From the NCBI GenBank assembly GCA_009995045.1, contig JAACQG010000010.1, forward strand, positions 28,025-92,024: 64,000 bases of DNA, in the 5' to 3' direction. The notes beneath the pieces were generated by a model. The model did not search any database, was not told where the DNA came from, and saw only the letters and a program-made list of their open reading frames with translations. The DNA is from Alphaproteobacteria bacterium. Its GTDB lineage: Bacteria; Pseudomonadota; Alphaproteobacteria; Micavibrionales; Micavibrionaceae. Within the stretch, counting starts at the first letter, position 1. Each line of letters starts with the position of its first letter. The position numbers were made by a program, and so were the translations under genes. Shown in pieces: positions 1 through 64,000 of the stretch.

Positions 1-1
1 A

Positions 2-568
2 CACGATAATATAGCAAGCTCATCCCCTGAAGCGATCAAAAACCCCACCGAATACACGCCTCAACCTGCCGACATGCTGTTAAAATTGCGCGATAATGGA
101 ACTGGGCATTACGCAACAATCATCGACGCCATCAAATCAGGGGACGGCTACACTGAATATTTAACGATTGACGGCAATATTGGAAACGACGGAGAGGGGG
201 CTGTAACAGGAAACAGATTCGCAACCTTCACAGACGAAAACACAGGCAAGTCTTATCTTGTCAATCAAGATGACCCCGAAGCACCTTATGTCGATTACTC
301 CGAAGAAATGGCCGTGATCGACATAAGCGAACTCCCTAATTATGATAAAATGCAGGCAGCGTTTAATACAAACAACACCTTCGTTCCCACACCTTCCGCC
401 GACCCAAATTTCAAACCTAATTTAGATATGCTAGCCGAAATAGAACAAGGTTTAGATGTGTTTGAAGAATACAGACAATCTCAACAACCAACGTTACCGC
501 CTTTAGACTATAACGCTGGCGTTCAAATGTCCGCTAATAATGCATTTAACACCGCACCAGGTGGATAA
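2..568 (+). CDS. 5'-truncated CDS; C-terminal part of a putative CHAP/NlpC-P60-like hydrolase with a Pro/Gln-rich tail
   Basis: Frame 2 is open from nt 2 with no stop before the first Met at 74; stop TAA at 566-568. GTGHYATIIDAI...LTIDGNIGN resembles the catalytic His and downstream GN of CHAP/NlpC-type amidases. This rests on motif memory only. Confidence 0.45.
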   Translation, partial: HDNIASSSPEAIKNPTEYTPQPADMLLKLRDNGTGHYATIIDAIKSGDGYTEYLTIDGNIGNDGEGAVTGNRFATFTDENTGKSYLVNQDDPEAPYVDYSEEMAVIDISELPNYDKMQAAFNTNNTFVPTPSADPNFKPNLDMLAEIEQGLDVFEEYRQSQQPTLPPLDYNAGVQMSANNAFNTAPGG

Positions 569-916
569 TTAAACCATACCAACGGCGGTCTTATAAAGAT
601 CAAGCAATTCATCCGCTTCGCGGCGCTTCTCGCTATCAAGCTTGCGCAAACCAACAATCTTACGCACGGTTTTGGCGTCATACCCGACACCTTTAAGCTC
701 GGCATAAATCTCTTTAATATCTTCCGCAAGCGCCGCTTTTTCTTCCTCCAAACGCTCAATACGCTCAATAAAACTACGAAGACGATCCCCCGCAACACCG
801 CCAACATCACGTGTCTCTGGCTCTTCTGGTTGCGCCGCGTCTGACGATTGAACACTGGGTTCAGCAGGCTGGAATTCTGTAACGTTTTCGGCTGTATTGG
901 ATTGAGAGTCGGACAT
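569..916 (-). CDS. gapR: DUF2312/UPF0335 nucleoid-associated protein GapR
   Basis: 115 aa. The core LRSFIERIERLEEEKAALAEDIKEIYAELKGVGYDAKTVRKIVGLRKLD...ELLDLYKTAVGM closely matches the Caulobacter GapR/DUF2312 signature. Confidence 0.9.
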   Translation of the reverse strand: MSDSQSNTAENVTEFQPAEPSVQSSDAAQPEEPETRDVGGVAGDRLRSFIERIERLEEEKAALAEDIKEIYAELKGVGYDAKTVRKIVGLRKLDSEKRREADELLDLYKTAVGMV

Positions 917-1016
917 GCAAAAAGCTCCTTAAAGGCAATGTTAATATGATTCGAATGCATGAAGTCTACATCATCACATCACCATGCCAAGCCCTATCGG
1001 ACGGAAAAGATAAAAA

Positions 1017-1715
1017 TTAACGCGTCTTAGGGCGTTTTTCTTCTGGCTCTTTATAAGCAACAACCTTACCCGACCATTGCTCAATCTGAAGACCATCAGG
1101 ATGTTCAGCGTCGATCACACGTCCAATCTGAATATTTAAAATCGCATTTTGAATGACGCCGTTTTCATTCCCCTTATACGTTTTTATATTTTTATCCAAA
1201 TAAGTCATAACAACTGGCACACGAAACAACCAACGATAGCGATTGGCAACAACCCCTTCATTCAACAAAAGCGGCTGCTCATTGACGTAACTCATAATAT
1301 TGTAACGCCCGCTTTCCATCACTTTTTGAATATTATTATCAGCAAGAAATTTCATATATTGTTGTTTTGCTGTGGCATCAAACAGCGCCGTCTTGCTGTC
1401 TATAACCGAAATGGGTGCACCCGCCTCAAAATTCATCGCCTCGCCACCAACCGTCATAATCCAACGACCAATCTCTTCTGTCAAAAGATGCGGATTTACA
1501 AGCGGCACGGCATCAACTGGCAATTGCTCCAATTTCTCTTTATCCTTCACACCACTGCCCGCCGCAAATTCCGCAACCATCTCTTTCGACGGGTCGTATT
1601 CTTCCTCTTTCAAACTGGGAAAAAAGAATTCCAAAACACCAGCATGTGCCGCGAATGAGTGAACGGCGCACGCCATTACCAAAAAAAAGCCTAATATTAA
1701 ATGGTTGCGCTGCAT
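1017..1715 (-). CDS. secreted IcmL/DotI-like domain protein (putative)
   Basis: The ORF runs to 1754, but the internal ATG at 1715 has a good SD (GAAGGGGGA 9 nt upstream) and starts a signal peptide, MQRNHLILGFFLVMACAVHSFAAHA. The C-terminal pattern FL..N.IQKV...G.Y.....V...P....EGVV.NRYRW.F.VP.VMTY...I.IGRV.....DGLQIEQW resembles the IcmL/DotI family. Confidence 0.55.
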   Translation of the reverse strand: MQRNHLILGFFLVMACAVHSFAAHAGVLEFFFPSLKEEEYDPSKEMVAEFAAGSGVKDKEKLEQLPVDAVPLVNPHLLTEEIGRWIMTVGGEAMNFEAGAPISVIDSKTALFDATAKQQYMKFLADNNIQKVMESGRYNIMSYVNEQPLLLNEGVVANRYRWLFRVPVVMTYLDKNIKTYKGNENGVIQNAILNIQIGRVIDAEHPDGLQIEQWSGKVVAYKEPEEKRPKTR

Positions 1716-1755
1716 AATGCGAAATCCCCCTTCACGGTACTTTGTTATTATCATT

Positions 1756-2358
1756 TTATAATGAAGCTTTTGATTGAACGGAATGAATAACTTTACCCAA
1801 TTTCATCACATTTTCTATGCGCCTGTCTAGGAAGCTCTTCGTTTTATCCATGTTCGTGGATGCATCATTCAACCATGCAATCGTCGTCGACGCGATAACA
1901 CCGCTCAATAAACCGCGCTTGGTGTAACGATTATAATCACGCGCATCATCCCCCGCCCAATTCCAGATCACGTCGGCGGTGCGCCACGTTATCTTCGCAG
2001 CGCGCAATTTTCGCGTCGGCCAAATCCAAAAATGCAGCGATTGATCCACCGCGTCTTTATACGAATTGAGCACCTCAAAACGTGCAAGCACCGCCACGCG
2101 AATACGATCACGAATGCGCAAATCTTCTGGATTTATATCTTGCAAAGCCATCAACATCTGACGGTCCGCCCAATCGGCAAAATGATCCATAACCCCAACC
2201 ATCTTTTCTGGAAACACACCACGCGCAACATTCTCACTATGCCCCGCTTCAACAGCGCTGGCGCAAATCATCTCCCAAGACCACCCATCAAACACAACAT
2301 TCGGAAGCGCCGCCTCTAGTATCTCATCTTGAATTTTCAAAGTTTCATCATTAAGCAT
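1756..2358 (-). CDS. COQ9-family protein (rpsU-divergently-transcribed protein type)
   Basis: The ORF begins with TTG at 2367; ATG at 2358 (MLNDETLK...) is the more likely start. Features are FDGWS, DWADRQM, RIRDRI...R, W...D and DYNRYTKRGLL, with the length typical of bacterial COQ9 homologues. Confidence 0.8.
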   Translation of the reverse strand: MLNDETLKIQDEILEAALPNVVFDGWSWEMICASAVEAGHSENVARGVFPEKMVGVMDHFADWADRQMLMALQDINPEDLRIRDRIRVAVLARFEVLNSYKDAVDQSLHFWIWPTRKLRAAKITWRTADVIWNWAGDDARDYNRYTKRGLLSGVIASTTIAWLNDASTNMDKTKSFLDRRIENVMKLGKVIHSVQSKASL

Positions 2359-2567
2359 ACAGCACAAACCCTAAATTTAACCAAATTAAAACAAATGATT
2401 AACCAATTATATCCAAAGATAAAATCATAAAAAACAATAAAATATTCACAGGGTGTACGCATTTAAAAAACATGCCATTTGCAAGATAAAATCTCAGCCT
2501 GAAAATATCCTTATTATAATAGCACTTTCCTCTGGACTTCTAAAACAAAACCGCCATTTTAAACACT

Positions 2568-3944
2568 ATGAGCGATGAAAATGAAAAAGACATTAACCCC
2601 AACACCAATATCGGCAGCCGCCTGACGCGCTACGGTAAAGTCTCAACTGCAATGGCAGGATTGGGCGCAAAGCTCATTGGCGAGAAATATCTCGGCGTGA
2701 AAATCGAACGCGAAGAACACGCTCTCGCCCTCACCCAAGCCCTCGGCAACCTAAAAGGCCCCCTCATGAAGGTCGGCCAAATCCTCGCCACAATCCCCGA
2801 GGCCTTACCACCAGAATACGCACAAGCCCTTCAACAATTGCAATCCGATGCCCCGCCAATGGGCTGGCCATTCGTACGCCGGCGCATGAAAACAGAATTA
2901 GGGCCAAATTGGCGCGAACAATTTGCCGATTTCGAACAAAACGCCGCCGCCGCCGCCAGCCTCGGCCAAGTCCACCGCGCAACCAGCCATGACGGACAAC
3001 AACTGGCCTGCAAACTCCAATACCCGGACATGCAAAGCGCCATCGACGCAGACCTCAAACAACTTAAAATCATGTTCAGCATCTACGGCCAATACGATAA
3101 ATCCATTAAAACCGAGCATATCTACGCCGAATTGTCCGAACGCCTACGCGAGGAACTCGACTATAAACGCGAAGCAAAACACACCCGCCTCTATCAATAC
3201 ATGCTCAAAGATGAAAAAGGCGTCCACATCCCCGACGTAATCGATGAGCTATCAACCGACCGCCTCCTAACCTCAACATGGCTCGACGGCAATAAAATCC
3301 TAACCTACAAAGACGCGCCCAAAGAACAACGCAACGATATCGCCATGAACATGTTCCGCGCATGGTATGTCCCGCTCTATTATTACGGCTCAATCCATGG
3401 AGACCCGCATCTCGGCAATTACACCGTGCGCGACGACAACTCCATCAACCTGCTCGATTTTGGCTGCGTGCGTGTCTTCCCACCCGATTTCGTCGGCGGC
3501 GTAATCGACCTCTACCACGCCCTTCAACGCAAAGACAACGCGCTCGCTGTCCATGCCTATGAAACATGGGGCTTTAAAAACCTCAGCAAAGATCAGATCG
3601 AAACATTAAATATATGGGCTGAATTCCTCTATTCCCCCATCCTCGAAGACAAAGTCCGCACCATCGGCCACGCTGACGGCGCAATATATGGCCGAGAAAC
3701 CGCAGAAAAAGTCCATAAAAAACTACGTGAGCTAAGCCGTGACAATGGCGGTGTATCCGTCCCCCGTGAATTCGTATTTATGGATCGCGCCGCCCTCGGT
3801 CTGGGGTCGGTATTCATCCATCTCAACGCAGAAATCAATTGGTACAAGGTGTTCAACGAAATGATCGAAGATTTCAGCGTCGAAAAAATGCGCACTCGCC
3901 AGGCCGAAGCCCTCAAAAAATTCGACATCCCCAACGATAATTAA
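2568..3944 (+). CDS. ABC1/UbiB/AarF atypical kinase family protein
   Basis: 458 aa with KVGQILATIPEALPPEY, AAASLGQVHRA, KLQYPDM, and a catalytic-loop-like HGDPHLGNY followed by LLDFG. Confidence 0.9.
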   Translation: MSDENEKDINPNTNIGSRLTRYGKVSTAMAGLGAKLIGEKYLGVKIEREEHALALTQALGNLKGPLMKVGQILATIPEALPPEYAQALQQLQSDAPPMGWPFVRRRMKTELGPNWREQFADFEQNAAAAASLGQVHRATSHDGQQLACKLQYPDMQSAIDADLKQLKIMFSIYGQYDKSIKTEHIYAELSERLREELDYKREAKHTRLYQYMLKDEKGVHIPDVIDELSTDRLLTSTWLDGNKILTYKDAPKEQRNDIAMNMFRAWYVPLYYYGSIHGDPHLGNYTVRDDNSINLLDFGCVRVFPPDFVGGVIDLYHALQRKDNALAVHAYETWGFKNLSKDQIETLNIWAEFLYSPILEDKVRTIGHADGAIYGRETAEKVHKKLRELSRDNGGVSVPREFVFMDRAALGLGSVFIHLNAEINWYKVFNEMIEDFSVEKMRTRQAEALKKFDIPNDN

Positions 3945-4010
3945 TCCACGCGGTCACCAAAACCCCATACATCCATATTCAGACATGAAAAACTTTCGAA
4001 AATAGCAACC

Positions 4011-4045
4011 GATTCGAAAGATGAATCGATTCAGTAAATTGATTC
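4011..4045. promoter_or_regulatory. cluster of four GANTC (CcrM methylation) motifs upstream of the giant-protein operon
   Basis: GATTC 4011-4015, GAATC 4023-4027, GATTC 4028-4032 and GATTC 4041-4045. GAATCGATTC (4023-4032) is a perfect 10-nt palindrome. The cluster lies about 170-200 nt upstream of ATG 4217 in an AT-rich 272-nt intergenic region. The sites are certain; a regulatory role is inferred. Confidence 0.4.
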
Positions 4046-4216
4046 CGTGAAATAAACCATCACTTTAAGGCGTATATGAAAAACAAAACCGCCTATCCCC
4101 ATAATAAAGTTCACTAATTCGGTGTAATACTAACAATTTAGTAATCTTTTTAGGTAACAATAGTGGATACAAGAAATTTTTGGGGAAACTCACATTAAAA
4201 AGGGGCATCAGCTAAT

Positions 4217-7200
4217 ATGCTGCATTTCATAAAGAACCCTCTGAGTAATAAAATAAATAAATCAAAGACTTGCCATGATAAACCTCATGCGTCAGATCCC
4301 CTAAACCACCCCTCTTCCCATCGTAAAACCGAACGTGGAAACGTCTTCTTCACCCTCTTCGGCGCGGTAGCCGTCGTCGGCATTCTCGGCGCAGGTATCA
4401 TGCAAACCATGCAAGGCCCGCTCAATACAATGGTGCAGGTCAATTTACGCGAACGCGCTAAAAGCGAAATGTCCATTCAATCAAAACTCGCCCTGCTTGA
4501 AGCAACCAATCAGGCAAATAGCGGCGACTGTGATTCTGATGGTTTTGTAGAACCCTTAGGGCATTCTGGAGCGATCGCTGGCTTAACAGGTGGCGGCTCG
4601 TTACCGACAGGCACAAAAACGGACCCTTGGGGCAATGAATATGGCTATTGTGCATGGGATGCGGGAGATACATCAGGCACATGTGGCGGCGCTTATTCCA
4701 CTTTGCTAGACGGTGACGCACCAACAGAAGCTAACAACTATTCAGTAATCGCAATCATATCCGCAGGGCCGGACGGTATTTTCCAAACAACATGTCAAGA
4801 TCATCCAACTCTTGAAACACGTGGCGGCGACGATCTTGTCGAAAACTACACATACGAAACAGCCGTTGCAGGATCAGGCGGCCTATGGAATATTAAATCA
4901 GGAACGCCAACATCCGCCGAAATCAACAAGGATGTGGATTTAAGAACCGAAAGCGATGTCTTCGGCTCGACCAGAAGCCCGCAGCTCATCCTCGGCGCAT
5001 CCTCAATCGTCCTCCCAACAGATACAACAGCTGGCATGACATGTAACAGCGCCAACCAAAACATCTTACGCGTGAATACAGCAACCGACCCCGACAGCTT
5101 GGAATTATGCCTATTAGTAGCACCTAGCACATACGGATGGAGATCTGTCGCCGCGGGTGCAACGGCATCCGCGCTTGCCGATGACGACACAACCGTAACC
5201 ACCGACGATTCCGCACCATCAATCGTATTTGCCGTAAACGGAACCGATGAACTCACAATAACCCCATCAAAACTTGAAGCAGGCTCACTAGACATTGAAA
5301 CAACAGGGACTCTAAATGCAGGCGCGGCAACATTCGGCGGCAATACAGCCGTCACCGGAACATTCGATGTCAACGGCGCAACAACATTAGACGCTCTCAC
5401 CGCATCCGGAAACACCACAATCAACGGCGCTTTTGAGGCAACAAGCGGCGCCACAATCAGCGGCGGCAGCGATCCTTCTCTCTCCGTCACGGGCAATATC
5501 GGCGCGGTCGATGTTGACCTGTCCGGCGACCTCAACCTCGGCAGCACAGAATCCGTGAACTGGGGCGATGCTTCCGTAAACATCACAGGCGACGCAACAG
5601 CAGACTCCCTCGTCTTCGCCGCAAACACTGCCAATTTCGACGCCGCAACAACAACCTTCGACGGCGCGGTATCAATCGCAAACACCGTAACCCCAACCGC
5701 CGATCCCGCACTAGATGTAACAGGAAACGTAGACGTCAGCGGTGATTTAGATGTCGACGGCTCCCTCAATCTCGGCGGCGATCAACTCTCCCTCGGCACA
5801 TTAACGGAAAACAATGCAGGCCGAATTTTAATCGGTCAATACAACGGTACAGACGCAACCACTGCATATTTCAGCTCTGAAACCGTTGGCGGCGATGCGT
5901 CACTTGGTAAAGACGGCGTGCTAACAATTATCAACGGCGCAATCGACGAGCCAAAAATGGACATCAGCAACGGCCCAACTGGCGGTGATTGTTTGAAATA
6001 TTTAAGCGGCGTCTTAACATGGCAAGCCTGTTCTGGCGGCGGCGGCGGTGATGGCGTTGGAACAGATGGCCTGCCCGACGTTCTGGCAAACGATAACAGC
6101 GCAAATAGCCTCAAAATCACAGACCTCGCAGACCCAACAGCCAACCAAGACGCCGCCACCAAAAAATACGTTGACGACTCTCTCGGCTCACTCGCCTCTG
6201 ACCGCATCCAAGATTTGGACAACAACACCTTCATCGAAGTCGACACAACCGATGATGGTTTAACGGACTCTATTGTTTTCACCACCAATGGCACGACGCG
6301 TTTGACCTTTGATAAGGTGGGCAATGCAGATTATAATGGGGGAGCAGGAGCATTCTATTTCTCCCGTAATTCAGGCGCGAATACTGCCCCGATTGTTATT
6401 CAAAACGCCTTCGGCGGTGGCGCTGGTATTACTTTTGGAAATGGGGGTAATGTCTGGGCACAGGTGCTAGGTTTACCAACGGATGACCTAGTCTTCAATA
6501 CTGATGTGACCGAACGCGCACGCTTTACTGCCGCTGGGGATCTACTGATTGGCACGAACACTGCGGCCGGATCAGCCATTTTACAAATGGACTCCACAAG
6601 TAAAGGTATTCTTATTCCACGCATGACTCTAGCCGAACGTAATGCTATCGGAACTCCCGCAAACGGTCTTGTCGTCTTCGCAACCGATGCCGGCGATGCC
6701 GGCCTCCTCCAATTCTACGACGGCACGCAATGGGTTGATGTCGGCGGCGGCGGCGCGAATACGGGCGGCCTCTGGACTGATCTCGGCGGCGACCGCATCC
6801 ATTACGGCGACGCAGGCACCGAACAAGTCGGCATCGGCACAGATAACCCCGTCACAACCCTCGACGTCAATGGCGGCATCCGTGTCGGCTCCGTCAGCGG
6901 CGCAGACGCCCCAACATACCTCTCCCTCGCTAGCCTCAGCGACACCGACGTATCAAGCGCGTCCGATGGACAATATCTGACCTACAACACGGGAAGCGGC
7001 AATTGGGAAGCTCAAAGCCTTACAGGCGCCGCAGTACCCGATGGCTCTCTCGACTGGGATAAATTCGTCGATGCCATGACCCTAGACACCACCACCACCA
7101 TCGACATGGACACAAATTCCGCCAACCTCAATTTCGACAGCGACACATTCGTAATCGACAGCGCGGATGATAGAATTGGAATTGGAACAAGCTCCCCTGC

Positions 7201-10200
7201 ACATGAGCTTCATGTCATAGGTAATATAGCAATCCCGAGAGGAAATACATATGGTGTAAACCATTTAGGAACCTACACAGATTTAATCAGCCTCGATTCA
7301 GCAAATAATCGAGTTTATGGCTCTTTAGGTTCAAACACTAGGAGTCGCATGCTAATATTAAACAATGGGCAAATGAACTTGCAAACAAATGCTCAAGATA
7401 TAATATTTAGTAGTAAAGCATTAAACACAGAAAGTGCTCGCATAACGGGCAACGGTAATATACTTGTTGGCACTACAACAGAAGACACATCCGCTTTATT
7501 AAACTTAAATAGTACAACATCCGGCTTCCTCACCCCCCGCATGAACAATACGCAACGCGATGCTATTGCATCACCTGCAACCTCATTGTTGATTTTCTCG
7601 GTCACCGATAACGAATATCAATACAACGCCGGAACACCCGCAAGTCCGAATTGGGTGCCGATGAGCGGCTCTGCCTGTGCCGATCCGACCCCCGATGCGT
7701 TTGATTTTTCAAACCTCGCAAACCAAACAATATCAAGCGTTGTCGCATCCAACATTGTTCAAATCACGGGCGTAAGCTGCGCGGTAACCGTCTCCTCCTC
7801 CGGCGATGCTTCCACCCAATTACAAAGCTGTAGCGACGCAACATGTTCAACCGTTATCCAAGGATGGTCATCAAGCGTACAAATCAATAATGGCGAATAT
7901 GTTCAAGCCCGCCTCACAACATCGTCAACCCCCGGCGCGACAAGCACAACAACCATCACAATCGGTAGCGCATCTGACTCATGGTCGGTATCAACATCCG
8001 GCGGTGATTGTAGCGTCGCCAACCCGATACCTGGAACCGTCTGTGCCGACGGCACCGTTTATGCGGGCAAAACGGTCGACGGAAACGTTAAAATGTATGT
8101 CACACGCTGTGACGAAGGAATGTCATGGAACGGCTCTGTATGCACAGGAACACGCGTATACCCCAAGTGGGCCACCAATGGCAATACTTCGGATGACAGC
8201 GGCGGCGGCGGTACAGTATCCGGTTTCACCAACACTTATACACTGAATGCGCTGGTTAACACCAACTCCCCCTTCCCAATGGCTGATCGATGCGCAACAC
8301 TCACCGCAAACGGCCATTCGGATTGGTACCTACCAGCAACACAGGAATATGTTACAATACTTGGCAATAAAGACGCGATCGGTTATTTCAACAATACTGC
8401 AACATATTTTGCATCCAACCAATCTAATGTCGTTTCTGCACTCGCTATAAGAGCGAGTGATCAGACATCTATTGCCGGAGCAAAAATTAATACGTCAGAG
8501 GTGCGCTGCGCCCGTAAAGACGGCGCCTTGCCCCCCGCTGGAACACCGGGCGGTACGGATGGACATGTCCAATATAACGAAGGCGGCAATTTAAACGGCA
8601 ATGCAAACTTCGTTTGGGATTACACCAACAATAACCTCGGCATCGGCACAGATACTCCTGCCGCTGCACTAGACGTTACGGGCAACACAGGAGAGGCGAC
8701 TATTATCGCCCGCGCTACTGACATTTCCGTGCCCTTCTTCCAGGCTTATGGAGATCTTGATGGCAATCCGAATGCCCCATTTATGAATATATCAGTAGTG
8801 AATAGTACGTCAGATCGTATTGTAGTTGATTTTGAACAAGAACGTGCCTGGCTGCAATCTCCAGAATTTCGCTTTAACTATTTAGGTAGTGATAGTAATA
8901 GCGGATCACAATTCCTTTTCACCGGAAATGCAGCAGGAAGCCGATTAATTGCAAGTGATAGAGCGCAGTCTATGGTTCAGGTTTCGGGTGGTTTCGAGCA
9001 AACCGGCACCGCCGCAATGGATGCTTTCATAATCAATCCAAGCATTTACACTACCGGAGATGGTACAACAGGTTCAGGAAATAATTTGCTGCGCGTTGCT
9101 AATACGGGTGTTGACCAGTTTGTTATCGATACTGACGGCAAGGTCGGCATTGGCACAAATGCACCGGACGCATCAGCAAGTTTAGATATTGCATCCACCA
9201 GCAGAGGCTTCCTCACCCCCCGCATGACCACAACCGAACGCGACGCCATCGCTACCCCCGCAACAGGCCTCATGGTCTATAACACCACATCAAACACATT
9301 CGATTATTATGACGGCGCCGCATGGGCATCCTTCGCATCCAGCGCAGGCACAGCAAACGCCCTCTCCGATACGGGCGACGGCAATACGTCAATCGACGTT
9401 GACACAGATAACGCCGACACCAACAACACAACGGTCTTCACCAATGCCGGTACACAAAGCATGATTATTGATGCCACAGGGGATGTCGGGATCGGCACAA
9501 TGGCAGACCCTTCAGAGGTACTCCACGTCGCAAGAACAGGACAAGACCCGACGATAAGAATTCAAAACGATGGAAGCGCCAATTCCACCGCCATCGCAAT
9601 TACAGATACTATAGCTAACAGAAATTCAACAATTCGATGGACTACTGGTGGCAACAGTGAAAGAGCAAAGATAAGTGCGTACATGGGCTCGTCTGGGGCA
9701 TCACCCAATATGTCCCTTTCAACTGGGTTTAATACTCAAAAAACATCTTTGGCCCTTAAATCCCCAGTAATTGACACTCAAAATATAGCGGCAGCGTCCA
9801 TAAGCTATACAACCGATTTACCAACATCTGGCAATGACACAGGCTTGTTAATCAGTAAAACAGATACAGCCTCTAATGGGATATCACTTCTCATCAACGC
9901 TCAGACAGACAGCACAACGCAATTCAGTGTTGATGATTCAGGCATTGGGTATTTCGCTGGTAATGTCGGCATCGGCAACGCTTCTCCCGATGTTGCCCTC
10001 GACGTCACCGGCGACATCGAATACACGGGAACCCTCACCGACGTATCCGACCGCCGCTTAAAAGACAACATCACCCCGCTCAACAAACACGGCGCGTTGA
10101 TTGACCGCATCAACCAAATCGAAACCGTCAGCTTTGTTATGAAAGACGACGCTAAAAAACGCACAGAATTCGGTGTAATCGCCCAACAATTAGAAACCAT

Positions 10201-10528
10201 CTTCCCCGAACTTGTTCATACCGCAAAAGATGAAATGGGCACAAAATCAGTCAACTACGTCGGCCTCATCGCCCCGATGATCGAGGCGACAAAAGAGCTA
10301 AAAGCTGAAAACGATGCGTTAAAGGCCGAAATCGCCACGATGAAATCCGGCCAAGACGAGATCATGGCCAGCCTCGCGTCCATGCAAGATGATATGAACG
10401 GCCTCAAACTCCATACTGGCTTTGGCATTGAAAAAGCCAATCTTCAAACCCTCGCTATCATGCTTTTAATGATGATCTTGGGTGGCTCCTGCGTTATGAT
10501 TGCAACCCGCATCAGACGTCATTCATAA
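4217..10528 (+). CDS. giant (2103 aa) chimeric surface fibre: pilin/pseudopilin-like N-terminus, tail-fibre-type repeats, DUF1566-like module, peptidase-S74 intramolecular chaperone domain, C-terminal TM anchor
   Basis: Uninterrupted 6.3-kb ORF with AAGGGG about 11 nt upstream of the ATG. N-terminus: basic leader plus hydrophobic helix ERGNVFFTLFGAVAVVGILGAGIM (4337-4402) and DPWGNEYGY...SAGPDGIFQT (4622-4790), which is GspG/pseudopilin-like. Middle: Thr/Gly/Ala-rich repeats (about 5280-5780); PTANQDAATKKYVDD (about 6130-6180); 6 copies of (V/I/L)GIG(T/N)..P...L(D/H)V.G; 3 copies of G(I/F)L.PRM...(E/Q)R.AI..P; DUF1566-like module at 8042-8518. C-terminus: SDRRLKDNI...FGVIAQQLETIFPELV...VNYVGLIAPMIEATKEL (10046-10290), then a coiled coil and a TM helix (10448-10510). 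Confidence 0.9.
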   Translation: MLHFIKNPLSNKINKSKTCHDKPHASDPLNHPSSHRKTERGNVFFTLFGAVAVVGILGAGIMQTMQGPLNTMVQVNLRERAKSEMSIQSKLALLEATNQANSGDCDSDGFVEPLGHSGAIAGLTGGGSLPTGTKTDPWGNEYGYCAWDAGDTSGTCGGAYSTLLDGDAPTEANNYSVIAIISAGPDGIFQTTCQDHPTLETRGGDDLVENYTYETAVAGSGGLWNIKSGTPTSAEINKDVDLRTESDVFGSTRSPQLILGASSIVLPTDTTAGMTCNSANQNILRVNTATDPDSLELCLLVAPSTYGWRSVAAGATASALADDDTTVTTDDSAPSIVFAVNGTDELTITPSKLEAGSLDIETTGTLNAGAATFGGNTAVTGTFDVNGATTLDALTASGNTTINGAFEATSGATISGGSDPSLSVTGNIGAVDVDLSGDLNLGSTESVNWGDASVNITGDATADSLVFAANTANFDAATTTFDGAVSIANTVTPTADPALDVTGNVDVSGDLDVDGSLNLGGDQLSLGTLTENNAGRILIGQYNGTDATTAYFSSETVGGDASLGKDGVLTIINGAIDEPKMDISNGPTGGDCLKYLSGVLTWQACSGGGGGDGVGTDGLPDVLANDNSANSLKITDLADPTANQDAATKKYVDDSLGSLASDRIQDLDNNTFIEVDTTDDGLTDSIVFTTNGTTRLTFDKVGNADYNGGAGAFYFSRNSGANTAPIVIQNAFGGGAGITFGNGGNVWAQVLGLPTDDLVFNTDVTERARFTAAGDLLIGTNTAAGSAILQMDSTSKGILIPRMTLAERNAIGTPANGLVVFATDAGDAGLLQFYDGTQWVDVGGGGANTGGLWTDLGGDRIHYGDAGTEQVGIGTDNPVTTLDVNGGIRVGSVSGADAPTYLSLASLSDTDVSSASDGQYLTYNTGSGNWEAQSLTGAAVPDGSLDWDKFVDAMTLDTTTTIDMDTNSANLNFDSDTFVIDSADDRIGIGTSSPAHELHVIGNIAIPRGNTYGVNHLGTYTDLISLDSANNRVYGSLGSNTRSRMLILNNGQMNLQTNAQDIIFSSKALNTESARITGNGNILVGTTTEDTSALLNLNSTTSGFLTPRMNNTQRDAIASPATSLLIFSVTDNEYQYNAGTPASPNWVPMSGSACADPTPDAFDFSNLANQTISSVVASNIVQITGVSCAVTVSSSGDASTQLQSCSDATCSTVIQGWSSSVQINNGEYVQARLTTSSTPGATSTTTITIGSASDSWSVSTSGGDCSVANPIPGTVCADGTVYAGKTVDGNVKMYVTRCDEGMSWNGSVCTGTRVYPKWATNGNTSDDSGGGGTVSGFTNTYTLNALVNTNSPFPMADRCATLTANGHSDWYLPATQEYVTILGNKDAIGYFNNTATYFASNQSNVVSALAIRASDQTSIAGAKINTSEVRCARKDGALPPAGTPGGTDGHVQYNEGGNLNGNANFVWDYTNNNLGIGTDTPAAALDVTGNTGEATIIARATDISVPFFQAYGDLDGNPNAPFMNISVVNSTSDRIVVDFEQERAWLQSPEFRFNYLGSDSNSGSQFLFTGNAAGSRLIASDRAQSMVQVSGGFEQTGTAAMDAFIINPSIYTTGDGTTGSGNNLLRVANTGVDQFVIDTDGKVGIGTNAPDASASLDIASTSRGFLTPRMTTTERDAIATPATGLMVYNTTSNTFDYYDGAAWASFASSAGTANALSDTGDGNTSIDVDTDNADTNNTTVFTNAGTQSMIIDATGDVGIGTMADPSEVLHVARTGQDPTIRIQNDGSANSTAIAITDTIANRNSTIRWTTGGNSERAKISAYMGSSGASPNMSLSTGFNTQKTSLALKSPVIDTQNIAAASISYTTDLPTSGNDTGLLISKTDTASNGISLLINAQTDSTTQFSVDDSGIGYFAGNVGIGNASPDVALDVTGDIEYTGTLTDVSDRRLKDNITPLNKHGALIDRINQIETVSFVMKDDAKKRTEFGVIAQQLETIFPELVHTAKDEMGTKSVNYVGLIAPMIEATKELKAENDALKAEIATMKSGQDEIMASLASMQDDMNGLKLHTGFGIEKANLQTLAIMLLMMILGGSCVMIATRIRRHS

Positions 10529-10550
10529 AGAAAGGAGCAAAGCCACCGCC

Positions 10551-13500
10551 ATGAAATTCGCTCTTCGAATTCTAACCGCTTTTGTTTTGATCTGCGCCGC
10601 GCTGCACACGAATGCCGCCAACGCCGCATGCTCAAACCCCACCGGCGTCGAAGGGCAAATCGTCTTCAACGAAACCTCCAAAATCCCCCAATATTGCGAT
10701 AACACAAACTGGATCGCCATGGTCGGGGGAGATCCGACCCCCGCACCCGACTGCCCCGCTGGCATTACGTCATGCGGTGGACAAACCGACGAACGTGTCG
10801 TTTTTTTAACATCACCAATCAACAACCCCAGTACAACAAATACATACAATAAATGCGCATCAGAGGCTGCCGCAGCTGGTTTAAAGGGAACTTATTACGC
10901 TTGGTATGCAAGCACAGATGAAGATGACCCTGAATCAGTATACGAAAAATCCCGCGTCCCGTATGTTAAAGTGGATGGTGTAAAAGTAGCCGATGACTGG
11001 GCTGACTTAACTGATGGAACAATAGACAGCAGTATTGATACATTTGCATCCGGCGACAGCGGTGGTTCTACAAACGGCGTTTGGACATTTGTTCTGCCTG
11101 ATGGAACTTATGCTGGCGATTCCACCTGCACCACAAACCTCTCATCCGGATTAAGAAACACCACAAGCTCCGGCTGGACAACCGGAACAGGATCAGGATC
11201 ATGTTCAAATGGAAAACGCCTTTATTGCTTCGAACAAGGGCAACCAACAACAAAAATCGTGCCCAACGGCCTCCTCGGCCACTGGCGCCTCGACGAAACC
11301 AGCGGCACCACCGTCTACGACAGCAGCGGAAATGGATATGGCGGTACAATGATTGGCGGCCCCACAAGTATACCAAACACCGTTATTGGAAATGGTCGAA
11401 ATTTTGGTAACGGTGATCGAATTGACATCACGCATGGAGGCGCCCTTGATAACCTGAACCAATTTACGATCTCGGCTTGGGTTTTTAGAGAAAATAATGG
11501 CGCCGGAGCACAAGGCCGTATTATGGCGATGCCGGGCAATTTTATGTTGTCATTATGGAATAATAGCATCCGTTTTACGGCCAGTCGCTGGAGTGGCAAT
11601 GAAGGAGGTTGGCGCAACGGAGCTGATCTTCCCAGTGGTCAATGGCATCATTATGTTGTGACATACGATTATAGTTCGACAACAAATATTCCAAATGTAT
11701 ATTTTAATGGAGAGCCTTATAATTTATCCAGAACTTCTGCGCCAACCGGCTCACCGACAAATGTTTCCAGCACTCTTAATCTGGGCAATGACCCATCAGG
11801 GCTATGGTTGAGAAATACTCTTGACGACGTGCGCATTTATAACCGCATTATCTCCCCCGACGAAGTCGCCGCAATCTACGCCGCGCGCGATGGCATCCGC
11901 TACAACGAAAATTACCGCGCCCCCGAATATTTCGACGGCAACCAATTCGTAACCATGCCCGCCCCCTTCCCCGAACCTGGCGACGCCCCAGTTTATGGCT
12001 GCAAAACAATCGGCGAAACATGCTCAGACGGAACAATCCATGCTGGCTTATCTCCTGATGATAATCAGCCAATATTTGCAACGCCAACAGATGCCCCCGG
12101 GGGAGCTGCTTATTCATGGAATGCAGGCAATGCAAGCGGAGCCAGTATGGTCGCCGTTACCGCAGATGCATGTTACAGCTCCGGCCAAACAGGATGTAAA
12201 ACAGGGGAACTCAACACAAATGACGCGGCAACAGCAGATTCAGATTCTATAACTGCCGGCATCCAAGACCATGAAGCCGCCAAATATTGCGACGGCCTCA
12301 GCAGCAACGGCTACGATGATTGGTATCTTCCCGCCCAAGAAGAGCTAGCACTTCTTTACACCAATAGAAGCGTCGGAGATTTATCAGGAACTTTTGCAAC
12401 ATCATATCCCGAACACACATATTGGACGTCATCGGAAGTCAATGACACAGCTGTACAAATATACAGTTTTGATGGAAGCGGTGGCAATAATGCCACCAAA
12501 GAAAACACATGGTCTGTGCGTTGTATACGTAAAGGAAGCTACGAATTAGCAGGAACCGCAGGCCTCGTCGGTCATTGGAAGTTCGACGAAAAATCTGGAA
12601 ATACAATTAAAGATTATGGATCTTCTGGCAAAGATTTAGCGTGGACAGACAATAACAATAATGATTTGAGCGAAGAATCAAACCGCGGCGCAATAGCTGG
12701 AAGTCTAAATTCTATTAATGGTATCGCCAAAATAAATACTATTGGTGACCAAGATTTTTATTTAAGCCCCACGGATAGCATGACCATATCCTTATGGTTC
12801 AAAACAGACGCACCAACAACCGCACTTTTTAACAGTTCTGCTGGTAGCATGGTTTCAACAATTATACTCGATGGCGGGCGCTTGCGCCCGCGTGTAAGAG
12901 ACAGTAATAATGTATTCCTCATTGATACTTATATAGCCAGCAACCTTAATGATGAAAGCTGGCATTTTGCATCTGTCGTTGTAAATAGACTTAACAATAG
13001 AATAAAAACATACATTGATGGTATTGAATTGGATGATCGCGACGTTTCATCCGCAACAGGAAATATCGGCATCCCCTCTAATACTGGAATAAGCATTGCA
13101 CAAACTGCTAGAAATACGAATATTGATGACGTTCGTTTTTATAACCGCGCCCTATCCGCCGCCGAAATCACCCAGATCTTCCAAATGGGCACCCCCGTCG
13201 GCTCCGTAACAGCCCTCCCTGAGGGCTGCCCCAATATCGGCGATGTCTGCGACGACGGCACCGTTTATGCAGGGCTCTCACCTGATGGAGACGTAGAAAT
13301 GTTTACGACACCAAATGATGGCCCTACCGTACCATGGAACAACGGGAATTCAAGCGGCAGAACCCTTGTCGGCACAGACGATACTGCTGGCTACGCTAAC
13401 ACTCAAATTATAATCTCAACAGATGCAGATTCAAGCATCGCCGGTTTCCAACCCCACCAAGCCGCACAATATTGTTGGGATTTACAAGCGCATGGTTATG

Positions 13501-13841
13501 GTGATTGGTATTTACCATCTGAAGATGAAGTTTACAGATTCTATCAATATGTTACAGCAATAAAAAATTTCACGATTAGTGGATCTGTTTATTATTGGAG
13601 TTCGACAGAGGGGTCTGGCGATTCTACAAATAGAGCTTTCAGAAAAAGATTAAGCGACCCGTATGGAACAGGTGTAGATAAAAACACTTCCAATTCGCGA
13701 CTACGCTGCGTCCGCAAAGGCCCTGCCCCGCGCTGCGCAAATCCTTATGGTCTTGAAGGACAAATCATCTATAATTCCACACATGATGTCGCACAATATT
13801 GTGATGGCGCCCGCTGGGTCAGTATCGGGAAGGATAATTAA
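10551..13841 (+). CDS. secreted modular protein (1096 aa): Cys-box, endostatin/DUF1554-like module, 2x [LamG + DUF1566-like], Cys-box
   Basis: The ORF opens at 10500 and would overlap gene A there. ATG 10551 (GGAG upstream) starts the signal peptide MKFALRILTAFVLICAALHTNAANA. LamG-type modules at 11269-11885 and 12564-13190 run from LLGHWRLDETSGTT / LVGHWKFDEKSGNT to DDVR(I/F)YNR..S..E. DUF1566-like modules at 11998-12535 and 13226-13720 show DWYLP..EEL, YW(T/S)S(S/T)E and (V/L)RC(I/V)RKG. Confidence 0.9.
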   Translation: MKFALRILTAFVLICAALHTNAANAACSNPTGVEGQIVFNETSKIPQYCDNTNWIAMVGGDPTPAPDCPAGITSCGGQTDERVVFLTSPINNPSTTNTYNKCASEAAAAGLKGTYYAWYASTDEDDPESVYEKSRVPYVKVDGVKVADDWADLTDGTIDSSIDTFASGDSGGSTNGVWTFVLPDGTYAGDSTCTTNLSSGLRNTTSSGWTTGTGSGSCSNGKRLYCFEQGQPTTKIVPNGLLGHWRLDETSGTTVYDSSGNGYGGTMIGGPTSIPNTVIGNGRNFGNGDRIDITHGGALDNLNQFTISAWVFRENNGAGAQGRIMAMPGNFMLSLWNNSIRFTASRWSGNEGGWRNGADLPSGQWHHYVVTYDYSSTTNIPNVYFNGEPYNLSRTSAPTGSPTNVSSTLNLGNDPSGLWLRNTLDDVRIYNRIISPDEVAAIYAARDGIRYNENYRAPEYFDGNQFVTMPAPFPEPGDAPVYGCKTIGETCSDGTIHAGLSPDDNQPIFATPTDAPGGAAYSWNAGNASGASMVAVTADACYSSGQTGCKTGELNTNDAATADSDSITAGIQDHEAAKYCDGLSSNGYDDWYLPAQEELALLYTNRSVGDLSGTFATSYPEHTYWTSSEVNDTAVQIYSFDGSGGNNATKENTWSVRCIRKGSYELAGTAGLVGHWKFDEKSGNTIKDYGSSGKDLAWTDNNNNDLSEESNRGAIAGSLNSINGIAKINTIGDQDFYLSPTDSMTISLWFKTDAPTTALFNSSAGSMVSTIILDGGRLRPRVRDSNNVFLIDTYIASNLNDESWHFASVVVNRLNNRIKTYIDGIELDDRDVSSATGNIGIPSNTGISIAQTARNTNIDDVRFYNRALSAAEITQIFQMGTPVGSVTALPEGCPNIGDVCDDGTVYAGLSPDGDVEMFTTPNDGPTVPWNNGNSSGRTLVGTDDTAGYANTQIIISTDADSSIAGFQPHQAAQYCWDLQAHGYGDWYLPSEDEVYRFYQYVTAIKNFTISGSVYYWSSTEGSGDSTNRAFRKRLSDPYGTGVDKNTSNSRLRCVRKGPAPRCANPYGLEGQIIYNSTHDVAQYCDGARWVSIGKDN

Positions 13842-16800
13842 TGCACGTTAAAACCGTCATAACGAACACGACCAAGGCAATCCATACAAAAACAATTGCC
13901 GCCGCATCATTATGCCTGCTTGCCATGACCGCATTATCCCCGAACACGGCCTACGCCGCATGTTCGAACAACATGGATGGAGAGGCGGGCGTTGCCGGCG
14001 AAATTGAATTCTTCACCCCCGATAACGTCCTACGCTATTGCGACGATACAAATTGGGTCGACATGGTCTATAAAGGCCCAATCCCTCCCGATTCCAGCTC
14101 CATCGTAAATTTCTTCTCTGATTTTTTTGCCCCCCCCGCCCCGACAACCGAATACACCGCCAACGCGGTAAATTTCGATGGTACAAATGACTATCTACGA
14201 CGCGGATCAGATATGACAGGAGCCGCCGATTCTAAATTACTTACATTCAGCTTTTGGTTAAGACTTGCCGATACCGCGTCAGGCGCCAAAATCATCTACA
14301 ATAATACCGGCAGCGCCATTCTATTATACGCAAACGGCAGCTCTATAAGCTTCGGTTTAAAAAATAGCGCAGGCACAACCATCACAAACGCACGCATCAC
14401 AAACACAGCCGTCGCTAATGAGTGGTATCACGTACTTGTAAGTGTTGATATGGCAGACACCGCCAGCTCGTCTATGTATCTCAATGACGAAGTATCCGGC
14501 ACCTTCTTTTCGCCAAATCCTTTTATTGATGAGAATATTGCTATATCTAAAGCTGAACATTCGATTGGCTCTGCGGCCAATACCACACAAAAATTCAATG
14601 GTGATCTCGCCGATATATGGATTGATTATGACACTTTCATCGACTTTTCCGTCGAAGCCAACCGCCGTAAATTCATCAGTGCCTCTGGCTATCCCGTAAA
14701 CCTCAATGCCGATGGCTCCCTCCCCACTGGCGCCCCACCTGACATCTTCCTCTCTGGCGACACTGCAACATGGCACACAAATAAAGGAACAGGAGGTGGT
14801 TTTACCGAAGGCGGCGCGCTGACCGATGGACCATCCGTCACCCCAAACGGCCTCGTCGCCCATTATAAACTCGACGAAACCAGTGGCACAACAGCCATTG
14901 ACTTCACCGCAAACGGCTACAATTCAACCATGTCCGGCGGAATGACTGCAGCTGCAAGCACCACAAATGGTGTCTTTAATAATAGTTTTAATTTTAACGG
15001 CGTAAGCAATAAATTATTAGTGCCAAACACTCTGGGCACTTCGTTATTTGGAAGTCCAATTTCATTTTCAGCATGGATATATAATGAGGGCGAAAACTCA
15101 GATTCTGATGCCTTTAATTCACAGCATATAATTAGTTTTATACACGATATTCGTGCTGTTTTGTACATTAGAGAGAGTGATCACCCAACAAATCCAAATA
15201 GTTTATTGTTTCTTTTAGATGATAGTGGCGGTGAAAAAATATTAGCAAGCGCAAGTAACGTTGTAAAACAAAACTCATGGATGCATGTCGCTGGGGTTAA
15301 TGATGGGGTTAATTCTAAAATTTATTTAAATGGAATACAAATAGGGTCTCTTCCAGCAGGTACTCCAGATACTCCGTTGGGTTCGAATAGAGGCATTGCA
15401 ATAGGCGGTTCAACTGATGGCACTTCAGAATTTAATGGTTCAATAGACGATGTCCGTATTTACAACCGCGCCATCTCCGACGACGAAATCACCGCTCTTT
15501 ACGACCTCGGCAAAGAGCGCGCCTCCCTCATCGGCCATTTCAAGCTCGACGAAACCAGCGGCACCACAGGTATCGACAGTTCAATTTTGGCAAATAACGG
15601 AACCTATATTAACGGCGTAACCCCCGCCACTGACACAAAAGACGGTGTCTATGACAACGCCATCAATTTCTACTCAGACGTTAGCGTTTCAAACAAAGAA
15701 TTAAAAGCCCCCTCAAATGACACTTATACAAACACATCGGAGCTAACATACGCCGCATGGATCAAACCCAGAGATTTTGGCGGGCATAGAGGCATAATAG
15801 AATTGGTCGATAACGCACACATGAAAACATATTTTAGCACAGATGATCTATCCTTCGGGGTAGAGGCATGGGACGATGGTTTCCATGAGTTCCGTGCAGC
15901 GACCTCGATCCCACCCAATGAATGGACACATGTTGCGGTCACATACAGCTACAATGACACGCCCACCACCGCCCCTAAGTTTTACATCAACGGAAACTTA
16001 TTCACTGGCTACATAAATGTACCTAACATTTCAACATCAACATATACCCTCCCCGCAACCTCCGCGGCTGTCGTTGGGCGGGTTGAATGGAATGGCAGCG
16101 GTAAAAACTTTAACGGCCTTGTCGATGATGCCCGCATCTATAACCGCGTCCTCACCGCCGCCGAAATCCAAGAGCTATATAATGACGCCAACCTCTCCCT
16201 CGTCGCGCATTACAAACTCGATGAAACCAGCGGCACAACAGCAATAGATAGCAGTGTCACAGGAAATAATGCAACAGCAACAGGTTCAAACATCACACTT
16301 AACCAATCTGGCATTATAGAAAAATCAGCCGTTTTTGGAGCAAACAGTGCCTATATTGTTCCACATAACGCAGTATATGAAGACCTTGATCAATTAACGC
16401 TATCTGCATGGGTAAAAGACCCTGCAACCGGAACCTTGTCCTTTATCGACAAAAACAATGATTTTTCATTTCAATTAAACTCAGCCAATAACAGGCTTCA
16501 ATTTGCAGGAGCACGCTGGAGCACGACATCAGGCATATGGCGCACACCGAATAATACACTTCCGTTAGAAACTGATAGCTGGTATCACGTTGCGGTTACA
16601 TATGATACATCAAATCTAACCAATGACCCATTATTCTATGTGAATGGGGATTTGGTATCCACAACTGAGCAAATAACACCCGCAGGAGTAAAAAAAGCAC
16701 CAGGATCGCTAAATTTATTTCTCGGGAATCAAAACAACTTGGCAAACCCACTGGGTGGTAATCTTGATGACGTTCGCATTTATAACCGCATCTTAAGCGC

Positions 16801-18841
16801 CGATGAAATAAAAGCTCTAACCAAAACCGGAACTGGCGGCTTGATTGCACATTACAAACTTGATGAAACATCAGGAACCACCGCCGCCGACAGCTCGATT
16901 TACAATAACGATGCCGCGATGAACGGCGGCTTGGATGCAAATAACAACCGCGTCGACGGCCCAATGAATACCGCCTTAGAATTTGACGGTGTTAACGACA
17001 AAATCAACTTAACAAATCCAAACCTAGTGTTAGGAACCGCCCCTAAATTCTCCGTTATGGCATGGATAAAACCCAACGAAATTAATAACTCGTATATCTT
17101 TAATTGGGGCAGCGGCAGCGGAAAATCTCCATCTATCCAATTCAATAGTAACGCGCTTAGATTCGGAATAACCGGCTCCAGAATAGATGCGGCAATGACA
17201 GATATGGGAATCGCAGAAAATAAATGGAGCCATGTCACAATCACGTATGACGGCACAACAGGAAGAATATATGGCAATGGTATATTAGTAGAATCCGATA
17301 CCTTAAACCTAACTGAAATCGATGACGGCACAATAGAAATTGGCGGCGGACCAAGTTATTTTAATGGAGCAATCGATGATGTAAAAATTTACGACCGCCT
17401 CCTCTCCGTGGATGAAGTCCTCGCCCTCTACAACGCCGGCGATCCACCGCCCGTTCCAAATGATAACCTCCTTGCCCATTGGGAATTCGAAGAAACATCG
17501 GGCACAACTGCCACAGACAGCACCGGCAACGGATATGACTTAACGCTTTCCTCCTCCCTAACCGCAAATTCAGTAACGGGAAGAATTGATAACGCCTTTG
17601 ATTTCTTTGCCGCTGGTAACGGTTCGAGCGGTCAAGCAAACATCCCCGCGTCTTTCACCGCCAACAAACAATTCACTGTTGCAATGTGGCTGCGCCTGAA
17701 AGACATAGATTCCAGACAACAAGGATTTTTCGGAAGCTCCAATTGGTTTAGGATCATGAATTATTTCGGCAATAGGGTCATCTTCAATACCCAAGCATGG
17801 GACACAAACGCAGTCGTATATGGTCCAACATTGGATCCCAATAAATGGACGCATATTGCGGTATCCTATGATTATGATGCCCCCTATACCCAAGATCCCA
17901 TTTTTTATGTAGACGGCGTCATGGCATCGACAAGCTGGCAGGGCGCGGCCCCTTCTGGCGCATATACAGACCCCGCCGACGAAACCTTATTCGTTGGAAG
18001 AAGAGTAGACTCATCAAGCGGTGGATTTAGCGGCGACATGGACGATGTGCGTTTCTATAACCGTATCCTTAGCCCCGCCGAAATCGAAATCCTCGCCGGT
18101 TGCACTGGCCCCGGCTCCTATTATTACAACTTCAGCAACAACAACATGCAATGGTGCAACGGCGTAAACGCTCCAAAAGATATGGGCCCAACCAATACAT
18201 CCGGCTCAACGTCTTCTTGCAACGTAAGTTATGACAGAGCAAATGTTGACTTCATATCAGATGGAGCTTCATTATATTACTGCAACACTCAAGATATGAT
18301 CCCCATTGGCAGAAAATGCACAAGTTGCGGAGGAAGCGCTACTGAAAAAGTCGCTTTTGTAACAATGTCAGCACAAAATGGTAATATGGGCGGCTTATCA
18401 GGGGCTGATGCCATTTGCCAAGCTGAAGCGGATGCCGTTGGCCTCACAGGAACCTACCTCGCTTGGCTTGCCGATAATACAGGATCACCAGATAGTAGGT
18501 TTTCTACTGCAATTAAAGGTACATTGCCAATAGTAAGAACAGATGGAACAACCATCGCAAATAATTGGGCCGATTTAACAGACGGCAGCATAGACGCACA
18601 AATGAACTATAGTGTTTATGGCGCGAAAAAAGAAACAAATGTATCCATAACGTGGACGAATGTAGCGAATGACGGGACATTATTTAATTCCTCAAATACG
18701 TGTGTAGATTGGACATCGAACAATAATGCAGACAACGGACAAACAGGGACAAGTACGGGCACAACTGATTGGACAGAACGTTCGTTCTCTCCCACTCGTG
18801 ACTGCCAAACTCGCTATCAAATTTACTGCTTCGAACAATAA
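13841..18841 (+). CDS. secreted modular protein (1666 aa): Cys-box, 6 LamG-type modules, degenerate Cys-boxes, C-terminal endostatin/DUF1554-like module
   Basis: The ATG overlaps the gene B stop (TAATG, 13839-13843). Signal peptide ends ...LLAMTALSPNTAYA. Five tandem modules each start (L)(V/I/L)(A/G)H(Y/F/W)(K/E)(L/F)(D/E)ETSGTT and end DDV(R/K)(I/F)Y(N/D)R.(L/I)S..E. One variant module has FDGTNDY...LADIWIDY. The C-terminus ends ...YQIYCFEQ. Confidence 0.9.
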   Translation: MHVKTVITNTTKAIHTKTIAAASLCLLAMTALSPNTAYAACSNNMDGEAGVAGEIEFFTPDNVLRYCDDTNWVDMVYKGPIPPDSSSIVNFFSDFFAPPAPTTEYTANAVNFDGTNDYLRRGSDMTGAADSKLLTFSFWLRLADTASGAKIIYNNTGSAILLYANGSSISFGLKNSAGTTITNARITNTAVANEWYHVLVSVDMADTASSSMYLNDEVSGTFFSPNPFIDENIAISKAEHSIGSAANTTQKFNGDLADIWIDYDTFIDFSVEANRRKFISASGYPVNLNADGSLPTGAPPDIFLSGDTATWHTNKGTGGGFTEGGALTDGPSVTPNGLVAHYKLDETSGTTAIDFTANGYNSTMSGGMTAAASTTNGVFNNSFNFNGVSNKLLVPNTLGTSLFGSPISFSAWIYNEGENSDSDAFNSQHIISFIHDIRAVLYIRESDHPTNPNSLLFLLDDSGGEKILASASNVVKQNSWMHVAGVNDGVNSKIYLNGIQIGSLPAGTPDTPLGSNRGIAIGGSTDGTSEFNGSIDDVRIYNRAISDDEITALYDLGKERASLIGHFKLDETSGTTGIDSSILANNGTYINGVTPATDTKDGVYDNAINFYSDVSVSNKELKAPSNDTYTNTSELTYAAWIKPRDFGGHRGIIELVDNAHMKTYFSTDDLSFGVEAWDDGFHEFRAATSIPPNEWTHVAVTYSYNDTPTTAPKFYINGNLFTGYINVPNISTSTYTLPATSAAVVGRVEWNGSGKNFNGLVDDARIYNRVLTAAEIQELYNDANLSLVAHYKLDETSGTTAIDSSVTGNNATATGSNITLNQSGIIEKSAVFGANSAYIVPHNAVYEDLDQLTLSAWVKDPATGTLSFIDKNNDFSFQLNSANNRLQFAGARWSTTSGIWRTPNNTLPLETDSWYHVAVTYDTSNLTNDPLFYVNGDLVSTTEQITPAGVKKAPGSLNLFLGNQNNLANPLGGNLDDVRIYNRILSADEIKALTKTGTGGLIAHYKLDETSGTTAADSSIYNNDAAMNGGLDANNNRVDGPMNTALEFDGVNDKINLTNPNLVLGTAPKFSVMAWIKPNEINNSYIFNWGSGSGKSPSIQFNSNALRFGITGSRIDAAMTDMGIAENKWSHVTITYDGTTGRIYGNGILVESDTLNLTEIDDGTIEIGGGPSYFNGAIDDVKIYDRLLSVDEVLALYNAGDPPPVPNDNLLAHWEFEETSGTTATDSTGNGYDLTLSSSLTANSVTGRIDNAFDFFAAGNGSSGQANIPASFTANKQFTVAMWLRLKDIDSRQQGFFGSSNWFRIMNYFGNRVIFNTQAWDTNAVVYGPTLDPNKWTHIAVSYDYDAPYTQDPIFYVDGVMASTSWQGAAPSGAYTDPADETLFVGRRVDSSSGGFSGDMDDVRFYNRILSPAEIEILAGCTGPGSYYYNFSNNNMQWCNGVNAPKDMGPTNTSGSTSSCNVSYDRANVDFISDGASLYYCNTQDMIPIGRKCTSCGGSATEKVAFVTMSAQNGNMGGLSGADAICQAEADAVGLTGTYLAWLADNTGSPDSRFSTAIKGTLPIVRTDGTTIANNWADLTDGSIDAQMNYSVYGAKKETNVSITWTNVANDGTLFNSSNTCVDWTSNNNADNGQTGTSTGTTDWTERSFSPTRDCQTRYQIYCFEQ
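14851..18100 (+). repeat. tandem array of five about 0.6-kb LamG-module coding repeats inside gene C
   Basis: Module starts lie near 14851, 15528, 16198, 16840 and 17467. DNA-level similarity is visible at module boundaries, e.g. cattataaactcgacgaaaccagtggcacaacagcc (14861) versus cattacaaactcgatgaaaccagcggcacaacagca (16208). Confidence 0.8.
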
Positions 18842-18853
18842 AAATGAAATGAT

Positions 18854-21800
18854 ATGAAACAAAAAACGCAAAGACAAAACCAGCCTACCCTCAAACAAAC
18901 AGCATTCTTATGCTGCGTCTTTGCTGCGTTTCTCATCGCGCCAATAATCACCCCCACCGCCGCATCTGCCCAAGACATCACATCCGGCCTCGTCGCACAT
19001 TGGGAATTCAACGACACTAGCGGAAGCACGGTTACGGATTCGAGCGGGAACGGAAATAACGGCACATGGTCCGATGGCGCAAACGATGATCTTGCTGAAG
19101 AATCCATTACATCATCAACAGGGAATGCACTTCGTCTGTCCGCCAATTCAAATGTAACCGCCCCCATTTTCCCCACTGGCGCATCCGCCCCATATTCTGT
19201 CGCCATCTGGATCAAATTTAATGGCCTTGGTGCATCCGATCAAAATAAAGTATGGGGCGCAGGACCTTACCCCGCCACATGCCAAGATGGCCCAAGCTTG
19301 TCTAAAAACTTTGAAAGTGGTAATTATTTTTTAAGATCAGACAACCAATGTGGTGGCAAAGTTCGCACGAATAGTTATCAAGTCGAGGACGTCTGGTATC
19401 ACGTCGTTACCACCTATGACGGGACAAATATATCACTCTATTTAAATGGGCAATTACAAAACTCAATCTCATCAAATTATAAAGGTACAGACCCACAAGC
19501 GGCTGATTTTATTCTAGGAAGCTATGACGGATCCTCAATTTTAGCCGACATTGATGATGTGCGAATATACAATCGCGCGATTTCGGTCGAAGACATACAA
19601 ACATTACGCTCACGCTTAGAAGCATGTGAAGGTGAAGCCGACGCCGGCAAAATGATCTACAACGAAGATTACCGCGCCATGCAATATTGCGACGGGTCGA
19701 TCTGGCAATCCATGGGCAAAGGCGCCTCCATCCTGCACGGTCAAAAAACCGAAGGCCAAGATTATGATATCAATGCAGTAAATTTTGATGGCACGAATGA
19801 TTACCTAGAAGTCACAGGTTTATCAAAACCACCACCCAGCCTAGTCACAGGTTCATTTTGGGTTCGCAGAGATACTGGAAACCTCGGCACTACACAAACA
19901 ATTTTGCGCTACAGAAATCCCGCTGGCGAATATCTGCGATTGAGATTTAATACATCCAACCAATTCTCAATTGATGGGCAAGAAGATGGTGTAGGAATCT
20001 TTAATATTCTTGCAAGAACAGTCAATCCTATATCGGACTCCAATTGGCATCATATTGCCTTTAGCATAGACACAACAAACAGATCTCTAGATCAAATTTA
20101 TGTTGATGGTGTATTAGATGTAACATCAAGCGGAAACACATATATAGCTATCGGTGGCGGTAGCGAAGCTTCAATCGGATCATTCGGAACAATTGAAAAA
20201 CTATACGGTTACCTAGCCGATATATGGGTTGATTTCGGAACAAAAATTGACTTTTCCATTGCTGCAAATCAGCGACTTTTCACAGATATCGACGGCAAAG
20301 CGGTTAACTTGGGAACAGATGGCTCCCTGCCCACCGGCTCGCCCCCCGATATCTTCCTCTCTGGCGATACCGCCGATTGGCACACCAACAAAGGAACCGG
20401 CGGCGGCTTCACTGAGAGCGGAGAGCTTACGACCGCCACAACCCTCCCCCCAGCGCAAAGCGCCAAAAAAATGCTCGGCTGGTGGCGCCTCGACGAAACC
20501 TCAGGAACAACATTTAAAGACAGCTCCGGCAACGGCAATGATGCAACATCATCAAACATCACCATGCCCGCCGCATCATCCATCGCCCCCGTAGGAAATG
20601 GCATTGATTTATCTGAAAACGGACAATCGAGAATAGAAACAAGCGCCGTAAGCACATTCACGCAAGGAAACGCATTCACCTACGCCGCATGGATGAAGCC
20701 AACCATCATTGATGGGGTTATGGGCATCATACGCATTGAAGGTGTTTTAGACCTCCAAACAAAATTCAATTCTAATGAAATACAACTATCACCAAAATTA
20801 TGGGATACGAATGGAGCATTTACCTCAACCACGCGCTTTAACGTGGGCGAATGGACACATGTCGCGATAACTTTCGATTACGATAACCCCATCAATACCC
20901 AACCCAAAATGTACCTCAACGGCGTCGCTGTCCCTGTTATTACGAATACAAATTCTTCTGGCCCTTTCCTTGGCATGCCCACAACAAGCAAGGTATTTAT
21001 AGGATTCAGAGGCACAAGTAACGGCAATTTCCACGGCATTATTGATGATGCCCGTTTCTATAACTACGAACTCTCCCCCGACGAAATCGCTGAAATTTAT
21101 GCCGCGAGTAATACCTTTGGCGGCCCCTACGGAACATATATTGACTCCGCTGCAAATAATTACCTTTCAGGACCAATCAGCACCGCCAGCGATAGCAAAC
21201 AATTAACATTAAGTTTTTGGTATCAACAAGACGCAAGCGATGGCGGCCCGATGACAATTTTGCAAACCGATAATGGTACAGAAGGAGGAATTGACATCAG
21301 CATCAATGGCGGAGGGTCACAAGCCCTTTCAATAGGCGCCTCTAACACGGCTCAAACTGATATACTAGGTTTAACTGGCTCCGGTGGCATCCTCAGAGAT
21401 GGAGAGTGGCATCACGTTCTTATAAGCGTCGACCTATCCGATCCCACCAAAAGGCATTTATACGTCGATGGTGTCGATGACTTAAGCAATGTTAATAATT
21501 ACGTTGATGACATCATGGATTTAACGCCGCAAAATTTGGATTACTATATCGGAAGAAATGAATCTGGAGGACGCGATATAAAAGGCTCCCTTTATAAGTT
21601 ATGGTTCGACACGGGAACCTATATTGATTTTTCTAATCCCACTAATCGCGCGCTTTTTGACATCGACGCCGATCTGGGAACCAATGGAGAAATCCCTACG
21701 GGTTCTGCGCCTGATATATTTCTCACAAATGACGCACCCACATGGAACGTCAACAGCGGTACCGGCGGCAATTTCACATTGACTGGAACACTTACAAATT

Positions 21801-23173
21801 CCCCGACCAAACTCCCAGGAAATGAAAAACAACCCCGCTACTGCGCCAACCCAAGCCAACCCGAAGGCACACTCATCTTCAACACCGATGACAACGTCAT
21901 GCAATATTGCGACGGCTATCAATACATCCCCCTCGGCCCACCGGGTGACGGCGGCGGCAGCTGTTCAAACCCCTCGGGCAGCGCAGGCTTCCTCTATTAC
22001 AACACCGATTTCCGCACCATCGAATACTGCGAAGGCGACGAATGGATCGGCGTCGGCCGCGATGGAACATCACTGGCATTAAGCAATGGTCTTTTGGGTC
22101 ATTGGACATTTGATGAATCCTCTGGAAACTTCGCTGATATTATAAATGGCAATGATGCCGTCCCCCAAGGCGATTATGCCTATGATCCAAATGGCGGAGT
22201 GATAGGAGGAGCAGTAGAGCTTGGCGGAACTAACTCATGCTTAGTTGCGGGATCAAACTCTATCAACTTACAAACAGCGGGGACATACAGCTTCTGGGTT
22301 AATTACAGAGACGACCAAGATTCCGATGGATTTATAACAAACGCAGCAATTTTCATAATCAATAGATCGGGCGGTAATACGCGCTTTCAAATGGATGATA
22401 GCGGAGGAGGATCGTTTCCGTATAATCTTGATATAACTGCACAACAAGTTGATTTAAACCAATGGACCCATATGATTCTCACATACGATAGCAACGGCGC
22501 TAAAGTTTACAAGAATGGCGCTCTAATAACGACATCGGGAGCACCAGCATTAACACCAGACTATGCCCAGCCTTCAAATTTCTATTTTGGATGCGACCGT
22601 AATATTCCTAACAGACATCTAGAAGGGAAAATAGACGACGTCCGCATCTACAACCGCGCCCTCTCCGCCGCAGAAGCTCAAGCGCTTTACAACCGCGCCA
22701 ATATCGACCCATGTAGCAAAAACAGCGTCACACCTGGTACAACATGTAATGATGGCACAATATATGCTGGCTCAAGAAATTATGGGTCAGGAAACGAAAA
22801 ATTATTTGTCCCTGCCGAATTCAGACAAAGCGGTGGCATACGATGGAAAGTATCAGTCTTGGCCGACGCCATACATATTAGCACCGAGTCGTCAGATGAC
22901 GGAAAAATTAATACCGCGAATTTAAACGCTTCAATTGATAATTTTCCCGCCTTTAATCTTTGCGATAGCCTAGATCGACACGGCTACAAAGATTGGTACT
23001 TACCAGCGAGAAACGAATTACAAATGTTAAAATCTAATTCTCTCGCTGATGCTGCCACATATTGGACATCCAATGAATCAAATGAGTTCAACGCAACAGC
23101 AAATTCAGGTGCTTTTTTCACCGTTGATAAAGATTCGAGTCTCCCCGATGTACGCTGTGTGCGTCGCAATTAA
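18854..23173 (+). CDS. secreted modular protein (1439 aa): 5 LamG-type modules, 3 Cys-boxes, C-terminal DUF1566-like module
   Basis: Starts 12 nt after the gene C stop. Signal peptide ends ...FLIAPIITPTAASA. LamG modules lie at about 18988-19608, 19770-20432, 20471-21106, 21130-21795 and 22090-22700. Cys-boxes lie at 19625-19720, 21842-21940 and 21962-22057. The DUF1566-like module at 22712-23170 shows DWYLPARNELQML, YWTSNE and VRCVRRN. Confidence 0.9.
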   Translation: MKQKTQRQNQPTLKQTAFLCCVFAAFLIAPIITPTAASAQDITSGLVAHWEFNDTSGSTVTDSSGNGNNGTWSDGANDDLAEESITSSTGNALRLSANSNVTAPIFPTGASAPYSVAIWIKFNGLGASDQNKVWGAGPYPATCQDGPSLSKNFESGNYFLRSDNQCGGKVRTNSYQVEDVWYHVVTTYDGTNISLYLNGQLQNSISSNYKGTDPQAADFILGSYDGSSILADIDDVRIYNRAISVEDIQTLRSRLEACEGEADAGKMIYNEDYRAMQYCDGSIWQSMGKGASILHGQKTEGQDYDINAVNFDGTNDYLEVTGLSKPPPSLVTGSFWVRRDTGNLGTTQTILRYRNPAGEYLRLRFNTSNQFSIDGQEDGVGIFNILARTVNPISDSNWHHIAFSIDTTNRSLDQIYVDGVLDVTSSGNTYIAIGGGSEASIGSFGTIEKLYGYLADIWVDFGTKIDFSIAANQRLFTDIDGKAVNLGTDGSLPTGSPPDIFLSGDTADWHTNKGTGGGFTESGELTTATTLPPAQSAKKMLGWWRLDETSGTTFKDSSGNGNDATSSNITMPAASSIAPVGNGIDLSENGQSRIETSAVSTFTQGNAFTYAAWMKPTIIDGVMGIIRIEGVLDLQTKFNSNEIQLSPKLWDTNGAFTSTTRFNVGEWTHVAITFDYDNPINTQPKMYLNGVAVPVITNTNSSGPFLGMPTTSKVFIGFRGTSNGNFHGIIDDARFYNYELSPDEIAEIYAASNTFGGPYGTYIDSAANNYLSGPISTASDSKQLTLSFWYQQDASDGGPMTILQTDNGTEGGIDISINGGGSQALSIGASNTAQTDILGLTGSGGILRDGEWHHVLISVDLSDPTKRHLYVDGVDDLSNVNNYVDDIMDLTPQNLDYYIGRNESGGRDIKGSLYKLWFDTGTYIDFSNPTNRALFDIDADLGTNGEIPTGSAPDIFLTNDAPTWNVNSGTGGNFTLTGTLTNSPTKLPGNEKQPRYCANPSQPEGTLIFNTDDNVMQYCDGYQYIPLGPPGDGGGSCSNPSGSAGFLYYNTDFRTIEYCEGDEWIGVGRDGTSLALSNGLLGHWTFDESSGNFADIINGNDAVPQGDYAYDPNGGVIGGAVELGGTNSCLVAGSNSINLQTAGTYSFWVNYRDDQDSDGFITNAAIFIINRSGGNTRFQMDDSGGGSFPYNLDITAQQVDLNQWTHMILTYDSNGAKVYKNGALITTSGAPALTPDYAQPSNFYFGCDRNIPNRHLEGKIDDVRIYNRALSAAEAQALYNRANIDPCSKNSVTPGTTCNDGTIYAGSRNYGSGNEKLFVPAEFRQSGGIRWKVSVLADAIHISTESSDDGKINTANLNASIDNFPAFNLCDSLDRHGYKDWYLPARNELQMLKSNSLADAATYWTSNESNEFNATANSGAFFTVDKDSSLPDVRCVRRN

Positions 23174-23237
23174 CCACCAAGGACAAAGTCCGAACCTATA
23201 AAGAAATCGAACAATGCCTTGTTTAATAAAGAAAAAT

Positions 23238-23264
23238 TAGTGAGCTCGGGAGGGTTCGAACCCT
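23238..23264 (-). pseudogene. degenerate copy of the tRNA-Arg 3' end (T-arm plus acceptor strand)
   Basis: Minus-strand AGGGTTCGAACCCTCCCGAGCTCACTA compares with the tRNA 3' end GGAGGTTCGAATCCTCCCGAGCGCACCA (about 21/25 identical). It lies about 160 nt downstream of the tRNA 3' end. An adjacent 8-bp hairpin spans 23263-23281. No 5' half is present. Confidence 0.5.
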
Positions 23265-23423
23265 ATTCGCCCCGCGAATAGCACCTAAAAAGAGGAGGTT
23301 CGAAAGCCCGATGAATAAACTATTTTTCAAAAGCTTTATCAAGATACTAGGCACGAGGAGCGCAGCGTATGAATAATACGTAAGCGATCGAGTAACGACG
23401 TAGATTGTGAAGCTATTGAAAAA

Positions 23424-23499
23424 TGGTGCGCTCGGGAGGATTCGAACCTCCGACTCCTGGCTCCGGAAACCAGTGCTCTATCCCCTGAGCTACGAGCGC
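23424..23499 (-). tRNA. tRNA-Arg (anticodon CCG), CCA encoded
   Basis: Reverse complement: GCGCTCG TA GCTC AGGGGATA GAGC A CTGGT TTCCGGA GCCAG GAGTC GGAGG TTCGAAT CCTCC CGAGCGC A CCA. The cloverleaf folds by hand, and the anticodon loop TT-CCG-GA gives CCG. Confidence 0.9.
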
Positions 23500-23670
23500 T
23501 AAAAAATATGCGTGCCGCAATAAAGCACTACGCCACATTTTTTTCAATCGCTAAAAATCATAAACCAAAAGACGCCACCCCTTCACACCGTGGATAACCT
23601 TCGGGATAAAACCCCAAAACCCCATAATATCCGCCCCCTCTAAAAGCACTGTGAATCATGGTGATAAAAC

Positions 23671-24603
23671 CTACCCCTTGGTAAGCTGAAGGAACACATC
23701 CTCAAGGTCGCTATCGGTCGTGGAAATATCCACGATCCCGTATCCCGCCGCCTGAATCGCCGCAATAATAGCGCCGACCTCTGTCTCTGAGGGGTTATAG
23801 CGCACAATAACACTGCGCTGCCCCGCGGTTTCCGCAACATATCCCGGCAAAACCGCCGCGACATTGTCCATCGGACGATCAAGACGGAAACGAATTTCCT
23901 TCCCCTCAATCCGCCCAAGCAACGTCTCTTTATCTTCACTCAACACAACTTTACCATGATTGATAATCGCAATCTGATCACAAAGCTCTTCGGCCTCTTC
24001 AAGGTAATGCGTCGTCAACATGATCGTCACACCCTTCTTGTTAAGCGCGCGAACATTCGCCCATAATTGCTTACGAAGCTCAACATCAACCCCCGCTGAT
24101 GGCTCATCCAACACCAAAATCGGCGGCGAATGCACCATCGCCTTGGCCACCATCAAACGTCTGCGCATCCCGCCAGAAAGCGAACGCGTATACGCATCCG
24201 CCTTATCCGCCAACCCAACAGTCTCCAAAATCTCCATCGTCCGCCGCTCACCGCTCGGCACGCCATAAAGTCCGGCCTGCAATTCTAACGTTTTGCGCGG
24301 TGAGAAAAACGGATCGTAATTAATTTCCTGCGGAACAATACCAATCGCGCGCTTTGCATTGCGCTCTTCCTTATCAATATCCATCCCCCAAATATGAACA
24401 CTGCCCGATGACTTCATCACAAGGCCCGCCATAATGTTAATAATCGTCGACTTACCCGCCCCATTCGGCCCCAAAAGCCCAAATATGGACCCCTTCGGCA
24501 CATCAAGCGAAACATCGGTCAACGCAACCTTCGGAGACGTATTCTTCCCCGACGCTTTATAGGTTTTATTCAAATTGGATATCGATACTGCATTTTCTGT
24601 CAT
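23671..24603 (-). CDS. ABC transporter ATP-binding protein (ABC-2/NatA-like)
   Basis: Walker A GPNGAGKST, signature LSGGMRRR, Walker B ILVLDEPSAGVD, H-loop TTHYLEE. No permease gene lies adjacent in this window. Confidence 0.9.
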   Translation of the reverse strand: MTENAVSISNLNKTYKASGKNTSPKVALTDVSLDVPKGSIFGLLGPNGAGKSTIINIMAGLVMKSSGSVHIWGMDIDKEERNAKRAIGIVPQEINYDPFFSPRKTLELQAGLYGVPSGERRTMEILETVGLADKADAYTRSLSGGMRRRLMVAKAMVHSPPILVLDEPSAGVDVELRKQLWANVRALNKKGVTIMLTTHYLEEAEELCDQIAIINHGKVVLSEDKETLLGRIEGKEIRFRLDRPMDNVAAVLPGYVAETAGQRSVIVRYNPSETEVGAIIAAIQAAGYGIVDISTTDSDLEDVFLQLTKG

Positions 24604-24708
24604 GCCACAAAATTAGCGCATTCAAACCAAAAAGTAAGCTCAATAATAAAAATTATTGAGATAGATAACGTTAACCAAAAATTTAAAATAAACCATTAAA
24701 ATTACACT

Positions 24709-25503
24709 ATGAAAAACAAAGCTAAGATAGTCGGTGAAGTGCAAAATGGCTTTTCTGATTTCATAAAAACAGCAACAGCCAGTTCCAGATTTACCCTAAT
24801 AGGAGATGGCAACCACACGACGCCCGAAATCAATGCATTTCTGGGCACAGAACAATTCATGAAAGACCTCGCGGAAGCAGGAAACCTTCACGTATGTCTT
24901 GAAATCCCAATACAGCACCAAGACCTAGCGGACGCACTCCATAATCAGCAAATCACCAAAGATGAATATGTAGATCTAATGAAACAACGGGTTACACAAC
25001 ATAATAACGCTGGAGACGTATCCTTAGACGAAACTCTCAATCGCATGGCAACACAAATAGATGCAGCAAGGAAATATGGCATGAAGGCTCACTGCGTCGA
25101 CCCTGGAAACAGGTATGACACGTCAACACGACAAGGAATGCGAAAACGGCTGGATGATACCGAACTATCTAAAAACATACTCAACGCCACTAAAGGTGAG
25201 AAAACAGCAGTAATTTACGGCTCTGCTCACGATCACGTCGCACAAATATTAAAACCATCAACCGTCATTGATATTCGTAAAAATGATGCTGATTTCACGC
25301 GCGATCGTCACTCTCATAAAAACTTCCCCAAAATCGAGGGTGCACCTGACTTTGTATACAATGTAGAAGAAGCAAAAATCTATTCAACAGATAGAGCAGA
25401 AGACAGAGAGATCGCAGGCTTAGACATTACAGATACACCAAGTTGTATTAATGACAATATATTTTGCGCACCAACATCACCGCCATTTATTCCAAATTTT
25501 TAG
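24709..25503 (+). CDS. hypothetical protein; weak resemblance to the ChaN/Tiki/TraB (GumN) superfamily
   Basis: 264-aa ORF with AT-rich upstream sequence. FTLIGDGNHTTPE...LHVCLEIP...QHQ...AVIYGSAHD recalls the GxxH...E...GxxH arrangement of that superfamily. This is a low-confidence reading by eye. Confidence 0.5.
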   Translation: MKNKAKIVGEVQNGFSDFIKTATASSRFTLIGDGNHTTPEINAFLGTEQFMKDLAEAGNLHVCLEIPIQHQDLADALHNQQITKDEYVDLMKQRVTQHNNAGDVSLDETLNRMATQIDAARKYGMKAHCVDPGNRYDTSTRQGMRKRLDDTELSKNILNATKGEKTAVIYGSAHDHVAQILKPSTVIDIRKNDADFTRDRHSHKNFPKIEGAPDFVYNVEEAKIYSTDRAEDREIAGLDITDTPSCINDNIFCAPTSPPFIPNF

Positions 25504-25581
25504 CCCGCCTACACCAATCTCACAACTCCGCATTCACATCACGACATCACCATCGCGCCGCCTGCGCAAACGTAAACGCAC

Positions 25582-26544
25582 TTAAGAAAACGTCCCACGC
25601 TCACCGACATATGCCGCCAATCCGCCATCTTTAATCCATGCCGCCGCGGCGTCATCACCCTTAAGCTGCATATCCCAAAACGCCAGCGCCGCCTTAAGGA
25701 TCAAATCCTCATGTACCTCGCGCAAATCACTATCACCAAGCTTGCCACGCGTACCATTATAAACCATATGATCCCCGCCCTCTTTCACCAGCAGGTATTT
25801 TTCATCAATCCCCGTATGCTCATAGACGGCCAAACGATATTGATACCCAAATCCCTCTAACGGAGAATCATCCTCCGTCCCGCTCATATGAAGCAACGGA
25901 ATATTGATCGATCCGAATATCTCTTCATCGCTCACACTTTCGTCAACCAAATGACGGATCGGAACGGGCGAATACAAAATCCCCGCTTTAAAGCGATCTT
26001 CCTTGATTGAAATCAACGATCCGTCAACATCCGGGAATTTCTGCCCCGCCATGACCTGCGTCGTCATCGCACCAAATGAATGACCGCTCATCCCCAGCGC
26101 GTCAAAATCCATATACTGCCCCACATCGGGGTTTTCCTGCGCCCAAATCTTTAACTGATCAAGGACAAATGGAACATCGTTAAAACGCGCCAATGTGTCC
26201 TCACGGCTAATCTTCACTTTCTGCAAAATATCCCACGGATGCCCGGGCTTGCCTTCCCATAAAGAACTGTCTGTTCCCAAATGTGTGATATGCACCAATA
26301 TATATCCCTGCCCCGCCAAAAACCGCGAAATAAACGCCGCCCCGTTGGCATTACCGCCAAATCCATGGCTCCAGATAATGACCGGCATCTTATCCAAATC
26401 ATGATCAACAGGGTGATAAATCTTAAACGGGACAACACGCGGCGCCGCTGAAGGCCCCAAACGCGACTGATCAATAAACTCGCCCTTCTTAAGAAGGACT
26501 TTATAAGGCTCTTTTAAATTCGGATATTCCATAGGAGATAACAT
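25582..26544 (-). CDS. alpha/beta hydrolase (PAF-acetylhydrolase/lipase-like)
   Basis: PVIIWSHGFGGN oxyanion region, nucleophile elbow GMSGHSFGA, later acidic and His residues (GTEDD, GGDHM). Confidence 0.8.
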   Translation of the reverse strand: MLSPMEYPNLKEPYKVLLKKGEFIDQSRLGPSAAPRVVPFKIYHPVDHDLDKMPVIIWSHGFGGNANGAAFISRFLAGQGYILVHITHLGTDSSLWEGKPGHPWDILQKVKISREDTLARFNDVPFVLDQLKIWAQENPDVGQYMDFDALGMSGHSFGAMTTQVMAGQKFPDVDGSLISIKEDRFKAGILYSPVPIRHLVDESVSDEEIFGSINIPLLHMSGTEDDSPLEGFGYQYRLAVYEHTGIDEKYLLVKEGGDHMVYNGTRGKLGDSDLREVHEDLILKAALAFWDMQLKGDDAAAAWIKDGGLAAYVGERGTFS

Positions 26545-26608
26545 ACCGATCTACACCAAAAAGTACAGACCACTATTGATAGTGAAGACTATTTTATCAG
26601 GGAAATGC

Positions 26609-27115
26609 TTACTTCTTGCGGAATTTATCCAGCGATACAACTTCACCAGTCTCAGAACCGCCCGGGCCGCCGCCTTTTGGATCATCATCCGGCCCGTCAC
26701 CATCGTCATCATCAAGCGCAAGCCCCGCCAAATCGGCTTCATCCATCGCATCGCCAATCGGCTGGAACTGCAACGCGAAATTCACAGATGGATCCGCAAA
26801 AATCGAAATCGCCGCCAACGGCACTTCCAACTTTTCAGGGACATTATTGAACGACAAAGTCACACGCAACAATTTATCATCCACAAAAAGATCAGAAAAT
26901 TGATACTGCAATACAATGGTCATCTCCCCCGGATAACGATCACGCAAGTAATCAGGAATCTTCACCCCTTTGTAATCCGTCAGGAAGGTAATGTAAAAAT
27001 GGTGATCACCGGGCAAACCATGCTCAATAACCTCTTCAACGGAGCGTTTCACAACACCGCGCAAGGCCGTTTCAACCATTTTGTCATACCGTAAAATATC
27101 GTCTTCATCACTCAT
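26609..27115 (-). CDS. sspB: ClpXP adaptor SspB (alpha-proteobacterial type)
   Basis: RYDKMVETALRGVV...LPGDHHFYITF...GV.IP..L...YP.EMTIVLQYQF.DL.V....L.V.LSF, an acidic Gly/Asp/Pro linker and the C-terminal ClpX-binding-like tail VVSLDKFRKK. It lies directly downstream of ssrA. Confidence 0.85.
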   Translation of the reverse strand: MSDEDDILRYDKMVETALRGVVKRSVEEVIEHGLPGDHHFYITFLTDYKGVKIPDYLRDRYPGEMTIVLQYQFSDLFVDDKLLRVTLSFNNVPEKLEVPLAAISIFADPSVNFALQFQPIGDAMDEADLAGLALDDDDGDGPDDDPKGGGPGGSETGEVVSLDKFRKK

Positions 27116-27222
27116 ACATTATGTGTCGCAAGCTTCGCGCATGAAATCAAGAGGGCTTTTAGGAAAGACCGAATTTTGTGCTGTATAAAAAACGAAATTG
27201 AATCTCAGATGCTGGAAAAAGA

Positions 27223-27322
27223 AAAAATGAACCGTTTCTGTTGCGCGAAGCAAATCAAAGATTTGTTCGTACTTTAAAAATCAGGCGGCGCTTGGGGAGA
27301 AAAATGAACCGTTTCTGTTGCG
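27223..27322 (-). repeat. 23-nt perfect direct repeat (two copies) covering the ssrA terminator 3' arm
   Basis: aaaaatgaaccgtttctgttgcg occurs at 27223-27245 and 27300-27322 (plus-strand reading), spaced 77 nt apart. Confidence 0.9.
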
Positions 27323-27332
27323 AGGTACGGTT
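27297..27332 (-). terminator. putative intrinsic terminator of ssrA
   Basis: Minus strand GAACCGT-(13 nt)-ACGGTTC, followed by ATTTTTCTCC. Confidence 0.5.
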
Positions 27333-27770
27333 CCAACCCCACTATCCTTTGTCTAGAAGGACAGGATTAATTTGTAGCTAATACCTACTTAGTAAACTAA
27401 GCAGCGATAGCGACGCTCTCGCGTACATTATCATTCGCTACGACTGTGTTATCGTTTGCATTTATAAACGAATTATCCGGTAACGGCGGAAAGCCGAACG
27501 CCGTATGTCACCTTTATTACGCGTGTCGATCCTGTTTCAGGCCCGCCAAAATTTGTTACTGAGCACCAGCGAAGTTAAAAATTTGAGCGTGCCCCCAAGG
27601 CGAAGCCGCGAGGGTACTCTCTCCGCTAGGTACTTACCTTGTTTTCAAAAGCCTCAGCCCGAAAACCAGTTCAGTCCCAAATATTGGTGGACCTGCCCGG
27701 TACTGCCCCGGGGTCCACAACGCTTATTCCGCAACCACGTGTAACGTCATAGCTGAGCAAGCCCAGCACT
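27300..27770 (-). ncRNA. ssrA: tmRNA (ssrA), circularly permuted two-piece form; boundaries approximate
   Basis: Minus strand. The acceptor piece ends ...CCCGG-GGCAGTA-CCGGG-CAGGTCC-A-CCA (CCA at 27687-27685). The coding piece starts GGGCCTGAAACAGGATCGAC at 27544; GGGCCTG pairs with CAGGTCC and includes G3:U70. Tag ORF GCA AAC GAT AAC ... GCT GCT TAG (27459-27397) reads ANDNTVVANDNVRESVAIAA*. The acceptor piece lying 5' of the coding piece is the alpha-proteobacterial permuted arrangement. A TATAAT lies near 27776-27781. Confidence 0.85.
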
Positions 27771-27837
27771 AATTATTATAGGGCGATTGATATAAAAAGG
27801 AAAGGGAAATGCTTACATCTAACAAACGTGGACGAGT

Positions 27838-28335
27838 TTAACCAAGCCCTACGTTAGGATATAACTGCTGATGCAACTCCAAAAATGGTTTCAATGCTTG
27901 CGTCTTCTGATCACGGGCCAACCCGTGCCAAGCTTCCAAAAAGTCAATAGCATCGACAATATCCCACCCTTTACCGCCAGTTATGTTAACCACTCCTGTG
28001 ATATTTCTATCATCATCAAAAACCATACCAGGATTTATATCTTTAAACGCAAACGGTTTCTCAACAAACCAATCACCACGCACATCTTCATCGCCCTGTA
28101 AACGCTTTACAATCTGAAAGGGTAATTTTTGCGTCGCAACACCCGTAGCAATAAGCACGGGCAAACCAGCATCATGCCAATCACATAAGAATTCATCTAA
28201 CAACTCAGACGAATCCAATGTTCCATTCACATCCGACATAATAGTTGTAAGCTGCCTATCAAATTTTTTATCTTCCACACGTGCGACCATTCTATAAAAA
28301 TGCTCGCTCAACGTCTCATGCACTATGTTAGCCAT
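27838..28335 (-). CDS. hypothetical protein, HAD-like with atypical motif I (D-V-N-G-T-L)
   Basis: 165 aa. IMSDVNGTLD (HAD motif I with Asn in place of the second Asp), VLIATG (motif II-like) and VFDDD (motif IV-like). No database check was done. Confidence 0.5.
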   Translation of the reverse strand: MANIVHETLSEHFYRMVARVEDKKFDRQLTTIMSDVNGTLDSSELLDEFLCDWHDAGLPVLIATGVATQKLPFQIVKRLQGDEDVRGDWFVEKPFAFKDINPGMVFDDDRNITGVVNITGGKGWDIVDAIDFLEAWHGLARDQKTQALKPFLELHQQLYPNVGLG

Positions 28336-28338
28336 ATT

Positions 28339-29004
28339 TTAAAACTCCAACCGTGTTTCATAACTATCGGGATCAAATCCAATAACCAAAAGCTCTTCTG
28401 CTGGCTCAATAAGACGGCGTGGCACAACCAAGTTTGAAGCCCCTAACAATCCACGCGCCTGAAATGAAAGTCCTTCTGTACCAATATCCATTTGCCCTTT
28501 TAATTGAGCAAAATCATCTGGGAATGCGTCTCTTAAGCGAGAAAGTTTTGGCATTATTTCCTGAACCGTCTTGGGTTTGGTACGTGCAATTTCCTCAAAA
28601 ATACGTTGATATTTAGAGTCCTCTATATGATATTGACCATGTCGTTGACGCAACACATCCTCGATCAAACCAACATTACACTCTAAAACACGATGAGAAA
28701 CCTGCGACCTAGCCCCTCTGCACATTGCATCTACAATCGGCTGCCCTAAAGTATTTTTAACTTGAGCACTCAATGAATCCCCCAATTTAACACCAGCCAG
28801 GCTGTCCAGCACTTCCACCTGCCCAGACTTAACAAGGCATTTCAAAGCATGAATGATTGCCAGCGCACGTGACGCACGAATAGCCTCATGACGACCAGTA
28901 CTCTCTATATCAGTAGATAACTGCCCACTCTTCACCCGTGAATCTGCAGCGCTCAATGGGAAGATACTACCCAATTGTTTTTCATCGCTCGATAAATAAG
29001 CCAT
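28339..29004 (-). CDS. hypothetical protein
   Basis: 221-aa ORF ending 3 nt upstream of the next minus-strand ORF, suggesting an operon. No recognisable motif. Confidence 0.5.
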   Translation of the reverse strand: MAYLSSDEKQLGSIFPLSAADSRVKSGQLSTDIESTGRHEAIRASRALAIIHALKCLVKSGQVEVLDSLAGVKLGDSLSAQVKNTLGQPIVDAMCRGARSQVSHRVLECNVGLIEDVLRQRHGQYHIEDSKYQRIFEEIARTKPKTVQEIMPKLSRLRDAFPDDFAQLKGQMDIGTEGLSFQARGLLGASNLVVPRRLIEPAEELLVIGFDPDSYETRLEF

Positions 29005-29198
29005 TCTTACAAGTCCTCTTTATAAAACAAACATATAAATACACACCAAATATAATTATGTCAAACAAATTGCGCCCACCTCACTTTGACAGAATAGGAA
29101 TTATATCCTATACTCTACCCATGACCAAAAACAAACAAAACACACGCACACACACCCCACCCGCAAAAACCGTCAAACGAACCGAAGGATCTTAAGTT

Positions 29199-29453
29199 TT
29201 GAAAAGAAAATCAAAGGGTTGGAGCAAGGAAAGACGCGCCCAACAAGCCATCAATTGTCGCCGTACAAAACCGGAACGCTTCGCCACCGGTCCCAAAACG
29301 GACAAAGGCAAAGCCACATCATCACAAAACGCCTACAAACATGGCTTGCGCTCTGCGGATATCCTCCATTTGCGCAAACTCCTACGCCAACAATCCGCCC
29401 ATCTCAAATTTATAGTGGACGCAAACTCCTGCGCTCTTCCCCCCGAAAGATGA
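29199..29453 (+). CDS. small basic hypothetical protein (TTG start)
   Basis: 84 aa, Lys/Arg-rich, with QNAYKHGLRS, which recalls small conserved proteobacterial proteins carrying N(A)LKHGL(Y/R)S. The TTG start makes the boundary uncertain. Confidence 0.4.
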   Translation: MKRKSKGWSKERRAQQAINCRRTKPERFATGPKTDKGKATSSQNAYKHGLRSADILHLRKLLRQQSAHLKFIVDANSCALPPER

Positions 29454-29471
29454 ATCACCCATATTATAAGC

Positions 29472-30278
29472 ATGAAACAATATCTAAAATTAATGAGCCA
29501 CGTCCTCGAAAACGGCGCAACCAAAGAAGACCGCACAGGAACAGGAACCCGCAGCGTCTTCGGCCACCAAATGCGCTTTGATTTATCCGAAGGATTCCCC
29601 CTTGTAACAACCAAAAAATGCCACCTAAAATCCATCATCCACGAACTGCTTTGGTTCATCGCGGGTGACACAAATATCGCCTACCTCAAGGAAAACGGCG
29701 TACGCATTTGGGATGAATGGGCGGATGAAAACGGCGATCTCGGCCCCGTCTACGGCGAACAATGGCGCAGCTGGAAAACAGCCGACGGCCAAGGGGAAGT
29801 AAAGACCATCGACCAATTCGCCAACGTCATCGACCAAATCAAACAAAACCCAGACAGTCGCCGCCTCCTCGTCGTTGCCTATAACCCCGGCGTTGTCGAC
29901 CAAATGGCGCTACCGCCCTGTCACGCATTTTTCCAATTCTACGTGGCAAACGGAAAACTCAGCTGCCAACTCTACCAACGCAGCGCCGATATCTTCCTTG
30001 GCGTACCGTTCAATATTGCCTCCTACGCACTGCTCACCATGATGATCGCACAAGTCACAGGATTAGAAGCGGGGGAGTTTATCCATACTCTTGGCGATGC
30101 GCATCTCTACTCAAACCACCTCGAACAAGCCGAACTACAGCTAAGCCGCGAGCCATTCCCGCTCCCCACAATGAAGATAAACCCGGATGTAAAAGATATT
30201 TTCGACTTCAAATTCGAAGATTTCGAGCTGGTAAACTACCAAGCCCACCCTCATATTAAGGGTAAAGTCGCTGTATGA
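29472..30278 (+). CDS. thyA: thymidylate synthase
   Basis: MKQYL.LM..VL..G..K.DRTGTGT.S.FG.QMRFDL..GFPL.TTKK, ELLWF..GDTN and the active-site PPCH.FFQFYV. Confidence 0.97.
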
Positions 30279-30325
30279 TAACTTTAACGTCGTCATTGCG
30301 AGCAAAACGAAAAAATCTCAAAACG

Positions 30326-30703
30326 TTAAGATCGCGCCCAATCGCTCCGCGTGGTAAACAATTCCACACCCGCGCCCTGATCCTGTCCGAAAACATCGGA
30401 TTTTTTGATCGACACCCGACACGCAATCACGGTCTCGAAACCAAAACACAGCGTAATCAGCTCCTTCAGGTAATCCTCAATAAGCTGAACCTGCGGACGC
30501 TCCGCCCACGATGTAATCGCGTTATAAACCTTGCCGTAATCAATAATCGTATCAAGATTAACAGTCTGCAAATAGCTCGCGGGATCGGCGTAAAGCTCCG
30601 CATCAACGACAACGCGCTGCGGCACATCCTGCTCATGCGGAAAAATCCCGATTTTCAAGGGGATTTCTACAGAATCAAGGAAGATTTTGACGTGACTTTC
30701 CAT
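30326..30703 (-). CDS. folB: dihydroneopterin aldolase family protein
   Basis: 125 aa. IFL....I.L.IG....E...PQRV.VD..L plus DYG.V...I match the FolB-like pattern and size. It sits between thyA and folA. Confidence 0.7.
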   Translation of the reverse strand: MESHVKIFLDSVEIPLKIGIFPHEQDVPQRVVVDAELYADPASYLQTVNLDTIIDYGKVYNAITSWAERPQVQLIEDYLKELITLCFGFETVIACRVSIKKSDVFGQDQGAGVELFTTRSDWARS

Positions 30704-30725
30704 GGCTTTGATTTATATATGAAAT

Positions 30726-31358
30726 ATGACTGAACGCAAGACCAACAAGAACATTACATTATCCTCAATCGTCGCAATCGCCAAAAACAACGCGATCGGC
30801 AAAGATAACGGCATGATCTGGCACCTGCCCGAGGATCTTAAACATTTCAAACGCACAACATTGGGAAAACCAATTTTGATGGGTCGCAAAAGCTACGAAA
30901 GCCTTGGTAAACCGCTTCCGGGAAGGCCAAACTTCGTCATCAGTCGTAATTTCGAAAACCTCCCCGAGCGCGAAGAAACCGAAATTTTCAACGACATGGA
31001 AAGCGCCATTGACATCGATAAACCAAGCATCAAAACAACCGCTATCCCCGCCGCCCTTCCCGAAGGGCCCTTCCTCTATAAATCAATAGAAGATGGAATT
31101 GCGGCCATGCGCGAAATGGCGGTGAAATTGGGAAGTGATGAAATCTTTATCACGGGTGGCGGCCAAATCTATAAAGAAACTCTCCCCTACACCGACCGCC
31201 TTTATGTCACGGTTTTAGACCGCGACTACGACGCAGACGTTTATTTCCCGCAAATTCAATGGGACGAATGGAACATCATATCCGAAGAAAAACGCGAAGC
31301 CGACCCCGAAAAAAACCGCCCAAGCTTCACGTTTTTCACGTTGGATCGGAAAGCGTAA
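30726..31358 (+). CDS. folA: dihydrofolate reductase with an internal insertion of about 35 aa
   Basis: IVAIAKNNAIGKDNGMIWHLPEDLKHFKRTTLGKPILMGRKSYESLGKPLPGRPNFVISR ... IFITGGGQIY...LP..D.LY.T....DYDADVYFP. 210 aa versus the usual about 160. Confidence 0.9.
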   Translation: MTERKTNKNITLSSIVAIAKNNAIGKDNGMIWHLPEDLKHFKRTTLGKPILMGRKSYESLGKPLPGRPNFVISRNFENLPEREETEIFNDMESAIDIDKPSIKTTAIPAALPEGPFLYKSIEDGIAAMREMAVKLGSDEIFITGGGQIYKETLPYTDRLYVTVLDRDYDADVYFPQIQWDEWNIISEEKREADPEKNRPSFTFFTLDRKA

Positions 31359-32436
31359 TTGCGGATAGTATCTCGCTTGGAATTTCAAATCCTTCACCAG
31401 CATCGGCCTTGGCGCGAATATCTGCCGATAACGGAATCTCACCCAAAAATGGAATCCCCAATCGCTCGGCCTCATCTTTCGCACCGCCATGACCAAAAAT
31501 ATGCTCTTCATGACCACAATTGGTACAAATATGCGTGCTCATATTCTCGATCAAACCAAGAATCGGCACATTCACCGCGCGAAACATCTCAACGCCTTTG
31601 CGTGCGTCCGCCAACGCCAAATCCTGTGGCGTGGAAACGATAATCGCGCCATCAACTGCAATCTTCTGCGCGAGGGTTAATTGCGCATCGCCCGTTCCCG
31701 GTGGCATATCAACGATCAAAACATCAAGCGGTTCATCATCATTTTCCGCCCATTGCACATCACGGAACATCTGATAAATCGCCGATTGCACCATCGGACC
31801 GCGCCAGACCAACGCCTTTTGCGCATCCACCATAAACCCAATCGACATAATTTTCAGACCATCAACATTAGCCGGAATAATGGTTTTCGCCTCAGTAAAC
31901 GAGGGTTTGAAATTTTTAAGCCCGAATAATGTAGGCTGGCTGGGGCCGTAAATATCCGCATCCAACAAACCAACCCGCTTCGTCCCATCCGCCGCCATAG
32001 CGCGGGCAATCGCCGCCGCAACCGTCGACTTACCAACACCGCCTTTTCCCGATGCCACAGCAATAATCTTTTTAATCGGCAAATTTAGCTTCGGATTTTT
32101 CTCCATACCATGTGGATCAGAGACCTTAGCGCCAGATGCCCCAGATGCTTTTGCCGCACCCTCAGGCTCCGCGCTTTTCTCAGCCGTCAAAATCGCCGTC
32201 ACTTTTGAAACACCCTTCACACCACGAACAACATCTTCCGCTGCTTGGCGCAATGGCTCCATAGCCGCGCCACGCGCCGCATCAACCTCGACCATAAATA
32301 AAACACTGCCATCTTTGGCAATCTGCAACCCCTTCACCATCGCCGCATCGACAATATCAAGGCCGCTTTGCGGGTCATCAACGCCGCGCAAGGCATTGAG
32401 AATAGTTTCTTCGTCCAATCGCTTGTTTTTAAACAT
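31336..32436 (-). CDS. apbC: Fe-S cluster carrier ATPase, Mrp/ApbC/NBP35 family, with an N-terminal DUF59-like domain
   Basis: IAVASGKGGVGKSTVAA (deviant Walker A), DADIYGPS, MPPGTGD and the CTNCGHEE Cys pair. The 3' end overlaps folA convergently by 23 nt. Confidence 0.95.
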   Translation of the reverse strand: MFKNKRLDEETILNALRGVDDPQSGLDIVDAAMVKGLQIAKDGSVLFMVEVDAARGAAMEPLRQAAEDVVRGVKGVSKVTAILTAEKSAEPEGAAKASGASGAKVSDPHGMEKNPKLNLPIKKIIAVASGKGGVGKSTVAAAIARAMAADGTKRVGLLDADIYGPSQPTLFGLKNFKPSFTEAKTIIPANVDGLKIMSIGFMVDAQKALVWRGPMVQSAIYQMFRDVQWAENDDEPLDVLIVDMPPGTGDAQLTLAQKIAVDGAIIVSTPQDLALADARKGVEMFRAVNVPILGLIENMSTHICTNCGHEEHIFGHGGAKDEAERLGIPFLGEIPLSADIRAKADAGEGFEIPSEILSAITLSDPT

Positions 32437-32523
32437 CTGACACCTTGCTTTCTCTGCTGAAAGAGATATTGTTATTCCCTATCAACCGTCAACAAAAATT
32501 TATACCAATAGGAGCCGAGCATT

Positions 32524-33663
32524 ATGGGCCGCGACGACAGAAAAAACCCTTGGGGATCAAACGGAGGATCAAACAAGGGCGGAAATGGAGATAATCCATG
32601 GGGGTCTAATCGCGGCAATAAAGGCGGCAAAAAAGACAGTGGCAACGATCCGGACATTGATGAAATGCTCCGCCGCGCCCAAGATAACTTTAAAGGGATG
32701 CTCCCCGAAAATTTCCAAGGCGCGCCGCTCATCGGCCTCATCATTATCGTCCTCGCCGCGCTCTGGCTCGCCAGTGGATTTTATGTTGTGAACCCCGGTG
32801 AAAATGCAGTTGTTCAACGCTTTGGAAAATGGCAACGCACACAGGCAGAGCCAGGTTTAGGCTATGCACTTCCTGCACCCATCGAAACAAAAACCGTTAT
32901 CAAAGTTCAAGAGATTAAACGCATGAATATTGGTTTTGTTGATGGACTCACACGCGGCGGCGGCAATGCCCGCCGTGATCTGCCCGAAGAAAGCCTCATG
33001 CTGACGTCTGACCGTAACATTGTTGACCTTGATGTTGTCATTCAATGGAACATCAAATCCGCAGAAGAATATCTCTTTAATATCCTAGATCAGGAAAACA
33101 CCATTAAAAAGGTCGCAGAAAGCGCCATTCGTGAAGTGGTCGGACAAACCGATATGTTTCCCATCATCACAACGGGCCGCGCCGCAATCGCAGAAGCCAT
33201 TCAAAAAATTATTCAAAACAACCTTGATGAATACAAATCCGGTGTAAACATCACACAAGTCCTTATCGACCGTGCCGATGTCCATCCCGACGTCCAAGCA
33301 GCCTTCCAAGATGTTCAATCGGCAAAACAAGACGCCGAAGACATCCAAAACCGTGCGAATGCATATCGTGAAGATATCTTGCCTCGCGCGCGTGGTGCTG
33401 CGATTAAAAACATCCAAGAAGCAACAGGATATAAAGAATCAACCGTCGCTAAAGCAACTGGTGACGCTGATCGCTTCAACTCGGTCTATAAAGCTTATCA
33501 GACAGGTAAAGATGTAACGCGCGAACGTATCTTCATCGAAACCATGGAAGATGTGCTTAAAAACGCCAATAAAATCATCATGGATAGCGGCAACAGTCAG
33601 GGCGTCGTGCCTTATCTGCCGCTCAACCAACTCAACAGCAATACCAATAACCAAAGCAAGTAA
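32524..33663 (+). CDS. hflK: FtsH protease modulator HflK
   Basis: Gly/Asn-rich N-terminus with NPWG repeats, a TM helix and an SPFH/band-7 core (GENAVVQRFGK...). Followed by hflC. Confidence 0.93.
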   Translation: MGRDDRKNPWGSNGGSNKGGNGDNPWGSNRGNKGGKKDSGNDPDIDEMLRRAQDNFKGMLPENFQGAPLIGLIIIVLAALWLASGFYVVNPGENAVVQRFGKWQRTQAEPGLGYALPAPIETKTVIKVQEIKRMNIGFVDGLTRGGGNARRDLPEESLMLTSDRNIVDLDVVIQWNIKSAEEYLFNILDQENTIKKVAESAIREVVGQTDMFPIITTGRAAIAEAIQKIIQNNLDEYKSGVNITQVLIDRADVHPDVQAAFQDVQSAKQDAEDIQNRANAYREDILPRARGAAIKNIQEATGYKESTVAKATGDADRFNSVYKAYQTGKDVTRERIFIETMEDVLKNANKIIMDSGNSQGVVPYLPLNQLNSNTNNQSK

Positions 33664-33675
33664 GGCTATAAGACA

Positions 33676-34617
33676 ATGAACAAACCACTCCTCATTCTAT
33701 TATCCATTCTTGCGGTTGGCCTTATCGGGGCATCGCAAATCTTTTTCGTCGTCGACCAACGTGAACAAGCCATCGTGCTGCAACTCGGTGAGCCGAAAGG
33801 CGAAGTCAAAGGCCCCGGTCTCCACACAAAGATTCCCTTTATCCAAACCGTGTCTTATTTCGACCGCCGCATCCTTTCGGTTGATCCAGACCCCGCACAG
33901 GTCGTAATCTCAAGCGTGGATATAGCCCCACCACCGGCCGCTGGCGAAGAGCCTACAGATGAAGAGGGCGGATCATCCATCGCAAATGTCACAGGGGAGC
34001 CAATCATCCTCGACACATTCGCACGCTACAAAATTGTCGACCCGCTACAGTTTTTGAAAACCTTACGCACCATCAGCGCAGCCAATTCACGCCTTGAAAG
34101 CATTCTTAATGATGCAACACGCGCGGAACTTGGTAAAACCAGCCTGCAGCAATTATTATCCGCATCACGCACAGGTGTCATGCGCGATATCTCAGAGCGC
34201 ATCAATTCCAACACCAAAAAAGACAATCTGGGCATTGAAATCGTTGATGTGCGCATCGTCCGCGCTGACCTCACACCAGAGCTCCGCACATCGACCGTGC
34301 GCCGCATGCAATCCGAGTTAAAAGAACGCGCAACAGAAACACGCGCAAAAGGTGAAGAACGCGCGCTTGAAATACGCTCAACAGCAGAAAAAGAACGCAC
34401 AGTCATCATCGCCAACGCAGAACGCGATGCACAAATGCTGCGCGGTCAAGGCGATGAAGAAGCCATCACGATCTACGCGGATGCCTTCAATAAGGACAAA
34501 GAGTTCTACTCGTTCATTCGCTCAATGGAGGCTTATTCCAACACAATGGCGAACCCGGAAACACAGCTGATCCTCTCGCCTGATAGCCAGTTCTTCAAAT
34601 ACTTTGAAGATAAGTAA
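33676..34617 (+). CDS. hflC: FtsH protease modulator HflC
   Basis: N-terminal TM helix and an SPFH domain (FVVDQREQAIVLQLGEP...). RGQGDEEA...YA.AF..D.EFY.F.RS(M/L)EAY is typical of HflC. Confidence 0.93.
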   Translation: MNKPLLILLSILAVGLIGASQIFFVVDQREQAIVLQLGEPKGEVKGPGLHTKIPFIQTVSYFDRRILSVDPDPAQVVISSVDIAPPPAAGEEPTDEEGGSSIANVTGEPIILDTFARYKIVDPLQFLKTLRTISAANSRLESILNDATRAELGKTSLQQLLSASRTGVMRDISERINSNTKKDNLGIEIVDVRIVRADLTPELRTSTVRRMQSELKERATETRAKGEERALEIRSTAEKERTVIIANAERDAQMLRGQGDEEAITIYADAFNKDKEFYSFIRSMEAYSNTMANPETQLILSPDSQFFKYFEDK

Positions 34618-34653
34618 ACGTAAAAAACCAGATAGAAAAAGGAAATATCAAAC

Positions 34654-36126
34654 ATGAAAACGCTTCATATTTGTCTATTAACAATCCTGACTTTTACAAT
34701 ACTCTCCCCGATGCACATGTCACCAGCACATGCTGCGGGCAGCCTAAACACCGCACCTGACAGCTTCGCCGATATGGTTGAAGATTTGCTTCCCGCGGTT
34801 GTGAACATATCCTCCACACAAAAAGCCGAAGCGCCGAGCGACTATCCCGATATGCCGCAATTTCCGCCAGGCTCCCCATTTGAAGATTTCTTCGACGAAT
34901 TCATGGATAAACGCGGCATGGGCACGCCAACAACACCGCCTGCATCGCTTGGCTCTGGCTTCATCATCGACGCGGAAAAAGGCATCGTTGTCACCAATAA
35001 CCACGTTGTCAAAGACGCCGACGAAGTGCGCGTCATTTTCCACGACGACGAATCCGTTGAAGCCGAAGTGATTGGCCGCGACGAAAAAACCGACCTCGCC
35101 ATCCTAAAAGTAACAACCGATAAAAAACTCACCGCCGTAAAATTCGGCGACAGCAACGTGTTGCGCGTTGGTGATTGGGTTGTGGCGATTGGCAATCCAT
35201 TCGGCCTTGGCGGGACAGTCACCGCAGGGATCGTATCCGCACGCTCACGCGATATCCATTCCGGCCCCTATGATGATTACATTCAGACAGACGCATCCAT
35301 CAACCGCGGAAACTCCGGCGGCCCGATGTTCAACCTGAAAGGTGAAGTGATCGGCATCAACACCGCAATCTTCTCGCCTACGGGCGGCTCTGTCGGTATC
35401 GGCTTTGCTATTCCCTCCGCCCTCGCCCAGCCCGTTGTTGACCAAATCGTTGAATTTGGACGCACACGCCGTGGCTGGATTGGTGTTCGCATTCAAACCG
35501 TCACCGAAGAAATCGCCGAAAGCCTCGGCCTGAAAAAACCACATGGCGCTCTTGTTGCATCGATCACCGAAGGTGGCCCCGCGGAAAAGGCAGGCTTAAA
35601 ACCCGGCGATATCATCCTTGAATTTAACGGCAAAAAGATCAAAGAAATGCGTGAAGTGCCGCGCATTGTTGCCGAAACAAAAATCAACACCGATGTGCCG
35701 CTCGTCATCTGGCGCGACAACAAAGAAGTCAAAAGCAAAATCAGCGTCGCCGAACTTGAAAAAGCCGAAGACGAAGGCTTGCTAGGCTCAGTCGCAGGCA
35801 GCAGCGAAACCGCCAAAGGCGTAGACATCGACAAACTCGACATCACCGTCAGCAGCCTAAACGATGCGCTTCGTCAAGAATTTGGCGTACCAAGCACAGT
35901 CAGCGGGATCATCGTGACAAAAGTTGACCCGTCATCCGAAGCCGCACGCAAAGGTATCGACCAGGGTGATGTCATCGTCGACATTGATCAGCAACCGGTG
36001 AAAGATGCTGAAAACGCCAACGACATCATCCGCCGCGCCGCCAAGAATGGCCGCAGCTCGGTATTACTCTTGATCAACCGTGAAGGTGATGTCAGCTTTG
36101 TCGCGCTGAAATTGGACACTAAATAA
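34654..36126 (+). CDS. degP: periplasmic serine endoprotease DegP/DegQ/HtrA family (2 PDZ domains)
   Basis: Signal peptide, then the triad contexts TNNHVV, DLAILKV and GNSGGPMFN, and two PDZ-like segments (GALVASITEGGPAEKAGLKPGDII; GIIVTKVDPSSEAARKGIDQGDVI). Confidence 0.95.
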   Translation: MKTLHICLLTILTFTILSPMHMSPAHAAGSLNTAPDSFADMVEDLLPAVVNISSTQKAEAPSDYPDMPQFPPGSPFEDFFDEFMDKRGMGTPTTPPASLGSGFIIDAEKGIVVTNNHVVKDADEVRVIFHDDESVEAEVIGRDEKTDLAILKVTTDKKLTAVKFGDSNVLRVGDWVVAIGNPFGLGGTVTAGIVSARSRDIHSGPYDDYIQTDASINRGNSGGPMFNLKGEVIGINTAIFSPTGGSVGIGFAIPSALAQPVVDQIVEFGRTRRGWIGVRIQTVTEEIAESLGLKKPHGALVASITEGGPAEKAGLKPGDIILEFNGKKIKEMREVPRIVAETKINTDVPLVIWRDNKEVKSKISVAELEKAEDEGLLGSVAGSSETAKGVDIDKLDITVSSLNDALRQEFGVPSTVSGIIVTKVDPSSEAARKGIDQGDVIVDIDQQPVKDAENANDIIRRAAKNGRSSVLLLINREGDVSFVALKLDTK

Positions 36127-36376
36127 AGCGGCTACGACAAGCCAAGATCACTGCGAATAAAAGACGCCTGCGCCGCCAATGCCTGTAACATACTCGCATC
36201 CGGCGCATGCGCATCGCCCCCATGAGCGGAGATCGAAGTTCAGGACGCTCAAAGATATAAAGCCCATCAGCGTTAAATCCTGATCGCGCCCTAAAAAGAC
36301 ATCTATCAACTTGTACTTGCAACATTTATGATTATCCTATGAAAAGTCGCAAGGAAACTATGCAAAAGTATAAATT

Positions 36377-37240
36377 ATGTCAATAAATATATTTGTTATA
36401 GCTGGCCCCACCGCCAGCGGGAAATCCGCCAAAGCGTTAGAGCTTGCGCGCAAACATAACGGCGTCATCATCAATTGCGACTCTCTGCAAATCTATGACG
36501 GCCTGCACATCCTCACCGCGCATCCATCCAAAGAAGAACAAGAAGAAATCCCGCACTTGCTTTACGGTGCGCTCCACCCAAACGAGGTCTGCAGCGCAGG
36601 AAATTGGCGAGAGATCGTAGAACCCATCATCACGCGAACCATCGAAAACGGGCAAACCCCAATCATTTGCGGCGGTACAGGTTTATACATCAAAGCCCTC
36701 ATGGAAGGATTATCCCCGATGCCCGATATCCCTGATGAGGTGCGCGATCGCGTCGTCGCAAAATATGAAAGCATCGGCGCAGATGCGTTTTATGCCGAGC
36801 TTATGACGCGCGACCCAATCATGGCAGATCGCTTCCACGCCAACCATAAAGCCCGCATCATCCGCGCAATGGAAGTTTTAGAGGCCACAGGAAAGTCCCT
36901 AGCCGAATGGCAAGAGCTTCCCCGCGCCGCGCCGCCAAGCCATTGGAATTTCGAGCTACACAAAGTCTTGCCCGAGCGTGAAATCCTCTATGACCGTTGC
37001 AATCGCCGCTTTGAATGGATGCTTGAACATGGCGCATTGGACGAGGTTATAGCCTTCGACAAACGCCTGACCTCGGGCGAAGTCAACGAGGGCGTCCCAC
37101 TCTGCAAAGCCTTAGGGTTCAAAGAACTGCGTGCCTATCTCAACAATGAGATGACATTACAAGACGCCATCACAAAAGCCCAAACCATCACAAGAAACTA
37201 CGCTAAACGCCAAATGACATGGCTCAGGAACCAGCTTTAA
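36377..37240 (+). CDS. miaA: tRNA dimethylallyltransferase
   Basis: P-loop GPTASGKSA, then DS.QIY....I.TA.P...E....PH.L. Confidence 0.93.
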   Translation: MSINIFVIAGPTASGKSAKALELARKHNGVIINCDSLQIYDGLHILTAHPSKEEQEEIPHLLYGALHPNEVCSAGNWREIVEPIITRTIENGQTPIICGGTGLYIKALMEGLSPMPDIPDEVRDRVVAKYESIGADAFYAELMTRDPIMADRFHANHKARIIRAMEVLEATGKSLAEWQELPRAAPPSHWNFELHKVLPEREILYDRCNRRFEWMLEHGALDEVIAFDKRLTSGEVNEGVPLCKALGFKELRAYLNNEMTLQDAITKAQTITRNYAKRQMTWLRNQL

Positions 37241-37307
37241 GGGTTGTTTAAAAAACATAAAAACACATACAATAACGATGTTAAATAACACTCTCAGATG
37301 AGGAAAA

Positions 37308-37787
37308 ATGGAAGACACCCAATTAACAACCGCAGATAAACACAAAAAAATTGAACAAAAAATTATCGATATGGCATACATTAATAAAGGCCGTATCAAC
37401 AGATTAGATTACTTTTTCACTGGCGTTGGTTTAAACGCCATACAAAAACTTTTTGAATATGAAACTGACATTCAGTTTGTTCAATGGCTGTTTATTGCTT
37501 TAAGCCTGTTCTTCACCTACATAGGGATATCCGTTACAGCAAAAAGATTTCGAGATATTGGTGTCAGTGGATGGTGGTGTGTACCGCATACTATCGCTTT
37601 AACTGTAGCTTATGTCTTTGCCACACAAGCCATAGGCTATACTGATACAAAAATATATTGGGCTACTGGCCTCATATCCATGATCGTACTTGGCTTGGGC
37701 TTGTCACTATGGCCGAGAGAAAAGCGAGACAACAAATATGGAGAATATGAAGAATGGGGCATCATGGACACTCGAAAATTGAAATAA
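37308..37787 (+). CDS. DUF805 family inner-membrane protein
   Basis: GRINRLDYFF, multiple TM helices and AKRFRDIGVSGWW. Confidence 0.8.
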   Translation: MEDTQLTTADKHKKIEQKIIDMAYINKGRINRLDYFFTGVGLNAIQKLFEYETDIQFVQWLFIALSLFFTYIGISVTAKRFRDIGVSGWWCVPHTIALTVAYVFATQAIGYTDTKIYWATGLISMIVLGLGLSLWPREKRDNKYGEYEEWGIMDTRKLK

Positions 37788-37990
37788 TATTTCTTTTTAA
37801 TCATTTTTACGCAACTTTATAGCTTTATAGCTTGACCAATACGCAACAAAGTGATTATATCAATCATAGAGACGATGCAAATAAGCATTGCAGATTAAGT
37901 AGACGGTAATAGAAAAACGCCATAAGGCATAAAGCCATGGCAAGTGTGTAAAAAACTGCTAAATAATAGGCCCCTAGGGCTAGAATATAA

Positions 37991-38057
37991 AGCGCGGTTC
38001 AGGTATTTTGCCAAAGGTTCTCTCATAAAGAGCCCAAGTCAAAAATCCTGACGCGCT
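37991..38057 (+). promoter_or_regulatory. long imperfect hairpin in the ilvB leader region (possible attenuator)
   Basis: AGCGCGGTTCAGGTATTTTG (37991-38010) pairs with CAAAAATCCTGACGCGCT (38040-38057), about 16 bp with bulges and a 29-nt loop, followed by TTTAAGGTTTTT. It lies 30-45 nt upstream of the ilvB start. Confidence 0.2.
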
Positions 38058-38084
38058 TTAAGGTTTTTGACCCACATATTTTAA

Positions 38085-39896
38085 ATGAACGAGAATGACA
38101 TGAGCACAACAAACGCAAAACAAGACGCAAATAAAACAACACCAGCAAAAACCCAACAAATGACGGGTGCGGAAATGGTGATCAAAGCATTGATCGAACA
38201 AGGCGTTGAAGTCATTTTCGGCTACCCTGGTGGCGCGGTGTTGCCCATCTATGACGAAATTTTCAAAAATCAGGACAAAATCAAACACGTCCTCGTTCGC
38301 CAAGAAGGCGGCGCTTTACATGCCGCCGAAGGCTACGCGCGCTCCACCGGCAAGGTTGGCTGCGCCCTTGTAACATCCGGCCCCGGCGCGACAAACGCGG
38401 TGACGGGATTAACCGATGCATTGATGGATTCAATCCCGCTTGTTTGTATCACCGGACAGGTTCCAACATTCATGATCGGAACAGACGCCTTCCAAGAGGC
38501 GGACACAACCGGAATCACGCGCCCTTGTACAAAACATAACTACCTTGCCGATGATATCGAAGAATTGGCCGACATCATGCATGAAAGCTTCCACGTTGCG
38601 CGCTCTGGACGCCCTGGCCCCGTTGTCATTGACATCCCCAAAGACGTACAATTTCAAAAAGGCACGTATAAAAAGGCAAAACCAACAGCCGCGCAAAGCT
38701 ACCAGCCACGCGTGACCCCCGATATGGATGCCATCGAAGCCGCCGTAGAATTAATGGCGAACGCAAAACGCCCTGTATTTTATACAGGCGGCGGCGTGAT
38801 CAATGCGGGCGCAGAGGCCTCAACACTCCTGCGTGAATTGGTACGCGAAACCGGATACCCGATCACATCCACATTGATGGGGTTAGGGGCATATCCCGCC
38901 GAGGATAAGCAATGGCTTGGTATGCTAGGCATGCACGGTACATTCGAAGCCAATTGGTCGATGCATGATTGTGATGTCATGATCAATATCGGTGCACGCT
39001 TTGATGACCGCGTAACAGGACGCACCGATGCATTCTCCCCCAATTCGACAAAGATCCATGTTGATATCGACCCCAGTTCGATCAACAAAAACATCCGCAT
39101 TGATATTCCAATTGTCGCCGATGCAAAACTCGCCCTAGAAGCCATGATCAGCGTATGGAAAAAACGCAAATACAAAGCCGACCAAGACGCGCTTAAAAAA
39201 TGGTGGAGCCAGATCGAAGAATGGCGCGCCAAAAACTGCCTTGCCTATAAACAAGAAGGGCAGATCATTAAACCTCAATACGCGCTTGAGCGTTTGCGTC
39301 ATTACATGGCGAAAGACCCGCGCGAAGGATATATCACAACCGAAGTTGGCCAACACCAAATGTGGGCCGCGCAATTCCTGCCGTTTAACGAACCAAATCG
39401 CTGGATGACATCAGGCGGCCTCGGCACAATGGGCTATGGCCTTCCCGCTGCAATCGGCACGCAAATCGCTCATCCCGATGCCTTGGTTGTCGATGTTGCG
39501 GGTGAAGCTTCTATTTTGATGAATATTCAGGAAATGTCATGCGCGGTACAATATAAAACCCCCGTCAAAATCTTCATCCTGAACAACCAATGGATGGGCA
39601 TGGTTCGTCAATGGCAAGAACTCCTCCACGGCGAGCGCTATTCCAGCTCATATTCCGAAAGCCTACCCGATTTCGTTAAACTTGCCGAAGCCTATGGCGG
39701 CGTTGGCCTGCGCGCGGAAACCGTTGACGAGCTTGACGGTGTGATCGAGGAAATGATGGCAACCGATCGCGTAACAATCGTCGATGTCTGCGTGGCGCAA
39801 AAGGAAAACTGCTTCCCGATGATCCCATCAGGCAAAGCCCATAACGAGATGATCCTCTCCCCCGACGCGGCCATGTTCGACAAGACGTTGGTTTAA
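38085..39896 (+). CDS. ilvB: acetolactate synthase (AHAS) large subunit, biosynthetic type (ilvB/ilvI)
   Basis: GAEMVIKALIEQGVEVIFGYPGGAVLPIYD, GPGATN, and the ThDP motif GGLGTMGYGLPAAIG...NNQ.MGMV. An alternative start is ATG 38100. Confidence 0.95.
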   Translation: MNENDMSTTNAKQDANKTTPAKTQQMTGAEMVIKALIEQGVEVIFGYPGGAVLPIYDEIFKNQDKIKHVLVRQEGGALHAAEGYARSTGKVGCALVTSGPGATNAVTGLTDALMDSIPLVCITGQVPTFMIGTDAFQEADTTGITRPCTKHNYLADDIEELADIMHESFHVARSGRPGPVVIDIPKDVQFQKGTYKKAKPTAAQSYQPRVTPDMDAIEAAVELMANAKRPVFYTGGGVINAGAEASTLLRELVRETGYPITSTLMGLGAYPAEDKQWLGMLGMHGTFEANWSMHDCDVMINIGARFDDRVTGRTDAFSPNSTKIHVDIDPSSINKNIRIDIPIVADAKLALEAMISVWKKRKYKADQDALKKWWSQIEEWRAKNCLAYKQEGQIIKPQYALERLRHYMAKDPREGYITTEVGQHQMWAAQFLPFNEPNRWMTSGGLGTMGYGLPAAIGTQIAHPDALVVDVAGEASILMNIQEMSCAVQYKTPVKIFILNNQWMGMVRQWQELLHGERYSSSYSESLPDFVKLAEAYGGVGLRAETVDELDGVIEEMMATDRVTIVDVCVAQKENCFPMIPSGKAHNEMILSPDAAMFDKTLV

Positions 39897-40210
39897 TATT
39901 CTTGAATGACAATGATAACCCGCTGTCGTGAGACAGCTTTATCATTGTCCATTCGAACAAGCGATACCTCTAGCCCGTTTGAAAGATTGGACACCATCTT
40001 TGCATCCAGAACAATGCCTAGATCCTGCGGGCTTCCATCTTCATGGATAAGCGATAATGTTTTTGCATCAACATCAAAGTCAATCCACTGTATATCTGAA
40101 CGCAGTTTTTGATCATGTAATATAAGAATATCCCCTGTCGAATTGGAAACAATCGAGCAGCGCATTTCATTATTTAACGGGATATTTTCAACGAAACCAT
40201 CAGCACTCAT
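39893..40210 (-). CDS. hypothetical small protein (105 aa), antisense between ilvB and ilvN
   Basis: The ORF lies 21 nt downstream of the 746-aa ORF on the same strand. Its stop overlaps the ilvB stop (TTAA at 39893-39896). No recognisable motif. AT-rich by eye. Confidence 0.5.
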   Translation of the reverse strand: MSADGFVENIPLNNEMRCSIVSNSTGDILILHDQKLRSDIQWIDFDVDAKTLSLIHEDGSPQDLGIVLDAKMVSNLSNGLEVSLVRMDNDKAVSRQRVIIVIQEY

Positions 40211-40231
40211 AAAATAATTTAAACACTTAAA

Positions 40232-42472
40232 TTATGATGGCGCAACAGATGGTGTCGTGGAAGGAGGCGTTGTATGCACAATTTCAGGCCCAACAACAAG
40301 CGAATCACGAATCATAAGCCCGTCCCCGGCAGCAGCGCCCAAAAGCTTAACATCACCAGCCGCGGCGGCATCTGGCCCAGTAAAGTTACCATCATCTGTT
40401 AAATCAACTCCAGCCATTTCATGTGACGCTCCATCTTGATGTGACATGATACGGGAGATAATATAAGCGTTAAGCATCGCCCCGTTATCAGCACTCAAAG
40501 CCTCAGTCGCCGCGAACATAGCATTACCAATCTCAATTTGCTCATCTAAAGGTAAATTCATATAATCACGCGTCAGATCCGCAACAAGCGGATTATTAGC
40601 ATCTAGAGTGTCATCAACCATCGCGATCGACCGCACAAAATCTAGCCTGTCATCAACCGACATCACATTTAAGAACGCTTCGCTCCCCTCCGGTGAGCGC
40701 ATGATTGATCCCATTTCTTCAACCAACGAGGATTTCATGCTGGCAATAGCCTGCTCTCTTGCCTCTATCTGACCCCGAATATCATCAGGGATGGTCATAC
40801 TTATATAAGGAGATTGAAAAACCATCAGATCATTTTCTGCCATTTCCATGCCTGCCTTTAAGGCAATAGCATAATGCAAAATATCCGGCTGTCCTTCTGG
40901 TGATCTTGGAAGCTCATCGGTTGCCGCTAATATAGCTGTGTGTGAAGCCGTATGCCCACCGAACATACTTCGCGCATGCATTTGATATATATCTTCAGGA
41001 ATATCCAATAACGTTGAAATTCGCGTTAATTCGCCACGCGCTCTCAACTCCACCCCAACAGTAAACATTGCCGATGGTATAATAAACTGATCCGCCATCC
41101 CTACCGATGCATCCGCAACCTGCGCGCCTGTCGTTTCCGCATGAAATTTCATTAAAGCATCATATTGAAGCTCCGTAATATCTCCGGCCGCTAGCTGCTG
41201 CTCTGTTAATGCCAACATTGAACTCCCCTCATAAGCAATAACACCAGCGCTTGCTGCATTAGCCATAGTTCCAACAACTGCGGCACCACCAAAAAGACGA
41301 GCTGCCGCACTCACTTTACCAAGGCTTTTCGGTCTTGCTTCACCCACAATATTATCTGCATGGGCAGCCATATGACTTATAGCAGCACGCGTTTCGGGTC
41401 CTTTTGAGAACAAGTCTGTACGGCTATTTAAAGTTTCCGCAAACTCTCTCATACTCGCCGTATTGTCTACCAAAAGCGAGCGAAGCTTGGGGTCCTGTAT
41501 ATCCAAATGATCGATAATCGTCATTTTAATCAATTCATCATTCCGCCCAAAAGGCGACCAACTATTTTGGTATAGCTTCATAGTGTCTAAAAGCTCAGGA
41601 TATTCTTGTCCCATACGCGCCAGATAAGGAATATCCGCATGATAAGCACCTTGGTTAATACCCTGAAGCCCTTTAATATCGCTCAAAAGACGCGCACGAT
41701 CAGGAAAAGCATCATGCGCACTAAGAACGATGTCATGCTGTTTTGATGCAAGCATCTCCTGCACAACCTCAGGGGATGTTAAGTGCCGCAGATTATCATT
41801 TGTTAAAGCAGTCACATCGGGGAAACGTGAACTATCTATCGCAACAGCAAACTCCCTGTCGACAGACCCCGTATCTGTCTGCACAGAGAAAACACCTGTT
41901 AAAAATGGTTTTCCACCTGAAAATTCAATATCATGAACAACCATGTCACCAGATGATCCATTGACGTCAAACCCTTCAATCAATGTAGGACCATCACCGC
42001 TATAATCTTGAATACGTATAGCTTGCCCCTCTACAAGGTTGGCTGATTTGGGGCCTTCTGGTTCAGGGGCCGTTTCAATTTTCGGCGGCGCAGCTTCAGT
42101 AGTAATCTTATTTTTAACCGCAGCGCGCACATCACCAAAAGTTTCGCCATCGCTCACAACGATCGTATCTGGTCTCTGCGTTAAAATGTTATCAACAATC
42201 TCAGCCATGTGAGGCTTTGCTATTGCAATTTTGCTATTGGTAGTAGAACCAGATGCCATACCTGAAATCTTTTCAATTTCAGCCGCATCTAGCTCTGCAA
42301 AGAACTCTCTAAAAACCTCAGAAGTATGATCGTTAATATTGCCGCTTATGTATGCGCGCCCATCTTCTACAACAATTCCGTTCACTAAAACGTCAACGCT
42401 TTGACCATTAAAAACCACATCCTCCAGCTCATGCAAAGCCCCTATTGAAGCGACGATATCTAATACTGGCAT
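40232..42472 (-). CDS. large hypothetical protein (746 aa), antisense between ilvB and ilvN
   Basis: Uninterrupted 2.2-kb ORF. No signal peptide, a Pro-rich linker (EAAPPKIETAPEPEGPKS), a Gly/Ala-rich hydrophobic stretch AAARLFGGAAVVGTMANAASAGVIAY (about 41233-41312) and a Pro/Thr/Ser C-terminal tail. No family recognised. Confidence 0.7.
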   Translation of the reverse strand: MPVLDIVASIGALHELEDVVFNGQSVDVLVNGIVVEDGRAYISGNINDHTSEVFREFFAELDAAEIEKISGMASGSTTNSKIAIAKPHMAEIVDNILTQRPDTIVVSDGETFGDVRAAVKNKITTEAAPPKIETAPEPEGPKSANLVEGQAIRIQDYSGDGPTLIEGFDVNGSSGDMVVHDIEFSGGKPFLTGVFSVQTDTGSVDREFAVAIDSSRFPDVTALTNDNLRHLTSPEVVQEMLASKQHDIVLSAHDAFPDRARLLSDIKGLQGINQGAYHADIPYLARMGQEYPELLDTMKLYQNSWSPFGRNDELIKMTIIDHLDIQDPKLRSLLVDNTASMREFAETLNSRTDLFSKGPETRAAISHMAAHADNIVGEARPKSLGKVSAAARLFGGAAVVGTMANAASAGVIAYEGSSMLALTEQQLAAGDITELQYDALMKFHAETTGAQVADASVGMADQFIIPSAMFTVGVELRARGELTRISTLLDIPEDIYQMHARSMFGGHTASHTAILAATDELPRSPEGQPDILHYAIALKAGMEMAENDLMVFQSPYISMTIPDDIRGQIEAREQAIASMKSSLVEEMGSIMRSPEGSEAFLNVMSVDDRLDFVRSIAMVDDTLDANNPLVADLTRDYMNLPLDEQIEIGNAMFAATEALSADNGAMLNAYIISRIMSHQDGASHEMAGVDLTDDGNFTGPDAAAAGDVKLLGAAAGDGLMIRDSLVVGPEIVHTTPPSTTPSVAPS

Positions 42473-42611
42473 AAATTTCCCTATCTTTACTCGATATAAT
42501 TTTACGAGAAAAATCCTAAAATAAGCTCAACATTAGCCATAATTTATCTAAAATTTTATGGAATGTATTTTTCCGCTACACACTGCGCGTAAACTCGGTT
42601 ATAAATTTCCT

Positions 42612-43181
42612 ATGAACAAACCAGCGAAAAAAGACAAAAAGTCAAAATCCGTTTATGCCCCCGGCCCGACGGATCAAACGATTGAAACCCATACTTTGGC
42701 GATCCTCGTCCATAACGAGCCGGGCGTGCTTGCGCGTGTCATCGGCCTGTTTACCGGGCGCGGCTATAATATCGAAAGCCTGACGGTTGCAGAAACCGAT
42801 CACGTCGAGCACACATCCCGCATCACAATCGTATCCAGCGGAACCCCCGAAGTGATCGAACAAATCAAAGCACAATTAAGCCAGATCGTCCCCGTCAAGC
42901 GCGTGCGCGACCTCACCACCTATGGCCCGCACATCAACCGCGAATTGGCATTGGTCAAGGTCGAAGGAAAAGGCGAGCAACGCATCGAAGCCCTGCGCAT
43001 CGCCGATGTGTTCCGCGCCAATCCTGTTGATTCAACACTAGAATCGTTCGTCTTCGAAATCACTGGCGACACAAGCAAAGTTGACGCATTCATCAATCTC
43101 ATGAAACCACTCGGTCTGTCCGATGTTAGCCGTACCGGCGTCGCCGCAATTTCGCGCGGCATATTTGTTGATGCCATCTAG
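42612..43181 (+). CDS. ilvN: acetolactate synthase small (regulatory) subunit (ilvN/ilvH)
   Basis: ACT domain HTLAILVHNEPGVLARVIGLFTGRGYNIESLTV...T......SRITIV plus the C-terminal AHAS small-subunit domain. The ORF opens at 42558, but ATG 42612 (MNKPAKK...) is the more plausible start. Confidence 0.92.
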   Translation: MNKPAKKDKKSKSVYAPGPTDQTIETHTLAILVHNEPGVLARVIGLFTGRGYNIESLTVAETDHVEHTSRITIVSSGTPEVIEQIKAQLSQIVPVKRVRDLTTYGPHINRELALVKVEGKGEQRIEALRIADVFRANPVDSTLESFVFEITGDTSKVDAFINLMKPLGLSDVSRTGVAAISRGIFVDAI

Positions 43182-43183
43182 CC

Positions 43184-43945
43184 ATGGGGAAATTGGAATT
43201 CAAAGGCTCACAAGGCCACACCCTCTCCGCACGGCTCGATAGGCCAGAGGGCGAACCCGTTGCCTACGCACTCTTTGCGCATTGCTTTACCTGCGGCAAA
43301 GACCTCACCCCCGCAAGCCGCATCGTACAGGCGCTCAACGAAGATGGCATCGCCGTCCTGCGCTTTGATTTCACAGGGCTCGGCCAAAGCGGCGGCGAAT
43401 TCTCAGACACCAATTTCAGCTCAAATGTTGAAGATTTGCGCTACGCCGTTCAATATATGCGCGACACCCTTCAAGCGCCGAGCATGATGATCGGCCATTC
43501 CTTGGGCGGAACCGCCGTGCTCGTCGCGGCAAAAGACATCCCCGAAGTCGGGGCAGTCGTCACAATCGGCGCGCCGTCAAACACCACCAATGTGATGAAA
43601 CAATTCGGTTGCGACGTCGATAAAATCGAAGATGAAGGTGAAGCCGACGTGCTACTGGCCGGTCGCCCATTTACGATCAAAAAACAATTCATCGACGATA
43701 TCAAATCGCAAAACATCCAAGACGCCGTCCACAACCTAAAAAAACCCCTCCTCGTATGCCACAGCCCGATTGACGACACCGTGCCTATCGCACACGCACG
43801 CGACATCTATAGCTGGGCGATGCACCCAAAAAGCTTTATCTCCCTCAACACACACGATCATCTGCTATTCGCAGAAGGTGCCGCCGAATACGTCGCCAGA
43901 TGCGTCGCCGCATGGGCCAGCGCATATCTGCCAAGCCCCAAATAA
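43184..43945 (+). CDS. alpha/beta hydrolase
   Basis: FAHCFTCGKD, RFDFTGLGQSGG, the nucleophile elbow IGHSLGG and a late D...H. Starts 2 nt after ilvN. Confidence 0.8.
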   Translation: MGKLEFKGSQGHTLSARLDRPEGEPVAYALFAHCFTCGKDLTPASRIVQALNEDGIAVLRFDFTGLGQSGGEFSDTNFSSNVEDLRYAVQYMRDTLQAPSMMIGHSLGGTAVLVAAKDIPEVGAVVTIGAPSNTTNVMKQFGCDVDKIEDEGEADVLLAGRPFTIKKQFIDDIKSQNIQDAVHNLKKPLLVCHSPIDDTVPIAHARDIYSWAMHPKSFISLNTHDHLLFAEGAAEYVARCVAAWASAYLPSPK

Positions 43946-44005
43946 AACATTGAAAGAATATGAAAATATAGATAATCTCCCAAAATTCATGAGGGAGACG
44001 AAGAT

Positions 44006-45280
44006 ATGCAAAAATTATTTCTGCTTATAGCGGGCACGATTATCGCAATAGCCGCAAACACACATACAGCAAACGCAAGCGATACACTCAAAACACTCTT
44101 AAACACTGATGGCAATTACGAAATTATCCCTGGTTTTATAGATACCAACGCAACCCTATCGAACAAAATAACCGATCTACAAGAACACGTTACCGATAAA
44201 TCAGTTGTCATGCTTAAGGCCCGTGAAAATGGGGATTTAAAACCATATCGCCTCTATCTTGGTGCGCGTATTGTCGGCACATACATTGCTGAACGCACGA
44301 ACACAGCAGGAAAATTCCCAATTCTATCGCGCCTCCCACCAACACATACAAAAGGTACAAGTGACACGTACAGCGTTATTAACGACTTCACCCCGCACGC
44401 AATTGCAACCCTGCCTTGGGTCACATTATTTGCGCAAGGCGAATACACCGAATTAGCGTATACGGGGCAAGATCGTTGGAAGCTACGAAAATATGGCGTG
44501 ACAATAGGCGATTTAGACAAATTCCCTCTTTACGCAGCCATCGCAAAAAAATCAGTCAATTTCGGTAATTTCTCAAGCTACGGCCCATTCACCCACACAC
44601 ATAGCGCACATTATTTTTGGGCGCAAACGGATGAACCATTATTAGAAGTCGGATACGCCAAGGACGGCACAATGCTTGCCGCAAGCCTGATCAAAAACGA
44701 TCGCGGCTTACGCGTTTTAAATTCGCCGAAAAATGACGATAAGTACGAAAACTTCGCGCTTAACGCCTCCCATCGCATTGAATTTAATGATGATTACAAC
44801 GTGAAAATCGGCGCGGGCTTCCTGCGCGGCACAATCTATGACAGCTCAATCGCACACCACCCGCCAACAACAGGCACAAATGACAGATCATGGAACGGCG
44901 CGGTTAACGCCAATATTGAAGCTAAACTAAATAAATTTGACGTTATGGCCGAATACACACAAACCGTCGAAGACTGGCCCGCAACAGACAGCCACGTGAG
45001 CGCATTAACCCTGCAAGGACGCTACAACGACACAATCCTACACCTACCCACAAAATATAGCCTATCGTATAGCCAAGGCATCCAAGGCGATAGCGATGAA
45101 GAATGGTTTGATATGCAACAAGGCGTCGCAGGCGTTGAAATAACTATAAATCCACATTTAAGCATTGGTGCAGAATATGTCGCGAGCGCAGGATTTGTTC
45201 CCTTAATCGTGCCAAAACTTGCCGCTGATAACGGCGTTGTATCGCACACCGGCATCGTCGGACTTAAAATCAGCTTTTAA
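44006..45280 (+). CDS. putative outer-membrane beta-barrel protein (porin-like)
   Basis: Signal peptide MQKLFLLIAGTIIAIAANTHTANA, alternating amphipathic segments rich in Tyr/Gly/Asn, and the C-terminal ...GIVGLKISF with a terminal Phe. Confidence 0.6.
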   Translation: MQKLFLLIAGTIIAIAANTHTANASDTLKTLLNTDGNYEIIPGFIDTNATLSNKITDLQEHVTDKSVVMLKARENGDLKPYRLYLGARIVGTYIAERTNTAGKFPILSRLPPTHTKGTSDTYSVINDFTPHAIATLPWVTLFAQGEYTELAYTGQDRWKLRKYGVTIGDLDKFPLYAAIAKKSVNFGNFSSYGPFTHTHSAHYFWAQTDEPLLEVGYAKDGTMLAASLIKNDRGLRVLNSPKNDDKYENFALNASHRIEFNDDYNVKIGAGFLRGTIYDSSIAHHPPTTGTNDRSWNGAVNANIEAKLNKFDVMAEYTQTVEDWPATDSHVSALTLQGRYNDTILHLPTKYSLSYSQGIQGDSDEEWFDMQQGVAGVEITINPHLSIGAEYVASAGFVPLIVPKLAADNGVVSHTGIVGLKISF

Positions 45281-45723
45281 GACAAAGAAGCATATACAAG
45301 CGGTTCTTCCCCTGCTTCAAGAGCGTTCAATTCCGCAAGGGTTGGCTCGGCCCACGTGCCTTGCTCGGGTGAACCTTTTCGTGATGAAATGCGCGCATGC
45401 TGTGCGAATATTTCTGTCATGGAGGCGTCGTCTGAATATTTTTGTAAAAACGCACCGATTTTTGAAATATTCTCAGGAGATATATATCTGAGACCTGCGT
45501 TTTTCGCTGCGTTCGCTGTCTCTTGTTTGGTTTGGCCCAATTCACCCACATAATAGGCAACCTGACCGGGCTCAGTGTTCGTTTGTTGAGCGATCTCAGC
45601 TTCAATATCTTCAATCGTCAAACCTTCCGAGACACCAAATAGCTTCATTTTACCTTTTTCTGTCGGTATAAAAACAACATATATTTGCGCATCTTGTGCG
45701 GATTCAACTGTGGAAGTACTCAT
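45277..45723 (-). CDS. hypothetical protein (148 aa)
   Basis: ORF only. Its stop overlaps the 44006-45280 gene by 4 nt, convergently. No recognisable motif. Confidence 0.45.
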   Translation of the reverse strand: MSTSTVESAQDAQIYVVFIPTEKGKMKLFGVSEGLTIEDIEAEIAQQTNTEPGQVAYYVGELGQTKQETANAAKNAGLRYISPENISKIGAFLQKYSDDASMTEIFAQHARISSRKGSPEQGTWAEPTLAELNALEAGEEPLVYASLS

Positions 45724-45874
45724 TTTAATTACTCTTATCCATTAAAAAAGCAGACAATACGCGCAGCCCCAGAATATGGCAATGGCGAATTCGCATAATT
45801 TCTATGATTTCATCCTTGATTCCCCCTTGATTCTCGGCGCAAAACCCTGTTAATTGCTCTCACAGAATAAATAA

Positions 45875-47976
<2,102 letters not shown>

Positions 47977-48140
47977 ATGACCTCATCAAAAATAACGCAC
48001 ATATTTAACATAATAAATATAATTGGTCAATAATTCTCTATAATCCATTAAATTGCAGAAGATTTTTAAAACGCTATTCTCTATTGTGCCCAAATATCAT
48101 ACCTACACATAATAGCTTAGAACGGCGACAGGGCGCTTAA

Positions 48141-49034
48141 ATGTTAGATTTAAAACCACATCACGAAAACCTGCTCAAAGGAGTCGGCCTTGCGTTGACG
48201 GCGTTCTTTCTCTTTTCCGTCATGAGCGCCGCTGCAAAATTCCTCTCCGACACACACCACGTCGCGGAAATCGCATTCTATCGCAATGCCATCTTCCTCC
48301 TGCCCTTGCTGTTTTATATTCGCAGCAAGAAAAATAAAAACCTCTTTAAGACCGACAAACCCAAAGCCGTCGCTTTTCGTGCAATCGTCGGTTCCATCAG
48401 CCTGATCGTCACCTATAGCGCGTTTGCAGAGCTTCCCATGGCAGATGCGACCGTGCTTTTATTCGCAAGCAGCATCATCACCCCCGTGATCGTACATTTT
48501 GCATTGAAAGAACATATCGGCATATACCGCTGCGTCGCGATTTTAATAGGGCTGAGCGGTGTGTTCTTAATGGCGGCTCCAACGGGCGCAGTAAACCCAA
48601 TTGGGGTTGTCTTCGCGCTCTCTGCGGCAACGATGCATGCCATGATGTATTCCACCTTGCGGTATTTAAAAACGGAAGACAGCCTGACGGTCACATTCTA
48701 TTTCATTCTTGCTGGCGTGCTCATCCCTGGCATCTTTTTCATGCCCTTCGTCGCCGCGCCTATCCTTAATCCGCTTGAACTGGGCTTATTCCTCGCGCTC
48801 GGCGTCTCTGGCGGGTGTGCGCAATTATGTCTCGCCAATGCCCATCGCCACGCCCCCGCATCCCTGATTGCACCGCTTAATTATACAGGATTGATCTGGG
48901 CCACTGGCTTTGACATTATCATCTGGAAAACAATCCCCGGCTGGCCCGTCTTTATCGGCGGCGGCATCATCATCGCATCCAGCCTATTTATCATCTATAG
49001 AGAGAATAAGAATGTCCAAATCAATAAAAGATAA
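48141..49034 (+). CDS. DMT superfamily transporter (EamA family)
   Basis: 297 aa, about 10 TM helices in two EamA-like halves. Confidence 0.8.
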   Translation: MLDLKPHHENLLKGVGLALTAFFLFSVMSAAAKFLSDTHHVAEIAFYRNAIFLLPLLFYIRSKKNKNLFKTDKPKAVAFRAIVGSISLIVTYSAFAELPMADATVLLFASSIITPVIVHFALKEHIGIYRCVAILIGLSGVFLMAAPTGAVNPIGVVFALSAATMHAMMYSTLRYLKTEDSLTVTFYFILAGVLIPGIFFMPFVAAPILNPLELGLFLALGVSGGCAQLCLANAHRHAPASLIAPLNYTGLIWATGFDIIIWKTIPGWPVFIGGGIIIASSLFIIYRENKNVQINKR

Positions 49035-49950
49035 CACGATCCTCGGCATGGGCTTTGCGGCGTTCAATGCATTTATGCTTGCCGCGATGAGCCTGAGCGC
49101 GAAATGGCTCGGCGATTATTTCGACGCGATTGAGGTCACTTTCTGGCGAAATTCCGCATCTCTCATTTTGTTATTTGTCTGGTTTATGGTGATTAAAAAC
49201 CACGACTTTTTTAAAACGGAAAGACCAAAAGCACACATCGTTCGCGGCGCAATCGGAACAATGGGCATTGTGCTGGGTATGTATACTGTCTCGGTATTAT
49301 CACTGGCTGAAACAACCGTGTTATTATTCACATCCCCACTCTTCACATTGTTGCTATCCATCATCTTTTTAAAAGAAGCGGTCGGCGTATTTCGTGTCGG
49401 CGCGATTATTGTCGGCTTTATCGGCGTGGCGATCATCGCCCTGCCCGGCATCCTCGACAGCGCACATCCATTTCCAATGTTAGGCCTCGCGGCGGGGATT
49501 GGTTGGGGCTTTTGCTCTGGCTCCATTGATGCCATTTTACGGTGGATGGGCAAGACAGAAAACACGTACACCACCACATTTTACTTCATGCTGTTTGGAA
49601 CGATTGCCTGCGGTTTATATTGGCCATTTTCGGCTACACCGATTGATTCAATTGACAAAAGTAGCGCTTTGACCGTCATGGGCATTATCGCGCTTTTGGG
49701 CTTCACAGGCACAACCGCGCTCCTCGCCAAGACACAAAGCTATCGCTTGGGCGAGGCATCGCTCATCGCACCGATCATGTATACAATGCTGATCTGGTCA
49801 GTTGCATTTGATTATATATTCTGGGGACGTACACCCACATGGAATGTGATATTAGGAGCGATCATTATTGTTGGCGCGAACCTCTTTATCATGTATCGCG
49901 AGCACGCCAAAAATTCAAAGATTAAAGCAATTGAGGGAGTCCAAGGGTGA
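49012..49950 (+). CDS. DMT superfamily transporter (EamA family), tandem paralogue
   Basis: The ORF opens at 48910. ATG 49012 (MSKSIKDNTILGMGFAAF...) is the plausible start and overlaps the upstream gene by 23 nt. About 10 TM helices. Confidence 0.8.
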   Translation: MSKSIKDNTILGMGFAAFNAFMLAAMSLSAKWLGDYFDAIEVTFWRNSASLILLFVWFMVIKNHDFFKTERPKAHIVRGAIGTMGIVLGMYTVSVLSLAETTVLLFTSPLFTLLLSIIFLKEAVGVFRVGAIIVGFIGVAIIALPGILDSAHPFPMLGLAAGIGWGFCSGSIDAILRWMGKTENTYTTTFYFMLFGTIACGLYWPFSATPIDSIDKSSALTVMGIIALLGFTGTTALLAKTQSYRLGEASLIAPIMYTMLIWSVAFDYIFWGRTPTWNVILGAIIIVGANLFIMYREHAKNSKIKAIEGVQG

Positions 49951-50311
49951 CGCATAAACACGCCCCGATTACAAACACCGCCATCGCAAGCAACATACCG
50001 AGCATACGAAGCGGCCCATATCCCGGCGGACGCACAAGACCAATACCATGGCAAATACGCGACAATATCATCAAACCACCCATCCAATGAATAGCCCATA
50101 ACGGCGCACCGCTAAGCTCCGCAATCAACATCAACAAAATGGCGGTCGGAACAACCTCTGTAAAATTACCGTAGACACGGCTCTTGGCTTCCAAAACCCT
50201 ACTATCGCCTGTCCCTAAGATAACTTTCTCGCGGATGCGCGAGCGCGCAATCCAAACAATCATTGCGGCCTGTGCAACGGCAAAAATGGCGATGTATATT
50301 CCTGTAATCAT
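49922..50311 (-). CDS. MAPEG family membrane protein (YecN-like)
   Basis: 129 aa, 3-4 TM helices. R...R......G.GD...LE...RVYGNF.E.VP..ILLM..AE is typical of bacterial MAPEG proteins. Confidence 0.75.
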   Translation of the reverse strand: MITGIYIAIFAVAQAAMIVWIARSRIREKVILGTGDSRVLEAKSRVYGNFTEVVPTAILLMLIAELSGAPLWAIHWMGGLMILSRICHGIGLVRPPGYGPLRMLGMLLAMAVFVIGACLCVTLGLPQLL

Positions 50312-50324
50312 AACTAATCTCCGC

Positions 50325-50834
50325 TTACTGCATCTGTAATCCGTGAATTGAATATAACCCTAACAAACGTTTCCCCGCTTTTTGATCAATGACAATGTAA
50401 AATACACCCGGCTTTTGATCCGCGGTAATTTTAAATGCATAATCAATAAATTCCACGACATGGCGCTGATCTATCGGCGATAATTTTAAAAATGGCTTTC
50501 CGACCTCAAGAACCGGGACCTTGTCCTCATATTGGCGCACCAAAATACCAGCGTCATAAAAACCGTCAATAACAGCCATAACGCTGCCTTTATCTTCCGC
50601 CCAAAGCTCAGGGCTCCATGCGTCATGATCCCACTGATTATTTTGCGGCCCTTTGCCATCTTTTAAATATGGCTCGCGCACATCTCCCGCACTATCGCCT
50701 AGAATGTACTTTTGAGCGCCGCCGAAGTAATCAGAAACGCTTCTGCGCGGGGTATGCGTGTTATCTTGGGCAAAGGCGATGCCATGTGAAACAAATAACG
50801 ACAAAGCCATAACAACAATTACAAGAAATACGCG
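50325..50834 (-). CDS. secreted hypothetical protein
   Basis: The ORF opens at 50861. The internal ATG at 50834 gives the signal peptide MRVFLVIVVMALSLFVSHGIAFA. No family recognised. Confidence 0.55.
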   Translation of the reverse strand, partial: RVFLVIVVMALSLFVSHGIAFAQDNTHTPRRSVSDYFGGAQKYILGDSAGDVREPYLKDGKGPQNNQWDHDAWSPELWAEDKGSVMAVIDGFYDAGILVRQYEDKVPVLEVGKPFLKLSPIDQRHVVEFIDYAFKITADQKPGVFYIVIDQKAGKRLLGLYSIHGLQMQ

Positions 50835-50881
50835 CATAATTATCAATCCAATCTTAACCAATACTGTGCTATAATAACATT

Positions 50882-51124
50882 ATGATTGATGCAATTGGAA
50901 TAGGCTTATCAGGCCTTCAAAAAGCCACAGAAAAAGTAGAGACCAGCGCGAATAACATCGCCAACGTCCTCACCCCGCGTGATGACGGCGATGTCGTTGA
51001 TTTAAGCGAGGAAGCAGTAAACCTGCTAATGGCCGAGGCTGAGTTTAAGGCAAATGTAGCAACCATTAAGACAGCCGATGAATTATCAAATGAACTCCTG
51101 AGTATTTTCGACAAAGATTCTTAA
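50882..51124 (+). CDS. miniature flagellar-rod-like protein (80 aa) carrying only N- and C-terminal rod motifs
   Basis: N-terminal LSGLQKATEKVETSANNIANVLT matches the Flg_bb_rod motif SGL.A......SNNIAN..T. C-terminal VDLSEEAVNLLMAEAEFKANVATIKTADEL matches the rod/hook C-terminal motif (dl..E.v.li.a.r.y.AN.k.i.t.dem). Confidence 0.55.
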   Translation: MIDAIGIGLSGLQKATEKVETSANNIANVLTPRDDGDVVDLSEEAVNLLMAEAEFKANVATIKTADELSNELLSIFDKDS

Positions 51125-51182
51125 ATTCCACCATCCACACCTTCACGCCACGACCACAACACGGATATAGAACAATAAAATC

Positions 51183-52031
51183 ATGAAATTTGTCTTTTTA
51201 GGGTATGATTTTATGCTGCCCATCGCTCAAAACCTCCTAGAGGATGGACATGACCTCATAGGAGTGATGACATTCCCCTGTGATCAGATCTTCAATTTCA
51301 GCCACAATTGCCAAGCATTAGCCAAGCACACCGGCGCGACTTATATCGAAAGCCCAGTATCCGAAACGCATATAGACAGCCTTATCAACAAAGGGGCAGA
51401 TATGTTCATCGCTGCTGGTTACCCCTTTAAAATTCCGCCAATAAACACACAAAAAGCATACGGCATTAATGTCCACCCCAGCGTATTACCCGCAGGCCGA
51501 GGCCCTATGCCAGTCCCACACATTATCCTGAATGAGGAAGACAGCGCTGCCGGATACACAATCCATAAACTCAGCCCTGAATTTGACACTGGCGATATAT
51601 TATACAAAGAACACATCATCCTAAGCGACGACGAGTGTGTGGAACGCTATTGCGCGAAAATCCTCTCACAAGCGCCCGCTAAAATGGTCGACATCATGCA
51701 TAATTTTGAAGAAATATGGGACAATGCCTCCCCACAAGATAACAGCATGGCAAATAGCTATCCCTTGCCTGACAACGCTACACGCACACTGAACTGGTCA
51801 GAAAACATCCAACATATTTTAAGAACATCACGCGCCTTTGGGCGTTATGGATGTTACGCACATTTTGCTGGTAAAACATGGAATGTCTACGCCTGTGAAG
51901 GATGGGTCGATCAACATGGCTATGAAAACGGCACATGCCTATCTATGCAAAGCAATATGGCAGTGATCGCTGCGGAAAACGGATTTATTGCGTTAAAGGA
52001 ATTTCAAGAAATGACCCGGCCAATTGCTTAA
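51183..52031 (+). CDS. formyltransferase family protein (Fmt-like)
   Basis: GINVHPSVLPAGRGPMP (the HPSLLP..RG motif), AGYTIHKL...DTGDILY, and a C-terminal Fmt_C-like region. Confidence 0.75.
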   Translation: MKFVFLGYDFMLPIAQNLLEDGHDLIGVMTFPCDQIFNFSHNCQALAKHTGATYIESPVSETHIDSLINKGADMFIAAGYPFKIPPINTQKAYGINVHPSVLPAGRGPMPVPHIILNEEDSAAGYTIHKLSPEFDTGDILYKEHIILSDDECVERYCAKILSQAPAKMVDIMHNFEEIWDNASPQDNSMANSYPLPDNATRTLNWSENIQHILRTSRAFGRYGCYAHFAGKTWNVYACEGWVDQHGYENGTCLSMQSNMAVIAAENGFIALKEFQEMTRPIA

Positions 52032-52483
52032 GCATCACTTTTGCGCGGCAGCTTAGCCCGCAAAAACCAAAACTTCTCAACAGCCTCAACCAATTCAATC
52101 ATATCGTCAAAGCCATTGGTTTTCGAAACGTAAGCGTTAGCGCCGTTGCTATATGATTTCTTAATGTCATCTATCGCCTGCGATCCCGACATTATAATGA
52201 CCGGAATATCTTTATAATCATCCTGTGATTTAATCTCCCGCAATGTCTCGTGGCCATCTTTGCGCGGCATTTTGATATCAAGAAAAATCAAGTCAGGGCG
52301 CGGATTTGAATCATTACCAACAGATTGCATCAAATAATCCATAACTTCTTGCCCATCTTTAACCAGAAAAACCTGATTCTCGACATCAGACTGCGCAAAA
52401 GCCTGTTCAATAAAGAACGCATCTGTTTCTTGATCTTCTGCAACGAGAATTCTTATAGGGAGGTGATTGCTTTTTAAAATCAT
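52028..52483 (-). CDS. single-domain response regulator (CheY-like receiver)
   Basis: ILVAEDQETD, DLIFLDIKMPRKDG (phospho-acceptor Asp), PVIIMSGS and NAYVSK. Lies downstream of the large kinase gene. Confidence 0.88.
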   Translation of the reverse strand: MILKSNHLPIRILVAEDQETDAFFIEQAFAQSDVENQVFLVKDGQEVMDYLMQSVGNDSNPRPDLIFLDIKMPRKDGHETLREIKSQDDYKDIPVIIMSGSQAIDDIKKSYSNGANAYVSKTNGFDDMIELVEAVEKFWFLRAKLPRKSDA

Positions 52484-52513
52484 ATTTTTCTAATATAGCA
52501 CATAAAGAGGTTT

Positions 52514-55500
52514 TTAATAGAATACTTTTGGCAAAGTGAAATCAAATTTTGCACCGCCTTCATAATCCTTATCTAAAGTAATCGAACCACCATGAAACTC
52601 AATAATACGCTGGCAGATAGAGAGGCCTATACCAACACCATTATACTCATTATCACGATGAAGCCTCTGAAAAATTTGGAAAATTTTATCCGAATAAGTC
52701 GGATCAATGCCGATACCATTATCCGCCACTGAAAATTTAAAAAACGCCTTCTCTTCCTCATATGCCAACGTAATTATCGGCGCTTCATCAGCTTTACTGT
52801 ATTTCAATGCGTTTTGGATAAGGTTCTGAAACAATTGAATCATAAGATAGCGATCAGCCCCAACAACAGGAAGAGTGCCTACATTTACATTGGCGTGGTT
52901 ATCATTGATATCATCCGATAAGTTTTCCAAAACCACATCCAAAACATCCGCAAGATCCACATCTTTTAACTCAACACCATCACGCCCAACACGCGAATAT
53001 CTAAGCAAGCTCTCAATCATGTTCTGCATACGATTAGCACCTGAAATCATAACATCCAAAAGCTCCATCGATTTCTCGTCAAGCTTATCCGCATATTCGT
53101 CTTTAAAGAAACTCGCACTCATCGAAACATGGCGCAAAGGCGCTTTTAAATCATGTGATGTGACATAAGCAAAGCTCTCAAGCTCCTTATTCGAACGCTT
53201 GAGCTCCTGCGTCACCTTATTACGCTCCGTAATATCAAGCATGCTTGCGATAAAGGCTGGACGCCCGTTAAACGTCGTCAATTGCAAATTCGCCGCCACA
53301 TCATAATATGATCCGTCTTTGCGCTTATGCCGCATATCAAAATCAACGCGTTCACTCTCGCCGGACAATAACTTTTCTGCCATTACCGCGAATTCTTCAT
53401 CAGCATAAGCCTCAACAAAATCAGAAGGCCTATGCCCCAAAAGCTCATCTTCTGAATAGCCCATATTATTGATTGCACCGTTATTGACAAAAACAAACTC
53501 CATCGTTTCGGCGTCAAAAATGTAAAATTCAATAATGGCGCTATTGAAAATCTGCGTGATTTGTAGCGCTAGTTCTTCAGCTTTTTTCTTCTCCGAAATA
53601 TCACGAATAACAGCGCTGAAAATTCGACGAGACCCCAGCTTTACTTCTGCAATGGAGATATCTATTGGAAAGCGGCTTAAATCTTTTCGTGTTGCCTCTA
53701 GCTGGCTTCTATTTTGTGACACAACATGATCACCATGCTTTAAAAAATCTGCGTGAGATTTGTGATATTCGGGAATGAGCATGTCGATGTTTTTACCAAT
53801 AGCAACCTCCGCATCGTATCCAAAAATATCTTCACAAGCTTTATTATAAGTTTCAATCGTACCACTCTCATCAATCGTAATAAGACCATCAGCAGTCGTA
53901 TCAAGGATAGTTTCAAGCTTTTGCTGTGTGCTAAGCAAATCCGTAACATCCCGCGCATATCCCATAAGGAATGCTTTGTTGTCTTCATCATAAAAACGTT
54001 GTTTGCGTGTCTCTAAGGTTCTTACCTCGCCTTGATAATCGGTAATAAACTCCTGCGTTTCTGAAAACCCCTCCTCCAAGGCTATTTTATCATTGATAAG
54101 ATAGCCCTTACGTTCATTTTTAGGGAATTGTTCAAGGCCTGTTGTACCTATAATGCCCTCACGAATATCAGGGCTATATTTATCGAAAAACGCCTGATTG
54201 GCTTGAACAATCTTAAACTCACTATCTTTGACAAAGATCATATCAGGAACAGTATCCATGACGACATTCAGGAATTTATTTTTATCAGACAATTCTGCAG
54301 TTTTTTCATCGACCAATTCTTTCATAGCTGCCGACTGCCCCGTTAAGGCCATCAAAAACATAGAACTGAATGACAAAAACACGAGCCCAATAACAAGCGC
54401 ATACCAAATAGAAAGATTAAGATTGTCATTAAAATGAACGTGATTCATGTAAAAATGTAATATCCATTTTTGCCCCGCAAAATCGTATGGAACATCAATA
54501 ACAAAACCATCGACAACGCTCTTATCACTATTATTATCTTGTGACTGATAAACAATACTCATCTCACCGTCTAACTCGACTTCTATCCTTAACTCAATGC
54601 CACGATCGCGCCATGAGTTCATAATATCCTCTACAGCCTCATGATAATAAAACGCCCCGACGACGGCGCCCTTAAAACCAGCATGACCAGTATTTTTTAT
54701 ATTTGGATAAGGGTGGTAATGATCATAGATCGGAGCAGCAAGAATGAAACCAAGCCCCTGAGCATCTCCTGCATTCATAAATGAAATAGGCTCTGACGCA
54801 GAAACAGCGTCACTATCCTTAGCGTGCTCTAAAGCTTTGCGGCGCTGAATATCAGACCAGAGATCAATCCCAATATAAGGCTTAACCTCCTCATATGGCT
54901 CCGCATATAAAACAGGCATGTAAACAGCGGCATCAATATCATCACTTCCGTCTTTGTACACAACAGATCGAATCCGAAAATTATCGCCGTATATTTTGCG
55001 CCCTGCCTGCAAAAATCGCTCTTTATCCTTGTGAGAGACATAAGGCACCCAGGCCAGCGCATGAATATCCGGATTTTGCAGTAAGGTATACTCAACAAAT
55101 GTAGAAAATTCTTGATGATTAATGTTTTCCGACGACTTATAAAAACTCTGTATAGCGCTCACAGCCTCATAGTAGGAGCTGAATTTGGAGAAAACCTCAC
55201 GCTTTACCATCTCTACTGATCCAGCAAAGCGATCCTGTTTTTCTCTAAAGTCTTGGCCCCTGAGATTAGCAAAAAGACCGATAACAATAATAAGACAGAA
55301 AAAAATTGGAACAAATATAGCCAAAAAGCGTCGTAAAGACACATCCCTCCAACTCAGCGCCAGCACAGTCATAGGCGCCACAAGAACGATGCCAAGCGCA
55401 TCGCCCATAAACCAGGCCTCCCAAAACGTCAACGCACCGTCGATATGAATACGGTCAGTCTGCAAAAATAAGCCCAGCGCTATGGATGATGCGACAACAC

Positions 55501-55879
55501 CACTAAGCGCCCCTAAAACACAAAACAAAACGATTGAGCGTAAGGTTTGAAACTGGGTATTATGCCTTACAAATTTCTTAATGAGATAAGCGCCCAAATA
55601 TGCCTGAGTTGCTGCACCTAACCCCAGGAACGAAGCTGCTAATAGTCCTTCAACATTAGGATCATTCCCCACAGGAGAAAGTAAGAAGGAGAGAAACGCG
55701 CCCAGGAAAACACCAGGCAAAAGCCGCGCCCCATATAAAAAAACAAACCCCAGCGACACCCCCGCAGCAGGCCAAAAAACGCTCGCAAAATATGGCGGCA
55801 TCGCCATCGACCACGCCACATAACTGGCGATGATATATAAGGCGATCAAAGAGAGTGTTTTCACAAAAAGATTCATCAT
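52514..55879 (-). CDS. hybrid-architecture sensor histidine kinase: MASE1, CHASE, TM, 3x PAS, HisKA, HATPase
   Basis: N-terminal multi-TM MASE1-like region (FASVFWPAAGVSLGFVFLYG). CHASE-like periplasmic segment (ALAWVPYVSHKDKERF). Three PAS-like blocks. H-box FAYVTSHDLKAPLR, N-box NLIQNALKYS, and G-boxes DNGIGI / GVGIGLSI. Confidence 0.9.
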   Translation of the reverse strand: MMNLFVKTLSLIALYIIASYVAWSMAMPPYFASVFWPAAGVSLGFVFLYGARLLPGVFLGAFLSFLLSPVGNDPNVEGLLAASFLGLGAATQAYLGAYLIKKFVRHNTQFQTLRSIVLFCVLGALSGVVASSIALGLFLQTDRIHIDGALTFWEAWFMGDALGIVLVAPMTVLALSWRDVSLRRFLAIFVPIFFCLIIVIGLFANLRGQDFREKQDRFAGSVEMVKREVFSKFSSYYEAVSAIQSFYKSSENINHQEFSTFVEYTLLQNPDIHALAWVPYVSHKDKERFLQAGRKIYGDNFRIRSVVYKDGSDDIDAAVYMPVLYAEPYEEVKPYIGIDLWSDIQRRKALEHAKDSDAVSASEPISFMNAGDAQGLGFILAAPIYDHYHPYPNIKNTGHAGFKGAVVGAFYYHEAVEDIMNSWRDRGIELRIEVELDGEMSIVYQSQDNNSDKSVVDGFVIDVPYDFAGQKWILHFYMNHVHFNDNLNLSIWYALVIGLVFLSFSSMFLMALTGQSAAMKELVDEKTAELSDKNKFLNVVMDTVPDMIFVKDSEFKIVQANQAFFDKYSPDIREGIIGTTGLEQFPKNERKGYLINDKIALEEGFSETQEFITDYQGEVRTLETRKQRFYDEDNKAFLMGYARDVTDLLSTQQKLETILDTTADGLITIDESGTIETYNKACEDIFGYDAEVAIGKNIDMLIPEYHKSHADFLKHGDHVVSQNRSQLEATRKDLSRFPIDISIAEVKLGSRRIFSAVIRDISEKKKAEELALQITQIFNSAIIEFYIFDAETMEFVFVNNGAINNMGYSEDELLGHRPSDFVEAYADEEFAVMAEKLLSGESERVDFDMRHKRKDGSYYDVAANLQLTTFNGRPAFIASMLDITERNKVTQELKRSNKELESFAYVTSHDLKAPLRHVSMSASFFKDEYADKLDEKSMELLDVMISGANRMQNMIESLLRYSRVGRDGVELKDVDLADVLDVVLENLSDDINDNHANVNVGTLPVVGADRYLMIQLFQNLIQNALKYSKADEAPIITLAYEEEKAFFKFSVADNGIGIDPTYSDKIFQIFQRLHRDNEYNGVGIGLSICQRIIEFHGGSITLDKDYEGGAKFDFTLPKVFY

Positions 55880-55980
55880 ATTTAGCTTACATACTTTAGC
55901 CTTTCTTTAGAATAGTATATTGCCATTGACCGTCTCTCTAGGCATTGTATATGGCTAAACCTAAAAGAAAGTACGTATGT

Positions 55981-56658
55981 ATGCGAATACTCGTCATCGA
56001 GGATGATCCAGAGGTGCAATCCTACATCGCCAAGGGCATGAAGGAAGCAGGGCATGGCGTCGACACCGCAGATAACGGCAAGGATGGGCTGTTCCTCGCA
56101 ACAACCGAGGATTACGACGCGTTAATCGTCGACCGCATGCTTCCCGAACTTGACGGGCTAACCATCATCAAGACCATTCGCGGCGCAGGAAATGCAACAC
56201 CCGCAATCATCCTTAGCGCTTTGGGTGAAGTTGATGACCGCGTTAAAGGATTAAGATCCGGCGGGGATGATTACCTCACCAAACCATTCGCCTTTGCCGA
56301 GCTTCTCGCCCGTGTTGAAATCCTTGGGCGCAGAAAAAACGACAACTTGCAAAACGGCGACACCAAACTATACGCAGGTGATCTGGAGTTAGACCTCCTC
56401 TCACGCAAAGTCATTCGCGATGGAAAAACAATCGACCTGCAATCGCGGGAATTTCAATTGCTCGAATACATGATGCAAAACAAAGGACAAGTTATCACCC
56501 GCACAATGCTGCTAGAGCATGTATGGGATTACCATTTTGATCCACAAACCAATGTCATTGATGTCCATATCAGCCGCCTACGCAGTAAAGTGGACAAAGG
56601 ATTCGACAAAGCAATCATAAGGACAGTGCGCGGTGCAGGATATATCATCGAAGATTAA
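55981..56658 (+). CDS. OmpR/PhoB-family response regulator
   Basis: MRILVIEDDPEV, D....DALIVDRMLPELDG and a winged-helix C-terminus (LDLLSRKV...LQSREFQLLEYMM.N.GQV.TR..LLE.VWDY...NVIDVHISRLR.K...IRTVRGAGY). The ORF opens at 55945; ATG 55981 is preferred. Confidence 0.93.
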   Translation: MRILVIEDDPEVQSYIAKGMKEAGHGVDTADNGKDGLFLATTEDYDALIVDRMLPELDGLTIIKTIRGAGNATPAIILSALGEVDDRVKGLRSGGDDYLTKPFAFAELLARVEILGRRKNDNLQNGDTKLYAGDLELDLLSRKVIRDGKTIDLQSREFQLLEYMMQNKGQVITRTMLLEHVWDYHFDPQTNVIDVHISRLRSKVDKGFDKAIIRTVRGAGYIIED

Positions 56659-57934
56659 AAAGAGCAAAAGCCGGCATTACATCAAAAGCTCCAGCTTCAT
56701 CATGGCGTTGGTATTCACTATCCTATGCGGCGCAGCGGCCTTAAGCCTCGGTTATTTTATCAATTATTTCACCCAAGGCCACTTCATTGAAACCACCGAA
56801 GCCGCGCTCGACGCTGAAATTCGCTACATCGAAGCACTTGGTGAGCGTGATGTGTTGCCAAAACATACAGGCAAATTATACATCTACCTTGATAAAAACG
56901 CACCATTGCCCGATTACCTCTCCTCGTCGATCTCACGCCTGGCCGAGGGGATTATTGTCTTCAATTACCCCAAAAACAATCATCGTTACGCCGCAAAAAT
57001 TTACACATCAAAAAACGCACAACGCATTTTGGTCGGCACCGATATCACCAGCATCTCTAAAAAGTTCAAATTCATGCAATGGCTGGGTGTCGCGGCCATA
57101 TGCTTTGTCATGTTGATCGTCTTCGCGGCATATGTCATCAGCGTTTTTGTTGTGACCGAAACCAATAAAATAGCAGATACCGCACGTGACATCATGAACA
57201 CGGGCGATTTATCACGCCGCCTTGAGGTTGGATCAAAATGGGATGATCTGGGCAATATGACGATTGTTCTAAACGCCCTGCTTGCGCGTGTGGAAGAGCT
57301 GATGACAGATGTCCGTCAAGTTTCCGACAACATCGCCCACGATCTGCGCACACCATTAACCCGTATGCGCAGCAATATTGAAACATTACCCGAGAGCAAA
57401 AATAAAGACGAATTGCTGGACGAAGCCGACCACATCCTCAACACATTCAACGCATTGCTTCGCATATCACGCATCGAGGCCGAGCAGCAAAAAAGCCAAT
57501 TCGCACCCATCAATTTAAAAAACCTATTGGATGATGTCGCCGAATTCTACGCCCCTCTTGCGGAAGAAAAAAACATTAATCTTACCGCAATCCTATCAGA
57601 TATCAGCCTGAACGGAGATCGTGATCTCTTATTTCAAGCCTATGCAAACCTGCTAGATAACGCGATAAAATTTAGCCCCAATGGCGGCACCGTCAAATTA
57701 ACACTCACACAAAAGCATAATGACACGCTTATCACAGTCCAAGACAGCGGCGTCGGCATCGCTGACAATGAGAAAAATAAAATCTTCAATCGCTTTTATC
57801 GCGGCGTCAAATGCCGGAGCACACATGGCACCGGATTAGGGCTAAGCCTTGTAAGCGCGGTGATCAAGCTTCATGGCGGGACGATAACCGTGAAGGACAA
57901 CAACCCTGGCCTAAAAATCATTACGATTTTGTAA
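56633..57934 (+). CDS. sensor histidine kinase (2 TM, HAMP, HisKA, HATPase)
   Basis: GTG start overlapping the regulator gene by 26 nt (alternative ATG 56702). H-box SDNIAHDLRTPLTRM, N-box LLDNAIKFSP, G-boxes DSGVGI / GTGLGLSLV. Confidence 0.9.
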   Translation: MQDISSKIKKSKSRHYIKSSSFIMALVFTILCGAAALSLGYFINYFTQGHFIETTEAALDAEIRYIEALGERDVLPKHTGKLYIYLDKNAPLPDYLSSSISRLAEGIIVFNYPKNNHRYAAKIYTSKNAQRILVGTDITSISKKFKFMQWLGVAAICFVMLIVFAAYVISVFVVTETNKIADTARDIMNTGDLSRRLEVGSKWDDLGNMTIVLNALLARVEELMTDVRQVSDNIAHDLRTPLTRMRSNIETLPESKNKDELLDEADHILNTFNALLRISRIEAEQQKSQFAPINLKNLLDDVAEFYAPLAEEKNINLTAILSDISLNGDRDLLFQAYANLLDNAIKFSPNGGTVKLTLTQKHNDTLITVQDSGVGIADNEKNKIFNRFYRGVKCRSTHGTGLGLSLVSAVIKLHGGTITVKDNNPGLKIITIL

Positions 57935-57981
57935 TTTTAAAACCATGGATTTCTAAACCCTGTCACACCATAATCATATGC

Positions 57982-59229
57982 ATGAGAATTGGAATAATTG
58001 GCACAGGCATTTCGGGATTAGGCGCAGCATATCTGTTATCGCCCAATCACGACATCACGGTTTACGAAAAAAACAGCTATATCGGCGGCCATAGCCGTAC
58101 AATAGACGTTCCTGCGGGTGATAACAAAACCCCCGTTGATACTGGCTTTATCGTATTCAACAATTGGAACTACCCCCATCTCTTAGGACTTTTCAAACAA
58201 TTAGACGTCCCTTACCAAAAAAGCGACATGTCATTTGGGGTAAGCATTGATGATAGCTGGTTGGAATATGGCTCCAACGGTATGTTCGCACAAAAAAAGA
58301 ACCTTTTGCGTCCGCAATATTACGGCATGCTCACCGACATCATCCGCTTTAACAAACAAGCCTTATCAATCGTCGAAGACAACAACGATATGACATTGCA
58401 GCAATGTCTGGACAAGCTTAACATGGGGCAATGGTTCCGCCGTTACTATTTGCTCGCCATGGGCGCAGCAATTTGGAGCTGTCCGATTGATACAATCATG
58501 AAATTCCCCGCCCGCACATTCCTGCAATTTTTCAAAAACCATGGCCTCCTGAGCATTACAAATCGCCCGAAATGGTATACCGTGACCGGCGGCAGCCGTG
58601 AATATACCAAGCGCTTAACCACAAATTTAAAAGATAAAATCAAACTCAATTGCGGCGCAACATCGGTCACTCACAATGACGGAAAAATCACCATCACAGA
58701 TGCCAACGCAGAGGTGCAAACATATGATCGTGTCGTCTTCGCATGTCACGCGGATGAGGCAATGACACTCATCGAAAACCCGCACGCAGAGATCGCATCG
58801 ACAATCGGCGCATTTGATTATCAAGACAATGAAATCGTCACGCATTCCGATATCAGCTTTATGCCGCAAAACAAAAAATGCTGGGCCAGTTGGGTCTATT
58901 TATCCGAAACCCGTGAAGACAAAAACGAAGCCGTCTCGCTCAGCTATTGGATGAACAACCTTCAAGGGCAAGACGCAAACTATCCCCTCATCGTCACGCT
59001 CAACCCGGGCCGCCGCCCTGACGAAGATAAGATTATGGATCAGCACACATTCTCCCACCCCATTTTTGATCAAAAAGCCATCAACGCACAAAGCAAAATC
59101 CCCGATATTCAGGGCATAGACAATATGTGGTTCTGCGGTGCGTACCAACGCTTCGGCTTTCACGAAGATGGCCTACTCAGCGCGGTTAATGTTGCAAAAT
59201 CAATGGGCGAGAGCATTCCATGGGAGTAG
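57982..59229 (+). CDS. NAD(P)/FAD-dependent oxidoreductase (amine-oxidase-like)
   Basis: Rossmann start MRIGIIGTGISGLGAAYLL....ITVYEKN.YIGGHS. The ORF opens at 57811 inside the kinase gene; ATG 57982 is preferred. Confidence 0.88.
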   Translation: MRIGIIGTGISGLGAAYLLSPNHDITVYEKNSYIGGHSRTIDVPAGDNKTPVDTGFIVFNNWNYPHLLGLFKQLDVPYQKSDMSFGVSIDDSWLEYGSNGMFAQKKNLLRPQYYGMLTDIIRFNKQALSIVEDNNDMTLQQCLDKLNMGQWFRRYYLLAMGAAIWSCPIDTIMKFPARTFLQFFKNHGLLSITNRPKWYTVTGGSREYTKRLTTNLKDKIKLNCGATSVTHNDGKITITDANAEVQTYDRVVFACHADEAMTLIENPHAEIASTIGAFDYQDNEIVTHSDISFMPQNKKCWASWVYLSETREDKNEAVSLSYWMNNLQGQDANYPLIVTLNPGRRPDEDKIMDQHTFSHPIFDQKAINAQSKIPDIQGIDNMWFCGAYQRFGFHEDGLLSAVNVAKSMGESIPWE

Positions 59230-60008
59230 CAACCAGCACACCACAAATCTTTTTCGGCAAGGTCATGCATGCGCGTCTTTTGCCAAAAAAGAACGCGTTC
59301 CGCTATGGGATCTATTATCTCACCTTGCCCTTATCACAACGCACATCCATGCCTATCGCTTACAACCGCTTTGCCCCGCTCAGCTTTTATGACCGCGACC
59401 ACGGCGCATGTGACGGAAGCGATCTGGAACATTGGGCAAGAGATATCCTAAACGCGCATAACATCACCAAAGCAGATGGTGAAATTATCCTGATGTGCAT
59501 GCCGCGCATCTTCGGATACACCTTTAACCCCGTAAGCTTTTGGCTATGTCATGACAAAGACAATAATATACGCGCCATATTATGCGAGGTACACAACACC
59601 TTCGGCGAACACCACACCTATATTTGCGCCCATGATGATCAGCGCCCAATCCATTTAAAGGACACCATGGAAGCCGAAAAAATATTTCATGTCTCTCCAT
59701 TTTTAAAACGTGAAGGCCGCTACACATTTCGCTTTGATATCGAAAACGAGCAATTTTCAACATGGATCGATTTTTACGATGGCGATAATAACAAGCAACT
59801 CGTCACCTCACTCATTGGTGAAAACGTGAACATGACCAAACGCAACCTTCAAAAAGCATTCTGGACACACCCGCTTTTGACATTCAAAGCCATAACGCTC
59901 ATTCATTGGCAGGCATTGAAATTGGTCGCAAAAGGCATAAAATATATTTCTAAACCGAAACAAAAAGACAAACGCATAAGCAAAACGAAAAACCTTACAA
60001 ATTTGTAA
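59220..60008 (+). CDS. DUF1365 family protein
   Basis: G.V.H.R..P..N.F.Y..YY..L.L and F.YTFNPVSFW.C match DUF1365. Overlaps the upstream gene by 10 nt. Confidence 0.85.
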   Translation: MGVATSTPQIFFGKVMHARLLPKKNAFRYGIYYLTLPLSQRTSMPIAYNRFAPLSFYDRDHGACDGSDLEHWARDILNAHNITKADGEIILMCMPRIFGYTFNPVSFWLCHDKDNNIRAILCEVHNTFGEHHTYICAHDDQRPIHLKDTMEAEKIFHVSPFLKREGRYTFRFDIENEQFSTWIDFYDGDNNKQLVTSLIGENVNMTKRNLQKAFWTHPLLTFKAITLIHWQALKLVAKGIKYISKPKQKDKRISKTKNLTNL

Positions 60009-60051
60009 TTTTCAAGTAACGCACTGGTTATAGCATTTAGCATAGGATGAT

Positions 60052-61215
60052 ATGATGTTAGCACAAATCGCATCTGATAAATTATTCAAACGCCTCGACA
60101 CGATCGAGAGTGGCCGCCTTGAAGTGACCACCCCAGATGGTAAAACCCGCACATTTGAAGGGCGTACCCCCGGCGACAACGCAACAATTCAGCTCCACGA
60201 TTGGCGTGTGATCAGCAACATGATCCGCAAGGGCGACATTGGATTTGCCGAGGATTACCGCGCAGGAAAATGGGAAACCGATAATTTAACAGGTTTAGTA
60301 ACACTGGGCTTAGCCAACAAAAAATCGCTTAATTCTCTGGTCATGGGCAGCAGCATGTCACGCGTCACTGCAATGCTATCTTACCTGCTCAAAATAAACT
60401 CGGTGAAAGGCAGCAAGAAAAACATCCACGCCCATTACGATCTCGGCAATGATTTTTACAAATTATGGCTAGATCCAACAATGACTTACTCCTCCGCCAT
60501 CTACAAAGACAAACACGAATCTCTCACACAAGCGCAGCATAACAAATATGATCGTATCCTTGATTGCGTAGACCGCGAGTCTGGCTCGTTGCTGGAAATC
60601 GGCTGTGGTTGGGGTGGCTTTGCAGAACGTGCGCAACAGCGCGGTGATTTCAACATTCGCGGCGTAACATTATCCCAAGAACAACACGCATTCGCCAATA
60701 ACCGCCTCGCCGGTGCAGCGGAGATCGTCCTCGAAGATTACCGCCATCAAGATAAAAAATACGACAACATCGTCTCCATTGAAATGTTTGAAGCGGTTGG
60801 TGAAAAATACTGGCCCACATATTTTGCCAAGGTCAAAGAGCTACTCAGTGACAATGGTAAAGCCGTGATCCAAACCATCACAATGAACGAAGACGATTTT
60901 TCAAATTACCGAAAAGGCGGTGACTTCATCCGCAGCTTTATTTTCCCCGGCGGCATGCTGCCTAGCGCATCTCGCTTTAAACAGGAAGCAGCAAAAGCCG
61001 GATTAAAGACCAATAACAGTTTTTATTTCGGCCAAGACTACGCGCGCACATTGAGCGAGTGGTTAAACGATTTCGACAAGAAACATAAAGAAATTCAATC
61101 CCTTGGATTTGATGATGGTTTCATGCGCCTATGGCGTTTCTACCTTGCCGCATGCATAGCAGGATTTAAAACCGAACGTACCGACGTGATGCAAGTGGAG
61201 CTATCTCATGCGTAA
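60052..61215 (+). CDS. cyclopropane-fatty-acyl-phospholipid synthase family SAM-dependent methyltransferase
   Basis: I.AHYDLGNDFYKLWLD..MTYSSA.Y, the SAM motif LLEIGCGWGGFA, and S.EMFEAVG..YW..YF. Confidence 0.92.
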   Translation: MMLAQIASDKLFKRLDTIESGRLEVTTPDGKTRTFEGRTPGDNATIQLHDWRVISNMIRKGDIGFAEDYRAGKWETDNLTGLVTLGLANKKSLNSLVMGSSMSRVTAMLSYLLKINSVKGSKKNIHAHYDLGNDFYKLWLDPTMTYSSAIYKDKHESLTQAQHNKYDRILDCVDRESGSLLEIGCGWGGFAERAQQRGDFNIRGVTLSQEQHAFANNRLAGAAEIVLEDYRHQDKKYDNIVSIEMFEAVGEKYWPTYFAKVKELLSDNGKAVIQTITMNEDDFSNYRKGGDFIRSFIFPGGMLPSASRFKQEAAKAGLKTNNSFYFGQDYARTLSEWLNDFDKKHKEIQSLGFDDGFMRLWRFYLAACIAGFKTERTDVMQVELSHA

Positions 61216-61750
61216 ATTAACGACAATCTTGTGCGCAGCAATGATCATCATCCCCAATTTCGCAAGTGCAAGCGAACGCATTGAAGAGATATTGCCAGAC
61301 GCAAAAATAATCGGCGAAGGCCGTCTGACATATCTTCTCTGGGATGTGTATGACGCGGCGCTATACGCACCAAACGGTATGTGGAGAGATGATGAACCAT
61401 TCGCATTAAAACTCTCATATCTCATGGATATTGAGGGCAAGAAGATTGCTGACCGCTCAGTTGTCGAAATGCGCCACCAACAAACCGCAAATGAAGTCCA
61501 ACTCGCCGCATGGCATGCCCAAATGTGCAAAATCTTCCCAAAAGTACAAGAGGGAGAGACAATCACCGGCGTTTACACCAAAAACAAAGAAACCGTGTTT
61601 TATAAAGGTGACCAAGAAATTGGGCGCATCAAAGACCCAAAATTCAGCAAAGCCTTTTTTGGCATATGGCTCAGCAAAGACACCAACGCACCAGACCTGC
61701 GCCGCAAACTCTTAAGCGGCAATGCAACACAAATGGCTGGCAAACAATAA
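61208..61750 (+). CDS. chalcone-isomerase-like domain protein, secreted
   Basis: Signal peptide MRKLTTILCAAMIIIPNFASA. G.GRLTYLLWDVYDAALYAP and F.GIWL resemble the bacterial chalcone_isomerase-like family. Overlaps the upstream gene by 8 nt. Confidence 0.7.
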   Translation: MRKLTTILCAAMIIIPNFASASERIEEILPDAKIIGEGRLTYLLWDVYDAALYAPNGMWRDDEPFALKLSYLMDIEGKKIADRSVVEMRHQQTANEVQLAAWHAQMCKIFPKVQEGETITGVYTKNKETVFYKGDQEIGRIKDPKFSKAFFGIWLSKDTNAPDLRRKLLSGNATQMAGKQ

Positions 61751-61766
61751 TCAAAAGGATTTTACG

Positions 61767-62303
61767 ATGCGCATCTTGAAAGGATTTCTACTCATGGGGC
61801 TTATGACATTTTTAAGCAGCTGCAGCGGCGCAACGCTCGACCATTATAAGGGAGCTGAGCCACCCTTAACCCTCGAGCAGTATTTCACCGGCCCAATTAA
61901 GGCATGGGGAATTGTTCAAGACCGCAGCGGAAAAGTCACGCGTCGTTTTGATGTGAACCTTGTTGGATCATGGGACGGCAATGTCGGCACACTCGACGAA
62001 GACTTCACCTATTATGATGGAGAAAAACAAAAACGCGTTTGGACAATCAAAAGCTTGGACAATGGTAAATACGAAGGAACCGCAGGCGATATCATTGGAA
62101 CAGCCGATGGACAAATTCAGGGCAACACAATGCGATGGGCATACCAAATGGATTTACCCGTCGGTGACAAAACATATAATGTAACCTTTGATGACTGGAT
62201 GTTCTTGATGAATGATGGCGTATTGGTCAATCGCTCCTATATCAAAAAATTCGGCGTCACAGTCGCTGAATTAACCCTCTTCATGCAAAAACAGGATCAA
62301 TAA
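61767..62303 (+). CDS. DUF3833 family lipoprotein
   Basis: The ORF opens at 61722. ATG 61767 (SD AAAAGGA) gives the lipobox LMTFLSS-C. Also LEQYFTGPIKAWGIVQDRSGKV.RRF.V...G.WDG..GTLDE.F.Y.DGE...R.W. Confidence 0.8.
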   Translation: MRILKGFLLMGLMTFLSSCSGATLDHYKGAEPPLTLEQYFTGPIKAWGIVQDRSGKVTRRFDVNLVGSWDGNVGTLDEDFTYYDGEKQKRVWTIKSLDNGKYEGTAGDIIGTADGQIQGNTMRWAYQMDLPVGDKTYNVTFDDWMFLMNDGVLVNRSYIKKFGVTVAELTLFMQKQDQ

Positions 62304-62304
62304 A

Positions 62305-63054
62305 GTGGACAGCGTTAAAAACAAAAACATATGGATCATCGGCGCAAGCAGCGGCATTGGCGAAGCGCTTGCCAGAGAACTCGCCGCGCAAGGGGCTAAA
62401 ATCACCATATCCGCCCGCAGCGAGGACAAACTCAAAGCCATCGCAGACAGCCTTGGCGAAGGTCATACCGCCCTCCCCTTAGACGCAAGCAATCCCGACA
62501 TGCTTATCAACGCCGCCAATAGCTTTAAAGATCTGGATACAGTCATCTTCCTTGCCGCCATCTATGCGCCGCATTCAAAAGAAACAAAAGACATCGACTT
62601 CATTCATAAAATGTTAGACGTCAATATCGGCGGCGTATTTAACACCGTCAACGCCGTTCAACCCGTTTTCGAAAAACAAGGCAAAGGCCAAATCATCTTA
62701 TGCGGCTCCGTCGCAGGGTATCGCGGTCTTCCTTATGGTCAGCCCTATTGCGCGACAAAAGCCGCAATTCATAATTACGCCGAGAGCTTGAAAATCGAAT
62801 TAGAACCCAAAAATATCGACGTTAAAGTGATCTCCCCCGGCTTTGTTAAAACACAGTTGACCGATAAAAATGAATTTCCCATGCCAATGATCATCGAAAC
62901 AGATGAGGCCGCTAAGGCCATTGCAAAAGGCATCACAGGGAATCAATTCGAAATCCACTTCCCCAAAAAATTCACATACATTATGAAACTGATTAAAATC
63001 CTTCCCACACCTCTATTTTTCGCCCTGTCACGAAAAATGCGTAAAGCGCAGTAA
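62305..63054 (+). CDS. short-chain dehydrogenase/reductase (SDR)
   Basis: GTG start 1 nt after the upstream stop. IIGASSGIGEALA (the TGxxxGxG equivalent), NIGG and the catalytic YCATKAA. Confidence 0.9.
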   Translation: MDSVKNKNIWIIGASSGIGEALARELAAQGAKITISARSEDKLKAIADSLGEGHTALPLDASNPDMLINAANSFKDLDTVIFLAAIYAPHSKETKDIDFIHKMLDVNIGGVFNTVNAVQPVFEKQGKGQIILCGSVAGYRGLPYGQPYCATKAAIHNYAESLKIELEPKNIDVKVISPGFVKTQLTDKNEFPMPMIIETDEAAKAIAKGITGNQFEIHFPKKFTYIMKLIKILPTPLFFALSRKMRKAQ

Positions 63055-63098
63055 TCAAACGATAGGTTAAAGACCAATATCAATAAACCACAAAGGTA

Positions 63099-63115
63099 AT
63101 GAGAATTATTCTCAT
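63099..63115. promoter_or_regulatory. 17-nt perfect palindrome resembling an Irr iron-control element (ICE) upstream of an OMP gene
   Basis: ATGAGAA-TTA-TTCTCAT compares with the ICE consensus TTTAGAA-N3-TTCTAAA. It lies 99 nt upstream of ATG 63214 and next to a TTGACT hexamer (63122-63127). Confidence 0.3.
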
Positions 63116-63213
63116 ATCCTATTGACTCCGATAACGCCCTTAAGTACACCTCTGAATGTGATGCGAATGATTTGCATCAGCAAACTAAAAAATTGCCTTA
63201 AGGACGAGATACC

Positions 63214-64000
63214 ATGACAACAACATTCAAAAAAACCGCCCCCTTCCTCACCGCATCAATTATTGCTGCTGGCTTTACGCTACCTGCTTATGCGCAGAGT
63301 ACACCAAGCATTTCTGCGGAAGTTGTCATGGAATTACAAAACGAATACACAACAGACGCTGATGATGCCGCGATTGACGGGCACAACAACCTCTTCTTCC
63401 GCACAGAAGTCGCGCCAACACTTCAACTGAACGAAAATTTCTTCGTTGATGGCGTCTTCGTATGGGAAGACATCCAAGACCGCGAAGCAAATAAAAGCAA
63501 CTTCTTCGACAATGAAGGTGGCTTCGTTGAAGAAATCAAACTTAACTACGAAAATGGCCCATGGGCGGCTTGGGCCGGTAAATTCAACCCTGGCTTTGGG
63601 ATCGCATGGGATTTCGGTCGCGGCATCTGGGGTGAAGATTTCGCCGAAGATTACGAAATCACAGAAAAAATCGGCGTTGGCGCTGGCTATACCTTCGAAA
63701 CCGAAGGCTTCGGCAGCCACACATTGGCCGCCAACACATTCTTCGCAGATACAACATTCCTATCCGGGTCAACAATCACCAAGCGTGACACATTGGACCT
63801 TGATGATGGCGGCGTATCCAACACCGAAGATTTCGCATCATATGTCGTATCATTAGAAGGCGAAAACCTCGCAGGTGTTGAAAATCTTTACTACAAACTC
63901 GGCTACCGCCACCAAGACGAAGGCGATAAAACAGTCGGCGGCGACAACGAAACAGGTTACGTTGCAACCCTTGGCCACGTCTTCCCAATCGATGATCGCT
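63214..64000 (+). CDS. 3'-truncated CDS: putative outer-membrane beta-barrel protein
   Basis: Not in the supplied ORF track because no stop occurs before the window end. My translation of frame 1 from ATG 63214: MTTTFKKTAPFLTASIIAAGFTLPAYA|QSTPSISAEVVMELQNEYTTDADD...KLNYENGPWAAWAGKFNPGFGIAWD...GVGAGYTFETEGFGSHTLAANTFFADT... It has a signal peptide and alternating aromatic/Gly beta-strand-like segments. SD AAGGACGAG lies upstream. Confidence 0.65.
   Translation, partial: MTTTFKKTAPFLTASIIAAGFTLPAYAQSTPSISAEVVMELQNEYTTDADDAAIDGHNNLFFRTEVAPTLQLNENFFVDGVFVWEDIQDREANKSNFFDNEGGFVEEIKLNYENGPWAAWAGKFNPGFGIAWDFGRGIWGEDFAEDYEITEKIGVGAGYTFETEGFGSHTLAANTFFADTTFLSGSTITKRDTLDLDDGGVSNTEDFASYVVSLEGENLAGVENLYYKLGYRHQDEGDKTVGGDNETGYVATLGHVFPIDDR

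Follow-up and report, generated by a model that had tools for sequence, protein, structure and literature searches.

What might a string of four large genes, rich in lectin-type modules, do on the chromosome of a Micavibrio-like alphaproteobacterium? The block consists of four co-directional open reading frames (ORFs) on the + strand of the 64-kb stretch of DNA that was analyzed (the window): gene A (4217..10528), which encodes a 2103-aa fibre precursor, gene B (10551..13841; 1096 aa), gene C (13841..18841; 1666 aa), and gene D (18854..23173; 1439 aa). With lengths of 1100–2100 aa and domain E-values down to 1e-133, these ORFs lie far above chance. Read base by base, the TAA of gene A (10526–10528) is followed after 22 nt by the ATG of gene B at 10551; the stop codon of B overlaps the start codon of C by 1 nt in TAATG at 13839–13843 (gap −1); and the TAA of C (18839–18841) is followed after 12 nt by the ATG of D at 18854. 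These values reproduce the sizes and spacings given in an earlier, sequence-only reading of this DNA. The longest ORF of gene B begins at TTG 10500, and ATG 10551 has AAGGAG 13 nt 5′. The tight, operon-like packing suggests that A–D may be co-transcribed. The 272-nt intergenic region 5′ of gene A (3945..4216, + strand) presumably contains the promoter; a promoter and terminator scan performed at chance level, yielding in this region only weak sigma-70-like matches at 4076–4105. As the sequence-only reading had stated, housekeeping genes flank the block on both sides: ubiB (ABC1 kinase-like; 2568..3944, + strand; Pfam ABC1, 205 bits) on the left and tRNA-Arg(ccg) (23424–23499, − strand) on the right. 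Its claim that the block lacks enzyme, transporter, regulator, and mobility genes also agrees with our Pfam, NCBIfam, and PHROG searches, which found no such domain in the four genes.

The composition of the block was determined with module HMMs derived from the window, which identify exactly 13 LamG, 4 Lcl_C-like, and 2 DUF1554-like modules, along with 7 Cys-boxes in B–D and 2 cysteine-less relatives in A (7–9 in total). None of these four module types occurs in the rest of the 64-kb window. Pfam Laminin_G_3 scores 126 bits in B, 441 in C, and 308 in D, over 2, 6, and 5 stretches, respectively. Pfam Lcl_C reaches 65.7 bits in B (cut-off 34.9) and is sub-threshold in A and D, whereas Endostatin/DUF1554 matches the C-terminus of C and, weakly, the N-terminus of B. 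The one Peptidase_S74 domain is in gene A (Pfam PF13884, 58.4 bits, cut-off 22, E=8.5e-16). The domain assignments of the sequence-only reading agree with these results, and the earlier module counts (13 LamG, 4 DUF1566-like, 2 DUF1554-like, about 8 Cys-boxes, and S74) stand.

Genes B, C, and D each begin with a signal peptide, called by eye: aa 1–25 in B (ANA/A), aa 1–39 in C (AYA/A; its h-region is short and falls under the hydropathy threshold), and aa 1–39 in D (ASA/Q). In B, which is identical to the NCBI protein 'MAG: DUF1566 domain-containing protein [Alphaproteobacteria bacterium]', the signal peptide is followed by a Cys-box, a DUF1554-like module (84–229), LamG (287–439), a Cys-box-like segment (440–474), Lcl_C (539–662), LamG (720–873), a second Lcl_C (930–1057), and a terminal Cys-box (1060–1096). 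Gene C encodes a Cys-box (39–80), six LamG modules (116–271, 389–550, 617–776, 834–990, 1052–1193, and 1260–1415), and a C-terminal DUF1554/endostatin-like module (1505–1666). Gene D encodes five LamG modules (97–248, 314–469, 590–745, 766–928, and 1126–1275), Cys-boxes at 256–291, 995–1031, and 1035–1071, and a C-terminal Lcl_C-like module (1341–1439); along ~1100 aa its modules follow the same order as those of L7_D, with 35% identity. LamG_3, DUF1566, and DUF1554 are binding folds from which the ligand is not predictable. An exported, multivalent binding function of A–D is consistent with these predicted domains and signals.

Legionella Lcl (DUF1566) and Leptospira LenA/B (DUF1554) are exported adhesins with the same small C-terminal binding domains; the block differs from them in lacking a collagen-like repeat and in combining these domains with LamG arrays and Cys-boxes. 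Gene C shares a LamG-type jelly-roll with the haloarchaeal Tat-fimbria subunit TafC (NF052521; PMC11821415), but its 144.8 bits are far under the equivalog cut-off of 410, and TafC belongs to another domain of life and uses another export route; the resemblance is at the domain level only. The Lcl_C and Endostatin/LenAB-type matches could point to a eukaryotic host as the target, the organism being a protist or animal associate whose DUF1566 modules (as in the C-terminal domain of Legionella Lcl) and DUF1554/endostatin-like modules (as in Leptospira Len) bind extracellular matrix or glycosaminoglycans. The gene for a DotI/IcmL-like T4BSS component also lies 2.5 kb upstream, and relatives have kept it. 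However, this gene is solitary, with no further T4BSS gene within the window; the LenA/LenB equivalog score is 35 bits against a cut-off of 300; the Lcl_C and DUF1554 families are widespread in free-living bacteria; and the sole cultured members of the lineage prey on Gram-negative bacteria (PMC3189940). A host target is therefore unlikely.

Gene A differs from its neighbors in design. The exact protein is present on 22 metagenome contigs, and homologues are labelled 'tail fiber domain-containing protein' in Micavibrio/Alphaproteobacteria MAGs. As judged from sequence, it belongs to a large, unannotated family with a predicted N-terminal anchor, a tail-fibre shaft, S74, and a C-terminal transmembrane helix. 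The N-anchor module (aa 35–285; 4319..5071, + strand; alignment A1) has a basic cytoplasmic tail and, by hydropathy, a transmembrane helix at aa 40–65 (GNVFFTLFGAVAVVGILGAG), followed by a conserved alpha/beta domain that carries the motifs DPWG, SAGPDG, and GDD. This domain occupies the N-terminal position in every one of 1160 cluster representatives and has no match in Pfam, NCBIfam, PDB, or BFVD. AF2 models of the N-anchor have pLDDT values of 71.6 and 83.8.

The sequence-only reading had called this anchor pilin-like. A hydrophobic helix followed by a small alpha/beta domain is indeed also found in the T2SS major pseudopilin GspG and in modular type IV pilins, and the N-anchor might be a degenerate pseudopilin, in which case a machine of the type II secretion or type IV pilus kind would draw the fibre out of the inner membrane, pass it through a secretin, and present it as a trimer at a pilus tip or on a pseudopilus. 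The layout (G-x3-FTL-x-G...P, then a long helix and three strands) is compatible with this idea; the order of the DPWGxxYxY, SxGPDG, and DD(I/L) motifs matches GspG (alignment A4), including a local GGxLP..DPWGxxYxY match; hhalign of A1 against A4 gives a local match of 22 columns at 62% probability; and Micavibrio encodes a T2SS and type IV pili (PMC3189940). However, the N-anchor has no prepilin peptidase cleavage/methylation motif and no Glu5, and carries three extra residues between G and FTL. Pfam N_methyl and NCBIfam searches of the N-anchor returned no match, no pilin was found by Foldseek with a confident model (pTM 0.81) or by a profile search of PDB sequences, and a trimer with three anchors has no simple fit to a filament with one subunit per position. 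What remains of the pilin-like label is the local profile match to GspG over 22 columns, and pseudopilin display appears improbable.

The remainder of gene A resembles a phage fibre. Its shaft contains an Lcl_C/DUF1566-like module (aa 1320–1435; 8174..8521, + strand; own HMM) that scores 19.6 bits with Pfam Lcl_C, under the cut-off, and is 35% identical to the Lcl module of L7_B by BLAST. The region at aa 1455–2042 (8579..10342, + strand) matches phrog_1699, 'long tail fiber protein distal subunit' (E=1.7e-19), and also phrog_1980. Within it, the Peptidase_S74 intramolecular chaperone/autoprotease (aa 1944–2001; 10046..10219, + strand) carries the catalytic motif S1944-D-R-R-L-K1949, of the SDxxxK pattern. 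Phage tail fibres and spikes such as K1F endosialidase and T5 pb1 share this domain and motif, and the block is closely followed by a tRNA gene and a tRNA-like fragment, as might be expected of a prophage or tailocin tail-fibre remnant. Such an origin is highly improbable and essentially refuted by conserved synteny: the ubiB-adjacent position is kept across dozens of species-level genomes, the locus has no other phage or virion gene, integrase, or repeat boundary, and the GC content of the block matches its surroundings. Gene A is cellular and chromosomal. Its N-terminal membrane anchor and C-terminal transmembrane helix are features of a cellular protein, and these two anchors, along with the lectin-like insertions inside the chain, set it apart from phage fibres.

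The second anchor is a C-terminal transmembrane helix (aa 2074–2099, then RIRRHS; 10436..10513, + strand; hydropathy), preceded by a predicted coiled coil (weak coiled-coil-type Pfam matches) and kept in 54 of the 58 S74-terminated homologues. This helix after S74 and the conserved N-anchor domain are the most distinctive features of A, and both were absent from the sequence-only reading. The sole PDB sequence match of A is the MyRF ICA domain (7dc3), in which an S74-type auto-processing domain is likewise followed by a transmembrane helix; by this shared architecture, trimerization-dependent cleavage would free the N-terminal part from its C-terminal membrane tether. MyRF releases a transcription factor to the cytoplasm, whereas A is proposed to release a periplasmic or extracellular fibre that retains its own N-terminal anchor. 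In the proposed mechanism, both termini would tether the precursor to the inner membrane, by the lineage-specific N-anchor domain and by the helix just past Peptidase_S74. Three S74 domains, kept near each other by the membrane helices and coiled coil, would trimerize and nucleate folding of the long trimeric shaft with its DUF1566 lectin-like insert. They would then self-cleave at Ser1944 (SDRRLK), leaving the mature fibre attached through the N-anchor. B, C, and D would be made from the same compact run of genes and leave the cytoplasm by way of their Sec signal peptides, adding 13 LamG, 3 DUF1566-like, and 2 DUF1554-like binding modules.

Whether fibre and lectins belong together was examined in relatives. 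The 80 related genomic loci all come from Micavibrio-type MAGs, plus cultured M. aeruginosavorus HCB189, and an alpha_tmRNA in the window is alphaproteobacterial, consistent with a Micavibrio-like lineage; some MAGs bear Bdellovibrionales-type labels because NCBI files Micavibrio under Bdellovibrionales/Pseudobdellovibrionaceae. ubiB lies directly 5′ of the N-anchor fibre gene (the A orthologue) in 54 of 81 related loci; it is a conserved upstream neighbor and probably not a functional part of the system. A lectin-module gene lies immediately 3′ of the fibre gene in 14 of the 30 loci with visible downstream DNA, as compared to 1/70 loci with one anywhere within 10 kb upstream, and L007 (GCA_035911135.1) has the identical four-gene layout with gaps of 27–34 nt. 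A cultured Micavibrio (NZ_CP195303.1, locus L073) carries the homologous pair of fibre and lectin genes as well. The linkage of fibre and lectin genes therefore recurs, but the earlier picture of one four-gene system does not hold as a fixed unit. What is conserved is ubiB with the fibre gene behind it; the lectin genes form a cassette that varies in number and architecture and is missing in about half of the relatives (16/30).

This variability could mean that A belongs to a large set of paralogous fibres and that B–D, as lectin-like proteins that are secreted or stay in the periplasm, work on their own without physical or functional coupling, serving, for example, in polymer binding or scavenging, envelope or matrix structure, or biofilm. 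Their genes would simply have built up beside that of the fibre, in a permissive 'adhesin island'. B-like proteins do stand alone in non-predatory Rhodobacterales, including a LamG+Lcl_C protein encoded singly on an ICE-like island in Celeribacter indicus, and the DNA repeats behind the modules are just 60–80% identical, so the modules are old and divergent. Because about half of the orthologous fibres have no downstream lectins and B-like proteins occur alone, fibre and lectins need not act together. Against full independence stand the strong directional bias, the translational-coupling-type spacing both in the window and in L007, and the occurrence of Lcl_C and Cys-box-like knots in both fibre and lectin proteins. 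We regard uncoupled neighbors as a minority possibility.

We lean toward a chromosomal surface recognition and adhesion locus, in which fibre and lectins would together bind multivalently to glycans or other polymers on the surface of target cells, with bacterial prey the likeliest. The predatory lifestyle of the source organism is presumed from its relatedness, and carbohydrate receptors have been implicated in Micavibrio–prey interaction (PMC3189940). Two further points count against this reading: with A anchored at both ends in the inner membrane, surface exposure is not obvious, and deletion of genes for the mosaic adhesive trimer (MAT) fibres of Bdellovibrio causes no strong predation defect (PMC12428579). 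These S74-processed, surface-exposed, glycan-binding trimers of Bdellovibrio bacteriovorus (Caulton et al. 2024; PMC10769870) are a characterized analogue that, with the tail fiber labels already given to the A family in MAGs, corrects the earlier reading, which knew of no characterized system with this composition. The MAT S74 subgroup and the gene A family are both large, multi-paralogue, phage-tail-fibre-like families of predatory bacteria, with a C-terminal Peptidase_S74 carrying SDxxxK, a constant N-terminal module, and distal parts that vary; for both, a part in recognizing the glycans of prey is proposed. MAT proteins, from a different bacterial phylum, are ~1000 aa long and carry a cleavable signal peptide as well as a ~130-aa beta-rich N-domain (PMC10769870), whereas gene A encodes 2103 aa (relatives exceed 3600 aa, and reach 6785 aa in the representative library), with an uncleaved-looking transmembrane anchor and alpha/beta N-anchor and a further transmembrane helix beyond S74, and has multi-lectin genes linked to it. 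MAT chains in the PDB show no sequence match to gene A, which is not a member of their family and would be analogous to MAT fibres in function. The fibre–lectin locus would follow the same principle as the Bdellovibrio fibre adhesins, built differently.

The window carries an alphaproteobacterial two-piece tmRNA (Rfam), and a scan of one genome per species returned 132 relatives of the N-terminal domain of gene A. The best 80 of these 132 are almost all MAGs labelled Micavibrio, Alphaproteobacteria, Rhodospirillales, Bdellovibrionales or Pseudobdellovibrionaceae, the last two labels arising because NCBI places Micavibrio under Bdellovibrionales/Pseudobdellovibrionaceae. Cultured Micavibrio aeruginosavorus HCB189 is included, and within these best 80 the family is confined to Micavibrio-type genomes. 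The tmRNA type and these relatives therefore assign the window to a Micavibrio-like lineage. Members of the Micavibrio lineage that have been cultured live as obligate epibiotic predators on Gram-negative bacteria (PMC3189940). The exact gene A is present on 22 metagenome contigs, and the gene B product has an identical NCBI entry, a MAG protein labelled 'Alphaproteobacteria bacterium'. Neighboring genes include GapR and COQ9, and the remainder of the window is ordinary chromosomal content.

The block comprises four plus-strand genes: A (4217-10528, 2103 aa), B (10551-13841, 1096 aa counted from its ATG, the longest ORF opening at TTG 10500), C (13841-18841, 1666 aa) and D (18854-23173, 1439 aa). 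Base-by-base reading of the junctions gives a 22-nt A/B gap with AAGGAG 13 nt 5' of the B ATG, a 1-nt B/C overlap (TAATG, 13839-13843) and 12 nt between C and D. ORF calls and junctions thus agree with the sequence-only reading, as do the housekeeping flanks, with ubiB/ABC1 to the left and tRNA-Arg(ccg) to the right. Its statement that the block holds no enzyme, transporter, regulator or mobility gene also stands, since Pfam, NCBIfam and PHROG searches found no such domain there besides the self-processing S74. Judged by eye, B–D begin with Sec-type N-termini (ANA↓A, AYA↓A and ASA↓Q). A promoter and terminator scan gave counts at shuffle expectation, i.e., chance level, and is thus uninformative on co-transcription; for that reason we only infer that A–D are co-transcribed, and export of the four products is likewise presumed. 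Beyond the block, the stretch at 23237-23265, gtgagctcgggagggttcgaaccct, resembles the 3' half (T-arm and acceptor) of a minus-strand tRNA. It lies ~160 bp from the true tRNA-Arg(ccg) (23424-23499), which has a similar 3' end. Neither ARAGORN nor Rfam calls it; it could be a pseudo-tRNA or, alternatively, an old att-like remnant.

Pfam profile searches confirm the LamG, DUF1566 and S74 calls made from sequence. Laminin_G_3 scores of 126.4, 441.3 and 307.8 bits (cut-off 27.6), over 2, 6 and 5 stretches, place B, C and D, respectively, in the Laminin_G_3/ConA-like lectin-glucanase superfamily. Lcl_C (DUF1566) is found in two copies in B (65.7 bits; cut-off 34.9); sub-threshold matches in A (19.6) and D (24.8) are homologous to the B copies by window-derived HMM. 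An Endostatin/DUF1554 module (Endostatin 34.3 versus a cut-off of 29.4; DUF1554 27.4 versus 27.5) ends C, with a weak match near the N-terminus of B. When HMMs were iteratively derived from modules of the window itself, they gave exactly the earlier counts of 13 LamG, 4 Lcl_C-like and 2 DUF1554-like modules. They also identify seven Cys-boxes in B–D and two cysteine-less relatives within A, and find none of the block's module types in the rest of the 64-kb window. The Cys-box has no PDB match by profile search and is covered by no Pfam family. By these profiles, B–D belong to the LamG_3, DUF1566 and DUF1554 domain families and lie outside any characterized protein family, because their TafC, FimD, NTNH and LenA/B scores fall far below the NCBIfam cut-offs. 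Those matches were rejected as domain-level similarity; for LenA/LenB, the NF047482 score is 35.3 bits where the cut-off asks for 300, and only the DUF1554/Endostatin domain is in common.

Gene A appears to encode a fibre precursor. Its shaft is Thr/Gly-rich, with repeated 'VGIGT' and 'TS(K/R)GxLxPRMT...YYDGxxW' knots and an Lcl_C-like module inserted at aa 1320-1435, and the distal portion matches PHROG long-tail-fibre families. PF13884 is matched over its full profile (1-58) at aa 1944-2001 with 58.4 bits (cut-off 22), which argues for membership in the Peptidase_S74 fibre class. The domain opens with S1944-D-R-R-L-K1949 (SDRRLK), the Ser-Lys dyad of the SDxxxK motif as defined in PMC10769870. 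A coiled-coil-like stretch follows, then a second transmembrane helix (aa 2074-2099) and a basic tail; this C-terminal helix is common to 54 of 58 S74-terminated homologues. The only PDB sequence match for the S74 region of A is the ICA domain of MyRF, a protein in which an S74-type domain is likewise followed by a transmembrane helix.

The N-terminus of A is basic and continues into a transmembrane helix (aa 40-65) and a ~200-aa domain with invariant GNVFFTLFGAV..G..G...M.GP, DPWG..YGYC.W, SAGPD and GDD motifs in our alignment (A1). We call this anchor module the N-anchor. It heads 74 of 91 homologues found, whatever the passenger: S74 fibres, ~1200-aa DUF1554-ended proteins, RCC1+LamG+C-lectin proteins or discoidin proteins. 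Among 1.84 billion cluster representatives, a profile search picked out 1160 members; the module is N-terminal in all of them, and the proteins reach 6785 aa. The module has no Pfam match in a scan at E ≤ 10 and no NCBIfam match. AlphaFold (AF2) modeling gave a pLDDT of 71.6 for the full anchor, and a pLDDT of 83.8 and pTM of 0.81 for the trimmed soluble domain. Both models show a long helix (34 residues in the trimmed-domain model) followed by three strands, a topology, and topology only, compatible with a pilin fold (long α1 on an antiparallel sheet).

The sequence-only reading had given A a pilin-like signal anchor, a description that the following data do not bear out. The prepilin peptidase site, G↓(F/M)xxxE, is absent: the segment reads ERG-NVF-FTLFG, with no Glu5 and three residues between Gly and FTL. 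There is no match to Pfam N_methyl or T2SSG or to an NCBIfam prepilin model, Foldseek with the models finds nothing in the PDB (best E = 1.8) or BFVD, and a profile search of PDB sequences is empty. When hhalign comparisons were run against PulG and a genuine GspG alignment, the latter gave a probability of 62% over 22 columns only, around GGxLP..DPWGxxYxY. This local match speaks for the N-anchor as a pseudopilin, the fibre being displayed by a pseudopilin-mediated mechanism, but the uniformly negative Pfam, NCBIfam, PDB profile and Foldseek searches leave that reading with a low probability. We treat the likeness to pilins as a lead, not a demonstration.

Window-derived HMMs were mapped onto every fetched relative locus. 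In 54 of 81 loci, ubiB lies directly 5' of the N-anchor fibre gene, which ranges from about 1000 to >3600 aa. Where at least 1.5 kb is visible downstream of the fibre, a co-directional Cys-box/LamG/Lcl/DUF1554 gene starts at or near its stop in 14 of 30 loci, versus lectin modules anywhere in the 10 kb upstream in only 1 of 70. GCA_035911135.1 repeats the four-gene layout, with a 2117-aa fibre, LamG genes of 992, 998 and 1295 aa and gaps of 27-34 nt; its lectin genes are 29-35% identical to B–D, and the last is collinear with D. In M. aeruginosavorus HCB189, at about 1.226-1.247 Mb of NZ_CP195303.1, a 2988-aa fibre is followed by a Cys-box/Lcl gene. One relative locus (L009) has a fibre without lectin genes, another (L008) carries a DUF1554 gene on the opposite strand, and B-like LamG+Lcl_C proteins also stand alone in Rhodobacterales. 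From the synteny and the variable downstream genes, the conserved core is therefore ubiB and then the fibre gene, and the lectin genes are a recurrent yet variable cassette. In a less probable rival explanation, A and B–D would be independent adhesins that are co-located only; the solitary Rhodobacterales proteins favor it, and the 14-of-30 downstream linkage argues against it.

Several further features were seen in relatives. A B-like LamG-Lcl_C-LamG-Lcl_C protein (35% identity) in Celeribacter indicus (CP004393.1, 3315701-3339012) lies inside an ICE-like island that also carries TraG/VirD4, resolvases, an integrase, McrBC, ArdC and Fic; such a lectin protein is therefore horizontally mobile. 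At the orthologous locus of one MAG (CAVPYZ010000001.1, 9917-20216), two ORFs of 1173 and 544 aa stand in place of a single fibre gene, and ORFs of 154, 215, 277, 399 and 654 aa in place of the lectin genes, reflecting either gene decay or indel errors of long-read assembly. Many orthologous fibres of >3600 aa run past the fetched flank at loci L013-L015, L023, L026, L030, L032, L035, L042 and others. One N-anchor protein in the representative library has a length of 6785 aa, so that giant genes belong to this family.

Conserved chromosomal placement beside ubiB in relatives argues against a prophage or tailocin module, and the block's flanks contain no phage structural, assembly or integration genes. 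Synteny and GC content, together with the lack of phage or mobility genes, led us to reject a prophage or genomic-island origin. DUF1566 is a known target domain of diversity-generating retroelements (PMC5758913). Pfam found no RT domain, and the block contains no near-identical template/variable repeat pair; such a retroelement, or recent module recombination, was rejected because the direct repeats of the block, which correspond to its modules, are no more than 60-80% identical in DNA.

The sequence-only reading knew of no characterized system with this composition. A characterized analogue does exist in the mosaic adhesive trimer (MAT) fibres of Bdellovibrio bacteriovorus: S74 and non-S74 trimers with a constant N-domain and variable tips, surface-exposed and glycan-binding (PMC10769870, PMC12428579). 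By analogy, the MAT family is the closest characterized counterpart of gene A, which would work like an S74-MAT. In the N-anchor family, S74-ended members occur alongside DUF1554-, RCC1/LamG- or discoidin-ended ones. However, MAT proteins have a cleavable signal peptide and then a ~130-aa beta-rich N-domain, whereas gene A, from an unrelated phylum, has a transmembrane anchor (aa 40-65) and a helix/three-strand domain. Judged against the MAT description, gene A appears to fall outside the MAT family by its N-terminal domain and signal peptide. Among the papers searched, none connects Micavibrio with S74, LamG, DUF1566 or tail-fibre proteins, and none describes the proteins reported here.

Our proposed mechanism builds on the observed domains, catalytic motif, two transmembrane helices, Sec-type N-termini (by eye), gene packing, synteny and linkage. 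Both ends of the A precursor would sit in the inner membrane, where three membrane-tethered S74 domains would trimerize, seed folding of the trimeric shaft in the C-to-N direction and then cleave at Ser1944. Such cleavage has been shown for phage S74 proteins and for Bdellovibrio Bd3182 (PMC10769870). The mature fibre would keep its N-anchor attachment and arrive at the surface; B–D, once exported, would contribute about 18 binding modules, and the ensemble would bind glycans on the surface of target cells, prey being the likeliest. This proposal is consistent with early evidence of carbohydrate receptors in the Micavibrio-prey interaction, as cited in PMC3189940. A far more specific version strikes us as improbable: a composite prey-recognition organelle peculiar to the Micavibrio lineage, in which a membrane-tethered S74 chaperone, a bacterial counterpart of the MyRF logic, would mature a phage-type trimeric fibre. 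The lineage-specific N-anchor, as a degenerate pseudopilin, would allow a T2SS/T4P-like machine to pull this fibre out of the inner membrane and present it across the outer membrane, and B–D, docked via the shared Cys-box/knot modules, would form branched, interchangeable receptor-binding tips. Alternatively, though with low probability, the locus could be aimed at eukaryotic hosts, as its domains of Lcl/Len type and a neighboring solitary DotI/IcmL-like gene might suggest. That gene, for an inner-membrane component of a T4BSS, lies at 1017-1754 (-) beside COQ9 and ubiB, an arrangement kept in three relative loci (L001, L007 and L008); the 64-kb window holds no further T4BSS genes.

Elsewhere in the window, ORFs of 746, 424, 264, 165 and 221 aa without a Pfam match lie at 40232-42472 (-), 44006-45280 (+), 24709-25503 (+) and 27838-29004 (-); outside the block, no orphan is larger than the 746-aa ORF. 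A 1121-aa sensor histidine kinase (52514-55879, -; MASE1-CHASE-PAS x3-HisKA-HATPase) adjoins an OmpR-type two-component pair (55945-57934); unlike the products of neighboring genes, its exact product has no record in the sequence collection. Tandem EamA-family transporter ORFs (48141-49950, +) span 48141-49034 and 48910-49950 and overlap by ~125 nt. The second opens at TTG, and its true start is probably further downstream.

To our knowledge, how epibiotic predators such as Micavibrio recognize and hold their prey is not known; the 2011 Micavibrio genome paper reportedly pointed only to hemolysin-like proteins and pili. The block is best classed with the fibre adhesins of predators, which derive from receptor-binding hardware of phages. 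Unannotated elements set it apart: the family of N-anchor domains, the tether of S74 plus TM helix, the Cys-box and the linkage of the fibre to a lectin cassette. The S74-plus-TM arrangement makes an interesting parallel, in a bacterium, to eukaryotic MyRF. The locus defines a large unannotated family, with 1160 cluster representatives carrying the N-anchor on S74 fibres or other tips; at a conserved site of the chromosome, this family is recurrently linked with lectin cassettes. The homologous fibre-lectin pair in cultured M. aeruginosavorus HCB189 (L073) makes the idea directly testable. Were the modules to bind defined glycans of bacteria, typing or targeting reagents could be made from them. 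If true, the proposal would extend the theme of predators borrowing phage receptor-binding hardware from Bdellovibrio to an unrelated predatory lineage.

What the first reader, a model, noticed from the sequence alone, without database searches (positions are those of the whole stretch)
4217..10528. Gene A is an unusual chimera: pseudopilin-like N-terminus fused to a phage tail-fibre body with an S74 chaperone
The N-terminus has a basic leader plus a hydrophobic helix (ERGNVFFTLFGAVAVVGILGAGIM, 4337-4402). About 75 aa later comes DPWGNEYGYC...VIAIISAGPDGIFQT (4622-4790), which matches the hallmark DPWG..Y.Y ... S.G.DG signature of T2SS GspG-type pseudopilins. The canonical prepilin site G|FTL.E is absent, with no Glu at +5. 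The rest of the protein has tail-fibre features: PTANQDAATKKYVDD, six GIGT..P...LDV.G units, and a C-terminal endosialidase-type chaperone domain. A fibre with a pilin-type base and a phage-type tip-maturation module is not an architecture I recognise. It could be a pilus- or pseudopilus-presented adhesin.
Basis: partly seen in the sequence, partly recalled or inferred. Interest (0 to 1): 0.8.

Follow-up and report, generated by a model that had tools for sequence, protein, structure and literature searches.

The report
Pilin-anchored tail-fibre adhesin of predator
Gene A is a real 2103-residue surface fibre of a Micavibrio-like predatory bacterium, and it combines a very divergent pseudopilin-like membrane anchor with a phage-tail-fibre-like body and a self-cleaving folding chaperone; it belongs to a large unannotated family, so it is not a one-off chimera.

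Summary
Window 4217-10528 (+) is one ORF of 2103 aa. All quoted motifs are present, and Pfam finds Peptidase_S74 at aa 1944-2001 (E 8.5e-16).

The N-terminal ~210 aa match no Pfam, NCBIfam or PDB sequence. Profile-profile comparison with GspG pseudopilins is well above shuffle controls (local P 2e-6, global P 1.8e-7). It is colinear from the leader glycine to the DPWG..Y.Y / SAGPDG / DD motifs. AlphaFold predicts a ~55-residue N-terminal helix plus a three-stranded sheet. The top Foldseek PDB hit is PulG, but it is weak (E 0.14).

The module defines a family of at least 1165 protein clusters, nearly all in Micavibrio-like alphaproteobacteria. In 44 of 80 loci the gene lies directly downstream of ubiB. 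The N-terminus is strongly conserved as [EQ]-x-G|N-[VI]-F-F, with no Glu5. Of 173 members, 62 end in S74, and 35 of those add a coiled coil and a C-terminal membrane helix, as Gene A does.

Closest precedents are Bdellovibrio MAT fibres and pilin-S74 "modular pilins". My best reading is a trimeric prey-adhesion fibre carried on a tip-type pilin module. Display by pilus or T2SS machinery is inferred, and no such machinery is nearby. I rate it a new variant of a known kind.

The parts
4217..4339 (+). Leader peptide M1-G41, ending R-K-T-E-R-G. The family consensus is R-x-x-[EQ]-[SRA]-G, with G at -1 in 99% of members.
   Evidence: The leader end resembles Q-[RS]-G of E. coli GspG/H/I/J/K.
4340..4414 (+). 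Hydrophobic alpha1N-like helix N42-Q66, followed by the invariant G67-P68. Conserved positions: N+1 89%, F+3 94%, F+7 95%, G+14 94%, G+17 94%. No Glu at +5.
   Evidence: hhalign puts G(-1) and G14 in register with GspG.
4322..4954 (+). Conserved N-terminal module (aa 36-246). It is a divergent GspG-like pseudopilin fold: helix 42-64 / 66-96 and strands 143-148, 176-182 and 207-212.
4523..4552 (+). GDCDSDGFVE, an EF-hand-like DxDxDG loop. D108 and E112 are invariant in the family.
   Evidence: one member gives weak EF-hand Pfam hits. Calcium binding is inferred only.
4622..4657 (+). DPWGNEYGYCAW (strand 1), aligned to DPWGNDYVL of GspG.
4742..4777 (+). VIAIISAGPDG (strand 2), aligned to the ..DLLSAGPDG stretch of GspG.
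4823..4855 (+). GGDDLVENYTY (strand 3). The invariant D205-D206 align to the DDI of GspG in the extended and global alignments.
5018..5152 (+). Cys-hairpin motif C276...C298..W. It is shared with family members and with the downstream giant proteins.
4955..10045 (+). Fibre body (aa 247-1943). It is Gly/Thr/Ala/Asn-rich and contains repeated bead-like units.
6134..6178 (+). PTANQDAATKKYVDD motif. It is also present in the shorter family members P0018 and P0024.
6827..6868 (+). Capping-loop-like unit 1, VGIGTDNPVTTLDV.
   Evidence: It resembles the MAT/S74 motif V-G-G/N-pi-x-x-P-x-x-x-L.
7175..7216 (+). Capping-loop-like unit 2, IGIGTSSPAHELHV.
8636..8677 (+). Capping-loop-like unit 3, LGIGTDTPAAALDV.
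9143..9190 (+). Capping-loop-like unit 4, VGIGTNAPDASASLDI.
9485..9529 (+). Capping-loop-like unit 5, VGIGTMADPSEVLHV.
9965..10006 (+). Capping-loop-like unit 6, VGIGNASPDVALDV, immediately before the S74 domain.
8279..8515 (+). Weak Lcl_C (DUF1566)-like insert at aa 1355-1433. It may be a ligand-binding module.
   Evidence: E 2.5e-4, below the gathering score
10046..10219 (+). Peptidase_S74 intramolecular chaperone domain. The catalytic residues are S1944 (10046-10048) and K1949 (10061-10063), and the predicted self-cleavage is V1943|S1944.
   Evidence: tblastn matches phage tail fibres in 828 phage records.
10220..10411 (+). Coiled-coil-like segment after the S74 domain.
   Evidence: (weak DivIC / DUF7491 coiled-coil hits) and direct reading of the sequence
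10439..10504 (+). C-terminal transmembrane helix NLQTLAIMLLMMILGGSCVMIA, followed by TRIRRHS and the stop codon at 10526-10528.
   Evidence: The same tail occurs in 35 of the 62 S74-bearing family members.

Best explanation
Gene A encodes a chromosomal, cell-made trimeric fibre of a Micavibrio-like predatory alphaproteobacterium. It is functionally analogous to the MAT adhesive fibres of Bdellovibrio.

Shown:
- A C-terminal S74 intramolecular chaperone with an intact S-D-x-x-x-K motif.
- A tail-fibre-like body with six capping-loop-like units.
- A strongly conserved N-terminal module, about 210 aa long, that heads a large family.

Inferred with good support:
- That module is a very divergent GspG-type pseudopilin (type IV filament pilin) fold.
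- It has a degenerate class-III-like signal, [EQ]-x-G|N-V-F-F.
- It lacks Glu5, as the tip pseudopilin GspK does.

Inferred mechanism:
1. The precursor inserts into the inner membrane as a hairpin, with the N-terminal helix and the C-terminal helix both in the membrane and both termini in the cytoplasm.
2. The membrane-tethered S74 domains bring three chains into register and fold the fibre.
3. Self-cleavage at S1944 leaves the chaperone, coiled coil and membrane-helix stub behind.
4. The three pilin-like modules then anchor the fibre.
5. Most likely they act as a tip or initiator subunit of a pilus or pseudopilus, comparable to GspK, trimeric CofB/TcpB and tip-exposed modular pilins. That filament would carry the fibre through a secretin to the surface for prey attachment.
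For: - ORF and S74 domain. The C-terminal region matches phage tail fibres in 828 phage records.
- Family size: 1165 clusters at E<=1e-3, with the module always N-terminal. There are 165 genomic loci, almost all in Micavibrio or alphaproteobacterial MAGs.
- The N-terminal motif conservation is far beyond what a generic membrane anchor would show.
- GspG similarity: hhalign against GspG gives 89% probability, P 2.1e-6 (local) and 90%, P 1.8e-7 (global, colinear). Shuffle controls reach a maximum of 22.7 against the observed 44.5, and 19.5 against 40.0. GspG scores best among seven Gsp proteins. One of 25 members hits Pfam T2SSG at E 0.21.
- Structure: the AF2 models have pLDDT 80.9 and 83.9, with a ~55-residue helix and a three-stranded sheet. 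The top Foldseek PDB hit is PulG at E 0.14, and the next hit is at E 4.9.
- E. coli GspK has the leader EQRG|VALLI and no Glu5.
- 62 of 173 members carry S74, and 35 of those carry the C-terminal membrane helix.
- The gene sits at a conserved chromosomal locus downstream of ubiB in 44 of 80 loci. Some genomes have tandem paralogues.
- Literature: MAT fibres, including a Micavibrio example (PMC10769870). The pilin-S74 modular architecture (PMC8179133). M. aeruginosavorus has T4P and Tad genes, a type IV leader peptidase, and a T2SS without annotated GspC/G/H/K (PMC3189940).
Against: - There is no significant Pfam, NCBIfam or PDB-sequence match for the module.
- The first Foldseek search found no pilin. 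The second gave PulG only at E 0.14 with TM 0.28/0.41.
- Phe/Met at +1 and Glu5 are absent, and a cleavable Sec site (G-A-A|T near +19) cannot be excluded.
- No prepilin peptidase, secretin, platform or ATPase gene lies in the 64 kb window, in about 19 kb of extra flank, or within 10 kb in 84 of 86 loci.
- Trimerisation, cleavage, surface location and a role in predation are all untested.
Confidence: 0.55

Rival explanations
1. The N-terminus is only a Sec signal peptide or an uncleaved signal anchor. The following domain is a lineage-specific envelope-binding base, playing the role of the conserved N-terminal domain of Bdellovibrio MAT fibres. The GspG-like motifs are then a relic or convergence with no link to pilus machinery, and the fibre reaches the surface by another route.
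For: - No pilin signature is found in Pfam or NCBIfam.
- Structural similarity to pilins is only weak.
- No type IV filament genes lie near the gene in the window or in 84 of 86 loci.
- Bdellovibrio MAT fibres use a signal peptide plus a non-pilin N-domain.
- A small-x-small site around +17 to +19 could serve signal peptidase I.
Against: - The conservation of [EQ]-x-G-N-[VI]-F-F and of G14/G17 in the hydrophobic segment is atypical for Sec signal peptides.
- The leader end matches the Q-[RS]-G of pseudopilins.
- The similarity to GspG is colinear over the whole domain and specific to GspG.
- PulG is the single top structural hit.
Confidence: 0.32
2. Gene A is a phage or phage-tail-like-particle tail-fibre gene sitting in a prophage remnant.
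For: The S74 domain and the region before it match phage tail fibres in 828 phage records. The body carries tail-fibre motifs.
Against: - The surroundings are housekeeping genes, with no phage genes.
- The same ubiB-adjacent position is kept in 44 of 80 loci across many species.
- The membrane helices at both ends do not fit a virion protein.
- Base composition is the same as the surroundings.
Confidence: 0.03
3. The module is itself the polymerising major subunit of a filament, standing in for the 'missing GspG' of the Micavibrio T2SS, so that many fibre-bearing subunits stack into a bottle-brush filament.
For: The module is most similar to the major pseudopilin GspG. The M. aeruginosavorus T2SS lacks an annotated GspG.
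Against: - Glu5, which is needed for subunit-subunit packing in type IV filaments, is never present.
- A trimeric fibre of up to several thousand residues on every subunit is hard to pack sterically.
- The short members I read (P0001, P0012, P0028) end in what look like frameshifted tails.
Confidence: 0.05

Closest known systems
Bdellovibrio bacteriovorus MAT (mosaic adhesive trimeric) fibres, S74 subgroup (Caulton et al. 2024, PMC10769870)
   Same: Both are encoded by a predatory bacterium and not by a phage. Both are long fibres with capping-loop motifs close to V-G-G/N-pi-x-x-P-x-x-x-L. Both end in an S74 chaperone with SDxxxK. Both have an invariant N-terminal base, variable bodies or tips, and multiple paralogues. 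That paper lists a Micavibrio S74-like protein as MAT-like.
   Different: MAT fibres have a cleavable signal peptide followed by a beta-rich domain of about 130 aa. Here the base is a conserved membrane helix plus a GspG-like alpha/beta module. Gene A also has a coiled coil and a membrane helix after S74. I did not compare the sequences directly because no Bdellovibrio sequences were available.
Modular type IV pilins, especially the IPR012902-IPR030392 (pilin + S74) architecture (Raynaud et al. 2021, PMC8179133)
   Same: An N-terminal pilin module carries a grafted functional module and is expected to sit at the filament tip. A pilin joined to an S74 domain is already catalogued among the 15 commonest modular-pilin architectures.
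   Different: Those proteins carry the canonical class III signal recognised by IPR012902. Gene A's family fails that signature, having no Phe1 or Glu5 and Asn at +1. It is also far longer, up to 6785 aa.
GspG / PulG, the major pseudopilin of type II secretion (PF08334; PDB 5O2Y)
   Same: The two share a leader ending Q/E-x-G, a hydrophobic helix with G14, the DPWG..Y.Y strand, the S.GPDG strand and a DD loop in the same order. PulG is also the top Foldseek hit.
   Different: The Pfam model is not matched at its threshold. There is no FTLxE, and there are large loop insertions with two likely disulfides. Gene A is not in a gsp operon, and it is fused to about 1850 further residues.
Tip pseudopilin GspK, and the trimeric initiator minor pilins CofB and TcpB
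   Same: GspK lacks Glu5 and caps the pseudopilus (the sequence is shown; its tip location is as discussed in PMC8179133). CofB is a trimer with extra domains that is predicted to be tip-exposed. A trimeric S74 fibre would likewise supply three pilin modules.
   Different: I found no detectable sequence similarity to GspK beyond the membrane helix. From my own knowledge, CofB and TcpB keep a canonical signal with Glu5, and their extra domains are small.
Phage tail fibres and tailspikes with an S74 intramolecular chaperone (K1F endosialidase, T5 L-shaped fibre), and eukaryotic MYRF
   Same: The S74 domain has the catalytic Ser-Lys pair and is preceded by a VGIG..P...L loop. From my own knowledge, the S74-type domain of MYRF is also followed by a membrane helix.
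   Different: Gene A is not part of a virion. Its N-terminus is a membrane or pilin-like anchor and not a tail attachment domain.

Membership tests
Type IV filament pilins (class III signal peptide) | A hydrophilic, positively charged leader ending in Gly at -1 | tested here: met
   G at -1 in 99% of 167 members. The preceding consensus is R-x-x-[EQ]-[SRA], with net charge +1.4 over the last 10 leader residues.
Type IV filament pilins (class III signal peptide) | Phe/Met at +1 and Glu at +5 (the FTLxE core) | tested here: not met
   +1 is Asn in 89% and Ser in 10%. +5 is Ala, Thr, Met or Val, and never Glu.
Type IV filament pilins (class III signal peptide) | Match to the N-terminal methylation signature (PF07963 / IPR012902 / TIGR02532) | tested here: not met
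   No hit at E<=10 for Gene A or for the 25 aligned members.
Type IV filament pilins (class III signal peptide) | An N-terminal alpha1 helix of about 50 residues, hydrophobic in its first half, packed on an antiparallel beta-sheet | tested here: inconclusive
   AF2 predicts helices at 42-64 and 66-96 and three strands (pLDDT 81-84). Foldseek gives PulG as top hit, but only at E 0.14, and the first search found nothing.
Type IV filament pilins (class III signal peptide) | Cleavage by a prepilin peptidase and assembly by an ATPase, platform and secretin machine | not testable with these tools
   None of these genes lies in the window or its flanks. The relative M. aeruginosavorus encodes T4P, Tad and partial T2SS genes and a type IV leader peptidase.
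GspG major pseudopilin (PF08334 T2SSG) | Match to PF08334 above the gathering score | tested here: not met
   One of 25 members hits at E 0.21, and Gene A does not hit.
GspG major pseudopilin (PF08334 T2SSG) | The DPWG.xY.Y strand followed by the S.G.DG strand and an acidic loop | tested here: met
   hhalign aligns both motifs (P 2.1e-6) and, in the extended and global alignments, the DD loop. Shuffle controls score far lower.
GspG major pseudopilin (PF08334 T2SSG) | A stand-alone protein of about 140-150 aa encoded in a gsp operon | tested here: not met
   Gene A is 2103 aa and lies next to ubiB, with no gsp genes nearby.
S74 intramolecular-chaperone fibres | PF13884 domain at or near the C-terminus | tested here: met
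   E 8.5e-16 at aa 1944-2001.
S74 intramolecular-chaperone fibres | Catalytic Ser and Lys in S-D-x-x-x-K | tested here: met
   S1944-D-R-R-L-K1949; the motif is as given in PMC10769870.
S74 intramolecular-chaperone fibres | Trimerisation and self-cleavage | not testable with these tools
   This needs expression of the wild-type protein and an S1944A mutant.
Bdellovibrio MAT fibre family | A conserved beta-rich N-terminal domain of about 130 aa directly after a signal peptide | not tested
   No Bdellovibrio sequences were available. The AF2 model here is helix plus a three-stranded sheet, which does not look like a beta-rich domain.
Bdellovibrio MAT fibre family | Capping-loop motif V-G-G/N-pi-x-x-P-x-x-x-L in a trimeric beta-helical fibre | tested here: inconclusive
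   There are six V/I/L-G-I-G-T/N-x-x-P-x-x-x-L-like units, one residue longer than the published consensus. The fibre fold was not modelled.

The most novel reading that the evidence does not exclude
Micavibrio-like epibiotic predators have an unannotated class of type IV filament pilins that lack Glu5 and escape every pilin signature. This module sits at the base of a whole repertoire of trimeric tail-fibre-like adhesins. The fibres are loaded as tip subunits onto the lineage's T2SS-like or T4P/Tad machine, and the M. aeruginosavorus T2SS lacks annotated GspC/G/H/K. A secretion or pilus machine would then work as a launcher for prey-binding fibres. The membrane-tethered S74 chaperone would act as a checkpoint that releases only correctly folded fibres.
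Probability: 0.25. Interest if true: 0.8.

Novelty: new variant of a known kind. Interest (0 to 1): 0.55.

Why it matters
It is not known how predatory bacteria recognise and hold their prey. For Bdellovibrio, phage-like MAT fibres were described only in 2024, and how their base attaches to the cell is unknown. For Micavibrio almost nothing is known.

This family gives a concrete and testable proposal for the attachment. The base would be a degenerate pseudopilin module, which would tie the fibres to type IV filament machinery. The family also shows that signature-based pilin censuses miss a large, strongly conserved class.

The arrangement of membrane helix, fibre, S74 and membrane helix is a bacterial parallel to eukaryotic MYRF. 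If confirmed, the fibres and their variable bodies would be candidate determinants of prey range.

Tried and rejected
- Sequence searches with the N-terminal 314 aa or the family profile against Pfam, NCBIfam and PDB sequences gave no useful hit.
- The first Foldseek search, using the model that still had the membrane helix, found only noise.
- A search for Gsp homologues (C-O) in all ORFs of the window and 86 loci found GspE-like ATPases only in L073 and L055. The L073 one turned out to be a DotB-like gene in a Dot/Icm cluster, not a pilus ATPase.
- I tried to locate the M. aeruginosavorus ARL-13 orthologue in the published transcriptome table by gene length and failed. Its expression phase is therefore unknown.
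- The prophage explanation is rejected on synteny and gene context.
- A literature search for 'PTL_trimer', and one combining intramolecular chaperone, pilin and tail fiber, returned nothing.
- I could not test whether stand-alone short copies of the module exist. The short database entries I read (P0001, P0012, P0028) end in what look like frameshifted tails.

Full report
**Observation.** Window 4217-10528 (+) is a single ORF of 2103 aa with a plausible ribosome-binding site.
- the basic leader and hydrophobic helix. Coordinates 4337-4402 are G41-M62, two residues after the start of the quoted string.
- DPWGNEYGYC at 4622 and VIAIISAGPDG at 4742-4777
- PTANQDAATKKYVDD at 6134-6178
- six [VIL]GIG[TN]..P...L units
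- a Peptidase_S74 domain at aa 1944-2001 (E 8.5e-16) with an intact S1944-D-R-R-L-K1949 catalytic motif

NCBI lists the exact protein as a hypothetical protein of an alphaproteobacterial MAG (NCT41032.1).

**Genomic setting.** The rest of the window consists of housekeeping genes, which I read by eye from the translations: thyA, folA, hflKC, degP, miaA, ilvBHC and two-component systems. Upstream lie ubiB, COQ9, a DotI/IcmL-like gene and gapR. Downstream, 23 nt after the stop codon, three giant secreted LamG/Lcl_C/endostatin-like proteins follow on the same strand. No homologue of GspC-O occurs in the window. Extending about 9 kb on each side adds none.

**The N-terminal module defines a large family.**
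- The first 314 aa match nothing in Pfam, NCBIfam or PDB sequences.
- They do have 29 metagenomic homologues at 36-55% identity.
- A profile of the module finds 1165 clusters at E<=1e-3 among 1.84 billion representatives, 707 of them at E<=1e-30. The module is always N-terminal, and the proteins are 230-6785 aa long.
- In reference genomes there are 165 loci. Nearly all are labelled Micavibrio, 'Alphaproteobacteria bacterium' or Pseudobdellovibrionaceae. NCBI files Micavibrio under Pseudobdellovibrionaceae.
- In 44 of 80 loci the gene sits directly downstream of ubiB, as it does here. It is therefore a vertically inherited chromosomal locus and not a mobile or prophage gene.
- Some genomes carry two or three tandem paralogues.
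- Of the 173 members examined, 62 end in an S74-like domain. Of those, 35 also have the C-terminal membrane helix about 80-100 aa after it. Many of the rest are fragments.
- Gene A is therefore a typical member of this family and not a singular chimera.

**Is the module pilin-like?** The N-terminus is strikingly conserved (167 sequences). The consensus is R-x-x-[EQ]-[SRA]-G(99%) | N(89%)-[VI]-F(94%)-F-[AT]-L-F(95%)-G-A-V-A-x-V-G14(94%)-x-L-G17(94%) ... [KR]-G-P(100%).
- The leader end matches the Q-[RS]-G of E. coli GspG/H/I/J/K.
- G14 is in the pilin position.
- Phe1 and Glu5 are absent. E. coli GspK, the tip pseudopilin, also lacks them (EQRG|VALLI).

Profile-profile comparison with a GspG alignment gave the following.
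- With the 25-sequence profile, probability is 89% and P is 2.1e-6, over DPWG..Y.Y plus ..SAGPDG.
- With a 168-sequence profile, the best local hit is the leader and helix in register (P 1.1e-4).
- With the same 168-sequence profile, the global alignment has probability 90% and P 1.8e-7. It is colinear from G(-1) to the DD loop.
- Column shuffles of the GspG profile give 13.3 +/- 2.6 (max 22.7) against the observed local score of 44.5.
- Six-column block shuffles average 27.3 (max 43.9), so the DPWG block alone does not explain the score.
- Global shuffles give 2.9 +/- 1.9. With the N-terminal 42 columns kept fixed they give 3.9 +/- 3.3 (max 19.5), against 40.0 observed.
- Among single E. coli GspC, G, H, I, J, K and M sequences, only GspG scores well in global mode.
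- One of 25 members touches Pfam T2SSG at E 0.21.

**Predicted structure.**
- AlphaFold2 on the 25-sequence alignment (pLDDT 80.9) predicts a helix at aa 42-64 and 66-96, broken at the invariant G67-P68. Strands follow at 143-148, 176-182 and 207-212.
- Foldseek with that model found nothing.
- A second model used 45 sequences without the membrane helix (pLDDT 83.9, pTM 0.80). It gave the Ca-bound PulG pseudopilin (5O2Y) as the single top hit of 350,542 chains. The values were E 0.14, probability 0.47, TM 0.41 on the target and 145 aligned columns. The next hit was at E 4.9.
- That hit is not significant on its own. It does point to the same small family as the sequence evidence.
- I put the probability that the module is a diverged GspG-type pilin fold at about 0.7.
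- It fails membership of the pilin and GspG families as databases define them.

**The body and C-terminus.**
- The last ~300 aa match tail fibres in 828 phage records, including L-shaped tail fibres and tail-fibre-domain proteins.
- The GIG..P...L units resemble the capping-loop consensus that Caulton et al. derived for Bdellovibrio MAT fibres and other S74 proteins.
- A weak Lcl_C-like insert at aa 1355-1433 may be a binding module.

**Mechanism (inferred).**
1. The positive charges before the N-terminal helix and after the C-terminal helix predict a hairpin in the inner membrane, with about 2000 residues in the periplasm.
2. Membrane-tethered S74 domains would bring three chains into register.
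3. They would then fold the fibre and cut at S1944, leaving the stub in the membrane.
4. The mature trimer is then held only by three pilin-like modules.
5. The module lacks Glu5 and the C-terminal load is huge. The most economical reading is therefore a tip or initiator subunit of a type IV filament that carries the fibre out through a secretin. GspK, trimeric CofB and the 'modular pilins' are precedents.

The related M. aeruginosavorus has T4P and Tad genes, a type IV leader peptidase, and a T2SS lacking annotated GspC/G/H/K. The machinery therefore exists in the lineage. It is not linked to the gene, and nothing here shows that it is used. I put this step at about 0.35-0.4.

**Comparison with what is known.**
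- Functionally, the closest system is the Bdellovibrio MAT fibre family. Its authors already list a Micavibrio S74-like protein.
- Architecturally, pilin+S74 is one of the 15 commonest modular-pilin layouts.
- Several things appear new: the unannotated, signature-negative pseudopilin-like base; its tight restriction to Micavibrio-like bacteria; the scale of the family; and the membrane helix after S74.

**Verdict.** I class it as a new variant of a known kind, of moderate to good interest.

Noticed in passing
window 10551-13841, 13841-18841, 18854-23173 (+): Three giant secreted proteins (1096-1666 aa) with multiple LamG_3, Lcl_C and endostatin/DUF1554-like domains follow Gene A on the same strand, the first starting 23 nt after its stop codon. 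They look like one operon. Related loci have different giant proteins in this position, including Fibrinogen_C and RCC1/WD40 proteins.
   Followed up: partly
window 5018-5152 (Gene A aa 268-312); N- and C-termini of the proteins at 10551-23173: A Cys-hairpin motif of the form C-x(4-8)-G-x-[ILV]-x-[YFR]-N-x(5-12)-YC[DN]G..W recurs in Gene A, in family members and in the downstream giant proteins. In other loci it was found in 16 co-oriented downstream ORFs and 7 family genes, against 4 elsewhere and 0 in reversed sequences. It may be a shared docking or folding unit.
   Followed up: partly
window 1017-1754 (-); L073 962-8114: A DotI/IcmL-like gene (E 1.2e-12) lies upstream of ubiB, and a matching ORF does so in 42 of 80 loci. 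In L073 the same position holds DotD, a DotC/TraI-like gene, a DotB-like ATPase and a TcpQ-domain gene. That is a Dot/Icm-type type IVB secretion set in a Micavibrio-like MAG, whereas the 2011 genome paper reported no T4SS.
   Followed up: partly
L043, L072, L077, L085, L070: These loci carry tandem arrays of two or three family genes of about 800-2800 aa each. This suggests diversification of a fibre repertoire, as seen for Bdellovibrio MAT genes.
   Followed up: no
L075 (Methylobacterium sp. NEAU 140), L068 (Nitratireductor aquibiodomus NL21): Family genes occur in assemblies of non-predatory isolates. From my own knowledge, the L075 locus at 58% G+C is well below typical Methylobacterium values, which suggests a contaminating predator contig. 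The Hyphomicrobium- and Mesorhizobium-labelled MAG loci are at 59-64%.
   Followed up: partly
P0001, P0012, P0028 (short family members): Several short members end in what look like out-of-frame tails, in P0012 directly after a run of glycines. This could be assembly error, pseudogenisation or phase variation.
   Followed up: no
L005 10001-15251: In a 1.1 Mb contig with the same upstream synteny, the orthologous gene is called as two ORFs of 424 aa and 1330 aa, the second carrying S74. This is probably a frameshift or an assembly error.
   Followed up: no
L088 12425-16550 (about 4-8 kb beyond the window's 3' end): A serine recombinase, a DUF2924 gene and an IS-type transposase lie just past the window, which suggests a small mobile element.
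   Followed up: no

Follow-up and report, generated by a model that had tools for sequence, protein, structure and literature searches.

An accessory antisense gene pair in the ilvB-ilvN junction of a Micavibrio-like genome encodes a modular large protein and a small partner, possibly an effector and its chaperone

Introduction

What are two antisense genes doing between ilvB and ilvN, which encode the large and small subunits of AHAS? The question is raised by a 64,000-nucleotide stretch of an alphaproteobacterial genome (contig JAACQG010000010.1, positions 28,025 to 92,024; hereafter the window). A preliminary description of the window proposed that an AT-rich insertion of about 2.7 kb, bearing two ORFs on the opposite strand, splits the ilvB-ilvN operon, and that the two products form an effector/chaperone pair, a toxin/immunity pair or some other accessory module. 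Micavibrio is an epibiotic predator that is thought to deliver proteins into its prey.

Results

The ilvB gene (38085-39896, forward strand) encodes a 603-aa protein with TPP_enzyme_N, TPP_enzyme_M and TPP_enzyme_C matches (E 2e-38 to 5e-51) and forms the left border of the insertion site. The right border is ilvN (42609-43181, forward strand), which matches ACT_AHAS_ss and ALS_ss_C; alignment to the closest relative, G011, places its true start (MNKPAKK...) at 42609, while the ORF as listed starts only at 42558. In G011 the 2 genes are 90% (ilvB) and 88% (ilvN) identical to those of the window and are separated by a spacer of only 40 bp. Homology to G011 is lost exactly at the ilvB stop codon (39896) and returns at the ilvN ATG (42609-42610), and the inserted block therefore comprises 39897-42608 (2,712 bp). 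The two-ORF antisense insertion of about 2.7 kb is thus confirmed. No signature of mobility was found at its borders, where repeats, integrase and tRNA are all absent.

Both ORFs lie on the reverse strand. As had been described, the gene for the 105-aa protein (small105; 39893-40210) overlaps the ilvB stop codon with its own stop, by 4 nt, and is separated from that for the 746-aa protein (big746; 40232-42472) by a 21-nt spacer (40211-40231). The spacer is AT-rich and has no clear Shine-Dalgarno sequence. An AGGGA motif stands 6 nt upstream of the big746 ATG. The 2 genes are likely co-transcribed. A promoter for big746 and a separate promoter for ilvN must, we infer, lie in the AT-rich divergent intergenic region of 136 bp (42473-42608). 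This region lacks homology to the G011 spacer and contains a single sigma-70-like match (42527-42554, forward strand), a frequency expected by chance. Full-length, stop-free homologs occur in other assemblies (41-48% identity for the large protein, 38-57% for the small one), and we therefore regard both ORFs as real genes.

The AT-richness attributed to the insert holds relative to its neighbors (44-46% GC, compared to 51-53% for ilvB and ilvN) but not relative to the genome (47.3% GC): the big746 gene (45.6%) ranks at the 25th percentile of the genome's genes, so its composition is not anomalous; it is the ilv genes that stand out, with an unusually high GC content (81st-89th percentile). GC at third codon positions is low (36.8%, 6th percentile), and the small105 gene has a GC content of 39.6%.

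The proposed splitting of ilvB and ilvN likewise needs qualification. An insertion is evident relative to the closest relative and to outgroups, the 2 genes being contiguous in G011, G010, G023 and G036. However, 14 of the 16 genomes of the genus with ilvB and ilvN on one contig carry cargo of 0.65-3.65 kb at this junction, and the gap exceeds 600 bp in 24/62 sampled loci (39%) from other Alphaproteobacteria; the split itself is therefore not remarkable. The cargoes are unrelated, and include an SSF symporter, PLP decarboxylases, a GNAT-CN_hydrolase fusion, MipA, a Na/Ca exchanger and orphans. The cassette itself is at this site in none of 20 species representatives of the genus, and the pair is not conserved clade-wide. 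Three divergent metagenomic relatives (L009, L010 and L011) do carry it in the same slot, antisense and adjoining ilvN. Their large proteins, 3 close homologs of big746, are only 41-45% identical to it, compared to 79-87% for ilvB and 76-92% for ilvN; the large protein therefore evolves very fast. Taken together, these data show the junction of ilvB and ilvN to be a variable slot in this Micavibrio-like genus, and the block is accessory cargo within the conserved miaA-ilvB-ilvN-ilvC backbone of a predatory alphaproteobacterial genome.

Neither protein matches a family in Pfam, NCBIfam, PADLOC or PHROGs, nor a structure in the PDB. For big746 this agrees with its initial characterization as a protein without recognizable domain or signal peptide; no homology to a housekeeping protein was found. 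It is acidic (pI 4.46) and cysteine-free (the family median for Cys is 0%), and by eye its N-terminus, acidic within 20 residues, bears no signal peptide. Its AF2 model is poor overall (pLDDT 58). Within the N-terminal head, strands are predicted for 2 repeats, at aa 5-60 (42293-42460; beta-sandwich-like, pLDDT about 70-80) and aa 163-211 (41840-41986; pLDDT about 65-75), flanking a Pro-rich disordered linker at aa 126-149 (42026-42097; pLDDT <50 at 127-149). BLASTP aligned residues 157-250 of the homolog P0003 with residues 16-119 of big746 (E 1.5e-5), marking an internal repeat, and the second repeat (DLVVHDIEF...KPFLTG) is strongly conserved across four close homologs. The head is thus modeled as a duplicated beta-sandwich-like domain without recognizable activity. 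The C-terminal module (about aa 380-710; 40343-41335) is common to the whole family and all-helical, with AF2 helices at 420-680 (pLDDT 70-85) and no PDB match; BLASTP and profile matches of distant members all fall within aa 371-741. It starts with a basic patch followed by a Gly/Ala-rich hydrophobic helix at aa 393-416 (41225-41296), which has a Kyte-Doolittle score (KD19) of 1.37. The protein ends in a Pro/Thr/Ser tail which, like the linker and the hydrophobic segment, had been noted before.

The large-protein family is rare (102 profile matches in 1.84e9 cluster representatives), with members sharing profile positions of about 340-690. Members were found in 11 of the 37 genomes examined from the window's own family and in none of the 24 from other families of the same order. 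Among the relatives searched it is therefore confined to that family, probably Micavibrionaceae. Zeta_toxin heads occur in 4 members, GGDEF, DUF3990 and RelA_SpoT in 2 each, and EDR1/CTR1 peptidase-like, Transglut_core, Pkinase and N_Asn_amidohyd/CheD heads once each; a PP2C head matched at E 1e-28, although many of the Pfam head matches are weak, near or under curated cut-offs, and most heads have no recognized identity. In P0012, P0058 and P0053 the head lies N-terminal to the module. No HisKA, MCP or EAL output was found among 90 members scanned. The glycine-rich helix is conserved throughout the family, with a median KD19 of 1.55 and values of at least 1.6 in 39/86 members. Positive charge around it is markedly asymmetric (K+R 3.15 in the N-flank compared to 1.37 in the C-flank; 76 vs 3 members, Wilcoxon p=7e-14), and acidic residues show the reverse asymmetry. 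The family is undescribed, lineage-specific and modular, pairing swappable N-terminal heads with one conserved C-terminal module of about 330 aa.

The small105 protein is acidic (pI 4.45) and is predicted by AF2 (pLDDT 83.7) to comprise seven strands and one helix; a fold search of PDB and BFVD returned no match at E<=0.001. The model is beta-rich, and the protein's family is undescribed. Genes of this family lie directly downstream of module proteins with differing heads in the window, L009, G015, G008, G018, G009 and P0012, the last with a Zeta head and a different, 74-aa gene upstream. The small partner thus tracks the C-terminal module, whatever the head. The pair, two orphan proteins, turns up as a unit in further genomes and at further loci, consistent with the earlier view of a large orphan with a small partner. 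However, a small-family gene adjoins only about 7 of 24 inspected large-family loci and is absent from about 17, including the close homologs L010 and L011 in the same slot. Members of the small family are also encoded after unrelated proteins lacking a hydrophobic helix. The small family is core to the window's family (36/37 genomes), where its genes mostly occur as two in tandem, downstream of a giant orphan protein that evolves fast.

Discussion

We tentatively favor reading big746 as a conflict-type effector and small105 as its chaperone-like partner, specific to the module, an interpretation to which we give somewhat less than an even chance. Its make-up recalls polymorphic toxin systems (CdiA, Rhs, MafB, LXG), whose framework was reportedly set out by Zhang, Aravind et al. 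in 2012: one conserved module is joined to many interchangeable enzymatic domains (Zeta-toxin-like, deamidase-like, peptidase-like, RelA/SpoT-like), small partner genes are adjacent, turnover is quick, distribution is patchy and genomic slots are variable. In contrast to those systems, polarity is inverted here: the heads that vary sit at the N-terminus and the shared module at the C-terminus. No known trafficking domain (PAAR, RHS, TPS, LXG, MafB-N) was detected, and the partner encoded downstream stays the same across different heads rather than changing along with the toxin domain. Variable N-terminal enzymatic domains with a conserved C-terminal domain (XVIPCD) also characterize the X-Tfe effectors that Xanthomonadales secrete through their bacteria-killing T4SS; these act in inter-bacterial antagonism, the role proposed here. 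Unlike them, big746 is without any Pfam match, its module is about 330 aa long and contains a hydrophobic helix, and the T4SS marker VirB4 is absent from 5 near-complete genomes carrying the family.

An effector/chaperone relationship, as first suggested, is plausible, and 2 further systems invite comparison. Like the T6SS prePAAR effectors and their Eag (DUF1795) chaperones (Tse6-EagT6), the cassette sets a small, beta-rich and putatively cytoplasmic partner beside a large protein with a glycine-rich hydrophobic helix, and in both cases it is the hydrophobic region, rather than the toxin domain, that the partner accompanies. However, the T6SS marker TssC is present in 0/21 genomes, the helix lies in the C-terminal half, and there is no DUF1795 match and no significant fold match (EagT6 only at E 1.6, for the big746 model). 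As in T3SS class I chaperone-effector pairs (CesT, SicP), a small acidic protein (~100 aa) accompanies a large, acidic, cysteine-free, fast-evolving one, but small105 is predicted to be mostly beta, matches no CesT/YbjN-type structure and is encoded downstream, and Micavibrio is reported to lack both T3SS and T4SS (PMC3189940).

Other observations count against an effector: the cassette is linked to neither a secretion signal nor dedicated secretion machinery, only a minority of inspected loci carry the small partner, the small family also occurs with unrelated proteins, the big746 model is poor and its head is without recognizable activity. GGDEF, PP2C and kinase heads are ordinary signaling domains, and the positive-inside helix flanks would be the pattern of a resident N-in/C-out inner-membrane protein. 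The main rival, a possibility that we consider rather doubtful, is a resident inner-membrane sensor-effector, in which the module is a signal-anchor with a periplasmic helical sensor or scaffold, the head is an output in the producer's own cytoplasm (signaling, or abortive-infection-type defense where heads are toxin-like) and small105 is a cytoplasmic regulator or cap. PknB/PstP-type bitopic proteins, with a cytoplasmic enzyme, a single TM helix and an extracytoplasmic domain, offer the same order of parts, and some members of the present family have PP2C or kinase heads. The missing signal peptide, heads that are all nucleotide-using enzymes of cytoplasmic action, the lack of a consistently present secretion system and a variable slot of the kind in which defense genes are frequently sited also fit. 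In contrast to PknB/PstP-type proteins, the C-terminal part here is a helical module of a new kind rather than PASTA or the like, some heads are of toxin type, and the family is accessory and hypervariable. Against the rival, the classical signaling outputs HisKA, MCP and EAL are absent among the members scanned, and extreme sequence turnover with a patchy distribution (11/37 genomes) would be unusual for housekeeping signaling. Defense systems usually spread widely, whereas this family, among the relatives searched, is limited to one bacterial family and has no PADLOC matches, and the big746 helix is only moderately hydrophobic.

A classical toxin/immunity pair, with small105 neutralizing the head, is unlikely because the small protein tracks the module across changing heads and is absent from most family loci. 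The variant in which the module itself is a pore-forming (glycine-zipper) toxin and small105 its cognate immunity protein accommodates the family-wide glycine-rich helix, a downstream gene that co-varies with the module and not the head, and an accessory, fast-evolving cassette; we nevertheless judge it improbable, given the many loci without a small gene, the association of the small family with unrelated proteins, and the predicted soluble, cytoplasmic nature of small105, pore-former immunity proteins being usually membrane-located. Less probable still is recent foreign or selfish DNA, or two unconnected orphan ORFs, with disruption of ilvBN co-transcription as the main effect. Low third-position GC, the low GC content of the small gene, the lack of known domains and the absence of the cassette from the closest species representative are in its favor, but the overall GC content falls inside the range seen in the genome, the borders bear no repeats, integrase or tRNA, the family is restricted to the window's lineage among relatives searched, divergent copies persist with intact frames in the same slot, and the pair recurs elsewhere.

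The conflict-type effector with its chaperone-like partner draws on swappable heads, a partner that tracks the module, fast evolution and a moderately hydrophobic helix; intermediate helix hydrophobicity was reportedly found by Krampen et al. in 2018 to be typical of exported membrane-targeting effectors. Under this reading, the module would serve as a membrane-insertion or delivery device, placing the head at a membrane or carrying it across, while small105 would be a module-specific cytoplasmic partner that chaperones or holds the basic/hydrophobic segment and is not an immunity protein for the head. The large protein would then be exported or delivered and would serve in conflict between bacteria, with prey or competitors as its likeliest targets.

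Results

Pfam domains confirmed that the genes flanking the insert encode the large and small subunits of acetolactate synthase (AHAS): ilvB (38085-39896, + strand) matched three TPP-enzyme domains (PF02776, PF00205 and PF02775), while ilvN (+ strand; conserved start ATG at 42609, listed ORF from 42558) matched PF22629 (ACT) and PF10369 (ALS_ss_C). Between them, on the - strand, the ORF list places big746 (40232-42472), an ORF of 746 aa, followed after a 21 nt spacer by small105 (39893-40210), an ORF of 105 aa. In G011, the closest species representative, ilvB and ilvN are respectively 90% and 88% identical to those of the window and are separated by only 40 bp. Homology between the 2 genomes stops at the ilvB stop codon and restarts at the ilvN start, and based on these borders the inserted block comprises 39897-42608, or 2,712 bp. 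The preliminary description considered the insert AT-rich, and its GC content is indeed below that of the ilv genes (44-46% vs 51-53%), but this contrast results mostly from the GC-richness of the latter. The genome as a whole (a 1.89 Mb assembly of 32 contigs, with the window on contig C28) has a GC content of 47.3%; among its genes, that of big746 ranks at the 25th percentile in GC and the 6th in GC3, and the GC content of the small105 gene is 39.6%. Neither an integrase or tRNA nor flanking repeats other than short chance ones were found at the insert borders, and the ORF list contains no integrase-like ORF within 39897-42608. Insertion as a mobile element or genomic island was rejected since the defining features of such elements (repeats, an integrase or transposase, a tRNA target) are lacking.

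We inspected the ilvB-ilvN junction in 20 species representatives of the genus. The 2 genes are contiguous in G010 and G011 only, as well as in the outgroups G023 and G036. They are separated by 0.65-3.65 kb in 14 genomes of the genus, including that of the window, and no ilvB lies within ~10 kb upstream of ilvN in G003 and G015. The genes found in the gaps differ among genomes, are unrelated and lie in either orientation; they include SSF symporters, PLP-dependent decarboxylases (one with a SET domain), a GNAT-CN_hydrolase fusion, MipA, a Na/Ca exchanger and orphans. Outside the lineage, more than 600 bp separates the AHAS genes in 24/62 sampled alphaproteobacterial loci, mostly of Rhodobacterales, indicating that a split AHAS pair is common. 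The view that the split operon is exceptional therefore fails, given the 14 genomes of the genus and the outside loci that share it. Gaps between ilvB/ilvI and ilvN/ilvH at the latter (within L106-L172; Jannaschia, Tropicimonas and other Rhodobacterales) measure 0.66-2.6 kb, and insertion of genes between AHAS subunits seems widespread in Alphaproteobacteria. Taken together, these findings point to a variable slot at this junction and not to a damaged operon, and robustly identify the block as accessory cargo in this slot.

Neighboring junctions vary as well. A DUF805 membrane-protein gene (37308-37787) lies within a 36-39% GC stretch of the miaA-ilvB junction (37200-38000), the length of which ranges from ~0.4 to 1.7 kb among relatives; this junction seems to be a further variable slot in the backbone. 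The ilvN-ilvC junction (43184-45723) contains three genes, encoding an alpha/beta-hydrolase (43184-43945), a 424-aa OMP beta-barrel-like protein (44006-45280) and, antisense, a 148-aa orphan (45277-45723). Several relatives have ilvC immediately after ilvN, or with the hydrolase gene alone in between.

Only three homologs of big746 (41-45% identity) were returned when 5.8 billion protein clusters were searched by word index; all three lie antisense between ilvB and ilvN, adjoining ilvN (contigs L009, L010 and L011). Since ilvB and ilvN on these contigs are 79-87% and 76-92% identical, respectively, to those of the window, big746 diverges far faster than its neighbors, with its reading frame intact. 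The small gene is also present on L009 (55% identity), together with a nucleoside hydrolase, but is missing from L010; on L011 the big746 homolog has a luxI/luxR pair beside it, as well as a 101-aa gene that is unrelated. The quorum-sensing pair of the latter (Autoind_bind+GerE and Autoind_synth) and the 101-aa ORF occupy positions 2812-4632. On L009 ilvB is seemingly split into three or four ORFs (5937-7775), for which sequencing errors (~4x coverage by contig name) are as likely as a true pseudogene. In G020 (L003), a 554-aa relative of the N-terminal region of big746 converges on the end of ilvB.

In the window, antisense coding sequence extends over the 2.7 kb between ilvB and ilvN, and the ilvN promoter presumably lies within the 136-bp AT-rich region at 42473-42608. 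A single sigma-70-like match in this region was at chance level, and a scan for promoters and terminators gave matches no better than chance. The cassette arrangement is kept in at least four diverged lineages and other cargo occupies the slot in most of the genus, so that uncoupling of ilvB from ilvN is evidently tolerated.

The statement that big746 contains no recognisable domain was borne out, and the same holds for small105: Pfam returned nothing (for big746, no family at E<=0.1), and matches in NCBIfam, PADLOC and PHROGs were at chance level only. Distant relatives share just ~aa 370-740 of big746, as judged from weak matches within the genus and from pairwise comparisons. Searched with the family profile, 1.84 billion cluster representatives yielded 102 matches (88 at <1e-10) to proteins of 137-1,823 aa, nearly all at profile positions ~340-690. 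Against its own profile (A1) big746 scored E 5e-277, and distant members align at aa 371-741. We refer to this conserved C-terminal part of ~330 aa as the module, and to the variable N-terminal part as the head. The family is defined by a C-terminal module that contains the motifs S-M-F-G, GQPE-LH, DDRLEFVR-LA and LN-YI together with a basic patch and a Gly-rich hydrophobic helix; big746 possesses all of these. Of 61 related genomes searched, 37 belong to the window's taxonomic family, and 11 of these have 1-3 copies of a big746 family gene; none was found in the 24 genomes from other families of the order. A search of genome contigs using the family alignment A3 gave pattern matches but no relatives.

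Recognisable Pfam domains were found in a minority of the 90 members scanned, and several of these matches were weak. Zeta_toxin domains occur in 4 members; GGDEF, DUF3990 and RelA_SpoT domains each occur in 2. Domains detected in single members were PP2C (E 1e-28), EDR1/CTR1 peptidase-like, Transglut_core, Pkinase, N_Asn_amidohyd/CheD and AAA_33. RelE and HicA heads were looked for among the scanned members and not found. Where coordinates were inspected, the head domain lies N-terminal to the module, as in proteins P0012 (Zeta at 104-247, module at 361-667) and P0058 (GGDEF at 469-560, module at 657-1042). In the head of big746 a beta-rich unit occurs twice (aa 5-60 and 163-211), alongside a Pro-rich linker and a helical region; this head has no known relatives. 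We found no description of the family in searches of the Micavibrio literature on secretion systems or on effectors, toxins and immunity. Taken together, these results robustly place big746 in an undescribed, lineage-restricted, hypervariable modular family that combines variable cytoplasm-type heads with a membrane-active C-terminal module.

The module begins with the basic patch, followed by the Gly/Ala-rich hydrophobic helix. Kyte-Doolittle hydrophobicity of this helix (19-residue window) is 1.37 in big746, compared to a median of 1.55 over 86 members, 39 of which reach >=1.6. The 15 residues preceding the helix contain a mean of 3.15 K+R versus 1.37 after it; 76 members display the asymmetry in this direction and 3 the reverse (Wilcoxon p=7e-14, for members that are related rather than independent), while acidic residues follow the opposite pattern. 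Positive-inside asymmetry is the classical signature of an N-in/C-out membrane helix, and the conserved charge asymmetry around the module helix is such a signature, despite the relatedness of the members. AlphaFold2 predicted aa 420-680 to be all-helical (pLDDT 70-85), although the overall model of big746 is unreliable given its whole-protein pLDDT of 58. Using this model, Foldseek found no match for the module or for big746 in the PDB at E<=0.001, and a sequence-profile search of the PDB with alignment A3 gave chance matches only. The big746 protein has a pI of 4.46 and is without cysteine, as are 26/251 ORFs of >=500 aa in its own genome; the family median is 0% Cys. Its acidic, cysteine-free composition is compatible with a non-RTX T1SS signal.

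The AlphaFold2 model of small105 (pLDDT 83.7) comprises seven strands and one helix, and had no Foldseek match in the PDB or BFVD at E<=0.001; likewise, a sequence-profile search of the PDB with alignment A2 gave chance matches only, and Pfam gave none. Module proteins bearing different heads are followed directly by genes for close homologs (38-57% identity) in the window, on L009, in G015 (799 aa), G008 (603 aa), G018 (1,010 aa) and G009 (442 aa), and at the P0012 locus, indicating that the small protein goes with the module and not with the head. At the last of these, the 105-aa gene downstream of the Zeta-headed protein matched the profile of the small family at E 1.7e-43; upstream lies a different gene, of 74 aa. 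The G015 pair (L004 8-982, G015:C16) adjoins a 324-aa ORF that by eye resembles the C-terminal part of a phage/plasmid primase-like protein; such a resemblance would hint that this copy sits in a mobile context.

A small-family gene is adjacent in only ~7/24 inspected loci of the big746 family, and the small family also follows unrelated acidic orphan proteins. Some of these have glycine-zipper helices (e.g., a 1,591-aa protein of G014) and some have none; BLASTP revealed no sequence feature shared by the non-family proteins that precede small-family genes, and a hydrophobic helix is present only in some. More distant paralogs of small105 are core, with at least one copy in 36/37 genomes of the taxonomic family, usually as a tandem pair. 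That of the window's genome (136-aa then 122-aa ORF) lies next to lepA, downstream of a fast-evolving 1,296-aa orphan (G000:C24:85040-89894; L092 4041-8895) that is acidic and cysteine-free, with moderately hydrophobic Gly-rich segments. The tandem paralogs occur in almost all genomes of the taxonomic family, while the 1,296-aa protein is recognisable in just 3 other genomes of the genus. On contig L060, a 189-aa EndoU_bacteria toxin-domain protein is followed by a 107-aa ORF outside the small105 family (1688-2621), and the same contig carries a 364-aa orphan followed by a small105 homolog. Taken together, these findings robustly identify the small protein as a partner associated with the module, belonging to a core family not described before.

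The big746 family resembles polymorphic toxins and XVIPCD-type effectors in joining one conserved module to many heads, and Eag/prePAAR effectors in pairing a hydrophobic helix with a small partner. The defining features of these families are nevertheless absent here. Whereas classical polymorphic toxins combine conserved N-terminal trafficking regions with variable C-terminal toxins, the big746 family has a conserved C-terminus and N-terminal heads, and no Pfam trafficking domain of polymorphic toxins matched big746 or the scanned members. Moreover, polymorphic toxin immunity genes co-vary with the toxin domain, whereas the small protein is 38-57% conserved beside heads as different as the unrecognised one in the window and the Zeta head at L180; a classical polymorphic toxin system was rejected on both counts.

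Other known systems were rejected as well. XVIPCD proteins (X-Tfe) delivered by T4SS do not fit, as big746 matched no Pfam family and VirB4 (PF03135) is absent from G015, G018, G024, G043 and G050, all of which are near-complete and carry the big746 family. VirB4 does co-occur with the family (6/11 genomes with it vs 4/26 without; Fisher p=0.022), but in view of this weak association and the five counter-examples, dependence on a T4SS was rejected. A VirB4-type ATPase (804-aa frame) is found in 10/37 genomes of the taxonomic family, and that of the window's own genome (G000:C6:751-1365) is probably part of a conjugative element. T3SS and T4SS were reported absent in a published Micavibrio genome (PMC3189940). 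TssC of the T6SS (PF05943) was found in 0/21 genomes, the window's own included, and small105 lacks DUF1795 (no Pfam match) or a fold match, arguing against a T6SS effector with an Eag chaperone. No HemolysinCabind or other Pfam match was found on big746, speaking against RTX membership. Finally, T3SS class I chaperones with a CesT/YbjN-type fold (no PDB Foldseek match at E<=0.001; model pLDDT 84) and known anti-phage defence systems (0 PADLOC families at E<=1 for both proteins) were rejected.

Discussion

We tentatively favor the possibility that big746 is a conflict-type effector. Its module would mediate insertion into, or delivery across, a membrane, and small105, being small and acidic, would hold the basic/hydrophobic segment of big746. 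We prefer this reading because several members have toxin-type heads, because the family turns over extremely fast and is patchily distributed, and because it is confined to a predatory lineage. Further reasons are the intermediate hydrophobicity of the helix and the resemblance of small105 to secretion chaperones in its size, charge and gene position. In the main rival reading, which we consider somewhat less likely, big746 would stay in the inner membrane of its producer, with the head in the cytoplasm and the C-terminal domain in the periplasm, and would serve signalling or abortive defence. This rival is supported by the positive-inside signature around the module helix, the signalling-type heads of the family and the lack of a linked secretion system. 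A T6SS is absent. The window's own genome encodes VirB4, and VirB4 co-occurs with the family (6/11 vs 4/26, p=0.022), but five near-complete genomes have the family without it.

The preliminary description also proposed a toxin/immunity pair. In its classical form, such a role for big746 and small105 is unlikely, inasmuch as the small protein is conserved across different heads and accompanies the family in only ~7/24 loci. Less likely than such a pair, and very improbable, is an inert foreign insert; the big746 frame is intact, and its overall GC content falls within the range of the genome. A bolder form of the effector reading, itself improbable, is that the module is a self-contained glycine-zipper delivery device specific to the window's bacterial family (probably Micavibrionaceae), which would insert into the prey or junctional membrane and carry diverse enzymatic heads across it without a T3SS, T4SS or T6SS, and that the small beta-rich proteins form a novel class of holder proteins dedicated to keeping this cargo soluble in the predator. 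If true, this would provide the first molecular handle on effector injection by epibiotic 'leeching' predators.

A split AHAS operon is no anomaly in Alphaproteobacteria, and the miaA-ilvB-ilvN-ilvC backbone, as a set of variable slots, offers a convenient place to search for accessory genes of this lineage. The module and its partner are both absent from Pfam, NCBIfam, PADLOC, PHROGs and the PDB, and the small partners form a core family with a new predicted fold. We know of no established molecular basis for prey attack by Micavibrio-type epibiotic predators. The big746 family is a concrete, testable candidate for part of either the effector repertoire of these predators or an envelope sensor system, and would be of greater interest should the delivery reading hold.
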